DNA of 61,123 nt from Clostridia bacterium (lineage in GTDB: Bacteria > Bacillota > Clostridia > UMGS1810), in contig JAEDEG010000001.1 of NCBI GenBank assembly GCA_016293435.1, forward strand, positions 1-61,123. Reading direction: 5' to 3'. The position numbers and the translations under genes were made by a program. This document shows, piece after piece, positions 1-61,123 of the stretch. The notes beneath the pieces are model-generated. The model saw only the letters and a program-made list of their open reading frames with translations. It searched no databases and was not told the DNA's origin. Numbering within the stretch: position 1 is the stretch's first letter; each line of letters opens with the position of its first letter.

Positions 1-101
1 CAATTTTTGGTTGTTGTCTTTTTTAATGTAACATATCTATTTTAACACTACAAATAACTAATTATTTTTTGCAATTTCATATATAAATACATAAATTTTA
101 G

Positions 102-130
102 TGGATTTTTTTTCCAATATGTGTTATAAT
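102..130 (+). promoter_or_regulatory. Candidate sigma-A promoter of the rubrerythrin gene
   Basis: Extended -10 TGtTATAAT at 122-130. Weak -35 TGGATT at 102-107 with a 17 nt spacer. Lies 32 nt upstream of the ATG at 162. Confidence 0.4.
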
Positions 131-161
131 AATAAAAAAATAATTTTTGGAGGTAATCAAC

Positions 162-701
162 ATGAAGAATCTGAAAGGAACACGAACAGAAGCCAACCTT
201 ATGGCTGCATTTGCCGGCGAAAGTCAGGCGAGAAACAAATACACATATTATGCAAGCAAAGCAAAAAAAGATGGATATGTGCAGATTGCACAATTATTTG
301 AAGAAACAGCAAATAACGAAAAAGAGCACGCAAAAATCTGGTTTAAGCTTTTGCATGACGGCATGCCCGATACAACGACAAACCTTGCGGATGCTGCTGC
401 AGGTGAAAACTTTGAATGGACAGATATGTATGCAAGAATGGCAAAAGAAGCTAAAGAAGAAGGTTTTGACCATATTGCATTTCTATTTGAGCAGGTGGCA
501 AAAATTGAAAAGGAACACGAAGAACGCTATCGCAAGTTACTTGCAAACATTGAAGACGGCATTGTATTTTCCAGAGAAGGTGATATGATCTGGCAGTGCT
601 CCAACTGCGGACATATTGTTGTAGGAAAAGCTGCACCCGATGTTTGTCCCGTTTGTGAGCATCCTAAAGCATATTTCCAGATTAAAGCTGAAAATTATTA
701 A
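162..701 (+). CDS. rbr: Rubrerythrin (ferritin-like diiron domain plus C-terminal rubredoxin-like CxxC...CxxC)
   Basis: Translation [31 protein letters not shown]...EKEH...EKEHEERY with C-terminal CSNCGH...CPVCEH. GGAGG at 149-153 sits 8 nt before the ATG at 162, so the track's TTG at 147 is not used. Confidence 0.92.
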
Positions 702-735
702 TAATGAAAAATTATTTTGCTTTATAGGCTATTTA

Positions 736-764
736 TTGACAAATTTGCATTTTAGATATATAAT
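736..764 (+). promoter_or_regulatory. Consensus sigma-A promoter upstream of hydE
   Basis: TTGACA at 736-741, exact 17 nt spacer, TATAAT at 759-764. Confidence 0.6.
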
Positions 765-822
765 ACTCATGAAAATTTGATTTCTAAAACTATTTTGACT
801 ATGAGAAGTTGTGAGAGCGTAT

Positions 823-1881
823 ATGAAAATATCTGAAAAAACAATAAATCAGCTTTTAAGCGACAGAAATTTACCTGACAATGAGCTTAATGCACTGCTT
901 GAATCATCAGGGCTTGATGAATTGCTGTTCTCGTCAGCAGACGCTATACGGAGGAAAATTTACGGCGATGAAGTTTATATCCGCGGCTTGATCGAATTTA
1001 CCAACTATTGCAAAAACAATTGCTATTATTGTGGTATTCGCAAATATAATAAAAAAGCGGTAAGATACCGTCTCAGCAAAGATGAAATAATGTCATGCTG
1101 CAGCGAAGGTTACTCCTTGGGTTTTCGTACCTTTGTTTTGCAAGGCGGCGAAGATCCGTATTACAACGATAAGCTGATTTGCGAAATTGTTTCCGAAATC
1201 CGTGAAAGATATTCCGATTGTGCAATCACATTATCAATCGGAGAAAAATCAAAAGAAAGCTATCGTGCATATTTTAATGCAGGTGCAAACCGTTATCTTT
1301 TAAGACACGAAACGGCTGACGAAGAACATTATAAAAAGCTGCATCCCGAAAGCATGAGCCTGCAAAAAAGAAAACAATGCCTGTTTGAATTAAAGGAAAT
1401 TGGTTATCAGGTCGGTTCCGGATTTATGGTAGGTTCTCCTTATCAGACAACCGAAAATCTTATTTCCGATATTCGCTTTTTGCAGAGATTAAAACCGGAT
1501 ATGATTGGGATAGGGCCGTATATTAATCATGCACAAACACCGTTTGCAGATTTTGCCAATGGTAGTTTAGAGCTTACGCTGCGATTGATTTCGGTTCTTA
1601 GACTGATTTTTCCTTATGCATTAATTCCTGCAACAACCGCTCTTGGTACAATTCATCCGCAGGGCAGAGAATTGGGGCTTAAAGCAGGTGCAAATGTGGT
1701 AATGCCTAATCTTTCGCCCGTCAAGGTGCGTAAGTTATATGATTTATATGAGAACAAAATATGTACCGGTGAAGAGGCTGCACAATGCCGCGGATGTTTA
1801 GAGCGTCGAGTAAAGTCGGCAGGCTATAATATTGTGACATCGATAGGAAATGTGAAAAAGGAGGAGCAACATAGTGAATAG
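823..1881 (+). CDS. hydE: [FeFe]-hydrogenase maturase HydE (radical SAM)
   Basis: Radical SAM motif CKNNCYYCGIR, the block VLQGGEDPYY, and a C-terminal CX7CX2C (CTGEEAAQCRGC) typical of HydE. The ATG at 823 is preferred over the GTG at 811. The stop overlaps the mnmA start by 8 nt. Confidence 0.8.
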   Translation: MKISEKTINQLLSDRNLPDNELNALLESSGLDELLFSSADAIRRKIYGDEVYIRGLIEFTNYCKNNCYYCGIRKYNKKAVRYRLSKDEIMSCCSEGYSLGFRTFVLQGGEDPYYNDKLICEIVSEIRERYSDCAITLSIGEKSKESYRAYFNAGANRYLLRHETADEEHYKKLHPESMSLQKRKQCLFELKEIGYQVGSGFMVGSPYQTTENLISDIRFLQRLKPDMIGIGPYINHAQTPFADFANGSLELTLRLISVLRLIFPYALIPATTALGTIHPQGRELGLKAGANVVMPNLSPVKVRKLYDLYENKICTGEEAAQCRGCLERRVKSAGYNIVTSIGNVKKEEQHSE

Positions 1882-2947
1882 CAAGGCTGTTATAGCAATG
1901 AGTGGCGGTGTGGATTCGAGCGTTGCTGCATTTCTGATAAAAAGTCAGGGATATGATTGCATAGGCGCAACAATGAAGCTTTTTCACAATGAAGACATTT
2001 GCATTTCGCATGAAAAGTCATGCTGTTCTTTAGAGGATGTGGAGGATGCTCGCAATGTTGCATATTCTCTCGGCATCCCATACTATGTTTTTAACTTTAC
2101 AGATAGATTTCGAGAGGATGTCATTGATCGCTTCGTAAATTCGTATGAAACAGGTACAACACCAAATCCATGCATTGACTGCAACAGATATTTGAAATTT
2201 GAAAAGTTGTTTTTAAGAGCACGGGAACTAAATTATGATTATGTTGTAACAGGACATTACTCACGGATTGAATTTAATAAAGCTTTGGGAAGATATCTTT
2301 TAAAAAAAGCGATTGACGAAACAAAAGATCAAAGCTATGTCCTCTATTCCATGACTCAAGAGCAGCTTGCACATACGCTTTTCCCTCTGGGAGCTTTGAG
2401 AAAAACCGAGGTGCGAAAAATTGCTGAAAGTCATGGGTTTGTTAATGCAAAAAAACATGACAGTCAGGATATTTGTTTTGTTCAAAAAGGAACATATGCA
2501 AACTTTATTAAGCAATATACCGGCAAGGAATATCCTCACGGCGATTTCGTTTTGAAAGATGGTACCGTTTTAGGTGAGCACAAAGGTATTATTAACTATA
2601 CTATAGGGCAACGCAAGGGACTCGGAATTGCATATAAGGAGCCCCTATATGTAACTGAAATAGATGTATCCAATAACACGGTGGTTCTTGGGACAGACAG
2701 AGATTTGTTCTCTAAAACACTTACCGCAAACAACATCAATTTGATTTCGGTGAGCAGCATCGAAAAGCCTACGCGCATAAAAGCAAAGGTACGCTATCGC
2801 CAGGTTGAACAACCTGCAACAGTAACGCAAATCGGGGACGATTCTATCGCTGTAGAATTTGATGAGCCTCAGCGAGCCATTACAAAAGGACAGGCAGTTG
2901 TTTTGTATGACGGCGATACCATCTTGGGAGGCGGAACAATACAATAG
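1874..2947 (+). CDS. mnmA: tRNA-specific 2-thiouridylase MnmA
   Basis: PP-loop AMSGGVDSSVAA, the motifs NPCIDCN and KDQSYVLY, and full-length colinearity with MnmA. GTG start at 1874. Confidence 0.93.
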   Translation: MNSKAVIAMSGGVDSSVAAFLIKSQGYDCIGATMKLFHNEDICISHEKSCCSLEDVEDARNVAYSLGIPYYVFNFTDRFREDVIDRFVNSYETGTTPNPCIDCNRYLKFEKLFLRARELNYDYVVTGHYSRIEFNKALGRYLLKKAIDETKDQSYVLYSMTQEQLAHTLFPLGALRKTEVRKIAESHGFVNAKKHDSQDICFVQKGTYANFIKQYTGKEYPHGDFVLKDGTVLGEHKGIINYTIGQRKGLGIAYKEPLYVTEIDVSNNTVVLGTDRDLFSKTLTANNINLISVSSIEKPTRIKAKVRYRQVEQPATVTQIGDDSIAVEFDEPQRAITKGQAVVLYDGDTILGGGTIQ

Positions 2948-3012
2948 CTTATGTCATTTTTTTGAAAATACATCATATATGTAAATTAATAATTTGTTGA
3001 TTTTACTGCTAT

Positions 3013-3055
3013 CATAGTACACCTGGCATTTTGTTTCTATACCAGGTGTACTATG
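3013..3055. terminator. Perfect 14 bp inverted repeat (15 nt loop) between convergent mnmA and the glycosidase-like gene; possible bidirectional terminator
   Basis: CATAGTACACCTGG (3013-3026) pairs with CCAGGTGTACTATG (3042-3055). There is no clear U-tract on either side. Confidence 0.35.
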
Positions 3056-3163
3056 TAATTCCGGGTGAACATTCCAATAGAGTTGCTACAGCTTTAATTT
3101 CAACAATCTTGGTCTCACAGCTTAACTACAGCTTAACTCACACATGAAGTGTCATTGCCGGAC

Positions 3164-5509
3164 TTATATTTCACTTTTGTAATCAAAAACAGAACTTGTA
3201 TTACCGGTTTTTAAAACAACTTTCCCTAATAGTCCCGATGGCAATCGATGCTTTGTATAACGATTTGCCTGTGTATTACATACTGAAACCCTTATGGTGT
3301 TTTTTCCTTTTTGCAGTAACCTTGTAATGTCAAACTCATATGGTGCCCATAGGCGAAAACCTGCCGATTCATCGTTTACTGTCACTTCTGCATGTTCATG
3401 TACTTCTCCCAAATCCATTATAACGCACTCTTCTTTATCGCTGTTCCATTTAAATTCCGTTTCGTATGTCATAGTACCACAAAAATCTTTGGTTTCCTCT
3501 TTTTCCGTCCATGAGCCAAGTGTGACACTCTTCCCTCCAATGCTCCAATGCTCAAGTTTTATCTCACTCACTGTTTTAGTTCTTTTATTAAAACAAATTT
3601 CTATGCGCTTTTCGGGATTTGTTCCAACTGCTAAAATTAAGCTTTCTCTGCGGCGCAGTCGCAGAGGCATACCGTCATATGGCTCAATCGTTCCTTGCCA
3701 CGCATCCAAAACATAAATTTTATCTGATGCATAAATTGAAAGTTTACCCGAAATTTCCTGCTCTCCTTCGTTAACCAAAATATAGAAATGCTCGGTGTCT
3801 TTTACAATATGACTCACACGCAAGTCAAGCGATTGCGGCGTTATTATTGCATCTTTTTCGACAAAATCCACAACATCATTTGCATTTTTGGGACAAATGA
3901 TCACTTGTCCTCCCGACTCCTCAAAAGCACGTACCTTATCACTGATAAGAGATTCTTTTTCTATAATTAATGTACTATATTGTTGCTTATTAATATGCAA
4001 CATACCGTTTAATATAGTGACGGCGTCACTTCCTAAAAGAGCTTCTTCCAAATAATTAAACTCAATTTGATTTTCATACAACCAACGCACAGATTCGTGA
4101 GGCAAGCTATCCGATTCGCACAAAACCGCAACTCTTGCTGTATTAAAGCTATCAGTCATCATAGCACACATTCTTTTAATATATGTGGAAATCCGACTGT
4201 AATATTTCCACCAGATATTATTCGGCCCAACATCAGGCGGGCGTTCGCCGAATCGTCTTTCTCCGCGGACAGAATAAAAGAACGCATGTGGCACAAGCAG
4301 ATTAACGCCGCGCAGAGTAAGCCAGTCAATCATCCATTTCATATCGTCAGCTGTATATGACCACTCAATGCCGTTTTTGCCGCAGCACGCAAAACATTCA
4401 TTTAAATTACGACGCAAACCTCTGTGGCGTGCAAAATCTGATGTGCATTTTGCCTGTGTTGTTTCTGTGCCGCAAACTCCTTTGTGCTCTTCGGGTGCAA
4501 CGCGGCGAAAAATCAAGTCCTGCCCCGGAATATGAAAACATTTAAGTAGGCCTATATCATTCGATTCTGCCGGATGACCCGAAAGCGCAATTTTGTGTGA
4601 TACACACCAATCTGAAATCGGTCGATAATAGCTTTCTGTCAATTCGTATTCTAACAATTTTTTAAATGACCTGCGAACTTTATCGGTTTGCTCACCGATA
4701 TCATACCACAAAGCAGGCAATTGCTCTGCCATAATTCCCCATGATTCTGCTTTTTCCAAAAAACCATTTGTCCAAGCCACCATACGTGCATCTCCTTCGC
4801 GACCCATAATGCATGGTTCATCGGTAAACATTGCAATCACGGTATTTCCAAAGTATTCTTTAAGCGCTTTGTAATATTTCTCGTGAGTCAAGCGTATAAA
4901 GCATGCTGTTGCTTCAGGATTGAGTAAATCCGCAGATTTCGGTGGATTTTCCCAATCGTCCTCACCAATATGAATTCCGCGGATGTGGCCTCCTGTAAAA
5001 CCACAAATTAAGTGCAAAAAAACATGTTTGTCAGGGAGTTTTCCGCCTGAAAAACGCTTCACGCTTCCTTGCTCAATAGCATTTCCACATTTTCTCGCCG
5101 TTAGGCTACAAACTATTTTTTCACCATCTAAAAGCACAGGATCTGAGCTGCTTGACTCCTCTATTCGCAAACCCCGCGATGCATATTCTGCATTTTCGGC
5201 TACAACCATACCATGCGCTGACCCCGAGGGATACATTCCCTCGTCATAGAGAATAACTCTCATTCCTAAGCGATGAGCCTCTTTTACTGCGCATTTAACA
5301 TATGCCATAAATCCTTCTGACAAATATTCCGGCTCCTTTGGCAATCCTATACGCGGATGCAGAACAAAGCCATTAACTCCTTTTTCATAAAAATCTTGAA
5401 TCTGCCGTATAATTTCTTCCTCTGAAAGAGTGTCATTCCAAAACCAGAACGGGATCGGGCTAAACTCCTCTGACGGATAAATGAAACTGTTTTTTATTTG
5501 CTCATCCAT
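3164..5509 (-). CDS. Cytoplasmic glycoside-hydrolase-like protein (TIM-barrel-like N-terminus, C-terminal galactose-binding jelly roll; GH106-like/GH2-like architecture)
   Basis: No signal peptide. N-terminal PIPFWFWND...GVNGFVLHPRIGLP. The C-terminal block LGEVHEHAEVTVNDESAGFRLWAPYEFDITRLLQKGKNTIRVSVCN resembles glycosidase sugar-binding jelly rolls. The ATG at 5509 follows GGAG with a 7 nt spacing. Confidence 0.55.
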   Translation of the reverse strand: MDEQIKNSFIYPSEEFSPIPFWFWNDTLSEEEIIRQIQDFYEKGVNGFVLHPRIGLPKEPEYLSEGFMAYVKCAVKEAHRLGMRVILYDEGMYPSGSAHGMVVAENAEYASRGLRIEESSSSDPVLLDGEKIVCSLTARKCGNAIEQGSVKRFSGGKLPDKHVFLHLICGFTGGHIRGIHIGEDDWENPPKSADLLNPEATACFIRLTHEKYYKALKEYFGNTVIAMFTDEPCIMGREGDARMVAWTNGFLEKAESWGIMAEQLPALWYDIGEQTDKVRRSFKKLLEYELTESYYRPISDWCVSHKIALSGHPAESNDIGLLKCFHIPGQDLIFRRVAPEEHKGVCGTETTQAKCTSDFARHRGLRRNLNECFACCGKNGIEWSYTADDMKWMIDWLTLRGVNLLVPHAFFYSVRGERRFGERPPDVGPNNIWWKYYSRISTYIKRMCAMMTDSFNTARVAVLCESDSLPHESVRWLYENQIEFNYLEEALLGSDAVTILNGMLHINKQQYSTLIIEKESLISDKVRAFEESGGQVIICPKNANDVVDFVEKDAIITPQSLDLRVSHIVKDTEHFYILVNEGEQEISGKLSIYASDKIYVLDAWQGTIEPYDGMPLRLRRRESLILAVGTNPEKRIEICFNKRTKTVSEIKLEHWSIGGKSVTLGSWTEKEETKDFCGTMTYETEFKWNSDKEECVIMDLGEVHEHAEVTVNDESAGFRLWAPYEFDITRLLQKGKNTIRVSVCNTQANRYTKHRLPSGLLGKVVLKTGNTSSVFDYKSEI

Positions 5510-5698
5510 AACAAACTCCATTTCTAAAGGGATAAACCATTAAATCCGAGCTCTTGATTTACCTGATTTTTCCTATTTGTGAATATTCGCGATATACATA
5601 ATAAGTATAGATATTTTAGAGTGCATAGTCATAATCACTTAAATATTTTGAGTGTTTTGAGATATTTCACAGAACAGCTTTTTTGCCCCCCTGTGGGA

Positions 5699-8600
5699 TC
5701 ATCTAATCAGTTGGACACAAGTAAAATTGCAAAGTGGCATCAATTCATCATTCCAAAGCATGGCTTTCACTGATTGAGTCCCTTTCGGCACAGGAAAATC
5801 CTCCTGCCAGTCAACGGACGAAATCTCTGCGCCTTTAATCTTTTTAAATTGGATAGATTTCAGTTCTTTTCCCGAGTATGCCGCTAAAAACATAGTGATA
5901 TTTTCTTGTGCACATTCTGCCATTTGTGGAATTCGAGCATACACCTGTGCTGTGTAGCTGTCACAAATTACCGTTAACGACGCCCTCTCTGCGAGCGGTG
6001 TAAGCTTTTCTGCACGATAGTTGCGACACGAAAATTCCGCACCTTTCTCCGCCGTTGTGTATTGCAGTTTGCTCAAGGCAATGGCATATGCCGCCGTATT
6101 CGGTTCATTGAACATCACCCATTTTCCGTCAATTTTCACGCTGCATAGCCCCGAATCCAAATCCACCAGTAGCATAATAGGAATCCATTCACCCGGAATG
6201 TACTGGCCACCTCCCAGTATTTGACCATTTGAAATTAATAAGGTGTCATTTAAAAACCAATCGTTTACTTGCTCACTCTTACACTCAAATTCCAATGTTC
6301 CGGAAACAGATGACAACTTTACCTCGCACGATACTGCAAAAATCCCATCTGTGTGCTCTTTGCCTGGTGTTTCTGTTCGAAAATCCATCCAAATAGCAGA
6401 CGAACCATCCGAAACCAATGTAGCACCGTCCGTTGAATATTTAAGCGTTCCTTTTTTTTGAAAAAACCAATTATCATCAGTATCCTCTCTAATCCCATCA
6501 AATCCCGTTAACTCATTTTCATACAGCACTTTTCTGCTATATTTTTTTACCACAAACCTTGCCGCTGTGCTTTCTCGATTGCCCGCTGCATCGATTGACT
6601 CCAATTTGGCAGTATGAATTCCCACGCCAAGTGTTGACACATCAATTTTATCCATTGCATACGGTCTGCCACACACAAGCGGCAAGTTGTATTTTTCCGC
6701 GCCATCCACAAACAGCTTTGCCTCCGATGTTCCATGAGGAAGCTGCACAGTTGCACCAAGCACTCCCTCTCCGTTAACCGAAACATCCAGAAGCATCAGC
6801 TCAGCCTTTGCCTCCTCGCTTGAAGTTGTCCAGGACTCCAACTCAAGAAAGGTCAGCGGCGCTGCGGTGTAGTCCTCGCGAACAGGAATCAGTTTAACCG
6901 AAATGGCAAGATCTCCGCTCGTCTCCTCGACATGTACTGCCAACTTGCGTATACCTGCATTGCTTGATTGTCCCGGAATTGTCGGTGAAGAAGGCAGCGG
7001 TGACGGTGCCATATCCAAAAGCTCAAAATTGGATGCGTTCGAATAAACCTCTACACGCAAAATTTTGCCGTTCTCTGTTAAAATAGCTGTGTTTTTATCT
7101 ATTATTTCAATATTTGCAGGAGTGTGCATAAACCAATACACCTCCGAGCTGCTCCTAAGACTCATTTCATCCTGCACAGTAAGCGTATTTCTATTGTCAC
7201 CGAAAAAATATCCACGATGATAACTCGTTACATCACGCTCATATGCTTCTGAAAGGTCGAGTATTGCCAATGCCTCTGTCTCGCTCGTTTCCTTTCGATA
7301 CAGTCCTGCATACGCATCCAACTTCTGACCGTAGTAGTCGTTTCCGTCTGCGGTCGGATTGATGACCACACAGTTTTCGCCCTCAGGGCGCTTGCGATAT
7401 ATCTGATATCCCACATCAGCAAAATAGTTTGGAATACTGTAGTCATCTTTTCCTAAGTCCTTTGCCCAAGAAACACCGTCAGCTTCAAATATGAACGATC
7501 CCAAATCCAGCATATCGTGATACAAATGTGTCCATCCGCCATGGAAACCGACAAAAGTCGGGTGCACCACATCAAAATTGTTTCGGAAGCTGCCGGTATC
7601 AATTCCCGAAAAATATTTATCAAGTGGCTGTTCTGCAGTATCTACTGCACCGCTTTGGTCTATCATTTTGCTGTAATACAACAGTCCAAGCGCATCCATC
7701 GGCGCACGACGCAGACGATTCTGCTCCCACGCCTGCTGTGCTGTTTCATATTCGCCGTAGCGCAGACCAAACCAATACGGAAATCCCACCGTCAAAGCAC
7801 CCGGAGTACTGTCATGAAAATTAAAGCTTTCCTCCGGCGTTTGCAAATAGACAAATAGGCTGCCCGCTTTCGAAAAGCCACGTACCGAGCCAAGGCCATA
7901 ATCTGTTCCACAACAGTGAAACAAAGCTTCTGTGGAAAGCACCAGATTGCGCAGCATATACTCCGCGTAACCCACACCTTCATAATATCCACCGTCCGGA
8001 TAAAACAGTGATACGGCAATTTCATTGGACTTGATTACATTTTCCAATAAATAGCTTATCTCCTCAAAAAATTTTGTTTCATCTGCCATCGCAAGCGCTA
8101 GTGCCATTACTCCGCCGCCAACAACTCCCGAAAAATTATCCCGAATTACAGGCCAATGAGCACCTCCCTCACCGCGATACGCGCGAATACTATCAGCAAA
8201 AGCGAGTCTTGATGATGCCTCGCGCATAAGCTCTAATGTTTCCTGTCCATACGTTGTTTCTATCATATAATTATAAAAGGAGTCATAGCCTATCGCCATT
8301 CCCATCGCCCAGTGTCCGGTTGTCAGATTCGAGGATGAAAGTCCCAGCGATGTCCATTGGCACAACGTCTTTATGTATGTAATAGCTTCATCAGCATATA
8401 CTTCGTTTCCTGTTAAAAGATATCCCTCTGCCAGTTTTCGCACAGCCTCCTGAAAGTTTCTCGCTTGCATTTGCTTATCAGAATCTGCACAATCTGCCGT
8501 AAAGGATGCCGAAAGTCCCATAGAGATGTTTGCCTCTGCCGTCACGCGAGCCAGTGCCGAATTCCAATTTAAATCTGTCTTGCCTTTTTCTTCAATATAC

Positions 8601-9793
8601 GCAAGGTCTTCGGACGTATACAATATTCTCGGATGCTGACCTTCGACATTTCGCTTAATGTCTGACATCATCTGCTCTCCGCTCGGATGCTCAAATTGCA
8701 GATAGCGATAAATCAAATCTGCCATATCGTACATATCGATAAAATGCTCTGAATCACCGTATTCATATTTTTCTGACGACAAGACGGCTATGCCTCGCTC
8801 ATCGTAGTAAAATTGCTTTCCGAGTTTTGACGCAATCTCTGAAAGCGAAAGATAAACTTCGTTGTTTTTCTGCACAGCAGAAAAGCTTCCTACCCCCGAA
8901 AGCGTAACCGTACTGCCGTTTTTTTCGATTGAATATTCCAAAATGTCACTAACAAATGCACTTGAAACATACACCGTCCCATCCGAAACAATCGGTCTGT
9001 GTGCCACTGTGGGATAGCTCTTGCGTGTGTTATTTTGATAATAATAGTTACTGTAAACTGCATAGGCTTCTTTATCTGCCAGCGCGTTTCGTGCCGCATC
9101 ATAGTTATCCATTATAGAATCGGGATTGTTCATCACACTGTCCTCTGCAGCAGGTGACGTTCCCGAATAAATTCGCAAATCATCTATATAGACATCCACA
9201 TCTCCTGCACCGCTTTTATTGACAACGTCAATGCGCAGGGTGGATGGACGCAGAGTACCCACATAAATAGAACTCCAAGTTAAAACACCATTCATATATA
9301 TATCGCATCTGCCATTTTTTACATTATAAACTGCACTGTAGCGTATCCATTCGCCGGTTTTCCATCGACCTACAGGCTTTTGGGATAAGTAAATGGTTCC
9401 GTCCGTCGTTATGCGTGACCCGATTCTCCACTTAGGATGTACCGCAGTTTTAGCATCAAACAAACCAATATACGCTCCGGAGCCGCTTAATGCATTTACC
9501 TTTAGACGCAACTCAACCACATAGTTGTCTGCCGCCTCTAAAGATGGACAGATAACATCTGCATAGGCACTGTTAGATGTGCCCATCGGTTCCAAAAAGT
9601 GCAAAACACCCTCTCCGCTTACCGTTTCGCGAGTGATGATCCCGTCATAGCTACTGACAGCAATACCGATGCTCTCATCAAAATTCTCCGATACATATAC
9701 CACGCGCTCGTCGGCAGCCCGCACTGATGTTGGAAACAAATTTGCAGACAACAAAAACAATATTGCAGTTAAAAAACTTATTTCTCTTTTCAT
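5699..9793 (-). CDS. Secreted 1364 aa heparinase II/III-fold (alginate-lyase-like toroid) multidomain protein, paralog F
   Basis: Signal peptide MKREISFLTAILFLLSANLFPTSVRA. A LamG-like module ends in VDVYIDDLRIYSG, followed by a copper-amine-oxidase-N-like segment. Lyase-fold blocks are HPRILYTSEDL, LTTGHWAMGMAIGYDSFYNY, YPDGGYYEGVGYAEYMLRN, FVGFHGGWTHLYHDMLDLGSFIFEADG and YRKRPEGENCVVINP. Ig-like and LamG-like modules follow, then the shared C-terminal module. Confidence 0.75.
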   Translation of the reverse strand: MKREISFLTAILFLLSANLFPTSVRAADERVVYVSENFDESIGIAVSSYDGIITRETVSGEGVLHFLEPMGTSNSAYADVICPSLEAADNYVVELRLKVNALSGSGAYIGLFDAKTAVHPKWRIGSRITTDGTIYLSQKPVGRWKTGEWIRYSAVYNVKNGRCDIYMNGVLTWSSIYVGTLRPSTLRIDVVNKSGAGDVDVYIDDLRIYSGTSPAAEDSVMNNPDSIMDNYDAARNALADKEAYAVYSNYYYQNNTRKSYPTVAHRPIVSDGTVYVSSAFVSDILEYSIEKNGSTVTLSGVGSFSAVQKNNEVYLSLSEIASKLGKQFYYDERGIAVLSSEKYEYGDSEHFIDMYDMADLIYRYLQFEHPSGEQMMSDIKRNVEGQHPRILYTSEDLAYIEEKGKTDLNWNSALARVTAEANISMGLSASFTADCADSDKQMQARNFQEAVRKLAEGYLLTGNEVYADEAITYIKTLCQWTSLGLSSSNLTTGHWAMGMAIGYDSFYNYMIETTYGQETLELMREASSRLAFADSIRAYRGEGGAHWPVIRDNFSGVVGGGVMALALAMADETKFFEEISYLLENVIKSNEIAVSLFYPDGGYYEGVGYAEYMLRNLVLSTEALFHCCGTDYGLGSVRGFSKAGSLFVYLQTPEESFNFHDSTPGALTVGFPYWFGLRYGEYETAQQAWEQNRLRRAPMDALGLLYYSKMIDQSGAVDTAEQPLDKYFSGIDTGSFRNNFDVVHPTFVGFHGGWTHLYHDMLDLGSFIFEADGVSWAKDLGKDDYSIPNYFADVGYQIYRKRPEGENCVVINPTADGNDYYGQKLDAYAGLYRKETSETEALAILDLSEAYERDVTSYHRGYFFGDNRNTLTVQDEMSLRSSSEVYWFMHTPANIEIIDKNTAILTENGKILRVEVYSNASNFELLDMAPSPLPSSPTIPGQSSNAGIRKLAVHVEETSGDLAISVKLIPVREDYTAAPLTFLELESWTTSSEEAKAELMLLDVSVNGEGVLGATVQLPHGTSEAKLFVDGAEKYNLPLVCGRPYAMDKIDVSTLGVGIHTAKLESIDAAGNRESTAARFVVKKYSRKVLYENELTGFDGIREDTDDNWFFQKKGTLKYSTDGATLVSDGSSAIWMDFRTETPGKEHTDGIFAVSCEVKLSSVSGTLEFECKSEQVNDWFLNDTLLISNGQILGGGQYIPGEWIPIMLLVDLDSGLCSVKIDGKWVMFNEPNTAAYAIALSKLQYTTAEKGAEFSCRNYRAEKLTPLAERASLTVICDSYTAQVYARIPQMAECAQENITMFLAAYSGKELKSIQFKKIKGAEISSVDWQEDFPVPKGTQSVKAMLWNDELMPLCNFTCVQLIR

Positions 9794-9815
9794 TATCCAA
9801 CCTCACAACCGGCAA

Positions 9816-9869
9816 GGGGAACTACAGAGCAAATTTGATTGCATCAAACCGTAGCCTCTGTAATTCCCC
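9816..9869 (-). other. Intercistronic compound stem-loop between gene E and lyase-like gene F
   Basis: GGGGAACTACAGAG (9816-9829) pairs with CTCTGTAATTCCCC (9856-9869) with one mismatch or wobble. An inner hairpin TTTGAT-tgc-ATCAAA lies in the loop. No U-tract follows on the coding (minus) strand. Confidence 0.45.
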
Positions 9870-9906
9870 TCCACCAATCAAGTCTATGCGTTCGTTTTAC
9901 TATGCT

Positions 9907-11997
9907 TTATTTCGCTGATGCAGTCAAAGGTTTGAGTGTTACCAAATCATTCCACAGGAATGCTTTAAATGTTGTACCGCCCTTTGCATCAGAGATGGTA
10001 TAGCTTAAAGGATTTTTACCCACAGATAGAGATACTTCTGTTGATTCTATAGCGGTTACAATGTCTCCGTTGTACGCTGCTACTATCAGTAAAGCGCTGT
10101 TACCAAAGCAAGAATCGCTTGCTGCTTTAGTCAAAAGTGCCGTAGCTGTTCCATTTACAACCGCAAAGTCTGAAACGGCATCTTCACGGTCATTTAAGGT
10201 AGTAAAGCAAACCTCAAACGGTTTCGCATAATTTACACCACTCGCCTTTAGACCACTCAAAAGAAGCTTATACTCTTTGCTGCCCTTCAACTCACCGGTA
10301 AGGTTCACGGTAATATTAGTACCGCTAACAGCAGCTGAAGCACCAACGCTTTCTCCGCCGTCTGTCGATTCCAATGTTGCAGTAACCTCAGAGGAGTCCA
10401 ACGTACCGTCCATTGCGATGGTAAAGCTATCGGCATAAGAGGAAACCTTTCCATCCGTCCAATCCGCCTTTGCTACCGTGGTGCTATCCTCTGTGTAGCT
10501 GATCGAAGAAAAAGACGGATATCCCTTGGTATAAGTGTATTTTATATCTGAAATCGTAGCATAATCTTCAACATCATTTGTCACCAAATGCATAAATAAA
10601 TCTGTAAGGCTCGTCAAAGCAACCTCATTGTTTGACATTCTTTGACCATTAATCCAATAGCGACACAAAGCCTTGCCGGCAGAGGCCTCATCAAAGTTGA
10701 TTTCAAAGCTCAAATTATAAGGTTGATTTGCAACACAACTGAGACCACCTCTTAATTGACCGTTCTTTAAGAGGTATCCTGTATTGCTTTCTGTTATTGG
10801 TGTGGCACTGCCGCTTTTTCCATTAAAATATGCTGTCATGCTGGTTGGGTCGGAAAAAGCAATCTTCATATCCAGCTGCAGTTTACCGTCCGTAATCGCA
10901 CTGCTGTTGTTTAACCACAATCTGTGAGCATGGGCAGTTGTTCTTCCATCGGGGTAAAAGAGCTTTAGAACACCGTTATCAATCGAAGCATTTGTATCGC
11001 CTACAATATAGAGATTTGCTCCATTGCCTGCAAGCATATCTGTTTGGCTCGGCACAGAACTTGTTGTAATTCCGTTAATCATTGTTTTCGTACTAATAGC
11101 GCCGAAATTTAGCTCCTTCTTGCTCGTCAAAACAGTTCCGTCCTCATACGTTGCCGTAACAGCCAACTCATGGATTCCGTAATTATATGAGGACACATCC
11201 ACATTTGATACAGAAAAATCCGCTTCCGTAACCGTGCCAATGTTTATTCCATCTAAGGTTACCTCTGCCTCGGTAAAGCCTGCCGGCACCGACCCGGAAA
11301 CCGTCAACGGCACTGAGCCGTTGACCAACACTCCATCTTCAGGAGCAGTAATATCCAGTGATGCCAATCTCACGTTATCCAGATGAATGGTCGCCGCGCA
11401 CAGCGGATGGAAACACACGGCAGACACACCATTAAGGTCGGTGTATCCAAACGTACGGGTATCCGCCGTCACAGTCTCTTTCGTCTCTTTGTCTGTCAAA
11501 TTGTATGTAAACTTACCTGTGGTACAATCCACAACGGTTCTCACCGTGTACCATTTCCCTGCATCCCATGAAGCAGAACCGGCTTTGCCATCTGTAGAGA
11601 AAAGATTCATGGACTTACGCCAATGGCCATTTTTGTCTTTTACAGTTACCGCAAGCACACCGTTTGAACTGTCGGTATACTCATAGCCATCTTCAATCAT
11701 CACATCATACGAAATCACAAAAGAGCCTTTCGTTGCTACCGTTTGATTAAAGCGCAAATTGTAAGTGTTTCCATTATCCAAGCCATCTTTTGCATCGGAA
11801 ACAATGGTTGCCACACCATTCTCCAGAGTTCTTGAAACTGTGCCTGTTAATGGTTGTGAACCACTTTCCACCACTTCTGCAGGCCAATCCAAAAGACCGT
11901 CAAAGTCAAATGTTGCCGTTGCAGCTAACACAGCCGGAATCGACAGCATGGACAAAACCATGAACCATGCTAAAACAGTTGCCAAAATTTTTTTCAT
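9907..11997 (-). CDS. Secreted 696 aa LamG-like/Ig-like repeat protein, no recognisable catalytic domain (protein E)
   Basis: The start is trimmed to the ATG at 11997 (MKKILATVLAWFMVLSMLSIPAVLA signal peptide), preceded by AAGGTGGA. A LamG-like module ends in ATIHLDNVRLASL. Ig-like segments follow, then a C-terminal module shared with proteins D and F (LLIVAAYNGD...FKAFLWNDLVTLKPL). Confidence 0.7.
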   Translation of the reverse strand: MKKILATVLAWFMVLSMLSIPAVLAATATFDFDGLLDWPAEVVESGSQPLTGTVSRTLENGVATIVSDAKDGLDNGNTYNLRFNQTVATKGSFVISYDVMIEDGYEYTDSSNGVLAVTVKDKNGHWRKSMNLFSTDGKAGSASWDAGKWYTVRTVVDCTTGKFTYNLTDKETKETVTADTRTFGYTDLNGVSAVCFHPLCAATIHLDNVRLASLDITAPEDGVLVNGSVPLTVSGSVPAGFTEAEVTLDGINIGTVTEADFSVSNVDVSSYNYGIHELAVTATYEDGTVLTSKKELNFGAISTKTMINGITTSSVPSQTDMLAGNGANLYIVGDTNASIDNGVLKLFYPDGRTTAHAHRLWLNNSSAITDGKLQLDMKIAFSDPTSMTAYFNGKSGSATPITESNTGYLLKNGQLRGGLSCVANQPYNLSFEINFDEASAGKALCRYWINGQRMSNNEVALTSLTDLFMHLVTNDVEDYATISDIKYTYTKGYPSFSSISYTEDSTTVAKADWTDGKVSSYADSFTIAMDGTLDSSEVTATLESTDGGESVGASAAVSGTNITVNLTGELKGSKEYKLLLSGLKASGVNYAKPFEVCFTTLNDREDAVSDFAVVNGTATALLTKAASDSCFGNSALLIVAAYNGDIVTAIESTEVSLSVGKNPLSYTISDAKGGTTFKAFLWNDLVTLKPLTASAK

Positions 11998-12089
11998 AAA
12001 AATTTCCACCTTTCCATTTTTAAAATTTATTTCTCTTTGTATTGCTTTTGCAAATTTTCTCCCAACCGCCACATATTTAGGTGAGCTTT

Positions 12090-13730
12090 TCAATTGTTTA
12101 ACTTATATGCTTTGGTAAGTGCTTTGCGTTCAGCTAAAGAATTCAGAATATAACATTCTACCGAAAAACTCTCTGCATATCGTTCGTCTGATGGTATCAT
12201 CACACTAAGTGACTGTGGAGTACTTTCGGAGTGTGCATCTGCAGAAATCTCTGCCGCAGTAATTGCACAAAGGCGAGTGCCGCAATATATTGCTGCAACA
12301 GCCACTGCAGTTTGTGCCTGCAGCGAACGATTGCTTAATGTGATTACAGCATCAACAACATCGCCTCTTTTTAGTTGCCTTGCCGAAACACAATTACTGC
12401 CGTTTTTCATATAAGTTACATTTTTTAAACCTATTTCCTCTGTATTTACCGTAAAACGTTTTTCATACTTTACAATCTCCTGTGTATCCGGAAAACGAAT
12501 ACCCATTTGCACAACAATTTCTCCATCAGGTAAATTTTCTGCAAACTCTATCACCGCTGCACCTGCACTGTCTAACCGCGAAGATGAAACCGCAAGTTCT
12601 TTGCCGTCTGCAAATACAGAAAGTTCACTTATGTCTGTGCTTACCGCCGCAGGAGAAATACTTTCAAGCTTTATTACTCTGGCGGGCTCCGAAATTACAT
12701 TTGTATCTGCCGAAACAAAGCTTTCATCCGACGCCTTATATTTCAAGGTGTTATAGCCACTTAAAACATCTGTTTGAGTAAGTACTACATTATCTAAATA
12801 AAAGCCTTGTGCATCGGTGTATGCATCCGTAACGTAGTATTCAAATTTTATCTGTGTGAGATTATTAGCATTGGCATGTGCCTCGATATTGTTTTTGGTT
12901 GATACCGGTTCATTATTTACATATACACTTTCTCGCTTTGTATAGGTGTTGAGAACCTGCTTTACATGCATCCATTCGCCCTTAAGATACGGAATCGATG
13001 TACCGTGATAGAATCCTCCTCTCGAGAACAAATATTGCCCTCCAAAATATCCGAAAGTACCTGACGAGTTTTTTGTTTCAATATCTACACGACCCGGATT
13101 CAGAATTTTTATATCATATTCCAATTCAATAACACCCGAAAGCGCATCAAATTGCTTCATTATGAAGAAACCGTCTTTTGCTCCATTTACTGTAATATTT
13201 CTCAATGTCGGATTTTCTGCAATCACCCTACCTATGGAGCCGTTTTCATCTCCGTCCTTCCCTTCTCCCATAACCGTGCGAATATAAACATCAGTGCCAT
13301 CGGCTGCCGTTCCGACCTTTTTGTCAGGCTCCACAGTCCATCCATCGTTTGCACCATTCGTAAATGTTTCATTTACAATTGGTTTTGCGAGACTTTTTTG
13401 AATTGAAAATTTACTCTCTGCTACTGCAGAGGAGCCTTCGTCAAACACAACAACCGAAACTGTATGTTCACCAATGCGCAGAGTATCGGCAATTGAAACG
13501 CTATTTTCGCCCTCTGAGGTTAAAAATGCAATTTCCTCTCCATCTAACTTAACTATTGCCTGCGCACCAACCGGCGCACTAAACTCTATACTGCTAAGGC
13601 TCACATCACATATCGACCCATTTACAGGAGACAGAATTTCTACATTTATCTCTGCGCTGACAGGAAAACAAAAAAGACTTAAAATCACTGCAAAAACAAC
13701 AAGCATAGAAGTAACTTTTTTCCAATTCAT
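12090..13730 (-). CDS. Secreted 546 aa Ig-like/LamG-like protein, no recognisable catalytic domain (protein D)
   Basis: Signal peptide MNWKKVTSMLVVFAVILSLFCFPVSA. A LamG-like module ends in QGFYLDNVVLTQT. The C-terminal module (AVAVAAIYCGTRL...SVECYILNSL) is related to the C-termini of proteins E and F. Confidence 0.7.
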   Translation of the reverse strand: MNWKKVTSMLVVFAVILSLFCFPVSAEINVEILSPVNGSICDVSLSSIEFSAPVGAQAIVKLDGEEIAFLTSEGENSVSIADTLRIGEHTVSVVVFDEGSSAVAESKFSIQKSLAKPIVNETFTNGANDGWTVEPDKKVGTAADGTDVYIRTVMGEGKDGDENGSIGRVIAENPTLRNITVNGAKDGFFIMKQFDALSGVIELEYDIKILNPGRVDIETKNSSGTFGYFGGQYLFSRGGFYHGTSIPYLKGEWMHVKQVLNTYTKRESVYVNNEPVSTKNNIEAHANANNLTQIKFEYYVTDAYTDAQGFYLDNVVLTQTDVLSGYNTLKYKASDESFVSADTNVISEPARVIKLESISPAAVSTDISELSVFADGKELAVSSSRLDSAGAAVIEFAENLPDGEIVVQMGIRFPDTQEIVKYEKRFTVNTEEIGLKNVTYMKNGSNCVSARQLKRGDVVDAVITLSNRSLQAQTAVAVAAIYCGTRLCAITAAEISADAHSESTPQSLSVMIPSDERYAESFSVECYILNSLAERKALTKAYKLNN

Positions 13731-13796
13731 AGTTTCAATACCTTTCTGTTTAAAGTTTTTCTGCTACGAAGCTGCACTCCGCAGCAGTTGTTTTTT

Positions 13797-16700
13797 CTAT
13801 TCCTGAAATACCCGAAAATCTCCAATACTTGTATAAGCAGAGCCTTGTGTATTACCATTCCCGATTAAACGAATATATCTCGCCTTACCCGGAATTTTCA
13901 GCGACTCGTATCCGGCTGTTTCTCCCGTGGACTGACCAGAGAATACCTTTGTAAAGTTGATGCCGTCCATAGAATACAAAATATCATAGTTTGCCTTTCT
14001 CTCATTGCCGAGATAGAAGACAAGAGAAACCCCGTCAAATTCCAATACTTCACCCATATCAATTTCAAACCATGCTCCTATTTTGCCTTGTGCATAATAA
14101 GATTTCATGCTATCATCTGTCATGTTTTTAGGTCCATTGTCCATCTCGGGAATAGTCATTCCGTAAGCATGGACAGGAGCAATAAGTGTTCCCATCTGTC
14201 CCACCGTCGGAGTTACCGCAAAAATATTTTCGCGAATCGTAATCGGTCTTTCGCTAGATACATTGTAACTTACGACACAAACCACAGGCTTTTGACCGGC
14301 AACCACAAGTGTGATTTCAGTGTACTCGTCAAAATTCTGCGCCTGCTTTATAGTAACATTACCCATATCAGAGGTTGCCGTAATCTGCGGAATTTGCTTT
14401 GTGCCGTAGGGCAGATCTATAGTGTAGTTCCTCTTGCCCGGCATAAACCCGGAAATCAACTCCCCGTCTGCATAAATACCGCTGAATTTCGCCAGTTGCG
14501 GAAGTTCTCCGTCCGGAATTGTCCATTCGTCAATCGGCGTGTAAATAAGTGGTGTCTGCTCATATTTGCCGTTGTCGGGCGATAATTTGACCGCAATTAC
14601 AGCATCACCGCTGACCGATGGCGCATAAATAGTCAGCTTTCTAAAAGCTGCGTTTGAGCTCTGACCTGCAACCTTCGGTGAAGTCGGCAGTGGCTCGGCG
14701 GGCATATCCATTAATGTGTAGCCCTCTATGTTGCTGTAAACTTCAACAGTCAATGTTTGACCGCTGTTTGAAATCAGCTTTGCTTTGGTATTGCTTATAA
14801 TCTCGATTTCTGTCGCAGTATGCATGAACCAATACAGCTCTGTATTATCATTAACTGTCAACTCATCTTGTACAATCAGCGAATTTCTTTCGTCACCAAA
14901 ATAATATCCTCTGATGTACTTCGAAGCATCTCTTTGATATGCTTGTGTTAAATCAAATGCCGCAAAGGCCCCCATAGGATTATCTGTTTCTAACTTCGTG
15001 AGCGTACCCTGCACTCCAAGCTCCTGACCATAGTAGTTTTCTACATCTTCCTTTGGATTGAGCACAATACAGTTTTCGCCTTCGGGACGTTTCCTGTAAA
15101 TGTTGTAACCTTTGAGTCCGAAATAATTCGGAAGATTATAGCTGTCGGAACCTAAATCTCTTGCCCATATAACATTGTCCGATTCAAAAACAAACGAGCC
15201 AAGATCAAGCATGTCATGTGGCATATTTGTCCAACCTGCATGGAAACCAACGAAAGTCGGGTCAGATATTTCACGCGAATTGGTGAAGCCGCCGGTATCT
15301 ACACCGTAGAAATAATAATCCAACGGCAGCTGCGATATATCGGGAGTAACGCCGCGGTCGGTTACCGCCCTGCTATAGTAGAACATGGCACGTAGATTTA
15401 TTACATGGCCACCCAATGTTTTTTGTACTCTTGCTGCCTCTGCACTTATTGGGTCATTGTATCTCCAAGCAAAGAACTCACGAGACGGATCATTGATAAA
15501 TCCACCGCCATCATCGTGATACTGCATATGATAATCAGTGCTTTGCAAGTAGGTGAATGGGTCTCCTGCTTTTATAAAGCCCTTAGCATCACCAAGGCCG
15601 TAATCCGTTTTACAGCAATTAAATAATGCACCCAAAGCCATGACAAAATTTTCCAACATGTACTCCGAGTAGCTGACACCCTCATAATACCCACCATCGG
15701 GATAATATAACCCCACAGCAGTTTCCAACGATTTCATCAAATTTTCCATTAAATAATTGGTTTGAGGCTGCATATCTTCTTCGTCTGCCATCGCAAGCGT
15801 TAGCATTAATAGACCGCCGCCTATAACGCCCACAAAGTTGTCCTGCAAGGTAATCCAGTATGGACCGACACCTGTCTGATAGTCTGTAATCTGGTCGGCA
15901 AACGGTAAACGCAAGACCGCCTCACGAATCGTTTTCATCTTCTCTTTACCGTCATCAGTTGCCGTCATGTAATTGTAAAAGCTGTCATAGCCGATTGCCA
16001 TGCCTGCCGCCCAGTGTCCCGTTGTCAAATTGGCTGTTTCCCACGACATATCCTTCCATTGTGCCATTGCAAGCATCATTTCGACACCCTTTGCCGCATA
16101 GACGGGATCCTCTGTGATGAGGTATGCCTCCGCCAAGTCTTCAATTGCCGCTTGGAATGTAAAACGTGCTGCCCGTTGCTTTTCCGAAGCCTCCAATGTC
16201 GCAAAATAGGAATAATCCTCTTTTGCCCATTCATCTGCCTCTGCAATCAGCTCTTTGTATGCCCTTTTCCATTCAGGTGAAGATTGAATTTTGCCTTGAA
16301 TGTATTTAACATCATCTGATGTATAAAGAATACGCGGATGCTGTTTGTTCGGAAAATTATCGACAAGCGCCTTCGTCATTTGTGCACCGGTCGGATTGTC
16401 AAACTGCATGTATCTGTAGATTAAATCTATGGGGTGGAACAAAATATGCCTGTCAAGATAATGATATTCGCTCGTGTTTTCCAATTCATCGTCAGACAAC
16501 ACCACAAAACCTCTGTTATCCCATATCACTTTTTTCTTTAACAACTGCTCTGCCACTGCACGAAGCGGGAAATAGACAATGCCGTTTTCCTCGACAGGAG
16601 CAGGCTCTACTTTCATAGAACGTGAACCGACAGAAATCGTTCCCGCGACTTTATCATACACAAAGCTTTTTTTTGTGACCTCTTCTAAAAGTGTCTGCGG

Positions 16701-18224
16701 AATCATCAGACTTCCGCAGATGTTGCGCACTTTTTTCTTATCATCGGTTGGGATTATTTTCTTACCGTTTACATACATTGCATCATTTGTTGTCATAAAG
16801 ACGGTTCTGCCCTTCAAAGCCTCTCCCAGCTTATCCTTTGGATCCATAACGGAGTAGTCGTTGAAGCCGGAGTTATCATCATCTCCGACATTATCTGACA
16901 CAAATAGCGAATCATCCTGAAGCGTTTTACCGGTATAAATTCTAATCCAGTCAAACGAAACATCAAAATTACTTCCTGCTTGATTTAAAACGTCTACACG
17001 AAAGGTCACCGGATAGTTGTCCGTAGGAACCGCGTGTAAAGCCGCAAATTCACCATTTATATATACCTCTGCTTTTCCTGCAGGAATGTTATATACAAAG
17101 GAAAGTCGCACCCATTCGTCCTTTGGTATGCTGCCTATACTCTTGCCTGCGCCATGGGATGAGATTGAACCACCCGTGGAAATATCGTAGCCCAGCCGCC
17201 ACTTTGAGTTCATGTCCTTGGCGTCGAGAATACCAATGCTTGCATTGCCCGTTAAGCTGTTGATTTTAAAACGGACATCGTACACATATTTCATGCATTC
17301 GCGTAAATCGTTGTTAACTACATCAAAAAATCCGCCGCCCACAACCTTTTCGTCCGCCACTACACGAAGACAACCGTTTCTATCATTATCTGATTCCCAT
17401 TTAAAAACGGCACCTTTTGGAGAAGCTTCGCCGTTGTGAGTTGAATGTGTTTTAACCATAGCAATGGAATCATCAAACTCCATATCCGTCAAAATCTTTA
17501 CGGAACTATCTATGCTCTGGGTCGGGGTAAACTCCAGCACTTCGTTGTTGACCGTTTCTGCCGGAAACGTACGCTGCCACGGAAGATCTTCACCTTCATA
17601 AACGCGGATGTTATCTACATAAATATCTGTTTCTGTTTCACCGTCATCAATCTGAAATTCAACCGTTTGCGGATGCATCCAAAAGCCGTTCGGCAAAAAC
17701 CAATTGCGCACAATACATCTTTTGTCAATGTACACATCATAAACCTGTTGCTCCCAATCTACCACAATCGTATAGGTCCTGTAAATTCCGTCCGGTACCG
17801 TACCAACGATTTTTCCATCTGATAAACGCATGCTTCTATCTTCATTCAAAGTAAGCAACGCCAGCTTCTTCTCACCTGAAATCATATTAAAAAGCTTCCC
17901 GGAAAACTCTTTACCCGTCATTTTAATTTTTGCACTAAATACACTTTTCGTAGGCTCTGCACTTGGGAGCGTCAAGCTGAAAATAACCGGATCTCCCCAC
18001 GCTCTCGAAAAGAACACTTTATTTCCGTTCTCGTCAAGCACTCTTGTATCCAAACCTGTGGATGCCGTAAAATTTTTAATTTTAGCACTGTTGGCAGGAT
18101 AGGATGAAAATTCTTCAGAATACCAAACCTCTCCCAAATCCGCCACTGCGAAAACAGGAACGGACGAAAATAACATCAAGACAGATAACAGCACTGCAAT
18201 CCATTGTTTTTTCATGCTACGCAC
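13797..18224 (-). CDS. Secreted 1475 aa heparinase II/III-fold multidomain protein with C-terminal F5/8 type C (discoidin) domain, paralog C
   Basis: Signal peptide present. Two LamG-like modules end in TDIYVDNIRVYEG and FDVSFDWIRIYTG. A copper-amine-oxidase-N-like segment includes VYFPLRAVAEQL. Lyase-fold blocks are colinear with paralog F: HPRILYTSDDV, LTTGHWAAGMAIGYDSFYNY, YPDGGYYEGVSYSEYMLEN, FVGFHAGWTNMPHDMLDLGSFVFESDN and YRKRPEGENCIVLNP. A cadherin-like beta-sandwich segment follows, then a C-terminal discoidin-like block AWFEIDMGEVLEFDGVSLVF...YIRLIGNGN. Confidence 0.75.
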   Translation of the reverse strand: MRSMKKQWIAVLLSVLMLFSSVPVFAVADLGEVWYSEEFSSYPANSAKIKNFTASTGLDTRVLDENGNKVFFSRAWGDPVIFSLTLPSAEPTKSVFSAKIKMTGKEFSGKLFNMISGEKKLALLTLNEDRSMRLSDGKIVGTVPDGIYRTYTIVVDWEQQVYDVYIDKRCIVRNWFLPNGFWMHPQTVEFQIDDGETETDIYVDNIRVYEGEDLPWQRTFPAETVNNEVLEFTPTQSIDSSVKILTDMEFDDSIAMVKTHSTHNGEASPKGAVFKWESDNDRNGCLRVVADEKVVGGGFFDVVNNDLRECMKYVYDVRFKINSLTGNASIGILDAKDMNSKWRLGYDISTGGSISSHGAGKSIGSIPKDEWVRLSFVYNIPAGKAEVYINGEFAALHAVPTDNYPVTFRVDVLNQAGSNFDVSFDWIRIYTGKTLQDDSLFVSDNVGDDDNSGFNDYSVMDPKDKLGEALKGRTVFMTTNDAMYVNGKKIIPTDDKKKVRNICGSLMIPQTLLEEVTKKSFVYDKVAGTISVGSRSMKVEPAPVEENGIVYFPLRAVAEQLLKKKVIWDNRGFVVLSDDELENTSEYHYLDRHILFHPIDLIYRYMQFDNPTGAQMTKALVDNFPNKQHPRILYTSDDVKYIQGKIQSSPEWKRAYKELIAEADEWAKEDYSYFATLEASEKQRAARFTFQAAIEDLAEAYLITEDPVYAAKGVEMMLAMAQWKDMSWETANLTTGHWAAGMAIGYDSFYNYMTATDDGKEKMKTIREAVLRLPFADQITDYQTGVGPYWITLQDNFVGVIGGGLLMLTLAMADEEDMQPQTNYLMENLMKSLETAVGLYYPDGGYYEGVSYSEYMLENFVMALGALFNCCKTDYGLGDAKGFIKAGDPFTYLQSTDYHMQYHDDGGGFINDPSREFFAWRYNDPISAEAARVQKTLGGHVINLRAMFYYSRAVTDRGVTPDISQLPLDYYFYGVDTGGFTNSREISDPTFVGFHAGWTNMPHDMLDLGSFVFESDNVIWARDLGSDSYNLPNYFGLKGYNIYRKRPEGENCIVLNPKEDVENYYGQELGVQGTLTKLETDNPMGAFAAFDLTQAYQRDASKYIRGYYFGDERNSLIVQDELTVNDNTELYWFMHTATEIEIISNTKAKLISNSGQTLTVEVYSNIEGYTLMDMPAEPLPTSPKVAGQSSNAAFRKLTIYAPSVSGDAVIAVKLSPDNGKYEQTPLIYTPIDEWTIPDGELPQLAKFSGIYADGELISGFMPGKRNYTIDLPYGTKQIPQITATSDMGNVTIKQAQNFDEYTEITLVVAGQKPVVCVVSYNVSSERPITIRENIFAVTPTVGQMGTLIAPVHAYGMTIPEMDNGPKNMTDDSMKSYYAQGKIGAWFEIDMGEVLEFDGVSLVFYLGNERKANYDILYSMDGINFTKVFSGQSTGETAGYESLKIPGKARYIRLIGNGNTQGSAYTSIGDFRVFQE

Positions 18225-18228
18225 CTCC

Positions 18229-20886
18229 TTATTCGTAAATAAATATCTGTTGAATACCGTGTGAATAAGATTTTAGCACAATATTTGACGCATTTTCTTT
18301 TCCCACATAAAGCGCATCAACCAGCATACTCTTTTTACCTTGATGTATGGTTTTTCTCTCTGTGTTATATACCGCAATCGTCATGCTTGAATTCATGGCA
18401 AAGGGCGCAATGTTATCGATGATAGGGTCAGAATAGCCGGAGTTAAACCCCGCCGCTTGGTCTACAATAAGACTTAGCGTGTTGTCACTGTGAACAAATA
18501 CTCTGCCACGATAGCAAGAATCGTCCACCTGTCCCGTTTTTGGTGCATTTGAAGTAATAATTGCAATTTTTTGACTATCGTCGTATTTTGCGTCAATAAC
18601 CAAGGATTTGATATAACCGTTTCCATCTACCGTCATGCGGATAATATCACCCGATGAGGGAACCATATTTGTTTTAAATAGCTCATCATACATATCCATA
18701 TCAATTTTATATTTAAAGAAGGTTCCTCTGCACCAAAGAATGATATTATATATTTCTTCACCGTCTTCGCTAATTCCTTTGGAAAGCCCCTCTACCAGTG
18801 ATTGGTTTTCTTTTACGCTCACAGTTGATGCATCACCGACCGTATCATAGATAACCACAACCCTCGGCTGCATATATTTGTTCATGTCATAGGCATCGAT
18901 GGTATATCTGCCGTAAGACTCCAAGGAATCACTCCCAATCACTTCAAACAAATCTTCGTCCAATTTATCTGTTGTTCCTTGCAATATTTGAACGGGGATT
19001 CGGAACATAATCGTTTGACCGCCTTTTATTGCATGAGGTGAAAACACTTGATTCCCCGAATGCCAATAGGATTTGGTACCTGATAAAAAGCGTGTCAAAG
19101 AGTCATTTCCATAGTTGATTCCGCTGTATTTTTCTTCTATCGGTAAGTCAGCCACATCTAATGCTGTATCGATTTTTGAAAGTTTGCCCTCTTCATCTGT
19201 CTCATAGCGTAGCAACTGATATCTCGGTAAATTTCCGTTGGCGAGTGCCGAATCAAATTTATCGTCGTCACTTTTTAATCTTTCTCCGTTTAACATTACT
19301 TTTTCACCAAAATCAAGTGTCAATAGCTTGCCGCTCTCACTCAACAGCTTTATACGAACATCATTCGAAAGTCCGTTTACTATCTTTCCATAGTTAATAA
19401 GATATCCATATTTTAAAATACTGTCGGACTCAGAAGAAAACGAGCAGATTGTGCCGTCCGGAGCTACTAAAAAATTGCATTCCGCACCAAGCACCAGCCG
19501 GCTTTGTTCCGAAAAATAGCCGTTTAATTTGTACGATACTCCACCAACAACTATTTCGTCCTCTTGTTTTTGTTCCAATACACCGTTAACCTGAGTATTC
19601 GAAACCACCGCTTCTACATATTTTCCGTCATCACTTGCATATACCATCAAAACAGAATCTGCTGAAAGATTATGTAATTTAATCTCTTTTTTTTCACCGT
19701 CACAGAGAGTGTACCAATAACCGTTTTCGCGCTGCATGATAACACTATTGCCACCGTTTTTACTATCGTAAACAATACCTTCGCTCTGATTAACCGAGGC
19801 AACAACCATATATATGGCAGGTTTTGCATATACAACATCAAATTTGCCATCAAAATCATTATCGATTAATGTTAGCTCACCTGCATCGAATTTAAAATCG
19901 CTCTCCGTCGGCACCGCATTTCTGCCATTTCTTACAAAGGTAAAAGCACTGCTAATTTTAAATTTTTTCTCTTGTTTTGCATCTTCATCATATACCGTAA
20001 GAACGCTATTTTTAAAGCTTTCTACATAATTTCCTTTCACTGTAACCGATTCATTTCTCGGCTCAACATATATGTGCTTTATTTCTTCATGTTTATCATA
20101 CCAACCTATCACACGATATCCTAAATACCGCTCCACTTCTGTCAGTTCGGTCGTAAAACTCTTTCCCCCAATGGTGATTTTTGAACTGTCACATACCTCA
20201 TCGGGAACCATAGTTGTATATCCGGCCGTTTTTAAAACACCGATGATCTTTTTCAAATTGTATTTCTCATTTAACAGAGAAATACCCGTGTCACGAACCT
20301 CAGAAATTCTGTCGTTATTTATTGAAACAACACGACACATATCTGCATTTAACATATTGTATATTAAAATAACTGCATCGTAATAACTTAGTTTGCATTC
20401 ATAATCCACGGAACGATTCTCTAACAAATCAAGTTCTCTCGCTGTAAATATGTAACCTGTCGGATATCCACCTTTTGCTATTGCAAATCTGTCATAGCCA
20501 AGTGCAGAAACAGTCATTTTCAAGGCAGGTATAAGCTCTATCGAATCATTGGGACGAAATACAGAATTTCCCGTACCGGTAACAATGCCCAGTGCCGCAG
20601 CAGTTGAAATTGACTGTGCATAGGGTGTTGATTTCTCTACATCAGAAAAACTTGTTTTCCATTCTCCTTCAGGCAACGCAAGCGCCCGTACAACCATATC
20701 TGTAAACTCGGCACGAGTAACTGCCTCTGCTGCATCATGCGTACCGGAAACAATGCCTAAAGAGGTAAGAAAACCGTACACACTCTCATATTGCGAATCT
20801 GTTTTCAAACTCTCCTCAGCATAAGCTATACCGAGGGATGACATTGCAACAAGCACCACTATCAAAAAAAACAAGCATTTTTTCAT
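18229..20886 (-). CDS. Secreted 885 aa protein with N-terminal SLH repeats and a long beta-rich region of unknown function (protein B)
   Basis: Signal peptide MKKCLFFLIVVLVAMSSLGIAYA. SLH-like repeats include FSDVEKSTPYAQSISTAAALGIVTGTGNSVFRPNDSIELIPALKM. The stop overlaps the AAGGAGGTG RBS of gene C, leaving a 4 nt gap. Confidence 0.7.
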   Translation of the reverse strand: MKKCLFFLIVVLVAMSSLGIAYAEESLKTDSQYESVYGFLTSLGIVSGTHDAAEAVTRAEFTDMVVRALALPEGEWKTSFSDVEKSTPYAQSISTAAALGIVTGTGNSVFRPNDSIELIPALKMTVSALGYDRFAIAKGGYPTGYIFTARELDLLENRSVDYECKLSYYDAVILIYNMLNADMCRVVSINNDRISEVRDTGISLLNEKYNLKKIIGVLKTAGYTTMVPDEVCDSSKITIGGKSFTTELTEVERYLGYRVIGWYDKHEEIKHIYVEPRNESVTVKGNYVESFKNSVLTVYDEDAKQEKKFKISSAFTFVRNGRNAVPTESDFKFDAGELTLIDNDFDGKFDVVYAKPAIYMVVASVNQSEGIVYDSKNGGNSVIMQRENGYWYTLCDGEKKEIKLHNLSADSVLMVYASDDGKYVEAVVSNTQVNGVLEQKQEDEIVVGGVSYKLNGYFSEQSRLVLGAECNFLVAPDGTICSFSSESDSILKYGYLINYGKIVNGLSNDVRIKLLSESGKLLTLDFGEKVMLNGERLKSDDDKFDSALANGNLPRYQLLRYETDEEGKLSKIDTALDVADLPIEEKYSGINYGNDSLTRFLSGTKSYWHSGNQVFSPHAIKGGQTIMFRIPVQILQGTTDKLDEDLFEVIGSDSLESYGRYTIDAYDMNKYMQPRVVVIYDTVGDASTVSVKENQSLVEGLSKGISEDGEEIYNIILWCRGTFFKYKIDMDMYDELFKTNMVPSSGDIIRMTVDGNGYIKSLVIDAKYDDSQKIAIITSNAPKTGQVDDSCYRGRVFVHSDNTLSLIVDQAAGFNSGYSDPIIDNIAPFAMNSSMTIAVYNTERKTIHQGKKSMLVDALYVGKENASNIVLKSYSHGIQQIFIYE

Positions 20887-20904
20887 GTTAAATTCACTCC
20901 TTCT

Positions 20905-22566
20905 TTATGCCGTCAGCACATTGTAAATCAGCTGAGCCGCCTGCACTCTCGTCAGGAAACTCTTGGGTGAAAACGTGCCGTCCTCAAAGCCGTTTACAAA
21001 GCCTTCACCCGCAAGGTAGGAAACAGCATTTTTAGCATAGTAGGATATCTCATCAGCATCAGAAAAATTAACTTTTTTAGACAAAAGTCCTTTTTTGGTC
21101 AAAAGACGATATATTATCACCACTGAATCTTCTCTGGTTATTTTATCATTGGGCCTAAAACTCGTATTGTCGCCTTTCACAATACCCGCCGCTGTTGCAC
21201 TGTATACGCATTCAGCAAACCAATCTGTACTTTTAACATCATCGAACAAAACTCCGGTATCTGTTTTGGGAGGTTCTTCATTAAGAATTTTACCATATAA
21301 TCCCATTGTCATCTTAACAAATTCTGCACGGCTGATTTCCTTCGACGGCAAAAAGCTTCCATCCTGATAACCATTTAAAATGCCTTCTGCTGTTAAAAGA
21401 GATACCGACTTTGCACCCCAATGCTCTACAGGCAGGTCAGTAAAGAGTTGCTTTATTGTCTCTTCTTCTTTTTCGTTATCTGCCTCTTTTTCAATTGAAG
21501 ATGTAATCACAGTGCCTTTGCTTCCTCCTTTGCTCCCTCCACCGCTGCCGCTACCACCATTATCTTTAGCTTCATCTACTGCCTCAGCTACGCTATCAAG
21601 AAAAATCTCTTTAATATCTTCAAAGGTTGTAGGGGTTTTCTTTTTTTTCATCAGTTCAAAAACTCTGTCTTGTTCCGATAAATTCAAATAATTCCGGTCT
21701 TCCAACAATTCTTTAAAATCTGCGGCAAAATCCTTTGCTATAATTTCTTTAAATGTCACCCAATTGTTTGCACAACGCAATGCTGCCAGTGGTTTAAGCT
21801 CAGTTAATGTTTCTGAAAGTTCTTCCGGGGTATAGTGGCTGTACAAATCTGTTTCTGCAAACAGTGACAAAAGTTCTTGCTTTGCATTATCATCTAAACG
21901 AGTTTCGCTATAATACAAAGCTTCCATATCAATCCCCAACTGTTCTTGGTATTTACCGAGCAATAGCTCAATTTGGTCTTTTTTTGCAATTTTAATAGAG
22001 CAAATTGCATAAACCATATAATAATTTCGGTTAAAATCTACCGAATCGCCAAACGTCATATTATATAACATTTTGGTGATTCTGTTGTTTTCTGAAATAT
22101 AAACAGCATCGTTTGTGTCGATACCTAAGATCTGAGCATTGTCTGCAAGCAATGTGCGAAATACATTAATATCTTCTGCATCGTTTAATGCTTCAATCAC
22201 AGAACTTGCTGCCGTAGTATCAATATGCATAAATGAATCTGTTGCCTCTCCTTCATCACTTGTTGCATATACAATATATTTTCCACCCGCTGCATTATAT
22301 GGCATGCCTATATTCAGAGCAAATACTCCGCTTGAGCTTATCTGTTTAATAACCATCGGCATGGAAGAAACTGTCATATCGGAAGGCAAAAGTTCTTCCG
22401 GTGTTATGGTAATTACAATTTCTCCGTGACCTGTTCCTGTAATAGCCAGTTCTGCTGTATTAGGCTTATAAGCTACCGAAATCGAAATATCTTCTTTCGC
22501 AAAAACAACCATACCATTTAGCAAAATATGTATTGAAGTTAATATACTAACTATTTTTTTTACCAT
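20905..22566 (-). CDS. Secreted 553 aa protein with three C-terminal SLH repeats (protein A), first gene of the operon
   Basis: Signal peptide present, then an Ig-like N-terminus, a helical middle and a G/S linker (GGSGSGGGSKGGSKG). The three SLH repeats are FTDLPVEHWGAKSVSLLTAEGILNGYQDGSF, FDDVKSTDWFAECVYSATAAGIVKGDNTSF and FSDADEISYYAKNAVSYLAGEGFVNGFEDGTF. RBS AAGAGGTGA precedes the start. Confidence 0.8.
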   Translation of the reverse strand: MVKKIVSILTSIHILLNGMVVFAKEDISISVAYKPNTAELAITGTGHGEIVITITPEELLPSDMTVSSMPMVIKQISSSGVFALNIGMPYNAAGGKYIVYATSDEGEATDSFMHIDTTAASSVIEALNDAEDINVFRTLLADNAQILGIDTNDAVYISENNRITKMLYNMTFGDSVDFNRNYYMVYAICSIKIAKKDQIELLLGKYQEQLGIDMEALYYSETRLDDNAKQELLSLFAETDLYSHYTPEELSETLTELKPLAALRCANNWVTFKEIIAKDFAADFKELLEDRNYLNLSEQDRVFELMKKKKTPTTFEDIKEIFLDSVAEAVDEAKDNGGSGSGGGSKGGSKGTVITSSIEKEADNEKEEETIKQLFTDLPVEHWGAKSVSLLTAEGILNGYQDGSFLPSKEISRAEFVKMTMGLYGKILNEEPPKTDTGVLFDDVKSTDWFAECVYSATAAGIVKGDNTSFRPNDKITREDSVVIIYRLLTKKGLLSKKVNFSDADEISYYAKNAVSYLAGEGFVNGFEDGTFSPKSFLTRVQAAQLIYNVLTA

Positions 22567-22627
22567 GATTCACCTCTTATAATACTTTCTTATCTATTGT
22601 TTTTATTCGCGATATCAGCAGTTTTAT

Positions 22628-22643
22628 ATATATATCATGTCTT
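22628..22643. promoter_or_regulatory. Copy 1 of a 16-mer direct repeat ATATATATCATGtCTT in the AraC/operon divergent intergenic region
   Basis: Matches the copy at 22722-22737 at 15 of 16 positions. The two copies are 94 bp apart. Confidence 0.35.
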
Positions 22644-22721
22644 TTATATAACTGTATAAGATACATAAATTCAAAAATTGCCGGTGTTTGTTCAAATCTC
22701 CATTATATAAATGTTATATAG

Positions 22722-22737
22722 ATATATATCATGACTT
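22722..22737. promoter_or_regulatory. Copy 2 of the 16-mer direct repeat ATATATATCATGaCTT
   Basis: See copy 1. Candidate regulator half-sites, but the region is AT-rich so a chance match is possible. Confidence 0.35.
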
Positions 22738-22969
22738 GCAGCAAGATCACTCATAAGTCCCCATGCCCAGACATGTTAGCCACCGCCTATATAACAAATT
22801 TTTATGTTTGCAACACTATTTTCGTTATACCTCAATTACAATTTCTCCTCTTTTTTTAAATATTATTTATGCTCAACCAATTTTGTAATCTTATATATCA
22901 TTATATATTGGATAAATAATATTTTCCTTAATAATTTAGATAAAATATGCAAAAAACATTAAAATATGG

Positions 22970-22998
22970 TTGACTTTTACTATTTTGCATGATATTAT
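22970..22998 (+). promoter_or_regulatory. Candidate sigma-A promoter for the AraC-family gene
   Basis: TTGACT at 22970-22975, 17 nt spacer, TGaTATTAT extended -10 at 22990-22998. It lies only about 8 nt before the GTG at 23006, so the mRNA is near-leaderless or the true start is downstream. Confidence 0.4.
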
Positions 22999-23005
22999 TA
23001 GATAG

Positions 23006-23842
23006 GTGATTGATGTGGATATTGTATTTGAAGGATTCAATAATGATGGATTGTATGTTGAAAGAAGCGAGTATTCTTATAATGAAATGCCGAGTTTCCA
23101 TACACATAATAAGCATGAACTCTATTTTTTAGAGCAAGGAATAACAAAATATTTTATAGGAAATAAAATATATATATTAAAACCCGGTGATTTTATTTTT
23201 ATTCCTAAAGGACAATATCATCAAACAACTATAAATGAGAGTGAAAAACGTCAACGCTTGCTTTTGACATTTGATAGTGCCTTTGTTGGAAGCGGATATT
23301 TAAAATACATTCAAGAACTTATTTTGGATAAGCATATACATATTCATGAAGAGCACATGAATGATTTAAAATATATTCTAAAAAAAATTGAAGATGAAGA
23401 AAAAAATAAATTTGGCGATTATGAAAAAATGCAAAAGATGTATCTTAGGCAATTGCTAATACTTATCACGCGTAACAGAATAAAAGAACAGTGCGTCGTA
23501 ATTAGCGAAAATGAAAAGCTTGTGCAAGAAGCAGCAGTGTACATAAGTGAAAATTATGAACAGGAACTTTGTCTCGAAAATTTAGCAAATAGATATTCTG
23601 TAAGCCCCGGCCATTTTTCAAAGCTATTTAAAAGGATTACCGGTGTTGGTGTAAGTGAATATATAAGAATATCAAGGGTCAATGCAGCTCAAGAACTTAT
23701 AGAAAGTACTAAACTGTCAATTACAGAAATTGCTCAAAAATGTGGATTTAATGATAGCAATTATTTTACACAGGTTTTCAAAAAAATTGTAGGCATCACA
23801 CCAAAAAAGTATTCTATGCAAAATCGTCACGCCGTCAAGTGA
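23006..23842 (+). CDS. AraC-family transcriptional regulator (N-terminal cupin sensor, C-terminal dual HTH)
   Basis: Cupin-like FHTHNKHELYFLEQG...GDFIFIPKGQYH. The AraC HTH region is LENLANRYSVSPGHFSKLFKRITGVGVSEYIRISRVNAAQELI...ITEIAQKCGFNDSNYFTQVFKKIVGITPKKY. The exact start is uncertain (GTG at 23006 or 23015, or the ATG at 23087). Confidence 0.85.
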   Translation: MIDVDIVFEGFNNDGLYVERSEYSYNEMPSFHTHNKHELYFLEQGITKYFIGNKIYILKPGDFIFIPKGQYHQTTINESEKRQRLLLTFDSAFVGSGYLKYIQELILDKHIHIHEEHMNDLKYILKKIEDEEKNKFGDYEKMQKMYLRQLLILITRNRIKEQCVVISENEKLVQEAAVYISENYEQELCLENLANRYSVSPGHFSKLFKRITGVGVSEYIRISRVNAAQELIESTKLSITEIAQKCGFNDSNYFTQVFKKIVGITPKKYSMQNRHAVK

Positions 23843-23910
23843 CTTTACTCAAGGTTTTTTAAATACTGTTTATCTTGTGTCTGCTTATTGAAAAATACAA
23901 CATATTAACA

Positions 23911-23961
23911 AATAAAATGACCTCCAAATCATTAGATTTTTTGATCTAATTTTTGGAGGTC
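23911..23961 (-). terminator. Intrinsic terminator after prfB
   Basis: GACCTCCAAA (23919-23928) pairs with TTTGGAGGTC (23952-23961), with an inner hairpin ATTAGAT/ATCTAAT. On the minus strand the stem is followed by ATTTTATTT. Confidence 0.7.
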
Positions 23962-23974
23962 GATTCATACTAAC

Positions 23975-25115
23975 CTAAAGTTCGTTTGTCGGCTTTTCTT
24001 GGCCTAAGGTGCCGAGACTTGCTCTTTTGAGATATTCGTTGATAAATCCGTCTATGTCACCATCCATGACTGCACTTATATTACCCATTTCATAATTAGT
24101 TCTATGATCTTTGACAAGATTGTAGGGATGGAAAACGTAAGAACGAATCTGACTGCCCCAAGCAATCTCTTTCTGTTCGCCCTTGATGTCATTGAGCTTT
24201 TCCTGATTTTCTTTTTCTTTAAGCTCAATCAATTTAGACTTAAGCATCTTCATTGCATAGTCCTTATTTTTGTGCTGTGAGCGCTCATTTTGACACGCAA
24301 CAACTATACCGGTCGGAAGATGGGTGATGCGGATGGCTGAGCTTGTTTTGTTGATATGCTGACCGCCGGCACCGCTGGAGCGATATGTGTCGATTCTCAA
24401 ATCATCGGGGTTGATATCTACCTCAACATCATCATCAATTTCGGGCATTACCTCGGCTGAGGCAAAGGAAGTATGTCTTCTGCCTGACGAATCAAAGGGA
24501 GATATTCGAACAAGACGGTGTACCCCCTTTTCGCACTTGAGATAACCGTATGCGTTTTCTCCCGAAATGAGAAGTGTAACGCTTTTTACACCGGCTTCAT
24601 CTCCGGGAAGATAATCCATTGTTTCAACTGTGAAATTGCGTCTTTCTGCCCAACGAGTATACATACGCAAAAGCATATCAACCCAATCCTGAGCTTCTGT
24701 ACCGCCGGCGCCGGGATGAAGAGTAAGTATGGCATTGTTTTTGTCATAAACACCCGAAAGTAAGGTTTCGAGAGTCATTTCCTCTGTGCGAACTTTGATT
24801 TCCTTGACCGAATCTGATATTTCATCAAGATAAGACTCATCCTCTTCGGAGTTTGCCATATCAATTAAAACAATGGTATCATCAAACAATGCTCTTAAGC
24901 CCTCATATTTTTCGACCTTGTTTTTTAATGCTTTTGTTTTTTGAAGGATCTTCTGGCTTGCTTCGGGATCATCCCAGAATCCCGGTTCTGCAGCTTGATT
25001 TTCAAGCTCCTGTATCTTTTCTATCGTTGAAGCGATGTCAAAGTGAATCCCTCAAATCATTTATACTGCTTTCCATATTCTGAAGTTCAATTCTGTATTC
25101 ATCATACTGTAACAA
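23975..25115 (-). CDS. prfB: Peptide chain release factor 2, expressed through a programmed +1 ribosomal frameshift
   Basis: Frame 0 runs from the TTG at 25115 (RBS GAGGTGA at 25128-25122) for 25 codons ([25 protein letters not shown]) to an in-frame TGA at 25040-25038. The +1 frame continues [29 protein letters not shown]... into the track ORF 23975..24889. That ORF contains the SPF and GGQ motifs. Confidence 0.93.
25037..25043 (-). promoter_or_regulatory. prfB: RF2 autoregulatory +1 frameshift site CTT TGA C
   Basis: The minus strand reads AGGGAT TCA CTT TGA C, with an internal SD-like purine run (GAGGGA) a few nt upstream of CTT, as in other bacterial prfB genes. Confidence 0.9.
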
Positions 25116-25139
25116 TATAAGTCACCTCTTTTTGATATA

Positions 25140-27869
25140 TTATCTGCCGCAGCACTTTTTATATTTTAATCCCGACCCGCATGGACAAAGATCGTTTCTG
25201 CCTATTTTTTCGCCTTTACGAACAGGCTTGTTTTCAACGGTGCCATCGGAGCCTCCGGAGGTTGCAGTTGGTTTGGCAACCTGCTCACGTTCAATCTTGC
25301 GTTCAACACGTACATGGAAAAGAAGCCTGATAATTTCTTCTGTAATCGCCTGAAGCATAGCTTCATACATGATATAGCCTTCTTCTTTGTATTCGATAAC
25401 CGGATCTCGCTGCGCATAAGCTCTGAGCCCTATACCCTGACGCAAACGTTCCATATCATCAATATGATCCATCCATTTGCTGTCAACCGCACGAAGAAGT
25501 ATTATACGCTCAATCTCACGCATGGCTTCTGAGCCAAATTCCTCTTCTTTGAGTGCATACTGTTCAAAGGCAATTTTCTTGAGCTGCTCTACCAGATCTT
25601 CTCTTGTAAGATCCTCAATCTCTTCTTTTGTATAAGAAAGTGCATCGTGAGGTAGGAAAAACTGCTCAAGATACTCTATCAAGCCGGTTATATTCCAATT
25701 TTCGGGATACTGTTCGCCTGCAATGTACTGGTCTACCGTAAGATTAATAAAGTCTGCAATTCTCTTTTCGTAGCTGCTCTTAAAGTCTCCACCGTCTAAA
25801 ACCTTGTTTCTCTCGGCATAGATAACCTTACGCTGAACGTTCATTACGTCATCATATTCAAGGACATTCTTTCTGGCTTTGAAGTTGTTGCCCTCAACCG
25901 TGCGCTGAGCTCTTTCTATTGCGGATGTAAGCATGCCGGCCTCTATCGCTTCGTCATCACCGAGACCGAGAGTATCGACCATTGAACGAAGTCTGTCGGA
26001 GCCGAATTTTCTGAGAAGGTCATCCTCTAAAGAAAGATAAAATCTGGATTCACCAACATCACCCTGACGGCCGGAACGACCTCTCAGCTGATTATCTATT
26101 CTACGTGATTCGTGGCGTTCGGTGCCTATTATAAACAAGCCGCCGGCATCCTTTACTTCTTCACGTTCGGACCGGATTTGATCTTTGTACTTATCGTTTA
26201 ACTCTTTATACTTTTGGCGGGCTTCTATAATAGCATCATCATCGGTATCTGAAAAACCGGTTGATTCGATAATTATCTCCGGTGAATATCCGAGCTTTTC
26301 CATTTCTTTTTTGGCAAGAAAATCAGAATTACCGCCAAGCATTATATCCGTACCACGGCCTGCCATATTGGTAGCAATGGTTACAGCGCCCTTTTTACCT
26401 GCCTGAGCTATGATCTCGGCTTCTTTTTCATGATACTTTGCATTCAGAACTTCGTGCTTTATACCGTTTTTGCTGAGTATTTTGCTAAGAAGCTCTGATT
26501 TTTCGATTGTAACCGTGCCAACAAGTACCGGTTGTCCTTTTTGGTGACATTCGATAATCTGCTTAACAACAGCATTGAACTTTGCTGCCTCGGTTTTATA
26601 CACGCTGTCGGCATGATCGGTTCTTGCCATAGGTTCATTGGTAGGAATTACAACAACATCCAAATTATAAATAGCGTTAAATTCTTCCTGCTCGGTTTCA
26701 GCTGTACCGGTCATACCGGAAAGCTTGGTGTACAGACGGAAAAAGTTTTGAAAAGTAATCGTTGCTAAGGTTTTGCTCTCTCTGGCTATTTTTACACCCT
26801 CTTTTGCCTCGATAGCCTGATGGAGGCCGTCGTTATAGCGACGACCGTGCATGAGACGGCCGGTAAATTCATCAACAATAATTACCTCATCATTTTTTAC
26901 AACATAATCGACATCGCGGTGCATTACACCGTGCGCTCTGATGGCTTGATTTATATGATGCAAAAGCGTTATATTTTCGGGATCGGAAAGATTTTCTACA
27001 TTAAAGGCTTTTTCTGCTTTTTTCACACCGTTTGCAGTAAGAGTGGCAGTGTTTGCCTTTTCATCAATAATATAATCTGCATCGGTATCGTCATCGTCTT
27101 TTTTGTCATCAGACTCTACAACCTTAAGCGGCTTTAAGGTGCGTGCAAAATGATCGGCATAAGAATAAAGTTCTGTTGATTCTTCGCCCATACCGGATAT
27201 GATCAAAGGGGTTCTTGCCTCGTCAATCAATATGGAGTCAACTTCATCGACAACAACAAAATTGTGACCCTTACACTGTACAATCTGATTTTTATATATA
27301 ACCATATTGTCGCGAAGATAATCAAAACCAAACTCATTGTTGGTACCGTAGGTTATATCACAACTATATGCTTCTTGTCTTTCAGCCGGACTTTTGTCGT
27401 GAATTATCAAACCAACCGTAAGCCCCAAAAAACGATGTATTTTACCCATTTGTTCGCTATCACGCTTGGCAAGATAGTCATTGACCGTTACAACGTGAAC
27501 ACCTTTTCCTTCGAGCGCATTGAGATAGCATGGCAAGGTAGCCACAAGTGTTTTACCTTCACCTGTTTTCATTTCGGCAATTCTGCCTTGATGCAGAACA
27601 ATACCGCCTATGAGCTGAACATCAAAATGACGCATCCCCAATACTCTGTATGAAGCTTCTCTTACAACCGCAAAGGCTTCGGGCAAAATATCATCCAAGG
27701 TCTCTCCTTGAGATAATCTGCTTTTAAATTCATCGGTTTTTGCTCTCAGTTCTTTATCAGAAAGCTGTTTCATTTCCGGTTCAAGGTCATTTATCTTTTT
27801 AACAATCGGCATGATTCTTTTGATTTCACGGGAGCTGTATGTTCCGAAAATTTTTTCTAATAATTTCAA
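25140..27869 (-). CDS. secA: Preprotein translocase ATPase SecA
   Basis: Full-length SecA colinearity, including [14 protein letters not shown], the [19 protein letters not shown] Walker B/DEAD region, and the C-terminal zinc motif [14 protein letters not shown]. Start trimmed to the TTG at 27869, 5 nt after AGAGGTGA. Confidence 0.95.
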
Positions 27870-28004
27870 ATTTTTCACCTCTTTGTTATTTAAAAACACA
27901 GTATAACATTATATATTATAGCAAGAAAATCCATTAATAACAATAGTTTTTTTAAATTTTATAGAAAATGTAACATTGTTTACAAATTTATTAAATAAAA
28001 AACA

Positions 28005-28034
28005 TTTACATTGACATATTTTAAAATTTATAAT
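28005..28034 (+). promoter_or_regulatory. Candidate promoter of mtnN
   Basis: TTTACA at 28005-28010, 18 nt spacer, TATAAT at 28029-28034. Confidence 0.35.
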
Positions 28035-28074
28035 AACATAAAAATGGATTTTAAATAATATGAGGAGGTATAAT

Positions 28075-28746
28075 ATGATTGGCATAATAGGTGCTATGGA
28101 TATAGAAACAGACGGAATTAAACACTCCATGACCGAAACCGAAACAAAAAATATTTCTTCAATCGAGTTTGTAAAAGGCAAAATTTGCGGTAAGGATGCA
28201 GTGTGTGCGATGTGCAATCCCGGAAAGGTTAATGCCGCACTGTGTGCACAAATAATGATACTTACATACAATCCCGATATAATTATTAATTCGGGCGTAG
28301 CCGGTTCGCTTGATACCGAGCTTGATGTACTTTCGGTTGTAATTGGTGAAAAATGCGTACAGCACGACTATGATTTGACAGCACTCGGATCGCCTCTTGG
28401 AATGATAGACGGAGTAAATACCGTTTATTTTAAATGTGACAAAAATGCAGTTGATGTACTCGACAGCATATGTTCATCGGAAAAATGCAAAACGGGAATC
28501 ATTGCAACAGGAGATCAGTTTATCAGCGGTGAGAAATCAAAAAAAAGAATAAGAGATAATTTTGGTGCAATTGCCTGCGATATGGAGGGCGGAGCAATAG
28601 CACATGTATGTATGACAAATGATGTTCCGTTTGCCGCGCTAAGAGTAATATCGGATGGAGCAAGCGAAATAGATTTTAATATATTCAAAACAAAAGCATC
28701 AAATAAATCTATTGAAATTTTGCTTGATTTTGTAAAAACATTTTAA
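28075..28746 (+). CDS. mtnN: 5'-methylthioadenosine/S-adenosylhomocysteine nucleosidase
   Basis: MIGIIGAMDIE..., PGKVNAA, INSGVAGSL and ACDMEGGAIAHVC match the Pfs/MtnN family. The ATG at 28075 follows GGAGG by 7 nt. Confidence 0.9.
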   Translation: MIGIIGAMDIETDGIKHSMTETETKNISSIEFVKGKICGKDAVCAMCNPGKVNAALCAQIMILTYNPDIIINSGVAGSLDTELDVLSVVIGEKCVQHDYDLTALGSPLGMIDGVNTVYFKCDKNAVDVLDSICSSEKCKTGIIATGDQFISGEKSKKRIRDNFGAIACDMEGGAIAHVCMTNDVPFAALRVISDGASEIDFNIFKTKASNKSIEILLDFVKTF

Positions 28747-29136
28747 AAATACGAATAAAATGTACCGTGAAACAAGCCCGGATTTTGATTAAATTCTTTA
28801 CGAAGCATCCAAAATGATGTTAATAAAAATATCATTTTGGCGGTCTTGCAGTCCACATGATTTCTGAATTTTACAGATTTTCAATTAAAAAATGGGGAAA
28901 CTCAAACAGCAATCATATTTTTGAAAAATTTTTGAAAAATAGTTTCAGTAGTTTTAGTATATTTACATAATAGCTAAATAATTGTATTTTTATTGGATTT
29001 GTTAATCATATTTGAACAAGTTTAACAAAATGAAAAAAAGAATGTTGACTTTATACATTTTTTTTAGTAAACTGAAACTGATACAATAATACTTGGTTAA
29101 ATAGTCAACAAATAATGAGGCAAAAGGAGCGTTTGT

Positions 29137-29406
29137 ATGTTTATTAAAGAAATTACAGTACAAAATCAGGTTGGTCTTCATGCACGTCCTGCTACATTTT
29201 TCATACAGAAAGCAAATGAGTATAAATCAACAATTTGGGTTTCACGTGAAGAAAGAAAAGTGAATGCAAAAAGTCTTTTGGGTGTTTTATCTTTAGGAAT
29301 TACCAAAGGTACGCCAATCACCGTTATAGCTGAAGGTGTAGACGAAGAAGAAGCTGTTGAAGGTTTGATAGAGCTTATCAGTTCAAATTTTACAGAAACA
29401 GTATAA
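29137..29406 (+). CDS. ptsH: Phosphocarrier protein HPr
   Basis: GLHARPA (His15 site) and NAKSLLGVLSLG (Ser46 site). 89 aa. RBS AAAGGAG. Confidence 0.92.
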   Translation: MFIKEITVQNQVGLHARPATFFIQKANEYKSTIWVSREERKVNAKSLLGVLSLGITKGTPITVIAEGVDEEEAVEGLIELISSNFTETV

Positions 29407-29416
29407 TAAAATGCCG

Positions 29417-29448
29417 AGCCCCTGTATATTTTATATGCAGGGGCTTTC
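29417..29448 (+). terminator. Intrinsic terminator after ptsH
   Basis: AGCCCCTG (29417-29424) pairs with CAGGGGCT (29438-29445). The following T-tract is short (TTTC). Confidence 0.55.
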
Positions 29449-29486
29449 AAGTATTTGGTTTCTTATCTGAAAAGAAGGTGATTTAT

Positions 29487-31334
29487 TTGTCAGACATAGA
29501 AGAAAAACTCAAAACGCTTCCCGAGCAAAGCGGTGTTTATATAATGAAAAATGCCGATGGCGAAATTATATATGTCGGCAAAGCCAAAATTCTTAAAAAC
29601 AGAGTTAGGCAATATTTCAACAATCACAATCATTCTCCCAAGGTTGAAAAAATGGTTGAAAATATTGCCGATTTTGAATATATAATTACAGATACCGAAC
29701 AAGAAGCACTTATTCTCGAAAACAATCTAATCAAAGAAAACCATCCAAAATACAATATTTTGCTTAAAGATGATAAAACTTATCCGTTTATCAAAATAAC
29801 GGTTCACGAAGATTTTCCGAGAATAATGGTAACCAGACGAGTTATAAGAGACGGTTCAAAATATTTCGGACCATACTGCAGCAACTTCAATGTTAAAGAG
29901 CTGGTCGAACTCATTTCAGAATTTTTTGGATTACGCAAATGCAAAAAAAACATATATAAAAATTCCTATGACAATAAATCCTGTTTGTATTACCAGATGA
30001 GTAAGTGTCCCGCACCTTGCTGCGGAAAAATTTCAGAAGCGCAATATCGTAATAATGTGAATAATGCAATAGATTTTATTAATGGAAAAAACGAATATAT
30101 AACCAACGTTTTATCTGCCAAAATGAAGCAGGCAGCCGATCAGCTTGATTTTGAAACCGCAGCAATTTTGAGAGATCGCATAAAATCCGTATCAATAATA
30201 AAAGAAAAGCAAAAAATTGTTTCCGCATCGGGTTCAGATTATGACGCAATTGCTATATACAATGATAACGATATTGCTTGCATAGAGATATTTTTTATTA
30301 GAAGCGGAAAAATTGTTGGCAAAGAGCATTATTTTCTTTCTCAGACCGAAGGAGTTGCTGACGGAACCGTCATATCCGAATTTATAAAACAATATTACGA
30401 AAATGCATCGTTTATACCTCCACAAATTTTGGTACCGAACGAGATCGCAGACGTTGGCTCGATAGAAGTCTGGCTTTCCGAAAAAATCAGCAAGAGCGTT
30501 AAGTTTTCGATTCCTAAAATCGGCGATAAATTTAAGCTGATAGAAATGATAGCTTCAAACGCAAAAAAAGAGCATAGCGAAAGACAACTCAAAATAATGA
30601 GAGATATTTCATTCAAAAATAATGCCCTTAATTCGCTACGTGATTTAATAAAGTGCGACGAAACTCCCATGATTATTGAAGCCTATGATATTTCCAATAT
30701 TTCAGCATCATCAAAGGTTGGTGCAATGGTTTGCTTTGAAGCCGGAAAGCCTTGCCGTTCTAAATACAGAAATTTCAAAATAAAATACGTTTTAGGCCAA
30801 GATGACTATATGTGTATGGCGGAGGTTGTGTCCCGACGTGTGGAACGCGGTTTATCCGAAATGGGCAATAATTCATCAGACAGAACCTCATTTTTACCTT
30901 TTCCCGATTTAATATTGGTTGATGGCGGAATGGGCCATGTAAATACTGTTAATAAGGTATTATCTGACTACAATTTATCAATTCCTGTTTTTGGGATTGT
31001 AAAGGATAATCGACATCGCACCGATGGGCTTGTATCTCCTGATGGAAACGTAAAGATTGATAAAAGCAGCGAGGCATTTATGCTCCTTACTCAAATTCAG
31101 GACGAGATGCACAGGAGAGCTGTAACATATCATCGTTCAATAAGAGATAATTCTACTCTTAAGTCTGAGCTTGTGAAAATAAAAGGAGTAGGGGAGAAAA
31201 AAGCCATGATATTGCTAAAACGCTTTAAAAGTGTAAAAAAAATAAAGGATGCTCAGCTTGAAGAATTGATAAATGTTGTTGGTATTGATGAATCTACTGC
31301 TAAAAATGTGTATGGATATTTCAACGGTCAATAA
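29487..31334 (+). CDS. uvrC: Excinuclease ABC subunit C
   Basis: GIY-YIG N-terminus (SGVYIMKNADGEIIYVGKAKILKNRVRQYF), a UVR domain and a C-terminal (HhH)2. The TTG at 29487 follows AAGGTGA. The track start is the GTG at 29478. Confidence 0.93.
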   Translation: MSDIEEKLKTLPEQSGVYIMKNADGEIIYVGKAKILKNRVRQYFNNHNHSPKVEKMVENIADFEYIITDTEQEALILENNLIKENHPKYNILLKDDKTYPFIKITVHEDFPRIMVTRRVIRDGSKYFGPYCSNFNVKELVELISEFFGLRKCKKNIYKNSYDNKSCLYYQMSKCPAPCCGKISEAQYRNNVNNAIDFINGKNEYITNVLSAKMKQAADQLDFETAAILRDRIKSVSIIKEKQKIVSASGSDYDAIAIYNDNDIACIEIFFIRSGKIVGKEHYFLSQTEGVADGTVISEFIKQYYENASFIPPQILVPNEIADVGSIEVWLSEKISKSVKFSIPKIGDKFKLIEMIASNAKKEHSERQLKIMRDISFKNNALNSLRDLIKCDETPMIIEAYDISNISASSKVGAMVCFEAGKPCRSKYRNFKIKYVLGQDDYMCMAEVVSRRVERGLSEMGNNSSDRTSFLPFPDLILVDGGMGHVNTVNKVLSDYNLSIPVFGIVKDNRHRTDGLVSPDGNVKIDKSSEAFMLLTQIQDEMHRRAVTYHRSIRDNSTLKSELVKIKGVGEKKAMILLKRFKSVKKIKDAQLEELINVVGIDESTAKNVYGYFNGQ

Positions 31335-32298
31335 TTGAAATATCCTGTTCATATTTTAGAGTAAAGCTTGTGAGTTCTTTTCCACGCATAGTATTTTCGG
31401 TCATCTGAATACCATTTATTCTGCTGTTGGTGTAAGTTGTATAATAATAAATAAGCCTATCAGTGTCACAGCACGACGAATATAATGTAAATTCTTTTTT
31501 CCCATCTTCGGTCAGCGTACATCCGTAAATTTGACTCACACATTTCAATATGTGAAAAAACCGTGTAATTCCGCAATCATTTGATTGTGATAAACTATGT
31601 GAATTGAATTTTATATATGCTGCTCTGACAAATCGAGACATAGATGACATATCACCGGGAAGACCAAAAGCACCAAGACCGCGACTGTATTCTCTTAATT
31701 TTATTCCCGGCAAAAACGTATCGTGGCACACGTTAACGCCCAAATTCATATAGCTGGCAAGATTATAAGTCTGAGTTCTAAAATCAGGCATATTGGTTAG
31801 TATTCCCACGTCGTTTTCTAAAACATTCATTCCGGTTTTATCACATTCAACAGCTACAGCTTTACTTTTATCTGCAATTATCCAATGCAGAGGAGCGACA
31901 GGCGTAGCTTCGTCAAATTTTATCGAAGTTACATTTATTTTTGATAAACACTTTACGGCTTCATCAACGTTTTGACAAATGCCTAGAATATACGGTATTA
32001 GTTCAAATACAGCAATGTTTTTTAAGTTTTCAGATTCATTGTAATAGCAAGCATCCACGTATCTCAAGCCGGCCACACTTAATCCCTTTTCATTTGTAGC
32101 GTCAAAATACAACGGATATCCATGCCTGATAGCTGACATTCCAATCATTGCATAATGGTTGGATAGTGTTTCCCCTGACCGAAAATTAAATTCATAATTT
32201 CTTGGAGTGATAACTACTTTTTCACCGTAAGAACATTCAACATCTAGATTTCTGCCAAAAAGATTGTGTTTATCGTTAAGCAAAATTGCAGTACACAT
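31321..32298 (-). CDS. Choloylglycine hydrolase family Ntn-hydrolase (bile salt hydrolase / penicillin V acylase-like)
   Basis: MCTAILLNDKHNLFGRNLDVE has the nucleophile Cys directly after Met, so the start is trimmed to the ATG at 32298. NEKGLSVAGL and ILTNMPDF are colinear with BSH. The 3' end overlaps the uvrC 3' end by 14 nt. Confidence 0.85.
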   Translation of the reverse strand: MCTAILLNDKHNLFGRNLDVECSYGEKVVITPRNYEFNFRSGETLSNHYAMIGMSAIRHGYPLYFDATNEKGLSVAGLRYVDACYYNESENLKNIAVFELIPYILGICQNVDEAVKCLSKINVTSIKFDEATPVAPLHWIIADKSKAVAVECDKTGMNVLENDVGILTNMPDFRTQTYNLASYMNLGVNVCHDTFLPGIKLREYSRGLGAFGLPGDMSSMSRFVRAAYIKFNSHSLSQSNDCGITRFFHILKCVSQIYGCTLTEDGKKEFTLYSSCCDTDRLIYYYTTYTNSRINGIQMTENTMRGKELTSFTLKYEQDISIIDR

Positions 32299-32404
32299 AA
32301 AAATATTCACCTCAGTGTTATTATTATCTATTTCAAAGTAAATTAAACTATTGCTTTTTTCTTATAAAAAAGTTATAATAGTATAAATTAAATAAGGAGG
32401 ATGG

Positions 32405-33046
32405 ATGAAAATGAAAAAAATATCTTTTTTCATTCTGATGTTAATATTATTACTTACTTCGTGTTCTTCACAAGATAAAGAGTCCAAAGCAACGGAAGAG
32501 CACAAGCCGGCAGCTGTCGAGAGCGTTGTTTCTTCCGACGCTGCACCCGAGCATGAAACAGTGACTTTTGAGGTGGAGAATTTCGGCAATTTTGTTGTCG
32601 AAACATTTCCCGAATATGCACCGGATACAGTGGCACACTTTCTAAAACTTGTTAATAGCGGATTTTATAACGGATTTACAATTGAGCAGATAGACCACAG
32701 CTTTGCTATGCTCAGTTCCAAATCACCGCAGGATTTAAACTCTGATAGTGCAGCTTATTTTAACTATTCAATACCCGGAGAGTTTACACAAAACGGAAGA
32801 AGCAACAATCTTCCACTCGAAAAGTACACTCTTGCTCTATATCATGCACCCGATCAAAATGATTCGGCGATGGCTCAGTTTATGATTTTTTTAACCAACG
32901 ACCACGAGGTTAACGGTTCATACGCGGGCTTTGCCAAAGTTGTGGAGGGAACAGATGTAATAGACAAGATGGCAGGCACACTTGTAGACGAAAGAGATGC
33001 TCCTGTTTTGCCAATTGTTATGAAAAAAGTCTATATAAACGAATAA
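32405..33046 (+). CDS. Cyclophilin-fold lipoprotein with divergent active-site motifs
   Basis: Lipobox LLLTSC. Cyclophilin-like blocks are PEYAPDTVAHFLKLVNSGFYNG and AQFMIFL...GSYAGFAKVVEGTDVIDKM. The canonical FHRV..F.IQGG stretch reads TIEQIDHSFAMLSS. The start is the ATG at 32405 or 32411. Confidence 0.65.
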   Translation: MKMKKISFFILMLILLLTSCSSQDKESKATEEHKPAAVESVVSSDAAPEHETVTFEVENFGNFVVETFPEYAPDTVAHFLKLVNSGFYNGFTIEQIDHSFAMLSSKSPQDLNSDSAAYFNYSIPGEFTQNGRSNNLPLEKYTLALYHAPDQNDSAMAQFMIFLTNDHEVNGSYAGFAKVVEGTDVIDKMAGTLVDERDAPVLPIVMKKVYINE

Positions 33047-33075
33047 TTTTTGTGTTAATTTTTTAACGACATATC

Positions 33076-33104
33076 TTGCATAAATTTAGATTTTATAGTA
33101 AAAT
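33076..33104 (+). promoter_or_regulatory. Candidate sigma-A promoter of gap
   Basis: TTGCAT at 33076-33081, 17 nt spacer, TAAAAT at 33099-33104. Confidence 0.5.
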
Positions 33105-33149
33105 ATAGAATAAAGGTAAAAATATTTCAACTTTAAGGAGGAACAGAAA

Positions 33150-34163
33150 ATGGCAGTTAAAGTTGCTATTAATGGTTTTGGCCGTATCGGCCGTTTGGCA
33201 TTCAGACAGATGTTTGGTGCAGAAGGTTATGAAGTTGTTGCTATCAATGACCTCACAGAGCCCAAGATGCTTGCTCATCTTTTAAAGTATGACTCATCTC
33301 AGGGAAGATATGACGGACACACTGTTGTTGCCGGCGAAGATTCTATTACTGTTGACGGTAAAGAAATTAAAATTTATAAATTCAAAGACGCAAGTGAATG
33401 TCCTTGGGGTGCTCTTGGAGTAGATGTTGTTCTGGAGTGCACCGGTTTCTATTGTTCTAAGGATAAATCTCAGGCACACATCAATGCAGGTGCTAAAAAG
33501 GTTGTTATTTCTGCTCCCGCAGGAAATGACCTTAAGACAATTGTATTCAGTGTAAATGAAGATACTCTCACAGCTGATGATACAATCATTTCTGCTGCTT
33601 CATGTACAACAAACTGCTTGGCTCCCATGGCAAAAGCTCTCAATGATTATGCTCCTATCCAGAGCGGCATCATGTCCACAATCCATGCTTATACAGGTGA
33701 CCAGATGATTCTCGACGGTCCTCACAGAAAAGGTGATCTTAGAAGGGCAAGAGCTGGTGCGGTTAACATTGTTCCCAATTCAACCGGCGCAGCAAAAGCT
33801 ATTGGTCTTGTTATTCCCGAGCTCAATGGTAAGCTCATCGGTTCTGCACAGAGAGTTCCCGTTCCCACAGGCTCCACAACAATTCTCACAGCAGTTGTTA
33901 AAGGTACTGATGTTACCAAAGAAGGTATCAATGCTGCAATGAAGGCTGCTTCATCCGAATCCTTTGGATACAACGAAGATGAAATCGTTTCTTCCGATAT
34001 CGTTGGTATCAAATATGGTTCACTTTTTGATGCTACCCAGACAATGGTTTCAAAAGTGGCTGATGATCTTTATGAAGTTCAGGTTGTTTCATGGTATGAT
34101 AACGAGAATTCATACACGAGCCAGATGGTTAGAACAATCAAATATTTTGCAGAACTTGCATAA
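33150..34163 (+). CDS. gap: Type I glyceraldehyde-3-phosphate dehydrogenase
   Basis: INGFGRIGR and the active site SCTTNCLAP, with full-length colinearity. RBS AAGGAGG. Confidence 0.96.
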
Positions 34164-34247
34164 TTAGGATTGAATATTTCAAAAAAGTTATGCATTGGGT
34201 ATAAGCTCAATTCATGACACCTTAGAATTTTGTGTAAAGTTTTTACT

Positions 34248-34308
34248 AAACCTCCGGGACGATATAATTGCTGAATAAGCAATATAAATATATCATCCGG
34301 AGGTTTTT
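34248..34308 (+). terminator. Intrinsic terminator after gap
   Basis: AAACCTCCGG pairs with CCGGAGGTTT, with an inner hairpin ATTGCT/AGCAAT, followed by TTTTT. Confidence 0.8.
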
Positions 34309-34408
34309 AGCATATCGCGGTCGAAAATATTGATTCGAGATTTTTAATGTTAAAATACAATTATTTTATACGCTTTTTGAATTATTCGAAATAGTTATTT
34401 TTTTTCTA

Positions 34409-34437
34409 TTTACAATAAAATCTATTTATGATATAAT
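34409..34437 (+). promoter_or_regulatory. Sigma-A promoter of the two-gene operon of unknown function
   Basis: TTTACA at 34409-34414, 17 nt spacer, TGaTATAAT extended -10 at 34429-34437. Confidence 0.55.
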
Positions 34438-34473
34438 CCACAAAAATGTAAGTAGTATGCAGGAGGTTATATC

Positions 34474-35904
34474 ATGAAAAGAAACTGGAAAATAATGTAT
34501 ACAAAATATCAAGGGCTTGAAAAAAAAGCTATAGAGCTTGTAGGCGCAGAGGTAGGAAAAACAATTCTACGAGATAAGGGTGTATATACACTACATACAC
34601 TCGCTGTAGAAAAGATTAATGATAACTTTGATAAAAACACAATTATCATTGGAATATATGATGATAATCCTTATATTCAAAAATATGTAGAAAAAAAAGA
34701 AATCCCCGAAAACGGATATTGTGTAAGAGTGATTCCAAATCCAGAAAACAGCAAGTTGAAAATTGCTTTAATTACAGCAAATGACCCGGTCAATGTTTTT
34801 TACGGAGCGGTAGACTTTTCAGATAATTATCTGCCGAGTGCCGCACCTGTTGCAGGGGGGATACGAACACCATACGAAACATTTAACTCAATTTTACCTG
34901 ACTACTTTAATTCGTCAGCTCCAAAATCGAAAACAAGGAGCATATTTACTTGGGGACATCCGATAAATAATTATAGAAAATATATAGATAACATTGCTCG
35001 ACTTAAGATTAATCAGCTCATTGTCTGGAACGATTTTCTTCCGATAAATGCGAATGATATTGTAGCATATGCTCATGAATATGAAATTGAAATTATTTGG
35101 GGATTTGCCTGGGGATGGACAACCAATTGTAATGATACATCAATAATTAATAATCTCGATTCTATAAAAGAAGATATATTATATAAATTTAAAGAAATTT
35201 ACAATGGTGCGGGCGATGGTATATATTTTCAGTCATTTACTGAAACAAACGAAGATCGTCTTGGCGGCAAATTAATTGCAGAGGCGGTTACGGATTTTGT
35301 AAACGATGTATCAATTGAGATTTTTAAAATCAATCCCGATATACGTATACAGTTCGGATTGCATGCTTGTAGTGTTAAAGATCATATTGATTATATTTCC
35401 AAAGTAAACGAAAATGTAGACATCATATGGGAGGACTGCGGCTCTTTTCCATATAATTACATGCCTGTTGTATGCACTGAGCAGGAATACGATGAAACGC
35501 TTGATTTCACTAAAAAAATAATTAATCTTCGCACCAAAGGCAGTACTGGCTTGGTATACAAAGGCATGATGACTATGGATTGGACCAAATTTGTACACCA
35601 AAGCGGCCCTTATATTATGGGTATGGCATCTCAGGAACTTATTGATAACGACATTGCCATGCTTCGTCCAATATGGAAGTATTTTCAGACAGAATGGATG
35701 TCAGCCGGAAGACAAGCATGGGATTTTACTCGCAAAATTTGTTCTTGGTCAAATGGTAACATTAATCTCTGTATTGCGGGAGCGTTGGATGGAGCTATAT
35801 GGTTTCCCGAAGCACTGTGTGCAGAAATTATGTGGAACAGTGATGAACCGTATGAAAAAATAGTAGACAGAGTAGGAAAAAAACCTTGTGTAAAAATGGT
35901 GTAA
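34474..35904 (+). CDS. Hypothetical 476 aa cytoplasmic protein; possible glycosidase-like fold (alpha/beta N-domain followed by a barrel-like region)
   Basis: Intact ORF with RBS GGAGG and no signal peptide. The segment KIALITANDPVNVFYGAVDF resembles the N-domain of GH20/GH67-type enzymes only by eye. No firm family was recognised. Confidence 0.35.
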   Translation: MKRNWKIMYTKYQGLEKKAIELVGAEVGKTILRDKGVYTLHTLAVEKINDNFDKNTIIIGIYDDNPYIQKYVEKKEIPENGYCVRVIPNPENSKLKIALITANDPVNVFYGAVDFSDNYLPSAAPVAGGIRTPYETFNSILPDYFNSSAPKSKTRSIFTWGHPINNYRKYIDNIARLKINQLIVWNDFLPINANDIVAYAHEYEIEIIWGFAWGWTTNCNDTSIINNLDSIKEDILYKFKEIYNGAGDGIYFQSFTETNEDRLGGKLIAEAVTDFVNDVSIEIFKINPDIRIQFGLHACSVKDHIDYISKVNENVDIIWEDCGSFPYNYMPVVCTEQEYDETLDFTKKIINLRTKGSTGLVYKGMMTMDWTKFVHQSGPYIMGMASQELIDNDIAMLRPIWKYFQTEWMSAGRQAWDFTRKICSWSNGNINLCIAGALDGAIWFPEALCAEIMWNSDEPYEKIVDRVGKKPCVKMV

Positions 35905-35908
35905 TAGT

Positions 35909-37900
35909 ATGGAAAATTCTTTATTCAATATCACGATAGATAAACAAACCGGATGTATCACTTCAATAGCACATCCCAAAGATAAGCATTTTATGAATTG
36001 GTGTAGCGAAGCTGCGTCGTGGGGAAAAATTCACTCATTTAACAGATTAAATTTTGATGATGAAAAAAATTTAAATCTTGATTTATGTATTGTTGATAAC
36101 GATAAATCTGAATCAAGGTATTTTAACGATTTTATTTCGGTAACAGTCAACCGATATTTCAAAAGTAACGGCAATTTTGTTGAAAAATACACAGTTCGCA
36201 ATTTAACCGATACAGTGATTACAATTAATCGTGACAATTTTGGTATAGAACTTCCGTTTAATGACAGATATACTTATGCGGACGAATGTATGACAAACCG
36301 ATGCAATACACATATATGGTGTGCTCACAATACTGCTTGGGTAAATGCTCTGCGTATGGGGCCGTCAGATATAAATCTCGGACTCGTACTTACCAAAGGC
36401 TCAATTGACAGCTATAGTCAAAACAACTGCAATAGCAACACTCGAGGTGTATTTGTATTAAACAGTGGCACTGCAATGCTTACAAGCGGGGCAGAATATG
36501 AGATTGAATGGGAAATTTTTTGGCACAAAGGTAACGATGATTTTCTGTACAAACTTTCAAACTACAAAAATATTGTACAGGTTTGCGCCAAGCATTATAC
36601 AGTTTTTAGAGATGAAACCATTGATTTTACGGTTAAAGGAAGTGGAATATCAGATATAGAAGTATATTGCCATGGAAAAAAAATTAATACAATATATTCC
36701 GGTGATGAATATAGTGTAAAATATACCCCGGAGACACTCGGCGATTTTCGTTTTAAAATCTGTTACAATTCCGTTATGTACACATATGCAGAATTTACAG
36801 TTAAACCGTCTTTTGGCGACTTAGTAAAAAACAGAATACATTTTATTGCCGAGCATCAGCAGTGTCACAACAAAAAAAGCCCTCTCTATGGGGCATATCT
36901 GATATATGATAACACTAGCGAGAGCACATATTTTGACGATTCTTTTCCCGATCATAATGCGTGTCGTGAAAGAATAGGTATGGCATTGCTTTTTGCCAAA
37001 TATCTCCAATACAAAAATGACGAAAAAATTGCTGCATCGTTGGATTTATACATTAGTTTTTTAAAAAGAGAGTTTTATGATGAAGAAACCGGAGAGGTTT
37101 ATAATACAATAGGAAAAAAGCGCAACATGATTCGTCTCTATAATGCGCCATGGGTTATGATGCTATTTGGTGAAATGTACTATCTGACCAAAGACAGTTC
37201 ATATCTTACAGAAATACTTAAAATGGCCGATAATTATTACAAACTTGGAGGAAAGAAATTTTATCCCAACGGCTTAGAAATAGTCAATATTGTCAATGCT
37301 TTTATTGATGCAAATATGTATGAAGAGGCTAAAATTATGAAATCATATTATGATGAGCATGTCAATAATATGATTTCCAACGGTCTTTCTTACCCTAAAC
37401 ATGAAGTCAATTATGAGCAGACTATAGTTACTCCCGCAGCAACGTTTATAAGCGAACTCGGTCTTATAAGCGAAGCAAAAGAATACTATAGTAAGGCAGC
37501 GTCTGAGCACATAGCATGTCTGAAGCTGTTTTCAGGTATTCAACCAAGCTATCATCTGTATGAAATTCCAATTCGATATTGGGATGATTATTGGTTTGGT
37601 AAATCGAGACTGTTTGGCGATACATTTCCGCATTATTGGAGCTGTCTAACCGCACGATCTTATATTTACTATTATAAGCTCACAGGTGAAAGATTATATA
37701 AAGAAAGTGCAGAAGAATGCCTGCGCAACTGTATGTGTCTGTTTACCCCCGATGGGAGAGGTTCATGTGCCTATGTTTATCCTCAATCTTTGAATGGCAT
37801 AAAAGGAGAGTTTTTTGACGAATGGGCAAATGACCAGGATTTTGCACTTTATTTTGCGCTATCTTTCATGGATGAAATTGAAACATTCCGTATTGTATAA
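35909..37900 (+). CDS. Hypothetical 663 aa cytoplasmic protein; the C-terminal half looks helical-repeat (six-hairpin-like)
   Basis: Intact ORF starting 4 nt after the upstream stop. No signal peptide. No family was recognised with confidence. Confidence 0.3.
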   Translation: MENSLFNITIDKQTGCITSIAHPKDKHFMNWCSEAASWGKIHSFNRLNFDDEKNLNLDLCIVDNDKSESRYFNDFISVTVNRYFKSNGNFVEKYTVRNLTDTVITINRDNFGIELPFNDRYTYADECMTNRCNTHIWCAHNTAWVNALRMGPSDINLGLVLTKGSIDSYSQNNCNSNTRGVFVLNSGTAMLTSGAEYEIEWEIFWHKGNDDFLYKLSNYKNIVQVCAKHYTVFRDETIDFTVKGSGISDIEVYCHGKKINTIYSGDEYSVKYTPETLGDFRFKICYNSVMYTYAEFTVKPSFGDLVKNRIHFIAEHQQCHNKKSPLYGAYLIYDNTSESTYFDDSFPDHNACRERIGMALLFAKYLQYKNDEKIAASLDLYISFLKREFYDEETGEVYNTIGKKRNMIRLYNAPWVMMLFGEMYYLTKDSSYLTEILKMADNYYKLGGKKFYPNGLEIVNIVNAFIDANMYEEAKIMKSYYDEHVNNMISNGLSYPKHEVNYEQTIVTPAATFISELGLISEAKEYYSKAASEHIACLKLFSGIQPSYHLYEIPIRYWDDYWFGKSRLFGDTFPHYWSCLTARSYIYYYKLTGERLYKESAEECLRNCMCLFTPDGRGSCAYVYPQSLNGIKGEFFDEWANDQDFALYFALSFMDEIETFRIV

Positions 37901-37915
37901 TAGGATTTTTATAAA

Positions 37916-37951
37916 AATACCCCCTGAATTTTTATTTCGGTGGGTATTTTG
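37916..37951 (+). terminator. Intrinsic terminator after the two-gene operon
   Basis: AAATACCC (37916-37923) pairs with GGGTATTT (37942-37949), followed by a TT run. Confidence 0.5.
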
Positions 37952-38000
37952 TCATATATTCGGAAAAATCCAATATATATTTTATCGAGGTGAAACCAAA

Positions 38001-38387
38001 ATGGAATTAGGGTATATTACTGCAAGAATATATACATCAGATGCAGAACTGCCAATTGAAGGAGCATCTTTTAGCGTCATCTCAGCAGATGAAAATGCTC
38101 CAAAGCTTTTGGGCACGCGAATTACAGATGAAAACGGGAAAACAACAAGTATAGAAATAGAAGCTCCAAATTCCGAACTGTCACAGAGCCCCGGAAATCC
38201 AACACCATATACATCGGTAAATATACGCGTTGACCACCCGGACTTCAATACACGTTATGTAGAGGGAGTTCAGATTTTTGCAGGGCAGGTTGCTGTACAA
38301 AATGTTCCGATGATTCCAACAGATGATCATATCGAACCGGATCTGAAATCCGATACATACTACATTGAACCAAATATCAACCTGTAA
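38001..38387 (+). CDS. Carboxypeptidase-regulatory-like beta-sandwich protein, homologous to the N-terminal pro-region of SleC-type cortex lytic enzymes
   Basis: The ATG at 38001 follows GAGGTGA (37988-37994). The track ORF from 37815 overlaps the upstream gene and terminator. Sequence: ITARIYTSDAELPIEGASFSVI...VNIRVDHPDFNTRYVEGVQIFAGQVAVQNVPMIP. Confidence 0.7.
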   Translation: MELGYITARIYTSDAELPIEGASFSVISADENAPKLLGTRITDENGKTTSIEIEAPNSELSQSPGNPTPYTSVNIRVDHPDFNTRYVEGVQIFAGQVAVQNVPMIPTDDHIEPDLKSDTYYIEPNINL

Positions 38388-38399
38388 GGAGGTACGCTA

Positions 38400-39521
38400 A
38401 TGGTTGTTCCACTAACCCCATATGTCCCCGATTTTATAACAGTTCATCTTGGTGCTCCCGACGAGGATGCGCAAAATGTTATCGTCAGCTTTCCCGACTA
38501 CATAAAAAATGTTGCTTCAAGCGAAATATATCCAACTTGGTCGGATGCCGCAATTTACGCCAACATCTACGCTCAGATTTCATACGCATTAAACAGGGTT
38601 TACACAGAGTTTTATCGAAGCAGGGGGTACGATTTTAATATAACATCTTCAACTGCATATGACCAGAAATTTATATATGGCAGAAATACTTTTGAAAATA
38701 TAGACAGAATAGTCGACGATATTTTTACATCCTATATCAGACGAATCGGAAATGTTGAACCACTTGCTGCAAAGTACTGTAATGGAACAACGGTTACTTG
38801 TGAGGGATTATCGCAGTGGGGGAGTGAAGAACTTGCCAAACAGGGATATAGCTCTATTGACATTCTTAAATATTATTACGGAGATAATATAGAAATTGTC
38901 AACAATGCCCCCATAGCAGGTATAGTATCATTATATCCCGGCAGGCCCTACAAAATCGGAGACACCGGCGGCAGTGTTGTAATAATTCAGCAAAGCCTAA
39001 ATGAAATTTCAAACGACTATCCTCTTATTCCGAAAATATCACCGGTCGACGGAATATTTGGAGAAAATACCGAAAATGCAGTAAAGGTTTTCCAGGAGAT
39101 TTTTGACTTGACACCTGACGGAATAGTGGGGAGAGCAACCTGGAACAAAATGATAATGCTTTATGTGGGTATTAAAAATTTAGCAGAACTTGTTTCAGAA
39201 GGTCAGGATTATCCAAGCTTTAAACTTGAATTTCCCGAAAATCTGACTATCGGAGCAGTTGGACCGAGAGTTTCCAGCTTGCAATACTATTTACTTATAA
39301 TATCCAAATTTGACCCGAGAGTAACATCAGTTCCGGTCACCGGAGAATTTGGACAGTTGACTGCAAATGCATTAAAACAGTTCCAAATGGCATACGATTT
39401 GCCGGTCACGGGAATTTTGGATAATGCCACTTGGGATAAAATATACGATACTTATACATCGATTATGAATGTTGTACTCACAGATAGCTATAAATTTCAG
39501 AATAATATAACAAATAGTTAA
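38400..39521 (+). CDS. SleC-like spore cortex-lytic enzyme core with two PG_binding_1 repeats
   Basis: VPDFITVHLGAPDEDAQNVIVSFPDYIKNVASSEIYPTWSDAAIYANIYAQISYALNRVYTEFYRSRGYDFNITSSTAYDQKF...GLSQWGSEELAKQGYSSIDILKYYYG. The PG-binding repeats are DGIFGENTENAVKVFQEIFDLTPDGIVGRATW and GEFGQLTANALKQFQMAYDLPVTGILDNATW. A GGAGG lies between the upstream stop and this ATG. Confidence 0.8.
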   Translation: MVVPLTPYVPDFITVHLGAPDEDAQNVIVSFPDYIKNVASSEIYPTWSDAAIYANIYAQISYALNRVYTEFYRSRGYDFNITSSTAYDQKFIYGRNTFENIDRIVDDIFTSYIRRIGNVEPLAAKYCNGTTVTCEGLSQWGSEELAKQGYSSIDILKYYYGDNIEIVNNAPIAGIVSLYPGRPYKIGDTGGSVVIIQQSLNEISNDYPLIPKISPVDGIFGENTENAVKVFQEIFDLTPDGIVGRATWNKMIMLYVGIKNLAELVSEGQDYPSFKLEFPENLTIGAVGPRVSSLQYYLLIISKFDPRVTSVPVTGEFGQLTANALKQFQMAYDLPVTGILDNATWDKIYDTYTSIMNVVLTDSYKFQNNITNS

Positions 39522-39639
39522 TATAACTAAATTAAGATTTCCTCCGCCTCTATAGGCGGCGGATGACATTTAATTTTTTCAGCGGGAGTTCAATCTCCCA
39601 CTGAAAACGTTGAATGACGCGGCTTTGCCGCTTATTGAA
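39520..39639. repeat. Copy A of a roughly 120 bp direct repeat (degenerate terminator hairpin, a second hairpin and a 3' tail)
   Basis: Direct repeat of 42083-42203. The first 19 nt are identical. The middle 32/33 nt hairpin has diverged. The last 69 nt are identical except C39583 versus T42147. Confidence 0.9.
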
Positions 39640-39666
39640 AATTTATATAAGACAGAGGTGTGCTCA

Positions 39667-39999
39667 TTGTACAATAGTGTTTCTAATCCCAACAAAGAAA
39701 ATTATATCAGACATATAAACTTATATCCCGAATCCGGGCTTGATACAGACAAAATAAGTTATTATCATACACTTATTACAATACAATCAATGATTTCTGC
39801 ACTCTCAAAGATTTTCACGAATATTCCCGATGTACTTATAACCGGTATAGACGATGAAAATACTAAAGAGGGAGTAAAAGCTATACAGATCATTTTAGGT
39901 TCTAATCCCGACGGAATAATTACACAAATTTTCTGGAACTCCCTTTCAAGTATATACGAAGCATTTGTTTCGGTTGACCGCGCAACAAACAGACGTTAA
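39667..39999 (+). CDS. Small protein with a PG_binding_1-like C-terminal half
   Basis: TGIDDENTKEGVKAIQIILGSNPDGIITQIFWNSL resembles peptidoglycan-binding repeats. The TTG at 39667 follows AGAGGTG by 6 nt. The track start (TTG at 39610) lies inside the non-coding repeat, so the true start is uncertain. Confidence 0.5.
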   Translation: MYNSVSNPNKENYIRHINLYPESGLDTDKISYYHTLITIQSMISALSKIFTNIPDVLITGIDDENTKEGVKAIQIILGSNPDGIITQIFWNSLSSIYEAFVSVDRATNRR

Positions 40000-40109
40000 C
40001 TTATTACATATTAATAATAATTATATTACAGTTTGATATCTGCTATTGAAAAAATAAAGTACTTATGTTAATGTTGTATTGTATGAATTGGTTTACGGAG
40101 GACAATAAT

Positions 40110-42077
40110 TTGAAAAAGAACCTTATATTTATGTTTTTTATAATAAATATAATTTCGACGGCGGTATGCGCACGCGGAGATAATTCTGTATATACGTTAT
40201 ATGTGAACGGTGTGCGTTTTGAAGCTGTTTTATATACTTGTAATGAATCGGATGATTTATATATTACTCCTCAAGATGCTTCAGCAGTATTCGCTCTAAC
40301 CCTAAGTGCTGATACTTACGGTAACATCTATACATTTTCAAACAAACTTCGTACAGTTACATATGATACACTTACCGGTTCTGTCAATATAAGTGACAGA
40401 AATTCATTTTTGTATGATGTTGTCGAAAATGCGTTTCCTTCATTAAAAAATGGTAAAACATCGTATATCCCGCTTAGTATGATATGCAATGCGTTGAACT
40501 TTAATTGTCATGTTTTAAAGGGAGATAATACTGTTCATATTTCCGGTATTAAAGATTGCGTAGGCTTATTTAATTCAGAAGGCGTAGCAATTGCACATAA
40601 AGGAAATAAATACGGTCTTGTAAACAGAAATGGCGATATAATTCTTCGATTCTGCTACGATGCAATTTCTAATTACGATAATCCCACTATTTTTAAGCTT
40701 ACATATAATCATCGCTGTGGTTTGGTTAATTCTGCCGGTGATTTTATAACCGATATTGTTTATAATGAAATAATATATGAGTCACCTTCGCGAATTTACC
40801 TTGAAAAAGATGGGTTTAAGGGAATGTGTGACATAAACGGATATATGATTATTCCGACTGTATTTGACGATGTATCATATTGCGACAATAACATTGCCAT
40901 GGTAAAAAATGGTGAATACTGGCATTTATATAACTGCAATTCAGACCAACTTTATTCAGAGACGTATGATGAAGTATACAAAATTACCGCCGGAGTTCAG
41001 TCAGATAACCCTATGATAAAAGGCTATTATGTTCGAAAAGGAGAAAAATGGGGATGCATTGACAGCTTTGGAAACACTGTAATAGATTTAAAGTATGAAG
41101 CTCTCGATAAGTTTGATATCAATGGAAGAGCAAGGATTATCTATGACGGCAAATTTGGTATTATAGATTGTGGCGGAAAAATTATAATTCCACCGGCTTT
41201 CGATTATCTTGATTCATTTGGATCATCCGATATCACTGTTGCAATGATTGGAAATAAATACGGTATTTTAAAAGATGATTTTTCAGTGCTTGCTTCATTC
41301 GAATATGATTATATTTATCCTTTCAATGGAGAAAAATCCTCTATTGCATACAAGGATGGCAAATATGCTATTATATCTTCATCCGGGAGTCTTCTTACCG
41401 AGATGAAATATACACATATGGAGGAGTTCAAAAATGGCCTTTCCTTGTCTTATGATAGGGGATATGGTTACGTTGACCATGACGGCAAAGAGATAATACA
41501 ATGTATTCATGACGACGTAAAGCAAGGCACCGCGCTTTCGGTTTTTTTAAAAAAAGATGGAAAGTGGGCTTTGTTTGCACACAACGGCGATAACCTGACT
41601 GACTTTTGCTATTTGTCAGCCGGGAAATTTTCCAATGGACTATCGGCAGTGTCGGTAATGACTGAGCAAGGCGAAAGATACGGATATGTTAATGATTCGG
41701 GTGATGTGGTTATTCCGCTTATTTATACTTCAGCTCTTGAGTTCAAATACGGCAAGGCTATAGTTTCTAATGGTAAATACAGCGGAATTATTGATGTCGA
41801 AAACAGAACAATTATTCCGTTTGTTTATACAGGCTTTAATCCGTCATATGATTATAACGTTATCGCTGCAGCCAATGATTCAAGCAGATGGGGACTTATT
41901 TCCTTTAATAATGACCAGCTTTGTGAATTTAAGTATGACTATATTTTCGAATTTGTTGACGGATATGCATATACTCTAAAAAACAATATGTACGGTATAA
42001 TAGATATACACGGTCATGAGCTTGCTGATACTGTTTATAGTTCCATGGAAAAAGCGTACAATCACGCATTTTCTTAA
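40110..42077 (+). CDS. Secreted WG-repeat (KWG-type) protein with an N-terminal copper-amine-oxidase-N-like domain
   Basis: The TTG at 40110 lies 6 nt after GGAGGA. Signal-like KKNLIFMFFIINIISTAVCA. At least 10 repeats of the type YG(L/I/Y)(V/I)(N/D)..G..(I/V)IP..Y, for example WGCIDSFGNTVIDLKYEAL and YGYVNDSGDVVIPLIYTSA. Confidence 0.8.
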   Translation: MKKNLIFMFFIINIISTAVCARGDNSVYTLYVNGVRFEAVLYTCNESDDLYITPQDASAVFALTLSADTYGNIYTFSNKLRTVTYDTLTGSVNISDRNSFLYDVVENAFPSLKNGKTSYIPLSMICNALNFNCHVLKGDNTVHISGIKDCVGLFNSEGVAIAHKGNKYGLVNRNGDIILRFCYDAISNYDNPTIFKLTYNHRCGLVNSAGDFITDIVYNEIIYESPSRIYLEKDGFKGMCDINGYMIIPTVFDDVSYCDNNIAMVKNGEYWHLYNCNSDQLYSETYDEVYKITAGVQSDNPMIKGYYVRKGEKWGCIDSFGNTVIDLKYEALDKFDINGRARIIYDGKFGIIDCGGKIIIPPAFDYLDSFGSSDITVAMIGNKYGILKDDFSVLASFEYDYIYPFNGEKSSIAYKDGKYAIISSSGSLLTEMKYTHMEEFKNGLSLSYDRGYGYVDHDGKEIIQCIHDDVKQGTALSVFLKKDGKWALFAHNGDNLTDFCYLSAGKFSNGLSAVSVMTEQGERYGYVNDSGDVVIPLIYTSALEFKYGKAIVSNGKYSGIIDVENRTIIPFVYTGFNPSYDYNVIAAANDSSRWGLISFNNDQLCEFKYDYIFEFVDGYAYTLKNNMYGIIDIHGHELADTVYSSMEKAYNHAFS

Positions 42078-42082
42078 AGTAA

Positions 42083-42203
42083 AATATAACTAAATTAAGA
42101 TGTCACTCGCCTCTATAGGCGGCGGGTGACATCTTAATTTTTTCAGTGGGAGTTCAATCTCCCACTGAAAACGTTGAATGACGCGGCTTTGCCGCTTATT
42201 GAA
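42083..42203. repeat. Copy B of the roughly 120 bp direct repeat; it abuts the stop codon of the tyrosine recombinase gene
   Basis: See copy A. The offset between copies is 2563-2564 nt. This copy contains the intact long hairpin and the 13 bp hairpin TTTTCAGTGGGAG/CTCCCACTGAAAA. Confidence 0.9.
42092..42143. terminator. Strong bidirectional intrinsic terminator between the WG-repeat gene and the convergent recombinase gene
   Basis: AAATTAAGATGTCACTCGCC pairs with GGCGGGTGACATCTTAATTT (about 20 bp, one G-T wobble), flanked by an A-run and a T-run. Confidence 0.8.
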
Positions 42204-43199
42204 TTATGTATTATCAGATAAATCTAATGAATTCAGCGGATTATTGTCTGCAGCTTTTTTCATATCGCTGTCATTTATATGTGTGTATATCTGTGTTGTA
42301 GAAATACTGACATGTCCAAGTATTTCCTGCAATGTTTTTATATCTACATTACCTTCTTTATACATAATTGTGGCTGCTGTGTGTCTGAGTTTATGTGGTG
42401 AAAATCTGCTTTCATCTATGTTAGCGGCCTTAAAATACTTTTTTGCAAGTAATTCAACCATTCTGTTAGAAATTCTTCTGTTTTTGTTACTTATAAACAA
42501 AGCATCTTTATCTGTACTGTTAACATCGGTTGGTCGGACATTCATGTAAGATTTTATTGCTTTGATACAAACATCATTCAGAAATACGATTCTTTCTTTA
42601 TTACCTTTGCCGATTATTCTAAGAGTTTTTTTGTTAAAATTTATATTGCTTATATTTATACCGACCAACTCTGACAAACGTAATCCGCAATTTAAAAAAA
42701 TGACAAAAATAGCCACGTCGCGTTCTTTGAATTTTCCATCAATTGATTTTAATAAATTAACACTTTCTTCTAAAGTCAGAAATCGGGGTAATCTTTTTTT
42801 TAGTTTGGGAGTGTCAAGATTTATTGCAGGGTTTGAATCTATAAAATTTATTTTGGTGCTTAAATAGTTATAGAATGATCTTAAACTCGAAACCTTACGA
42901 GCTTTATAACTATCGTTTGATGATTTAAAATTATTTACATAAGTCATAAATTCATATAAATCATTTAACGTAGTTTGCTTTAATATATTTTCATCAAAAT
43001 TTACAAGATCAATTTTATCCAGATTTAAAATATCCAAATCATTAGACACTGCATGGATGTATTTGAAAAACATCCTTAAATCATAGTAATATTCTTTTAC
43101 GGTATTATCAGAGCGTCCTTTGATTACAGACATATAGTTTAGATATGTCCTTAAAATATCCGGAACATCTGAATATGGAGTTTTTTTGTTTTTTAACAT
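42204..43199 (-). CDS. Tyrosine site-specific recombinase, XerC/XerD-like family
   Basis: The N-terminal SAM-like domain contains TVKEYYYDLRMFFKY. Catalytic signature: GLRLSEL (Arg), HKLRHTAAT (His-x-x-Arg) and LGHVSISTTQIYTH (His...Tyr). Confidence 0.85.
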   Translation of the reverse strand: MLKNKKTPYSDVPDILRTYLNYMSVIKGRSDNTVKEYYYDLRMFFKYIHAVSNDLDILNLDKIDLVNFDENILKQTTLNDLYEFMTYVNNFKSSNDSYKARKVSSLRSFYNYLSTKINFIDSNPAINLDTPKLKKRLPRFLTLEESVNLLKSIDGKFKERDVAIFVIFLNCGLRLSELVGINISNINFNKKTLRIIGKGNKERIVFLNDVCIKAIKSYMNVRPTDVNSTDKDALFISNKNRRISNRMVELLAKKYFKAANIDESRFSPHKLRHTAATIMYKEGNVDIKTLQEILGHVSISTTQIYTHINDSDMKKAADNNPLNSLDLSDNT

Positions 43200-43211
43200 A
43201 TTCCTTCTCCC

Positions 43212-43243
43212 TCATTTCGCAAAATTTTAATTTTGCGAAATGA
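43212..43243. promoter_or_regulatory. Perfect 14 bp inverted repeat immediately upstream of the recombinase RBS
   Basis: TCATTTCGCAAAAT (43212-43225) pairs with ATTTTGCGAAATGA (43230-43243) across a 4 nt spacer. On the minus strand it is followed directly by GGGAGAAGGAAT ATG. Confidence 0.5.
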
Positions 43244-43261
43244 ACATTCGAATTACAATTA

Positions 43262-43840
43262 TCACCTTTTGCAAATAAATATATCCATATCAGTAATTAT
43301 CATATCCATTTTTTCATCATGTAAATCGGCATTTAGTACTTCATGATATATCTGTTCAGAATAACACAGACCGATTATAACGGGTTTATAATTTAATGAT
43401 TTTATAAATTTATCATAATATCCTTTGCCGTATCCAATACGATTTCCTTTTTTATCAAATACAATTCCCGGTGCAACAATTAGATCTAATCTGTTGGGCA
43501 TTTCAATAAAATGATTTGAAGATTCTTTTATCCCATAAATGTTTTCTGTGTACACATCTGTTGAGTTATATTTGGCTGCCTTCATAGTCTCGTTATGGAT
43601 GTTGCATATTGGCAAATAAACATTAATTTTTTCAGCCACAAGCTTAGATATTATATCCCCCGTCATTACTTCGCTTGAAAATGAATTGTAAATAAAAATA
43701 TTGGTATATTTTTTCCTTCTTATTATCTCGATTAATTTATCGCTGATAACTTTTGATTTTAATACACGTTGGTTCTGCATGATTGAATTTCGAATATTTT
43801 TAAATTTTGAACGTAATTCGGATTTTGAACTAACAGTCAT
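43262..43840 (-). CDS. 5-formyltetrahydrofolate cyclo-ligase
   Basis: KSELRSKFKNIRNSI and GNRIGYGKGYYDKF are hallmarks of the MTHFS family. Confidence 0.85.
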   Translation of the reverse strand: MTVSSKSELRSKFKNIRNSIMQNQRVLKSKVISDKLIEIIRRKKYTNIFIYNSFSSEVMTGDIISKLVAEKINVYLPICNIHNETMKAAKYNSTDVYTENIYGIKESSNHFIEMPNRLDLIVAPGIVFDKKGNRIGYGKGYYDKFIKSLNYKPVIIGLCYSEQIYHEVLNADLHDEKMDMIITDMDIFICKR

Positions 43841-44375
43841 ATAACATAGCTTCCCTTGTTCTATCGGCAGTGTTTTTATCTTTCAAAATACTTAAAATTG
43901 CAAAAGCAAAATCATGCGCAGTTCCTGCACCTCTTGAGGTTATAACATTGTCAGATATGCATACACGTTCATTGGATAATATTGCGCCCTTCAGATGGGT
44001 TTCATATGATGGATAACAGGTTGCCTGCTTACCTTTCAAAAAACCCAGTTCTCCACATATTATTGGAGCTGCACAAATTGCTGCAATATATTTTTTATCT
44101 TTGTATGCTTCTATTAATATTTTTTCGAGTCTTTTGTTTTTTTGTAAATTTATTGTTCCGGGCATACCACCGGGCAGAATAATAAAATCACAATTCGTAT
44201 AATCAAAGTCCGAAAGTTTGATATCTGTTTTTACAGTGATATTATGTGATCCCGTTGCATAGTCGTTATCAATAACCGAAACGGTTTGTACATCAAGACC
44301 ACCTCTTCTTAATATATCAACTACAGCCAGAGCTTCTATTTCCTCGAATCCGTCAGCTAACATTATATAAATCAT
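43830..44375 (-). CDS. DJ-1/PfpI family protein
   Basis: MLADGFEEIEALAVVDILRRGG and the nucleophile elbow AAICAAP. Start trimmed to the ATG at 44375. Confidence 0.85.
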   Translation of the reverse strand: MIYIMLADGFEEIEALAVVDILRRGGLDVQTVSVIDNDYATGSHNITVKTDIKLSDFDYTNCDFIILPGGMPGTINLQKNKRLEKILIEAYKDKKYIAAICAAPIICGELGFLKGKQATCYPSYETHLKGAILSNERVCISDNVITSRGAGTAHDFAFAILSILKDKNTADRTREAMLYDC

Positions 44376-44441
44376 AAATCTTTCCCCTTTTTGCATTTAC
44401 AAATTTTATTCTGTACTTTTTAATATATGTTTTACACCGCT

Positions 44442-45335
44442 TTAATGTATTAAAAATCCCCTGTCTGCCATGCTTACAAATCGTTCACCTCCACATACGA
44501 TATGGTCTATCAACATTATTCCTGCTGTTTTTAGGCTTTCGGCAAGGACTTTGGTATTATGTATATCATTATTTGAAGGGTTTGGGTTTTTATTTGGGTG
44601 ATTATGAGCGAGTATCACTTTAGTACCGCGATGTTTAATTATAGATTTTATAATTTTTCGCGGATAAAATCCTGTTTCGGTTTCGCTACCTTCGCTTATA
44701 ACCTCAATTACCTTCGCTGCTTGATTTTCGTCTAAAATAATTACAATTGAATTTTCCTCAACATGACTTGCAAAGTAATCACAACAAAATTTGCCAGCCT
44801 TATGTGCAGTGTTTAATAATTCGCCTTCTTTGTTTGTTGTTCTCAAATATTGAGAAATTTGGCGAAATAAGCTTATTAAACCGGCAGATACTTCACTTAT
44901 TCCATTGACTTCCATCAAATCATAGTATTCAGCATTAAAAACTCCTTCTAATGAGCCAAAATGTTCAATCAAACGATGAGCTATTTCATTGGTATCCTTT
45001 AGAGGTATTGAATGAAATAGCAAAAATTCTAATACTTCATACTCGCTAAAGCAACTTAGGCCAAATTTGAAGAATTTATCTCTGACTCTTTTTCGGTGAT
45101 CTTTGTGAATTGATTTTATTTTCGAATTTGATTTTTTGGTTTTGTTTGAAGACTCTGTTTTCATTTTCGTTCCGGCGTTTGCATCATTCTTAGTTTCATT
45201 TGCTAAAGATTCCATATTGGTTGGCATGAATGAAAATTCGCCGGGCTCATCATACAGTGATTTGCCATTTAAATTGAATGCTTCAAAAAATGAAATATCA
45301 TTTTCTTCGCTGTCTTCATTGTATTTATATATCAT
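44442..45335 (-). CDS. radC: RadC-family JAB-domain protein with a roughly 75 aa low-complexity N-terminal extension
   Basis: HRKRVRDKF...HhH-like region...ILAHNHPNKNPNPSNNDIHNT (JAMM-like motif). The start is uncertain, because internal Met codons could give a canonical-length product. Confidence 0.8.
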   Translation of the reverse strand: MIYKYNEDSEENDISFFEAFNLNGKSLYDEPGEFSFMPTNMESLANETKNDANAGTKMKTESSNKTKKSNSKIKSIHKDHRKRVRDKFFKFGLSCFSEYEVLEFLLFHSIPLKDTNEIAHRLIEHFGSLEGVFNAEYYDLMEVNGISEVSAGLISLFRQISQYLRTTNKEGELLNTAHKAGKFCCDYFASHVEENSIVIILDENQAAKVIEVISEGSETETGFYPRKIIKSIIKHRGTKVILAHNHPNKNPNPSNNDIHNTKVLAESLKTAGIMLIDHIVCGGERFVSMADRGFLIH

Positions 45336-45338
45336 TTT

Positions 45339-46142
45339 TTACACATCCATTCTATGAGAACTATCGGTAACGCTATTGATGATTTCTTCATCTACCAAAT
45401 TATGAGGTGAATTTTCTTTTTTTAAAAGCAAAAGGAATTCTATATTCCCTTCGGGACCTTTTATCGGCGAATAGCTTAAATTTTCTACCGAAAACCCCAA
45501 GTTGTATGAAAAGTCAACTATATCAGATATTACATTTCTGTGAATCTGTATATCTCTAACAACCCCTTTTTTTCCAACTTGATCACGTCCTGCTTCGAAT
45601 TGTGGTTTTATAAGGGCGACAACATTTCCGGTGAGGTTGAGAAGCTTGAATGCAACCGGCAATACAAGTTTTAATGAAATAAAGGCTACATCTATTGAAA
45701 TAAAATCTATTTCATCTTCAATTTTATCAAAATCTATATATCTGATATTTGTTCTTTCCATATTAATAACTCTTAAATCATTTCTAAGCTTCCAGGCTAA
45801 TTGACCATATCCGACATCAACTGCATACACTTTTGATGCACCGTTTTGTAGCATACAGTCAGTAAATCCACCGGTAGACGCACCAATATCCATGCAAATG
45901 GATTGTTCTAAATTCAAGTGAAATATATGAACGGCCTTATCGAGTTTTAAGCCTCCCCTACTTACAAACGGAAGTTTTTGGCCTCTTATTTCTATATTTT
46001 CTCCCTCTTTAATTTTATCTCCTGCTTTCAAAGCTTTTTGCCCATTTACATATACTATTCCTGACATAATAAGAGCCTTGGCTTTTTCTCTGCTTTCTAC
46101 CAAACCTCTGTTAACCATTTCAACATCTACTCTTAAATTCAT
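45339..46142 (-). CDS. tlyA: TlyA-family rRNA 2'-O-methyltransferase (S4 domain plus FtsJ-like MTase)
   Basis: RVDVEMVNRGLVESREKAKALIMSG, FVSRGGLKLDKA and DIGASTGGFTDCMLQNGASKVYAVDVGYGQLAWKLR. Confidence 0.9.
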   Translation of the reverse strand: MNLRVDVEMVNRGLVESREKAKALIMSGIVYVNGQKALKAGDKIKEGENIEIRGQKLPFVSRGGLKLDKAVHIFHLNLEQSICMDIGASTGGFTDCMLQNGASKVYAVDVGYGQLAWKLRNDLRVINMERTNIRYIDFDKIEDEIDFISIDVAFISLKLVLPVAFKLLNLTGNVVALIKPQFEAGRDQVGKKGVVRDIQIHRNVISDIVDFSYNLGFSVENLSYSPIKGPEGNIEFLLLLKKENSPHNLVDEEIINSVTDSSHRMDV

Positions 46143-47995
46143 TTTCCAAATTCCTCTTTAATTCTTAAAACTATTTTGTCGGCAGTTAAATTATACCTTT
46201 CAAACAATTGTTCCTGAGTGCCTTGGCAAACAAAGCAATCATCAAATCCGAGGTTTATAACTATGCAGTGTGATATGTTTTCTAATACAGAAGTAATGTA
46301 TTGTCCTGCACCACCAGTAATTACATTATCTTCAATCGTTACTATCATACGGGTTTTAGCGGATATATTTAAAGCGCGTTCTTTGTTAAATGGCTTTATA
46401 CATCTGACGTTATATACTTTCACTCCAAAATTAGACCGGTTAAGCAATTTTGATGCTTCAACTGAACATTCAAGCATTCTGCCCACAGAAAGTATAACAA
46501 TATCATCCCCGGTATTATAAACCAATTCCGGATTACAACTAAAAGGTTCTCTATACTCCCTTTTTGGGGCATAAGATTTGGGGTATCTGACAGCAACCGG
46601 ACCGTTGCATTCATCAATTGCATAATCTAACATGTGAATAAATTCATTCTCACACGACGGAGCTAATATTTTGATGTTTGGAATGTGAGTAAGATACGAT
46701 AAATCAAATATTCCCTGATGAGTTTCTCCATCCTCACCTACAACTCCGGCACGGTCTATTGCAAAAACTACGTGCAAATTTTGTAAGCATACGTCGTGCA
46801 ATATCTGATCATATGATCTTTGAAAAAATGTTGAATAGACAGCAAACACCGGTATCAACCCGCGAGTGGCCAATCCTGCCGAAAAAGTGGTTGCATGCTG
46901 TTCAGCTATTCCAACATCGAAAAATCGCTCCGGATATTTTTGGCTAAAACCATCCAAGCCACAACCTTTTCCCATTGCTGCAGTAATTGCAACTAACTTA
47001 TCGTTTTCTCCGGCTTTATTTTGCATGTATTTTCCAAAAATATTAGTGTATGAAGTACCTTGGTTACCTGATGAATCGATATTGTTATCGCTTTTGGGAG
47101 ATACTCCATGATATACATCCGGATTGTCTTCTGCAGGTCTATATCCCTTTCCCTTGTGCGTAAACGTATGAACTAAAACTGGACCCGGGGTGTTTTTTGC
47201 TTTTATAAATGCTTCGGTTAATTCATCTATGTTATGTCCATCTATTATACCTATATAAGTCATGCCCAGTTCTTCAAATAACGGAACCTCTATAGCTGCA
47301 AATTTAATCAAATCCTTTGTAAATTTAATTAGCTTTGTAATTTTATTGCCAAATCCCCCCATTTTATCCAAAAATCTGTGTAAATGGCTTTTGGCAGATA
47401 TATATTTTTTGCCTAATCTGAGCATACTCAAATGTGACGAAAGCCCGCCAACATTTTGATTGATAGACATTTCATTATCATTTAATACAACTATAAGCTT
47501 AGTTTTGGAAGCACCGGCATCATTTAATGCTTCAAATGCCATACCGCCGCTTAATGCTCCGTCACCAATAAATGCAATTACTTCAAAATTTTCTTTGTTT
47601 ATATCTCTTGCTTTAGCAATACCTAGCGCAGCAGAAATGGAAGTACTTGCGTGTCCGGTATTGAAACAATCAAAATTACTTTCTTCAACTTTTGGGAATC
47701 CGGAAAGACCATTCAACTTTCTTAGAGTATTAAACTTATCTGCTCTTCCGGTTAAAATTTTGTGGACATAACATTGATGTCCAACATCAAAAATTATCTT
47801 ATCGTTAGGAAAGTCAAAAACCTTATGAAGTGCAATAGTTAGTTCAACAACACCAAGGTTAGATGCAAGATGTCCTCCGTTTTTCATTACATTTTCAATC
47901 AAAAAATTTCTGATTTCGTCTGTAAGTTCTTTTGCATTGCTGTTATTTATATTTTTTAGGTTTTTATCACTTATGAGTTCTTCCTTAAATTTCAT
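46139..47995 (-). CDS. dxs: 1-deoxy-D-xylulose-5-phosphate synthase
   Basis: GGHLASNLGVVELTIALH, DVGHQCYVHKILTGR and GDGALSGGMAFEALN (ThDP motif), with full-length colinearity. Confidence 0.95.
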   Translation of the reverse strand: MKFKEELISDKNLKNINNSNAKELTDEIRNFLIENVMKNGGHLASNLGVVELTIALHKVFDFPNDKIIFDVGHQCYVHKILTGRADKFNTLRKLNGLSGFPKVEESNFDCFNTGHASTSISAALGIAKARDINKENFEVIAFIGDGALSGGMAFEALNDAGASKTKLIVVLNDNEMSINQNVGGLSSHLSMLRLGKKYISAKSHLHRFLDKMGGFGNKITKLIKFTKDLIKFAAIEVPLFEELGMTYIGIIDGHNIDELTEAFIKAKNTPGPVLVHTFTHKGKGYRPAEDNPDVYHGVSPKSDNNIDSSGNQGTSYTNIFGKYMQNKAGENDKLVAITAAMGKGCGLDGFSQKYPERFFDVGIAEQHATTFSAGLATRGLIPVFAVYSTFFQRSYDQILHDVCLQNLHVVFAIDRAGVVGEDGETHQGIFDLSYLTHIPNIKILAPSCENEFIHMLDYAIDECNGPVAVRYPKSYAPKREYREPFSCNPELVYNTGDDIVILSVGRMLECSVEASKLLNRSNFGVKVYNVRCIKPFNKERALNISAKTRMIVTIEDNVITGGAGQYITSVLENISHCIVINLGFDDCFVCQGTQEQLFERYNLTADKIVLRIKEEFGK

Positions 47996-48033
47996 AACAT
48001 AATCCTTTTGTAGTTTGTGATTTACACATTGCT

Positions 48034-48876
48034 TTATTCAAACAAATAGCAAAGTAATCCGCACAAAAATTGGCTGGTTTTATATTTTTTCAAAATATTA
48101 ATAGAGTTGCCGTAGTATTGGTTTAGCATTTTTCGAGCAATATCACTCCCGAAATAAGACACAAAATTCGGCGAATCTGATATCTTTTTATCATCTTCGG
48201 TAACATCTTCAAAATCATCCCGTATCTGAAATGCCAAGCCAAGATTATATGCAAAGCTCTCCATTTCATTCAACGTATCTTCACTTCCCTCGGCAATGAG
48301 AACTCCCGAAACCACAGCAGCCTTTATAAGATTTGCTGTTTTAAGTTCAATAAGTTTTATAAATTGTTTTTCATCGTATATTCCGGTATCTGCTATCGAC
48401 AAATCGATAATCTGACCATCAATCATGCCGTGTGCACCTGCACATTTGGCAATACATTGCATAGCCTTAATCTGATATTGTGTAGTACAATTGTTTGCCA
48501 TAATTTCATATGCTGAATTTAACAACGCGTCTCCACACAATATGCCGAATGCTTCACCAAATTTTTTGTGGCAACTCAGTTGTCCCCTTCTATAATCGGA
48601 ATTGTCCATTGCGGGCAAGTCATCGTGCACCAGAGAATACGCGTGTATAAATTCTATACCGGCAGCAAACGGCAATGCCTTGTTTATATCACCATCCAGC
48701 ATTTTGCAGATTTCAATACACAGAATCGAACGTAGCCTTTTTCCACCGTTTAAAACAGAGTATTTCATAGAATCCAGCAATACAGGCGAAACTTCGGGGT
48801 AACGTGACTCTAAATAATTCTTTATATAGTCATCTATAAATTTAATTTTATTTTTATATATATCGTTAAAGTTCAT
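48034..48876 (-). CDS. ispA: Polyprenyl (farnesyl/geranylgeranyl) diphosphate synthase
   Basis: First DDxxD region (LVHDDLPAMDNSDYRRG) and second region (FQIRDDFED). Confidence 0.9.
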   Translation of the reverse strand: MNFNDIYKNKIKFIDDYIKNYLESRYPEVSPVLLDSMKYSVLNGGKRLRSILCIEICKMLDGDINKALPFAAGIEFIHAYSLVHDDLPAMDNSDYRRGQLSCHKKFGEAFGILCGDALLNSAYEIMANNCTTQYQIKAMQCIAKCAGAHGMIDGQIIDLSIADTGIYDEKQFIKLIELKTANLIKAAVVSGVLIAEGSEDTLNEMESFAYNLGLAFQIRDDFEDVTEDDKKISDSPNFVSYFGSDIARKMLNQYYGNSINILKKYKTSQFLCGLLCYLFE

Positions 48877-48878
48877 TG

Positions 48879-49115
48879 TTAATTCTCCGTTAAAATATCT
48901 TTTGTTATATCGTTATCTTCGTAATTCCCATTTTGAATTATTTCTATTTTTTGCTTTGATTTTTCCAAGATTTTATTACATTCAAAAGACAGCGATACAG
49001 CTTTTTTATACATTTCAATGCTCTCATCTAACGTCAAATTACCTTCTTCTAATGCTTTTACGGCATTTTCGAGATCACACAAATATTCTTCAAATGTCGG
49101 TTTGTTTTTCTTCAT
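48879..49115 (-). CDS. xseB: Exodeoxyribonuclease VII small subunit
   Basis: FEEYLCDLENAVKALEEGNLTLDESIEMYKKAVSL. The ATG at 49115 follows AAGGAG. The gene overlaps the xseA 3' end. Confidence 0.88.
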   Translation of the reverse strand: MKKNKPTFEEYLCDLENAVKALEEGNLTLDESIEMYKKAVSLSFECNKILEKSKQKIEIIQNGNYEDNDITKDILTEN

Positions 49116-50304
49116 ATACAATGCTCCTTGTAACACACTCTAAGTTGCCATCTTTCAATATAACTTTGATGATGTCTCCAACCTGAATCTTATTGATATC
49201 TAAAAGTGTCCCTTCATTATTCAGGATAATGCTGTATCCTCTTGACAAAACTGATAGTGGATTCAAAACACTCAAAGATGATACTTGCTCGGATAATTTG
49301 TAGAATAATTCATCTATCTTGTTTTTCATACAAACATCTATATTGGCAACCAAATTCTTTAGTTTATATTCATTTACATCAATCCGCGAGATAAGACGTT
49401 CTTTTAGTGATGAAAGTGAATACAAACTTAATTTTGCCGTAAAAGCTGCTATTTGCGAATTAATCAATACAGTCGACTTTTCCTGAGCGATTTTTAAAAA
49501 ATGGAATAACTCATCGCACGAAGGAACAGCCAATTCTGCGGCTACCGAAGGTGTTGGTGCTCTTACGTCTGCAACAAAGTCTGAAATGGTATAATCTGTT
49601 TCATGTCCAACACCTGAGATTATGGGAGTATCACACTCAAATATTGCTCTTGCTGTTTTTTCTTCATTAAAAGCCCATAAATCTTCTATAGATCCTCCTC
49701 CTCGCGCGATTATTATACAATCACAATCGCCCAATTCAGACAAATACTTTATTCCGTCACAAATAGAGTCGGCAGCACCTATTCCCTGCACTTTGGCTGG
49801 ATAGACACACACATTGGCTATAGGATACCTTCGTTTCAAAACATCAAGAATATCCCTCAATGCAGCACCTGAAACAGATGTGACAACTCCCACTTTTTTT
49901 GGTATAGATGGAATTTTCTTTTTTAAATTCGCAGAAAACAAGCCCTCTGATTCTAACTTCAATTTAAGTTGTTCGTATGCGGCATACAGCTCTCCGGCCC
50001 CGTCAGGTATCATTGATTCGGCATATAACTGATATGTGCCGCTTGCCTCATACACAGAAATTTTTCCGAATACGATGACTTTCATTCCGTCAACAGGAAT
50101 GAATTTGGTTTTTGAAGAATATCCCCTAAACATAATGGCTTTAAGGGCTGAATTTTCATCCTTTATGGTGAAATAATAATTACCGGTGTAATGTTTTTTG
50201 AAATTCGAGATTTCACCCTTAACCCACAAATCACTCAGATGAGCATTTCGGTCTATGTATCTTTTCATATAATTATTGAGCTGTGAAACAGTAATTACAG
50301 GCAT
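49090..50304 (-). CDS. xseA: Exodeoxyribonuclease VII large subunit
   Basis: VSQLNNYMKRYID...LWVKGEISNFKKH (OB fold), IGVVTSVSGAALRDIL and IIARGGGSIEDLWAFN. Confidence 0.93.
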   Translation of the reverse strand: MPVITVSQLNNYMKRYIDRNAHLSDLWVKGEISNFKKHYTGNYYFTIKDENSALKAIMFRGYSSKTKFIPVDGMKVIVFGKISVYEASGTYQLYAESMIPDGAGELYAAYEQLKLKLESEGLFSANLKKKIPSIPKKVGVVTSVSGAALRDILDVLKRRYPIANVCVYPAKVQGIGAADSICDGIKYLSELGDCDCIIIARGGGSIEDLWAFNEEKTARAIFECDTPIISGVGHETDYTISDFVADVRAPTPSVAAELAVPSCDELFHFLKIAQEKSTVLINSQIAAFTAKLSLYSLSSLKERLISRIDVNEYKLKNLVANIDVCMKNKIDELFYKLSEQVSSLSVLNPLSVLSRGYSIILNNEGTLLDINKIQVGDIIKVILKDGNLECVTRSIVYEEKQTDI

Positions 50305-50316
50305 ACTACTCTCCCA

Positions 50317-50718
50317 TTAAACAACCGAAGCTAAAACTCCGTTTATAAATGCAGGAGAATCATCATCGCCAAACCTTTTTGCAAGCTCCACAGCTTCATT
50401 GATTGATACCTGATAAGGTATATCATCTATATAAAGAATTTCACACATAGCCAACCTGAGAATTGATAGGTTGATTTTTGAAATACGTTCTAATGACCAG
50501 CTTTTTAAATTTTTAGATATTTCGCAGTCAATTTTTTCAATGTTTTTGTAACACTGTTTGGTAACAGAGTCAAAATACAACGAATCATTTTGTTGGTTTA
50601 TATCATCTTTAGAGTATTCCTTGTTAAATTCAATAATATTTTCCGGCGGTTGTGTTGAATGAAACGGTATTTCAAAAATTGTTTTAAATGCAGCTTCACG
50701 TGCTGTTTTTCTGCTCAT
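50317..50718 (-). CDS. nusB: Transcription antitermination factor NusB
   Basis: MSRKTAREAAFKTIF... and INEAVELAKRFGDDDSPAFINGVL. Confidence 0.9.
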   Translation of the reverse strand: MSRKTAREAAFKTIFEIPFHSTQPPENIIEFNKEYSKDDINQQNDSLYFDSVTKQCYKNIEKIDCEISKNLKSWSLERISKINLSILRLAMCEILYIDDIPYQVSINEAVELAKRFGDDDSPAFINGVLASVV

Positions 50719-50769
50719 TTTATTCCTCCGTAATAAACACTTCTGACTAAAACAAAGTTTTAATGTAAA

Positions 50770-51168
50770 TTATTCATCATCTGAAATGTCGTCTGATATA
50801 TCTTCCAACCTGTTTTCTTTTTCAAATTCTACACCGGAAATATGAATATTAACTTTAGAGACATTTTGTCCGGACATAGATTCAACAGATTTTTTTACAT
50901 TTTCTTGAACTTCCCATGCAATTTCGGGAATTCTTGTTCCGTATTTTATGCACAGGCTGATATCAATTGTTATTTCTGAATCAACTGAAGATATTTTTAT
51001 GCCTTTAGTTGCATTTTTTTTGCCGAATTTTTGCACAATTTCACCAGCGATAGACCCGCCGGCAAGACCGCACACACCTTCAACTTCCATTACTGCTACT
51101 GATGCAATTGTAGCTATAACTTCGTCTGATATTTTTATCGAACCATTGTTTTCGTTTATGTTTTCCAT
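50770..51168 (-). CDS. Asp23/Gls24 family envelope stress protein
   Basis: KISDEVIATIASVAVMEVEGV and VNIHISGV. Its position between spoIIIA and nusB matches B. subtilis yqhY. Confidence 0.85.
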   Translation of the reverse strand: MENINENNGSIKISDEVIATIASVAVMEVEGVCGLAGGSIAGEIVQKFGKKNATKGIKISSVDSEITIDISLCIKYGTRIPEIAWEVQENVKKSVESMSGQNVSKVNIHISGVEFEKENRLEDISDDISDDE

Positions 51169-51206
51169 ATTAATCCTCCTCTTTTTTCCTAATTATATCA
51201 CAAAAA

Positions 51207-51734
51207 TTACTTAACTTCAACTATTTTTATATTATTATTTCCTGTTTGTTCATAAATTATATCATTTATTTTTATAACTTCGTTGTTTTCGATGCTTTTA
51301 TTTGGAACAGTAACTGTAATATTATCATCTGATATGAAAACAACGCAATCATTAAAACCTTTAGCGTCTAACAATAGTTCACATTCAGATTCCAATTCTA
51401 TATCAGATGCCATTTTTAATATTTTTGTTTCTGCATTTTTTTTGCTTTCTTCGCTCATGTTTTCATCCCTCAATGTATTATTTAATATTTCCAATGCCTT
51501 GCTTCTTACAATTTCTCTGTCATTTTTAGCGCCAATAACATACTTATCTTTGTTGTCCATATTACCTACTAATACAGCTTCACCATCGGATGCAGATTCA
51601 TTTGCATTGTTCTCATCTACTTCAGCTACAGTAATGTCATTTTCACTATAATTTTGATTTACAATAAAACCAACGACAAATAAAATAGCAATAACAGCAA
51701 GTGATATATATTTCTTTTTTATAATCATAAACAT
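51207..51734 (-). CDS. spoIIIAH: Stage III sporulation protein AH
   Basis: Single N-terminal transmembrane segment, acidic linker, and a C-terminal YscJ/FliF-like region. It is the last gene of the spoIIIA cluster. Confidence 0.8.
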   Translation of the reverse strand: MFMIIKKKYISLAVIAILFVVGFIVNQNYSENDITVAEVDENNANESASDGEAVLVGNMDNKDKYVIGAKNDREIVRSKALEILNNTLRDENMSEESKKNAETKILKMASDIELESECELLLDAKGFNDCVVFISDDNITVTVPNKSIENNEVIKINDIIYEQTGNNNIKIVEVK

Positions 51735-51745
51735 TTTTTGGCCTC

Positions 51746-52255
51746 CTAATTTTTCTCTAATATTTTAACTTTATGTATAGGAATATCAAAAACCGCAGCT
51801 ACTGTGTCAGATAAAGCTGCTTTAACTTCGGCTCTATTTGCTCCCTGTGCTGCAATAATTATCCCCTTGATTCCCGAGTATAGAGTTTTGGTTACATAGG
51901 GCTTGCTGATTGAAGATTCTGTTTGAAATACCGTTTTTTCTCCACCATCTTTTTCTGTGTCTTTAAGGACAACTTCTTCATTACTTGATTCAAACACAAT
52001 TAATACTTCAACTTCACCAACTCCGTTTATCTGAGACAGTATTTTCTCAAGTTTTTTTTCTAAGCTTGTAGCGTTTGTTTCTGATAACTTTGTTTCGTTA
52101 TCTACGTTTAAAGTATTATTTTTCTTCGTAGAATTTTCTTTTACGACAACCTTAGTCGATACCATAAGTGTGACTCCTAAAAGAATAAGGATAACAAGAA
52201 TTGGTATTGTTTTTTTGCTACTCAAAGTGTTTTTTGCGGTTTCAATAAACTCCAT
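51746..52255 (-). CDS. spoIIIAG: Stage III sporulation protein AG
   Basis: N-terminal transmembrane segment and the C-terminal block GIKGIIIAAQGANRAEVKAALSDTVAAVFDIPIHKVKI. Confidence 0.85.
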   Translation of the reverse strand: MEFIETAKNTLSSKKTIPILVILILLGVTLMVSTKVVVKENSTKKNNTLNVDNETKLSETNATSLEKKLEKILSQINGVGEVEVLIVFESSNEEVVLKDTEKDGGEKTVFQTESSISKPYVTKTLYSGIKGIIIAAQGANRAEVKAALSDTVAAVFDIPIHKVKILEKN

Positions 52256-52682
52256 TGATCAATTCCACCTCATCATTATCAGTACAGTATTTATCCCTGA
52301 TATATTTATTTATATCCTGACTGCATTCTTTTATATTTCCTTTTATGGTAATTTTTAATTTATTTAAATCACTGTTTACCTCCACATCTCCATCGAATCC
52401 AAATGTTTCTTTAATGTCTTTTTTGATTTTTTCTGAAACAATTTTTGTAAACTCATTTTCTATGATGTTTGTATTGTCATTGTAAAATTCATTATCGTAA
52501 GAATCAGACATTTTCAGCTTTGCATTTTCAATTGGAATACCAAGTAACGTGAAAACAACCATTATTCCTCCCACTAAGTTATATATTCTTTTAAATGAAT
52601 CTTTTTTTATTAAAGATCCGATTAATTGAATGAGAACAGACAGTATCACCATTTTAATTATATAAATTTTTATTTCTTCCAT
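52242..52682 (-). CDS. spoIIIAF: Stage III sporulation protein AF
   Basis: Two N-terminal transmembrane segments (ILSVLIQLIGSLI..., GGIMVVFTLLGIPI), plus its position in the operon. Confidence 0.8.
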   Translation of the reverse strand: MEEIKIYIIKMVILSVLIQLIGSLIKKDSFKRIYNLVGGIMVVFTLLGIPIENAKLKMSDSYDNEFYNDNTNIIENEFTKIVSEKIKKDIKETFGFDGDVEVNSDLNKLKITIKGNIKECSQDINKYIRDKYCTDNDEVELINGVY

Positions 52683-52685
52683 ATC

Positions 52686-53774
52686 TCACCCCGCTACCGA
52701 TACTATCGTTATCATAAGAACAAACATCACAGATATTAAAATAACCATTGCTGCAATGCTCACCAAAACATCACATATAGAATTAATGGCATTTGTTACA
52801 CTTGTTTCTCCAACCATTGATGTAATAACCGAACCTAATCGGAGCATAAATACAACACAAAAAACTTTTATTATTGGAGCAAGACAAATGAAAAGCAACG
52901 TAAAAAATCCAATATAACCAATTGCATTTTTTGTAATTGCCGAAGAGTACAGCAAGCTGCTTAGCGCTTCTGATAAGCAACCGCCTACAACAGGTACAAA
53001 ATTTCCAATCGCATATCTTGCAGTCCTTAAGGCTAAATTATCTCCTGCAACAGCTCCAAATCCGGTGAATGCTAATATTCCTGCAAATATCGTCATTATA
53101 AGTCCTATGATATATCTTGCAGCTTTTGAAATAAAGGATACAAAACCGGAAAGATTAAATGTACTTGAAATGTTTCCGATTATTGACAACAGCCCACAGC
53201 AGTACAACATTGGGAATACAATGTTTTTTATAATTGCAGCGATGACAGTGGATAAAGTCATAAATAATCCTTGAACTGAGGCTGCCGTTCTTGCAAAACC
53301 GCCTGAGATCAGTGTGCCTGCATAAACAGGAACAGCAAAACTCATATAATCAAATAAATCATTCAAGGCTTTTTTGCATGTATCGGACGAATATTCAAAT
53401 ACTGTAATCAGTAAAAAAGAGCACATTACAAAACATACATTGCTGCTTATTTCGGATAAGCCACCGTCTTTAATATATATTTTCATTACAGATATCAATA
53501 TACATATTAGTACTATATATATTATCCGGATTAATGAATGCTTAATTTCACCAAATGCAAATTCAGATATTTTATTTAAAAATTTTAGTATTTCATTATG
53601 CTTATCCTGGTTTTCGCGTAAAAAATTTAATTCAGATTGCCACTCACCTAGCGTTTCTTCGGATTTTTGGTAAAATTGATCTACGATTTTATCTTCTTTT
53701 GAGATATCCGAAGCAAATGCACAACAGGAACATATTGTGGCAATTATTATAAAAGATATAAAGATTTTTTTCAT
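52686..53774 (-). CDS. spoIIIAE: Stage III sporulation protein AE
   Basis: Polytopic membrane protein of about 360 aa with a signal-like N-terminus, in the canonical operon position. Confidence 0.85.
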   Translation of the reverse strand: MKKIFISFIIIATICSCCAFASDISKEDKIVDQFYQKSEETLGEWQSELNFLRENQDKHNEILKFLNKISEFAFGEIKHSLIRIIYIVLICILISVMKIYIKDGGLSEISSNVCFVMCSFLLITVFEYSSDTCKKALNDLFDYMSFAVPVYAGTLISGGFARTAASVQGLFMTLSTVIAAIIKNIVFPMLYCCGLLSIIGNISSTFNLSGFVSFISKAARYIIGLIMTIFAGILAFTGFGAVAGDNLALRTARYAIGNFVPVVGGCLSEALSSLLYSSAITKNAIGYIGFFTLLFICLAPIIKVFCVVFMLRLGSVITSMVGETSVTNAINSICDVLVSIAAMVILISVMFVLMITIVSVAG

Positions 53775-54160
53775 AATAATAACAACATGTCAGTCACTTT
53801 ATTAATTAATTTGGCAAATTCCGGAGCGGCAACAATCATAATTGAAACCTTGCCTGCGAATTCGATTTTTGAAGCCAGATAATTTTCGCCGTTATCAGAG
53901 CATAATTGCGAAGAAAATTCACAAAGCAAGGATATAACAACAATTTTAATTGAAATTTTCAAATAATTATCTATACCATAAACTTTTTTTGACAGACTGT
54001 TAATGGATTCTAATATGTTCATGAGCTGCGGAACACATACAACAATAGTTAAAATACCGGCTCCAATTGCTATTACAGGAGAAAATGATGGTAATATATT
54101 TTTTACTATTAGAATTGCAAAAACAGATATAATACAAATACATACAGCTTTTATAATCAC
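53771..54160 (-). CDS. spoIIIAD: Stage III sporulation protein AD
   Basis: 129 aa protein with four transmembrane segments. Overlaps the spoIIIAE start by 4 nt. Confidence 0.85.
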   Translation of the reverse strand: MIIKAVCICIISVFAILIVKNILPSFSPVIAIGAGILTIVVCVPQLMNILESINSLSKKVYGIDNYLKISIKIVVISLLCEFSSQLCSDNGENYLASKIEFAGKVSIMIVAAPEFAKLINKVTDMLLLL

Positions 54161-54164
54161 AATG

Positions 54165-54359
54165 CTATAACTCGAATAAATTTTTTATAGTGCTGAATAA
54201 TTCATATATCTGTTCAACAATCATTATCATAACAACAACCAGCCCTGCTATTGTAACCATCAATGCTTGCTCGTCTCTCCCGGATTGGACAAGCAATCTG
54301 TAGATGACTGCAACAACAATACCTATTGCTGCTATCTTAAAAATCAACTCCACATCCAT
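54165..54359 (-). CDS. spoIIIAC: Stage III sporulation protein AC
   Basis: 64 aa: IFKIAAIGIVVAVIYRLLVQSGRDEQALMVTIAGLVVV. Confidence 0.88.
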   Translation of the reverse strand: MDVELIFKIAAIGIVVAVIYRLLVQSGRDEQALMVTIAGLVVVMIMIVEQIYELFSTIKNLFEL

Positions 54360-54378
54360 GTCATATATCTCCCGTCAA

Positions 54379-54909
54379 TTATATTAAAAATACAACAATC
54401 AGCAAACCGGTGTATATCCCAAGTTTAGAAAAAATTTTTTCGCTCCCTGATAATTTCAATTTTGAATTTTCAATATTGTCAGATAATTTTTTTATAAATA
54501 CATCTATATTTTTCAACTGGGTTTCTGCATCTCCACTACCTAAAATTTCGCCAAATTCAACTATAGAGTAAATGTCATCTTTATTATAACATAGAAGGGA
54601 TTTTGAGTTAGATACGCTTTTTTTCCATACAGTTGATAAGGGTTGTCCTTGAGAATCTGATGAATATTTCAAAAATAAGTCTAAAATTATTTTATTGTGT
54701 TCTGACGCCGATTTATATGAGTTTTCTGTAGCTTCTATAATATCTGATGAATTATATCTTATTTCATTTTCAAACACATGCATATATAATTTTAAATTTT
54801 CTAACTCAACGACTCGTTTTTGAGACTTTAAGGTAATACAATATCCCAACATAGATGAGGCTAAAAATGTTAAAAATCCACCGAATATTTTTATGTATAT
54901 CATATACAA
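54379..54909 (-). CDS. spoIIIAB: Stage III sporulation protein AB
   Basis: Terminal transmembrane segments flank a soluble GspF-like domain. Overlaps the spoIIIAA stop. Confidence 0.82.
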   Translation of the reverse strand: MYMIYIKIFGGFLTFLASSMLGYCITLKSQKRVVELENLKLYMHVFENEIRYNSSDIIEATENSYKSASEHNKIILDLFLKYSSDSQGQPLSTVWKKSVSNSKSLLCYNKDDIYSIVEFGEILGSGDAETQLKNIDVFIKKLSDNIENSKLKLSGSEKIFSKLGIYTGLLIVVFLI

Positions 54910-55832
54910 CTACCCTCCAGAATTTTTTCAACTGTACCGGGTCCATTTCTGTTGCTTAAAACCACGGATTTATCAAATATATTTTTGTGCCCGGAATTAA
55001 CCAATTCGTTTACTGTCTCATTCAATCCATGTACTGAAGCTATGATCTTGCAACCCGATTGTTTTGCAAAAAATGCAGCCTCAAAATCATCATATGTACA
55101 CATTTCATCGGCGATAATTATATCGGGTGACATAGATCGTACTACAATAGGTATAGCTACTGATTTTTTGCAACCGCTTATTGTAAAATTGTTTGCACCA
55201 ATATCCATAGTGCTTTTTCCGTTATATACAGCTGCAAGCTCATACCTTTCGTCAATCAATGCGCATATTATTATTTTTTTCACTTTATTGTAGTCATTGA
55301 ATGAACGTGCCAAATCTCTGAGTACTGTTGTTTTACCACATCCCGGCGGTGAGATTATGACGGTGTTTTTAACTTGTCCCCGGCAAAATATATCGTCAAA
55401 AAAAATTTCTGACGCACCAACTATCTCATGTGAAATTCGGAATACTAATGAGTTAAACTCCTTCACTCCACATAGTTTATCATCATTGACTATACAATTG
55501 CCGGCAAGCCCTACTCGGTGACCGCCGGGAAGTGTTATAAATCCCTTGGTGATATATTTTTCATAGATATAAATAGACGATTTAGTAACCAATTCTACAA
55601 TTGCCTTTATGTCATCGACTGTTATGGTATATAAATTATTCGTTGATTTTGATAAGCCGCAACTACCGAGATAAAAACGCTGGTTTTCAAAAATTACAAT
55701 TAATGGACTGCCATGGACTATTCTTATTTCCGAAAGCTTGTCCAGTCGATCATTATCCAAAGTCGAAAAAAGTTTTCTAATTGTCTCCGGGAAATATATC
55801 AAAATTTCTCGTTGTACTTTACTTTCCTCCAT
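54900..55832 (-). CDS. spoIIIAA: Stage III sporulation protein AA (secretion-type ATPase)
   Basis: Walker A ISPPGCGKTTVLRDLAR and Walker B IIIADEM. Start is the ATG at 55832; the track gives the GTG at 55841. Confidence 0.88.
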   Translation of the reverse strand: MEESKVQREILIYFPETIRKLFSTLDNDRLDKLSEIRIVHGSPLIVIFENQRFYLGSCGLSKSTNNLYTITVDDIKAIVELVTKSSIYIYEKYITKGFITLPGGHRVGLAGNCIVNDDKLCGVKEFNSLVFRISHEIVGASEIFFDDIFCRGQVKNTVIISPPGCGKTTVLRDLARSFNDYNKVKKIIICALIDERYELAAVYNGKSTMDIGANNFTISGCKKSVAIPIVVRSMSPDIIIADEMCTYDDFEAAFFAKQSGCKIIASVHGLNETVNELVNSGHKNIFDKSVVLSNRNGPGTVEKILEGSCI

Positions 55833-55887
55833 AAGTATCACCCAAAACCATTATATTTTATATTTTAGGAAAATAGAACAATCTTTC

Positions 55888-55915
55888 TTGACAAATAGCT
55901 TTATTGTGTTAAAAT
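55888..55915 (+). promoter_or_regulatory. Sigma-A promoter of sigH
   Basis: TTGACA at 55888-55893, 16 nt spacer, TGtTAAAAT extended -10 at 55907-55915. Confidence 0.55.
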
Positions 55916-55945
55916 AATATATGAGAAATTTTAGGAGGGGAAATT

Positions 55946-56581
55946 TTGAAAAGTTCAGAAAATGATTATATGAAAAATATGAGCGATGAAGAAATTGTAA
56001 AACTTTCCAGAGATGGCAATGGGTATGCGATTGAATATCTTATGGAAAAATACAGAAATTTTGTCAGGGCAAAATCAAGAACATATTTTTTGATTGGAGC
56101 TGATAATGAAGATATTATACAAGAAGGCATGATAGGATTGTATAAAGCTATAAGAGATTATAAAATCGATGCACAGGCATCGTTTAAATCCTTTGCTGAG
56201 CTATGTATAACAAGACAAATTATTACCGCGATAAAAACTGCTACAAGGCAAAAGCATATCCCCTTAAATTCATATATATCTTTGAGCAAACCGGTATATG
56301 ATGATGAAAATGAAAGAATTTTGCTCGATACTGTTATGGAGACGCATCGTTTAGATCCTGAAGAGATAATGCTTGATAAAGAACGCTTTTTAAGCATTGA
56401 AGAAAAATTATCAAAAATATTAAGCAAGCTTGAATGGATTGTACTAACAAAATATCTGGAAGGTATGAGCTATATTGAAATTGCTTCACAAATTGGGAAA
56501 AGCGAAAAATCTATTGACAATGCATTGCAAAGAATAAAAAAGAAAATAGAAAAACATATTATTAATTCAAACGAGTTATAA
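55946..56581 (+). CDS. sigH: Sporulation sigma factor SigH (Spo0H)
   Basis: YLMEKYRNFVRAKSRTYFLIGADNEDIIQEGMIGLYKAIRDYK...SFKSFAELCITRQIITAIKTATRQKHIPLNSYISL. The TTG at 55946 lies 7 nt after GGAGG. Confidence 0.9.
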   Translation: MKSSENDYMKNMSDEEIVKLSRDGNGYAIEYLMEKYRNFVRAKSRTYFLIGADNEDIIQEGMIGLYKAIRDYKIDAQASFKSFAELCITRQIITAIKTATRQKHIPLNSYISLSKPVYDDENERILLDTVMETHRLDPEEIMLDKERFLSIEEKLSKILSKLEWIVLTKYLEGMSYIEIASQIGKSEKSIDNALQRIKKKIEKHIINSNEL

Positions 56582-56733
56582 TTGTATATTTTCAACAAAA
56601 AAACATCTACTTTTTTGACAAGTTAGTAAAAAAATACGATTGAAAATTTTGATGAAAAATGATAGAATTCATACATACCACAATAAACAAACTTTTTTTC
56701 ATTTTCCCTCCTTAATTATAAGGAAGCAAAAAA

Positions 56734-56759
56734 GCAGACAATGTATTGTCTGCTTTTTT
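56734..56759. terminator. Bidirectional intrinsic terminator downstream of sigH
   Basis: GCAGACAAT pairs with ATTGTCTGC. AAAAA precedes the stem and TTTTTT follows it. Confidence 0.75.
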
Positions 56760-56926
56760 GCATGAAAAACGGAGCAATTTTAAGTTTTTTTAAGTTTTGG
56801 ATAACAATTGACAATAATTTTAAACCGAAATGATAATTTGCATATTGAGAAACAACGAGAAAACAAAAGAAAACGCGAGAAAAACAGAGATTGTTGTTGC
56901 CATTTTAATTTTTTTTAAAAAAGTTG

Positions 56927-56955
56927 TTGACAAATTCAATAATTTGTATTACAAT
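56927..56955 (+). promoter_or_regulatory. Consensus sigma-A promoter of rplM-rpsI
   Basis: TTGACA at 56927-56932, 17 nt spacer, TACAAT at 56950-56955. Confidence 0.65.
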
Positions 56956-56999
56956 ATCGAAAGTTGATTAAATAAAAAATACACGGAGGTAAATCGAAG

Positions 57000-57437
57000 A
57001 TGAGTACATTTATGGCTAAATCTGCCGAGCTCGAAAGAAAATGGTACATTATAGATGCCGAAGGCAAATCACTTGGTAGAGTTGCAGCAGCTGCCGCTTC
57101 TATATTGAGAGGTAAAATTAAACCTACTTTTACTCCTAATGTTGATTGTGGTGATTTTGTTATCATTTTAAATGCTGATAAGGTTGTTTTAACCGGTAAA
57201 AAGCTTGATCAGAAGTATTACAGATATCACACCGGATATGTTGGTGGTTTGAAAGAAATTAAGTATAAGCATTTAATGGCAGAAAAACCCGAAAAAGCAA
57301 TTACACTCGCTGTAAAAGGTATGCTTCCCCACAACACAATTGGTGCGAATGCTCTTACAAGACTCAGAGTATATCAGGGAACCGAACACAACCATGCAGC
57401 TCAAAAGCCGGAAACATACACCGGTTTAATTAAATAA
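57000..57437 (+). CDS. rplM: 50S ribosomal protein L13
   Basis: [51 protein letters not shown]. Confidence 0.96.
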
Positions 57438-57451
57438 GGAGGTATATGATA

Positions 57452-57844
57452 ATGGCTAAAGAACAGTTTTATGGTACCGGCAGAAGAAAAAGCTCAGTTG
57501 CAAGAGTAAGGATTGTTCCCGGTACAGGTAAAATTACAATTAATGATAGAGATATTGATGACTTTTTCGGTCTTGAAACTCTCAAGGTTGTTGTTAGACA
57601 GCCTCTCGTTGCAACAGATACATTAGGTAAATACGATGTAATTGCTAAGGTTACAGGCGGTGGATTTACAGGTCAGGCTGGTGCCATCAGACACGGTCTT
57701 TCCAGAGCTCTCCTCACTGTAGAGGAAGAATACAGAACTCCGCTCAAAGCTGCCGGTTTTCTCACAAGAGACCCCAGAATGAAAGAAAGAAAGAAGTACG
57801 GTCTCAAAGCCGCACGTCGTGCACCGCAGTTTAGTAAGAGATAA
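57452..57844 (+). CDS. rpsI: 30S ribosomal protein S9
   Basis: [15 protein letters not shown]...[19 protein letters not shown]...[25 protein letters not shown]. The ATG at 57452 lies 9 nt after GGAGG. Confidence 0.96.
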
Positions 57845-57859
57845 AATCTCGATTACAAA

Positions 57860-57901
57860 CCCCGAAAAACCGCGCAGTTATGCGGTTTTCGGGGTTTTTT
57901 T
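57860..57901 (+). terminator. Intrinsic terminator after rpsI
   Basis: CCCCGAAAAACCGC pairs with GCGGTTTTCGGGG, followed by TTTTTTT. Confidence 0.88.
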
Positions 57902-57970
57902 CATGCCCTGATTTTTCTGTCGGCTTTGACCGAATTTAACGAAATTTGTGCTAATTTATTCCATTTTATA

Positions 57971-58061
57971 GGGGATAAATCGGGGTGAAAATACCCTTTT
58001 AGGACCAAAAAGGGATAAATTCGGGGTGAAAATTCAGTTGATTTTCGGTCGTAATTTTCAC
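57971..58061. repeat. Cluster of GGATAAAT(T)CGGGGTGAAAAT direct repeats plus one inverted GTGAAAAT half-site
   Basis: GGGGATAAATCGGGGTGAAAAT at 57971-57992. GGGATAAATTCGGGGTGAAAAT at 58012-58033. Inverted GTGAAAATTAC at 58051-58061. Confidence 0.6.
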
Positions 58062-58268
58062 TTTTTCAGGTTGAATTTTTTCTGTTTAGCGACTCTGAAA
58101 CAGTTTGACTGAATTTGATAAAATTAAATTGATTTTAAAGCATAAATCCCTGGAGCTGATATTTTCAAAACTTGATAGCTACATTTCACAAGCGTGTTTA
58201 CTTTGCTCATTGCGAGCTAATGTGGACACGCTTTTTTGTTGCCCAATTTCGGGACGGAGGTAAAGAAA

Positions 58269-58508
58269 ATGTACGATAAAAATTATGAACTGCTTGCCGA
58301 TGCAATTATTGTTCAAGCAGCAAAAGATTACAGGCGGTCAAAATCCGTATCGGTCAGAAACGAAATTAAATGTTTTTTTCTCTCGGAGTGGTTCGCTTGT
58401 TTAACAAATGCAGACGGTCATAAACTGTTTAGAAAATTAGAGCGGGAACGAGATGGAAAGAAAAAGCATCGAGGAAAGGAGGTTTACGATGCCAGTATTC
58501 AGAATTGA
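58269..58508 (+). CDS. Hypothetical 79 aa element-borne protein
   Basis: The ATG at 58269 lies 7 nt after GGAGGT. The basic C-terminus overlaps the next gene by 20 nt. Confidence 0.5.
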   Translation: MYDKNYELLADAIIVQAAKDYRRSKSVSVRNEIKCFFLSEWFACLTNADGHKLFRKLERERDGKKKHRGKEVYDASIQN

Positions 58509-59367
58509 GAAAAACAAAAATTACACGGTTATGTCAAATCATCATCTGCGTAACAAGGATTTGTCCTTGAAAGCAAAAGGACTTTTGTCGCAGATGTTAT
58601 CCTTGCCTGACGATTGGGACTACACCCTAAAAGGTCTTGCTCGTATCAATAAGGAAAAGATTGATGCAATACGGACGGCAGTTTTGGAGCTTGAAGAAGC
58701 CGGATATATTACTCGAAAACAGGGGCGTGACGAGTTTGGCAAAATGGCAGCGATAGAATATACAATTTACGAGCAGCCGCAGCCGCGTTTGGAAAATCCA
58801 ATCACGGAGCAGCCGATATTGGAAAACCCGTTTTCGGAAAATCCAATATCGGATAACCCGATTACGGATAACCCGACATCGGAAAATCCAACGCAATTAA
58901 ATATAGAAATAACAAATAAAGAAAAAATAAATACTGATTTAATTAAATATCCATCTATCAATCAAAGAGGGCAAGCTCAAGAAATTCGATGGATAGATAG
59001 ATACAACAAAAACACAGAGCGTATTAAAAATAATATTGAATACGACACTCTTGTTTACAGCTATGACAAGGCGGTTATTGATGAAATAGTTTCCGTAATG
59101 GCGGAGGTACTTACGATAGACACCCCGTACTACACCATAGAGAAAAAGCAGTACCCGACTGAGCTTGTACGGCAGAGATTTCTTGAAATTGATCACAGTA
59201 GGTTAGAGGCTTTTATGCTTGAATTTTCGCGGCGCAATGAAAAAATCCGCAATACAAAAGCCTATCTTATAACTTCACTGTTCAATATACCCGCAACGGC
59301 GGAAACAAACCTATCGAATATGGTGAGAAACGATTTATACGGCAACGGAGGGAGGCGGCAAGAATGA
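58489..59367 (+). CDS. Winged-helix replication-initiator/DnaD-like protein of the mobile element
   Basis: FRIEKNKNYTVMSNHHLRNKDLSLKAKGLLSQMLSLPDDWDYTLKGLARI...AVLELEEAGYITR, followed by seven (E/D)NPxx repeats. The ATG at 58489 follows AAGGAGG. Confidence 0.65.
   Translation: MPVFRIEKNKNYTVMSNHHLRNKDLSLKAKGLLSQMLSLPDDWDYTLKGLARINKEKIDAIRTAVLELEEAGYITRKQGRDEFGKMAAIEYTIYEQPQPRLENPITEQPILENPFSENPISDNPITDNPTSENPTQLNIEITNKEKINTDLIKYPSINQRGQAQEIRWIDRYNKNTERIKNNIEYDTLVYSYDKAVIDEIVSVMAEVLTIDTPYYTIEKKQYPTELVRQRFLEIDHSRLEAFMLEFSRRNEKIRNTKAYLITSLFNIPATAETNLSNMVRNDLYGNGGRRQE
58792..58896 (+). repeat. Seven in-frame 15 nt tandem repeats encoding (E/D)NPxx
   Basis: The seven units read gaaaatccaatcacg, gagcagccgatattg, gaaaacccgttttcg, gaaaatccaatatcg, gataacccgattacg, gataacccgacatcg and gaaaatccaacgcaa. 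Confidence 0.85.
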
Positions 59368-59486
59368 TTGGAATAATTACTGCGTTTACAATAGGCACTA
59401 TAGTCGGAGCAATAACCTTATGCTGTTGTGTTGCTGCGGGACGCGCAGATAAAGCCGCAGGGAACATAAACAGTAAATTTCAATAA
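59364..59486 (+). CDS. Small (40 aa) hydrophobic peptide, absent from the ORF track
   Basis: An ATGA overlap joins it to the upstream stop. GGAGG lies 8 nt upstream. Sequence: MIGIITAFTIGTIVGAITLCCCVAAGRADKAAGNINSKFQ. Confidence 0.5.
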   Translation: MIGIITAFTIGTIVGAITLCCCVAAGRADKAAGNINSKFQ

Positions 59487-59523
59487 AATAGGCTATATCT
59501 CAAGCGAAACGGAGGTGATATAA

Positions 59524-60405
59524 ATGTCTACAAAGAAAAAACAGCTGGATTCCAATCAAGTTGTGGAAATAAAGCTGACAGAGCTGCATCCGTTCAAAAA
59601 TCATCCGTTTAAGGTATTAGATGATGAGCTTATGCAGCAGACAATAGACAGCATTTCACAAGTCGGAGTGCTATCCCCTGCTGTCGTTCGTCCTGATCCG
59701 AGTGGAGGTTATGAGATAATATCCGGGCATCGCAGACTGTACGCCTGTGAAGCAGCAGGACTTGAAACAATGCCCGTTATTGTAAAAGAACTCACGGACG
59801 ATGAAGCGGTAATCTTTATGGTGGACAGCAATCTGCAAAGGGAAAATATACTGCCGAGTGAACGTGCGCTTGCGTACAAAATGAAAATGGAAGCCCTAAA
59901 ACATCAAGGAAAACGAGACGATTTAACTTTCCGCCAAAATGGCGGAAAGTCGTGGACAGTTGAAAAACTATCACAAGATACAGGCGAAAGTGTCAGAAAT
60001 ATCGAAAGGTATATCCGTCTTGCAAGCCTCGAACCGGCACTCTTAGACAAGGTTGATAGCAAGGAAATCTCATTTACCCCTGCCGTGGAGCTTGCGAGCC
60101 TTTCGCAAGAAGAACAGCAGGGATTTTTAGATGCGATGGAATATTCGCAAAACGCACCGTCATTATCCCAAGCGCAGCGTATAAAAAAATTAAGCAAAAG
60201 CGGCAAATGCACTGTCGAAGCTATGCGGGAGATTATGTCGGAGGAGAAGAAAAGCGACTTTGATAAAATAACAATAGAACCTGACGAAATAAAAAAATAT
60301 TTCCCGCGTTCATTTACACCAAGCCAAATGAAAAACACGATTTTGAAGCTTTTGGAAAATTGGTTAAAAAACAGAACAAAGAAAAGAAACACAGAGAGGA
60401 GTTAA
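59524..60405 (+). CDS. ParB/Spo0J-like N-terminal-domain protein
   Basis: LHPFKNHPFKV...GVLSPAVVRPDPSGGYEIISGHRRLYACEAAGLETMPVIV...VDSNLQRENILPSERALAYK. RBS GGAGGTGA. Confidence 0.85.
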   Translation: MSTKKKQLDSNQVVEIKLTELHPFKNHPFKVLDDELMQQTIDSISQVGVLSPAVVRPDPSGGYEIISGHRRLYACEAAGLETMPVIVKELTDDEAVIFMVDSNLQRENILPSERALAYKMKMEALKHQGKRDDLTFRQNGGKSWTVEKLSQDTGESVRNIERYIRLASLEPALLDKVDSKEISFTPAVELASLSQEEQQGFLDAMEYSQNAPSLSQAQRIKKLSKSGKCTVEAMREIMSEEKKSDFDKITIEPDEIKKYFPRSFTPSQMKNTILKLLENWLKNRTKKRNTERS

Positions 60406-60409
60406 ACCG

Positions 60410-60571
60410 ATGAACAAACAATTATGTCCCAAATGCAAAACAGGAGCGGAGGGCTATAAGCTTGATCCGAAAAGTGAGGTGTGCCCGTATTTACAATACC
60501 ATAACGGTAAGAGCTGTCCATTCTTCTCTCCCATTGAAGAAGGTGAGGTGAATGACGATGAAGGAGTTTGA
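60410..60571 (+). CDS. Small (53 aa) Cys-rich zinc-ribbon-like protein, absent from the ORF track
   Basis: GAGAGGAG lies 8 nt upstream. Sequence: MNKQLCPKCKTGAEGYKLDPKSEVCPYLQYHNGKSCPFFSPIEEGEVNDDEGV. Confidence 0.5.
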   Translation: MNKQLCPKCKTGAEGYKLDPKSEVCPYLQYHNGKSCPFFSPIEEGEVNDDEGV

Positions 60572-61123
60572 AGTAACAATTACCGAGACACTTCAAAAAT
60601 CGGTAGTTGTAGAAGCTGATTCAAAAGATGATGCCATACAGATGGTTGAAGATATGTGGAAGGATGCCGATATTATCTTAGACAGTGAAAACTTTGTAGG
60701 CGTTGAATATGAAGCTGATAACGGCAAAGAAATCGAAAAAACGAATGAATTGGAAGTCCTGCTTGTAGAACCCGGTCAATATGCAAAAATGACCACTATC
60801 GAAGCAGGACTTTCTTCTATGCAGAATATTGTAGGCGGTAACATTCAGGCAGCATATTTTTTTGAAGAGCCTGTTGCGATTGTATGCAATGAGGAAGGAA
60901 AAATTAACGGTTCAGAACTGAATCGGGCTGTAAAAGATGAAAACGGCAAAATGCTTGATATTATAGCCGGAACATTCTTTGTCTGCGGTTTGGGTGATGA
61001 GAATTTTGTTTCTTTACAACCTGAGCACAGAGCAAAGTTTGAGAAAATGTTTAAGAATCCCGAAGCATTTTTAAAAATGGGAAAAGGCATTATGGCTATA
61101 CCCATTGAGCCGAAGAAAGATGA
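60558..61123 (+). CDS. DpnD/PcfM-like domain fused to a DUF3846-like domain (partial, open at the window end), absent from the ORF track
   Basis: The ATG at 60558 lies 7 nt after GGTGAGGTGA. MKEFEVTITETLQKSVVVEADSKDDAIQMVEDMWKDADIILDSENF..., then LEVLLVEPGQYAKMTTIEAGLSSMQNIVGGNIQAAYFFEEPVAIVCNEEGKINGSELNRA...IAGTFFVCG. There is no stop before 61123. Confidence 0.65.
   Translation, partial: MKEFEVTITETLQKSVVVEADSKDDAIQMVEDMWKDADIILDSENFVGVEYEADNGKEIEKTNELEVLLVEPGQYAKMTTIEAGLSSMQNIVGGNIQAAYFFEEPVAIVCNEEGKINGSELNRAVKDENGKMLDIIAGTFFVCGLGDENFVSLQPEHRAKFEKMFKNPEAFLKMGKGIMAIPIEPKKD

Follow-up and report, generated by a model that had tools for sequence, protein, structure and literature searches.

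An earlier note on this DNA described six secreted genes, A to F, as minus-strand ORFs separated by gaps of 18, 4, 66, 92, and 113 nt. Both the coordinates (Table 1) and the gaps were reproduced in our analysis of the window, the whole 61,123-nt stretch. The source is an uncultured spore-forming gut Clostridia bacterium. A purine-rich ribosome-binding site (RBS) was found upstream of each gene (6/6), and all six N-termini, judged by eye rather than with a predictor, were signal-peptide-like (basic, hydrophobic, A-x-A-type site), as had been claimed. For C, GGAG directly abuts the GTG; the true start is therefore most likely the ATG at 18215 (codon 4), and the B-C gap would thus be 13 nt. A longer TTG ORF of E, reaching 12093, has no RBS.

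Table 1. Genes and non-coding features of the locus (window coordinates)
Feature	Position	Strand	Length (aa)	Description
A	20905-22566	-	553	Secreted; N-terminal 350 aa without assignment, three C-terminal SLH repeats
B	18229-20886	-	885	Secreted; N-terminal SLH domain, all-beta remainder
C	13797-18224	-	1475	Secreted multi-modular PL35-like lyase
D	12090-13730	-	546	Secreted, non-catalytic; Ig-like and jelly-roll modules
E	9907-11997	-	696	Secreted, non-catalytic; jelly roll, Big_7, Big_5, F-like C-terminal domain
F	5699-9793	-	1364	Secreted multi-modular PL35-like lyase, paralog of C
G	3164-5509	-		Cytoplasmic, glycoside-hydrolase-like; last gene of conserved block
AraC/XylS-type regulator	23006-23842	+		Divergent from A; cupin sensor and HTH_18
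Divergent control region	22567-23005	.		AT-rich; three TATATATCAT copies, candidate operator
E-F intercistronic hairpin	9794-9906	-		MFE -40 kcal/mol; no U-tract
mnmA/G hairpin	3016-3052	.		Perfect 17-bp stem between convergent genes; candidate two-way terminator

Comparison with a sister locus, which has 84-86% DNA identity to the window over 3198-22588, changed the limits of the unit. The conserved unit is not six genes but a seven-gene, 19-kb block from G to A. G, previously regarded as a neighbor, belongs to this block and has 86% DNA identity to its sister-locus copy. The AraC gene, previously counted as a member of the locus, lies outside the block; DNA similarity to the sister locus stops at 22588. 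The presence of hairpins in the C-D and E-F gaps and of a promoter-like site preceding G weighs against a single transcript. For the E-F hairpin, the sister locus has a hairpin at the equivalent position, with a single compensatory change (A-U to G-C), and the element may act in mRNA processing, stability, or attenuation. The hairpin at 3016-3052 has no clear U-tract; we infer that it may serve as a two-way terminator at the block end.

The product of the divergent gene matched Pfam HTH_AraC (9.7e-24), HTH_18 (2.9e-21), Cupin_2 (3.8e-10), and AraC_binding (1.3e-7). These domain matches make it an AraC/XylS-type regulator, with a predicted C-terminal double HTH and N-terminal cupin sensor. AraC genes of ~290 aa occur in 15 related loci. 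The control region has copies of TATATATCAT at 22629, 22723, and 22892, and a 19-nt direct repeat with a spacing of 94 nt. The whole window has 4 copies of TATATATCAT vs. 0.4 expected, and we infer that TATATATCAT is a candidate operator. At the other end of the block, G has no signal peptide. It scored 67.9 bits (cutoff 50) against NCBIfam rhamnoside_JR and matched BT0986 (PDB 5mwk) at 1.6e-15 through its C-terminal domain only, a GH106-type jelly roll; its score against Pfam GH106 was 18.8 bits, below the cutoff of 29.

C and F are paralogs with 41% identity over 999 aa, consistent with the common lyase-fold core proposed for them. In phmmer searches with C and F, the whole catalytic module was matched by PL35 structures only: C matched PDB 8khv (1.2e-32, residues 621-1180), 8khw (1.5e-29), and 9o3q (1.4e-21), and F matched 8khw (5.2e-34, residues 378-932), 8khv (3.1e-29), and 9o3q (1.6e-27). 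The profile of family alignment A1 matched PL35 at 2.5e-77, 1.7e-63, and 1.3e-59, vs. 1.2e-9 for the next family. Pfam PF16332 (DUF4962, the N-terminal toroid; current name "DSE-like_N") was matched over cutoff by both C (6.5e-9) and F (1.8e-8). Pfam search revealed no Hepar_II_III_C (PF07940) in C or F; the corresponding region aligns with the PL35 sandwich, and PF07940 is matched by homologs P0009, L024, L033, L037, L052, and L059. There was also a weak match to dermatan-sulfate epimerase, which has the fold in common. The PL35 matches over the full core support the heparinase II/III-type toroid plus sandwich that had been proposed, and by homology the C and F cores are divergent relatives of PL35 glycosaminoglycan lyases.

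The module order of C is two ConA/LamG-like modules, a Cu_amine_oxidN1-like segment, the toroid plus sandwich core (aa ~600-1240), and a CBM32-like F5/8-C tail. That of F is a Laminin_G_3-like module, a Cu_amine_oxidN1-like segment, the catalytic core, an Ig domain, a ConA-like jelly roll, and a C-terminal beta sandwich. The Cu-amine-oxidase-N-like segment noted in C was recovered by Pfam in both C and F, at or near threshold. The F5/8-C domain of C was likewise recovered (F5_F8_type_C, 4e-13), and the C tail matched CBM32 of alginate lyases in PDB at 3.6e-16. Pfam gave no confirmation of a cadherin-like segment in C. The LamG modules were upheld in part: Pfam Laminin_G_3 was weak and present in F alone (5.6e-5), with none in C; however, module HMMs, hhalign (78%), and the fold of the F tail argue for them. 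Neither C nor F has an SLH, dockerin, or sortase signal, so the statement that the lyase-fold proteins have no anchor of their own was correct.

Asn192, Tyr246, and His401 of the PL35 enzyme GAGase II are essential by mutagenesis (PMC12088678). N796, Y852, and H1003 of C align with these residues (GAGase II numbering). Their equivalents are invariant in alignment A1; among 96 relatives, Asn and Tyr are each present in 96/96 and His in 88/96. The His/Tyr pair, whose conservation the earlier note had left to be checked, is thus kept in both C and F, together with the neutralizing Asn. Because this Asn/Tyr/His triad is the same as in PL35, Tyr/His beta-elimination is expected in C and F. Both Asp residues of the PL35 Mn2+ site (His403/Asp405/Asp421/His457) are kept in C (D1007, D1023). 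In C, F, and about 16 close relatives, the two His ligands are replaced (His403 to Met1005, His457 to Glu1050); His is retained at these positions in most of the others. Ala mutants of the Mn2+ ligands inactivate GAGase II (PMC12088678). Because two ligands are replaced and ligand mutants kill GAGase II, the metal site of C and F is remodeled and might be impaired. If so, C and F could be catalytically dead or non-lytic, i.e., binding proteins or C5-epimerase-like proteins, a reading with which the weak epimerase match and the new name of DUF4962 would agree. We consider this highly improbable: the triad is kept, a whole subclade (about 16 proteins) is fixed for Met/Glu, unlike the scattered pattern of decay, Asp1007 and Asp1023 are retained, Glu and Asp1004 are able to bind metal, and the sister locus has a linked GH88 gene, whose product makes sense only where a lyase acts first.

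D and E were described as non-catalytic. In agreement, Pfam revealed no catalytic domain in either protein, and both have jelly-roll and Ig-like modules in common with F. The F-tail jelly-roll HMM matched residues 198-298 of D (1.3e-8, Z=10000) and residues 54-173 of E (8e-6). Residues 610-693 of E matched the HMM of the F C-terminal domain (1e-5), a ~100-aa domain common to E and F. Pfam matches of E were Big_7 (4.4e-4) and Big_5 (8.5e-4). No PDB relative of D or E was found by sequence. The model of the F tail (pLDDT 79.6) had galectin-like, L-type-lectin, and CBM structural matches. Together, the sequence matches and this model indicate that D, E, and the F tail consist of ConA/LamG-like jelly rolls and Ig domains. 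D homologs directly follow the C-type lyase in 10 loci.

The three C-terminal SLH repeats ascribed to A were found by Pfam as three stretches (1.7e-35), and A matched the SLH domains of Sap in PDB at 3.6e-17. For B, described as having N-terminal SLH repeats and ~700 aa of beta-rich sequence, Pfam revealed one SLH stretch (2.7e-10), and the AF2 model (pLDDT 84.6) displayed a complete SLH domain followed by an all-beta part. The modeled SLH part had TM 0.82 to SpaA-SLH (6cwl) and 0.68 to Sap (3pyw). Structural matches of the all-beta part (about 700-750 aa) were only DDB1 propellers, at low TM, and no Pfam family matched this region. At E<=1e-10, 2,236 relatives (50% clusters) of the non-SLH region of B were found, and almost all are ~880 aa long. 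SLH domains are a module that binds pyruvylated wall polymers. The Pfam matches and the AF2 model identify A and B as wall-binding proteins of the SLH type.

About 30 loci from uncultured gut Clostridia have the order A, B, lyase (often then D). Full-length A homologs are directly upstream of B in 21/28 B-containing loci, and B is directly followed by the lyase in 19/28; since these loci were retrieved via the lyase, the B-lyase adjacency is biased. Gaps in A-B-lyase runs are mostly <=30 nt. When B-like genes were sampled independently, a lyase adjoined 2/7. SLH repeats are carried by 0/40 lyases in A/B loci vs. 7/51 lyases elsewhere, a contrast that is confounded with phylogeny. In view of the gene order, the tight spacing, and the SLH fusions in Paenibacillus, a physical multi-subunit apparatus is plausible.

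A and B might instead be general SLH surface proteins, either S-layer-associated or glycan-capturing like the surface glycan-binding proteins of Bacteroidota; C to F would then be released freely, and clustering would reflect the same nutrient pathway. Such a role would account for the size of the B non-SLH family, which is uniform in length and far larger than the lyase set (2,236 clusters vs. 313 stretches), and for the A-like/B-like pairs in PUL-like loci without a lyase (L081, L082, L084) and B-like genes alone (L083, L085). Pfam search for cohesin or dockerin in A to F, even at E<=5, gave no match, also as expected if A and B do not dock the enzymes. We nevertheless consider this reading rather unlikely: the genes for A, B, and the lyase stay closely packed in relatives of only 25-40% identity, and the lyases of A/B loci are anchorless, while some Paenibacillus homologs have an anchor. 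A more far-reaching and still less likely proposal is that the A-B pair is a widespread undescribed two-protein platform that displays giant CAZymes lacking an anchor, together with lectin-like proteins, on the wall with no cohesin-dockerin pairing. It would be a Gram-positive counterpart of cellulosome anchoring and Sus-like surface machinery, with multi-copy cassettes serving different glycans; at least 4 A/B-lyase cassettes are present in one MAG.

The earlier note had regarded the lack of a transporter and a uronate hydrolase as unusual. Neither GH88 nor a sugar ABC transporter is present within the 61-kb window, and to that extent the statement stands; however, the system as such does not lack them. 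Upstream of A, the sister locus has an ABC transporter (SBP and two permeases), and downstream of G it has GH88. Because this 85%-identical locus carries both beside the block, their absence here is local. The sister-locus GH88 is a true unsaturated glucuronyl hydrolase by its matches to 2zzr (6.8e-87) and Bacillus GL1 UGL 1vd5 (5.3e-75). GH88 was found in 22 related loci, and about 33-40 have ABC transporter genes; most related loci carry both. Regulator and CAZymes occur in one locus here, and the transporter is present in the sister and most related loci. No description of the block was found in the searchable literature.

Taken together, A to G and the local AraC regulator probably constitute a Gram-positive polysaccharide-utilization module for an acidic glucuronate-containing glycan. 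The cupin domain of AraC would sense a breakdown product and switch the operon on. A and B, on the wall, would keep the lyases, which have no anchor, and the lectin-like proteins at the surface, or capture polymer. C and F would cut the polymer by beta-elimination, with Tyr/His as acid/base and Asn neutralizing the carboxylate. The resulting oligosaccharides, ending in 4,5-unsaturated glucuronate, would be imported by an ABC transporter and then trimmed by GH88, both encoded beside the block in the sister genome and presumably elsewhere in this genome. Cytoplasmic G would further trim the imported oligosaccharides.

A chain of glycosaminoglycan type, or another one containing GlcA, is predicted as the most likely substrate. 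A host glycosaminoglycan is suggested by the sole characterized relatives, PL35 enzymes that act on HA, CS, and HS, by the best match of the sister GH88, a streptococcal chondroitin-disaccharide hydrolase, and by the GH123 and SGSH-type sulfatase genes that adjoin the lyase in some relatives. It is possible, although we lean the other way, that the substrate is a microbial or plant GlcA polymer, perhaps with rhamnose (gellan/sphingan-like, glucuronan, gum-arabic-type side chains, or bacterial capsule). The jelly roll of G is of the type found in GH106, an alpha-L-rhamnosidase family, and GH88 enzymes were originally described from the gellan pathway in Bacillus sp. GL1. No sulfatase was found in the window or closest relatives, and in C no conserved residues align with Arg87, Arg88, and His136 of the PL35 substrate cleft. 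Distribution points the same way: lyase relatives (313 stretches among species-representative genomes) were found in soil Paenibacillus, Cohnella, and Vallitalea and also in the guts of herbivores, chickens, and humans. The gut Clostridia with A/B-wired lyases come from humans (Hadza), goats, deer, and chickens. PL35 has been reported in Paenibacillus genomes by dbCAN-based papers.

The kind of enzyme found here is already known; the gene layout is undescribed and recurs in many gut bacteria. The locus reveals a large uncharacterized Gram-positive branch related to PL35, whose members are two to three times larger than the characterized enzymes and heavy with binding modules. The B family (>2,000 clusters, without a Pfam model and with a confident AF2 model) represents sizeable unannotated surface biology. 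If A and B do dock the enzymes, this would be a new mode of CAZyme display for monoderm gut bacteria. Should the substrates prove to be glycosaminoglycans of the host, these little-known Clostridia would, like Bacteroides, be bacteria that degrade its matrix glycans.

The PL35 lyases of Bacteroidota (GAGase II 8KHV, GAGase VII 8KHW, chondroitinase 9O3Q) align with C and F over the whole DUF4962 toroid plus beta-sandwich module, and are likewise secreted. However, they consist of a single module, have 624-648 aa, and come from Gram-negative PULs, whereas C and F have 1,364-1,475 aa with LamG-like, Cu_amine_oxidN1-like, and CBM32-like or lectin-like modules. C and F also differ from them at two Mn2+ ligands and at basic residues lining the cleft, and have SLH proteins rather than SusC/D as partners. 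Uncharacterized homologs in Paenibacillus and Cohnella (e.g., L024, L037, L052, L059; identity 26-31%) have the same order Cu_amine_oxidN1, DUF4962, Hepar_II_III_C, F5/8-C, and linked genes encode GH88, an ABC transporter, and AraC-type regulators. The A/B pair is missing from them; in some, three SLH repeats are on the lyase itself. They also have a second, intracellular heparinase II/III enzyme, and three loci have an SGSH-type sulfatase.

The sister-locus GH88 is closest to the UGL enzymes (GH88; 2ZZR, 3ANJ) of streptococcal glycosaminoglycan loci, which have the same pathway from lyase to unsaturated glucuronyl hydrolase. These loci use PL8 lyases and a PTS, and carry the GH88 that the window itself does not. 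In Clostridium thermocellum, the SLH scaffoldins SdbA and OlpB hold anchorless enzymes on the wall. They are a model for docking by A and B, although A to F have no detectable cohesin or dockerin and no fold is assigned to the beta part of B. In the XynA1 xylanase system of Paenibacillus sp. JDR-2, an SLH-anchored depolymerase is combined with ABC uptake of oligosaccharides and finishing inside the cell. The logic is the same as that proposed here; however, XynA1 is a glycoside hydrolase with its own SLH, whereas the present locus combines lyases with two separate SLH proteins.

The block comprises secreted PL35-like enzymes with an intact catalytic triad, two SLH proteins, and lectin-like partners in a recurrent gene order, and in relatives it is linked to GH88 and an ABC transporter. 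Six long minus-strand ORFs (A to F) were present at exactly the coordinates given in the earlier note, and the A-F intergenic gaps of 18, 4, 66, 92, and 113 nt were reproduced. On inspection by eye, all six genes had the purine-rich RBS and the signal-peptide-like N-terminus that had been claimed for them. The GTG called as the start of C directly touches GGAG; the ATG at 18215, nine bases downstream, is therefore the likelier start. The block is flanked by housekeeping genes, mnmA on one side and prfB and secA on the other, and its G+C content is 42-46% vs. 30-39% in the surroundings. In the RF2 gene (prfB ORF 23975-24889), a programmed +1 frameshift site, CTT TGA C, lies upstream of the ORF on the minus strand (25037-25043), with a GAGGG Shine-Dalgarno-like element just before it; the listed prfB ORF therefore lacks the N-terminus.

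Genes of the A-G block and the neighbouring regulator gene (forward-strand coordinates)
Gene	Position	Strand	Product	Remarks
A	20905-22566	minus	553 aa	SLH protein
B	18229-20886	minus	885 aa	SLH protein
C	13797-18224	minus	1475 aa	PL35-like lyase paralog
D	12090-13730	minus	546 aa	lectin-like
E	9907-11997	minus	696 aa	lectin-like
F	5699-9793	minus	1364 aa	PL35-like lyase paralog
G	3164-5509	minus		seventh gene, 189 nt past F, no signal peptide
AraC gene	23006-23842			divergent from A, 439 nt upstream of A

C and F showed 41% identity over 999 aa and 48% in their catalytic cores, in which DUF4962 was the only Pfam family. A PDB-wide sequence search returned the three solved PL35 lyases as the only full-length matches to C (8khv, 1.2e-32; 8khw, 1.5e-29; 9o3q, 1.4e-21) and to F (8khw, 5.2e-34; 8khv, 3.1e-29; 9o3q, 1.6e-27). 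With the family profile, the PL35 structures reached 2.5e-77, 1.7e-63, and 1.3e-59, and the next family only 1.2e-9. C and F are therefore divergent PL35 relatives, a sharper form of the heparinase II/III fold proposed for them previously. A word-indexed homolog search with F gave 9 proteins, C not among them, and understates the family; this was mended by the profile search and a genome scan, which revealed 313 lyase relatives in one genome per species.

Mutagenesis of PL35 identified Asn192, Tyr246, and His401 as essential and also showed a need for the Mn2+ ligands His403, Asp405, Asp421, and His457 (PMC12088678). These residues were mapped onto C by HMMER alignment, after correction for the shift of 22 that separates chain from paper numbering. 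The triad equivalents in C are N796, Y852, and H1003, which were invariant in a ten-sequence alignment; the His/Tyr catalytic pair that the earlier note singled out for checking (Y852, H1003) is thus present and conserved. Among 96 relatives, Asn and Tyr were each found in all 96 and His in 88. Both Asp ligands of the Mn2+ site are retained in C and F. In these two proteins and about 16 close relatives, His403 is replaced by Met and His457 by Glu; most other relatives have His. Judged from the alignments, the predicted catalytic residues are intact in C and F, and in their subclade the metal site has been remodelled.

The tail of C is an F5/8-C domain (4e-13), whose nearest solved relatives are CBM32 modules of alginate lyases. 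A Cu_amine_oxidN1 segment was borderline in both C and F (24.2 bits, equal to the cutoff), and the cadherin-like segment previously assigned to C had no Pfam support. The locus had also been described as LamG-rich. Pfam Laminin_G_3 was weak and found only in F; however, an HMM built on the F N-terminal module recognised the two N-terminal modules of C, one built on the F C-terminal jelly roll (1085-1265) recognised D 198-298 (1.3e-8) and E 54-173 (8e-6), and one built on the final 100 aa of F recognised the E C-terminus (1e-5). In hhalign, the two types of jelly roll were related with a probability of 78%. An AF2 model of F 930-1364 (pLDDT 79.6) combines an Ig domain with a jelly roll and a beta sandwich; among the structures it matches are galectin-like YesU-type proteins, L-type lectins, SPRY domains, and CBMs. 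Because of these module HMM, hhalign, and F-tail model matches, the description is a fair one at ConA-like superfamily level. D and E had no PDB relative by sequence, and searches revealed no catalytic domain in either.

A has three C-terminal SLH repeats (1.7e-35); its N-terminal 350 aa are unassigned, and a word-indexed search with the N-terminus gave only 3 close relatives. B has its SLH domain at the N-terminus, and its AF2 model (pLDDT 84.6) shows a complete SLH domain (TM 0.82 to SpaA-SLH) and, after it, a beta-structured region of about 700 aa. The DDB1 triple-propeller fold was rejected for this beta region (Foldseek TM below 0.1), and no fold was assigned; from the strand count, a tandem propeller-like build would be our guess. 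At E<=1e-10, the beta-region family, which has no annotation, comprises 2,236 clusters; nearly all have a length of about 880 aa and a common layout.

The order A, B, lyase, often followed by D, recurs in gut Clostridia loci. For 28 B genes in loci retrieved through the lyase, A was directly before B in 21 and the lyase directly after B in 19, mostly within 30 nt. When seven B-like genes were sampled independently of the lyase, two adjoined a lyase, three belonged to other PUL-like loci and had an A-like partner there, and two stood alone. The A/B pair is thus broader than the lyase. Lyases with three SLH repeats of their own accounted for 7 of 51 in loci without A/B vs. 0 of 40 in A/B loci, a contrast that is suggestive and is confounded with phylogeny. 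The conserved A-B pair is the most original element of the locus.

The best 76 loci came from uncultured gut Clostridia/Oscillospiraceae (human Hadza, goat, deer, chicken) and from Paenibacillus, Cohnella, and Vallitalea. The nearest relative, in a Hadza-gut "uncultured Clostridia" MAG, showed 84-86% DNA identity over exactly 3198-22588 (genes G to A) and was unrelated beyond. This sister locus has an ABC transporter and an oxidoreductase upstream of A, and GH88, WYL, and integrase genes downstream of G. The GH88 of this locus is a genuine unsaturated glucuronyl hydrolase (6.8e-87 to 2zzr); GH105, which is spanned together with GH88 by Pfam PF07470, was rejected because the best PDB matches were all unsaturated glucuronyl hydrolases. 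No GH88 or sugar transporter was found anywhere in the 61-kb window, in agreement with the missing transporter and unsaturated-uronate hydrolase noted earlier; however, this is not a trait of the system. Because the sister locus carries both, the absence reflects a local rearrangement. Paenibacillus loci have no A/B pair; their lyase is accompanied by GH88, an ABC transporter, an intracellular heparinase II/III, and an AraC-type regulator of 750 aa.

Several related loci had additional features. One uncultured Clostridia MAG (CALCLY..., stretches L008/L009/L010/L011/L031) has five loci that together contain about nine PL35-like lyase genes; a B gene is present in at least four of these loci, and A as well in three. 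This appears to be an expansion akin to the multiplication of PULs in Bacteroides. In Clostridia loci, several large genes that lie downstream of the lyase (L014 14407-21418, L006 14443-23816, L012 16292-20278) had no Pfam family, or DUF4838/weak matches only, and likely encode novel CAZymes that serve its pathway. A set of CBASS-like defence genes (SMODS/DncV-like nucleotidyltransferase, SAVED effector, ThiF, JAB) at L086 13215-18452 adjoins an A-B-lyase locus.

DNA similarity to the sister genome begins and ends sharply at 3198 and 22588, and the flanks differ. The sister copy adjoins WYL and integrase genes (L001 19783-21423). A search for direct or inverted repeats of >=11 nt flanking the block as mobile-element borders revealed none. 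The sharp borders, a G+C content 5-10 points above the surroundings, and the integrase next to the sister copy suggest that the block moves or reshuffles as a unit. Elsewhere in the window (34474-37900 and 38400-43199), two neighbouring ORFs of 476 and 663 aa without a Pfam family precede genes for a PG_binding_1 protein, a WG-repeat protein, and a tyrosine integrase (42204-43199); the region may be a second island, unrelated to the A-G block.

The 439-nt AraC-A intergenic region contains TATATATCAT three times (22629, 22723, 22892), of 4 copies in the entire window vs. 0.4 expected. Two of the copies are part of a 19-nt direct repeat with 94-nt spacing. These repeats are a candidate operator for the AraC protein, whose control of the block we infer. 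No intrinsic terminators were found between block genes, and no Rfam families matched in the window. Strong hairpins without a U-tract were found in the E-F gap (9794-9906; -40 kcal/mol) and the C-D gap (13731-13796; -19 kcal/mol). Both are kept in the sister locus (L004 18323-18420 and 14432-14500), where a single compensatory change (A-U to G-C) occurs in the E-F stem; these hairpins may mark points of mRNA processing or stabilisation that determine the protein ratio. A perfect 17-bp inverted repeat at 3016-3052, between the convergent mnmA and G, forms a hairpin with no clear U-tract after it and is likely a terminator shared by both genes.

The GH88 linkage suggests glucuronate (or iduronate) at the cleavage site. 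We lean slightly toward a glycosaminoglycan-type chain as substrate, in view of the PL35 kinship of C and F, the closeness of the sister GH88 to streptococcal chondroitin-disaccharide hydrolase, the GH123 found in four relatives, and the SGSH-type sulfatase that immediately follows the lyase in three loci of Paenibacillus. These sulfatases (L037 14652-16061, L048 13177-14646, L079 13648-15069) are of the formylglycine type, with a CAPSR motif and an SGSH_C domain (Pfam 4e-56), and hint at a sulfated substrate in these three loci. Another GlcA polymer, not of glycosaminoglycan type, may instead be the substrate: G has a GH106-type jelly roll, the relatives include soil hosts, no sulfatase occurs in the near clade, and the PL35 cleft residues are not conserved. 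In the proposed mechanism, the AraC protein would control the block via the TATATATCAT copies in the control region, A and B would retain proteins at the surface or capture substrate there, and C and F would cleave by beta-elimination at the surface. The products would be taken up and then trimmed inside the cell.

No description of the A-G block was found in the searchable literature. The locus is real and coherent, and its overall interpretation in the earlier note is largely correct; the cell-wall-tethered apparatus proposed there, which would bind or cleave an anionic glycan, is plausible. Characterised PL35 enzymes are single-module proteins of 624-648 aa, whereas C and F are multi-modular and have 1475 and 1364 aa. 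From its sequence, the locus is best filed as a putative Gram-positive, SLH-associated, multi-modular branch of PL35 lyases.
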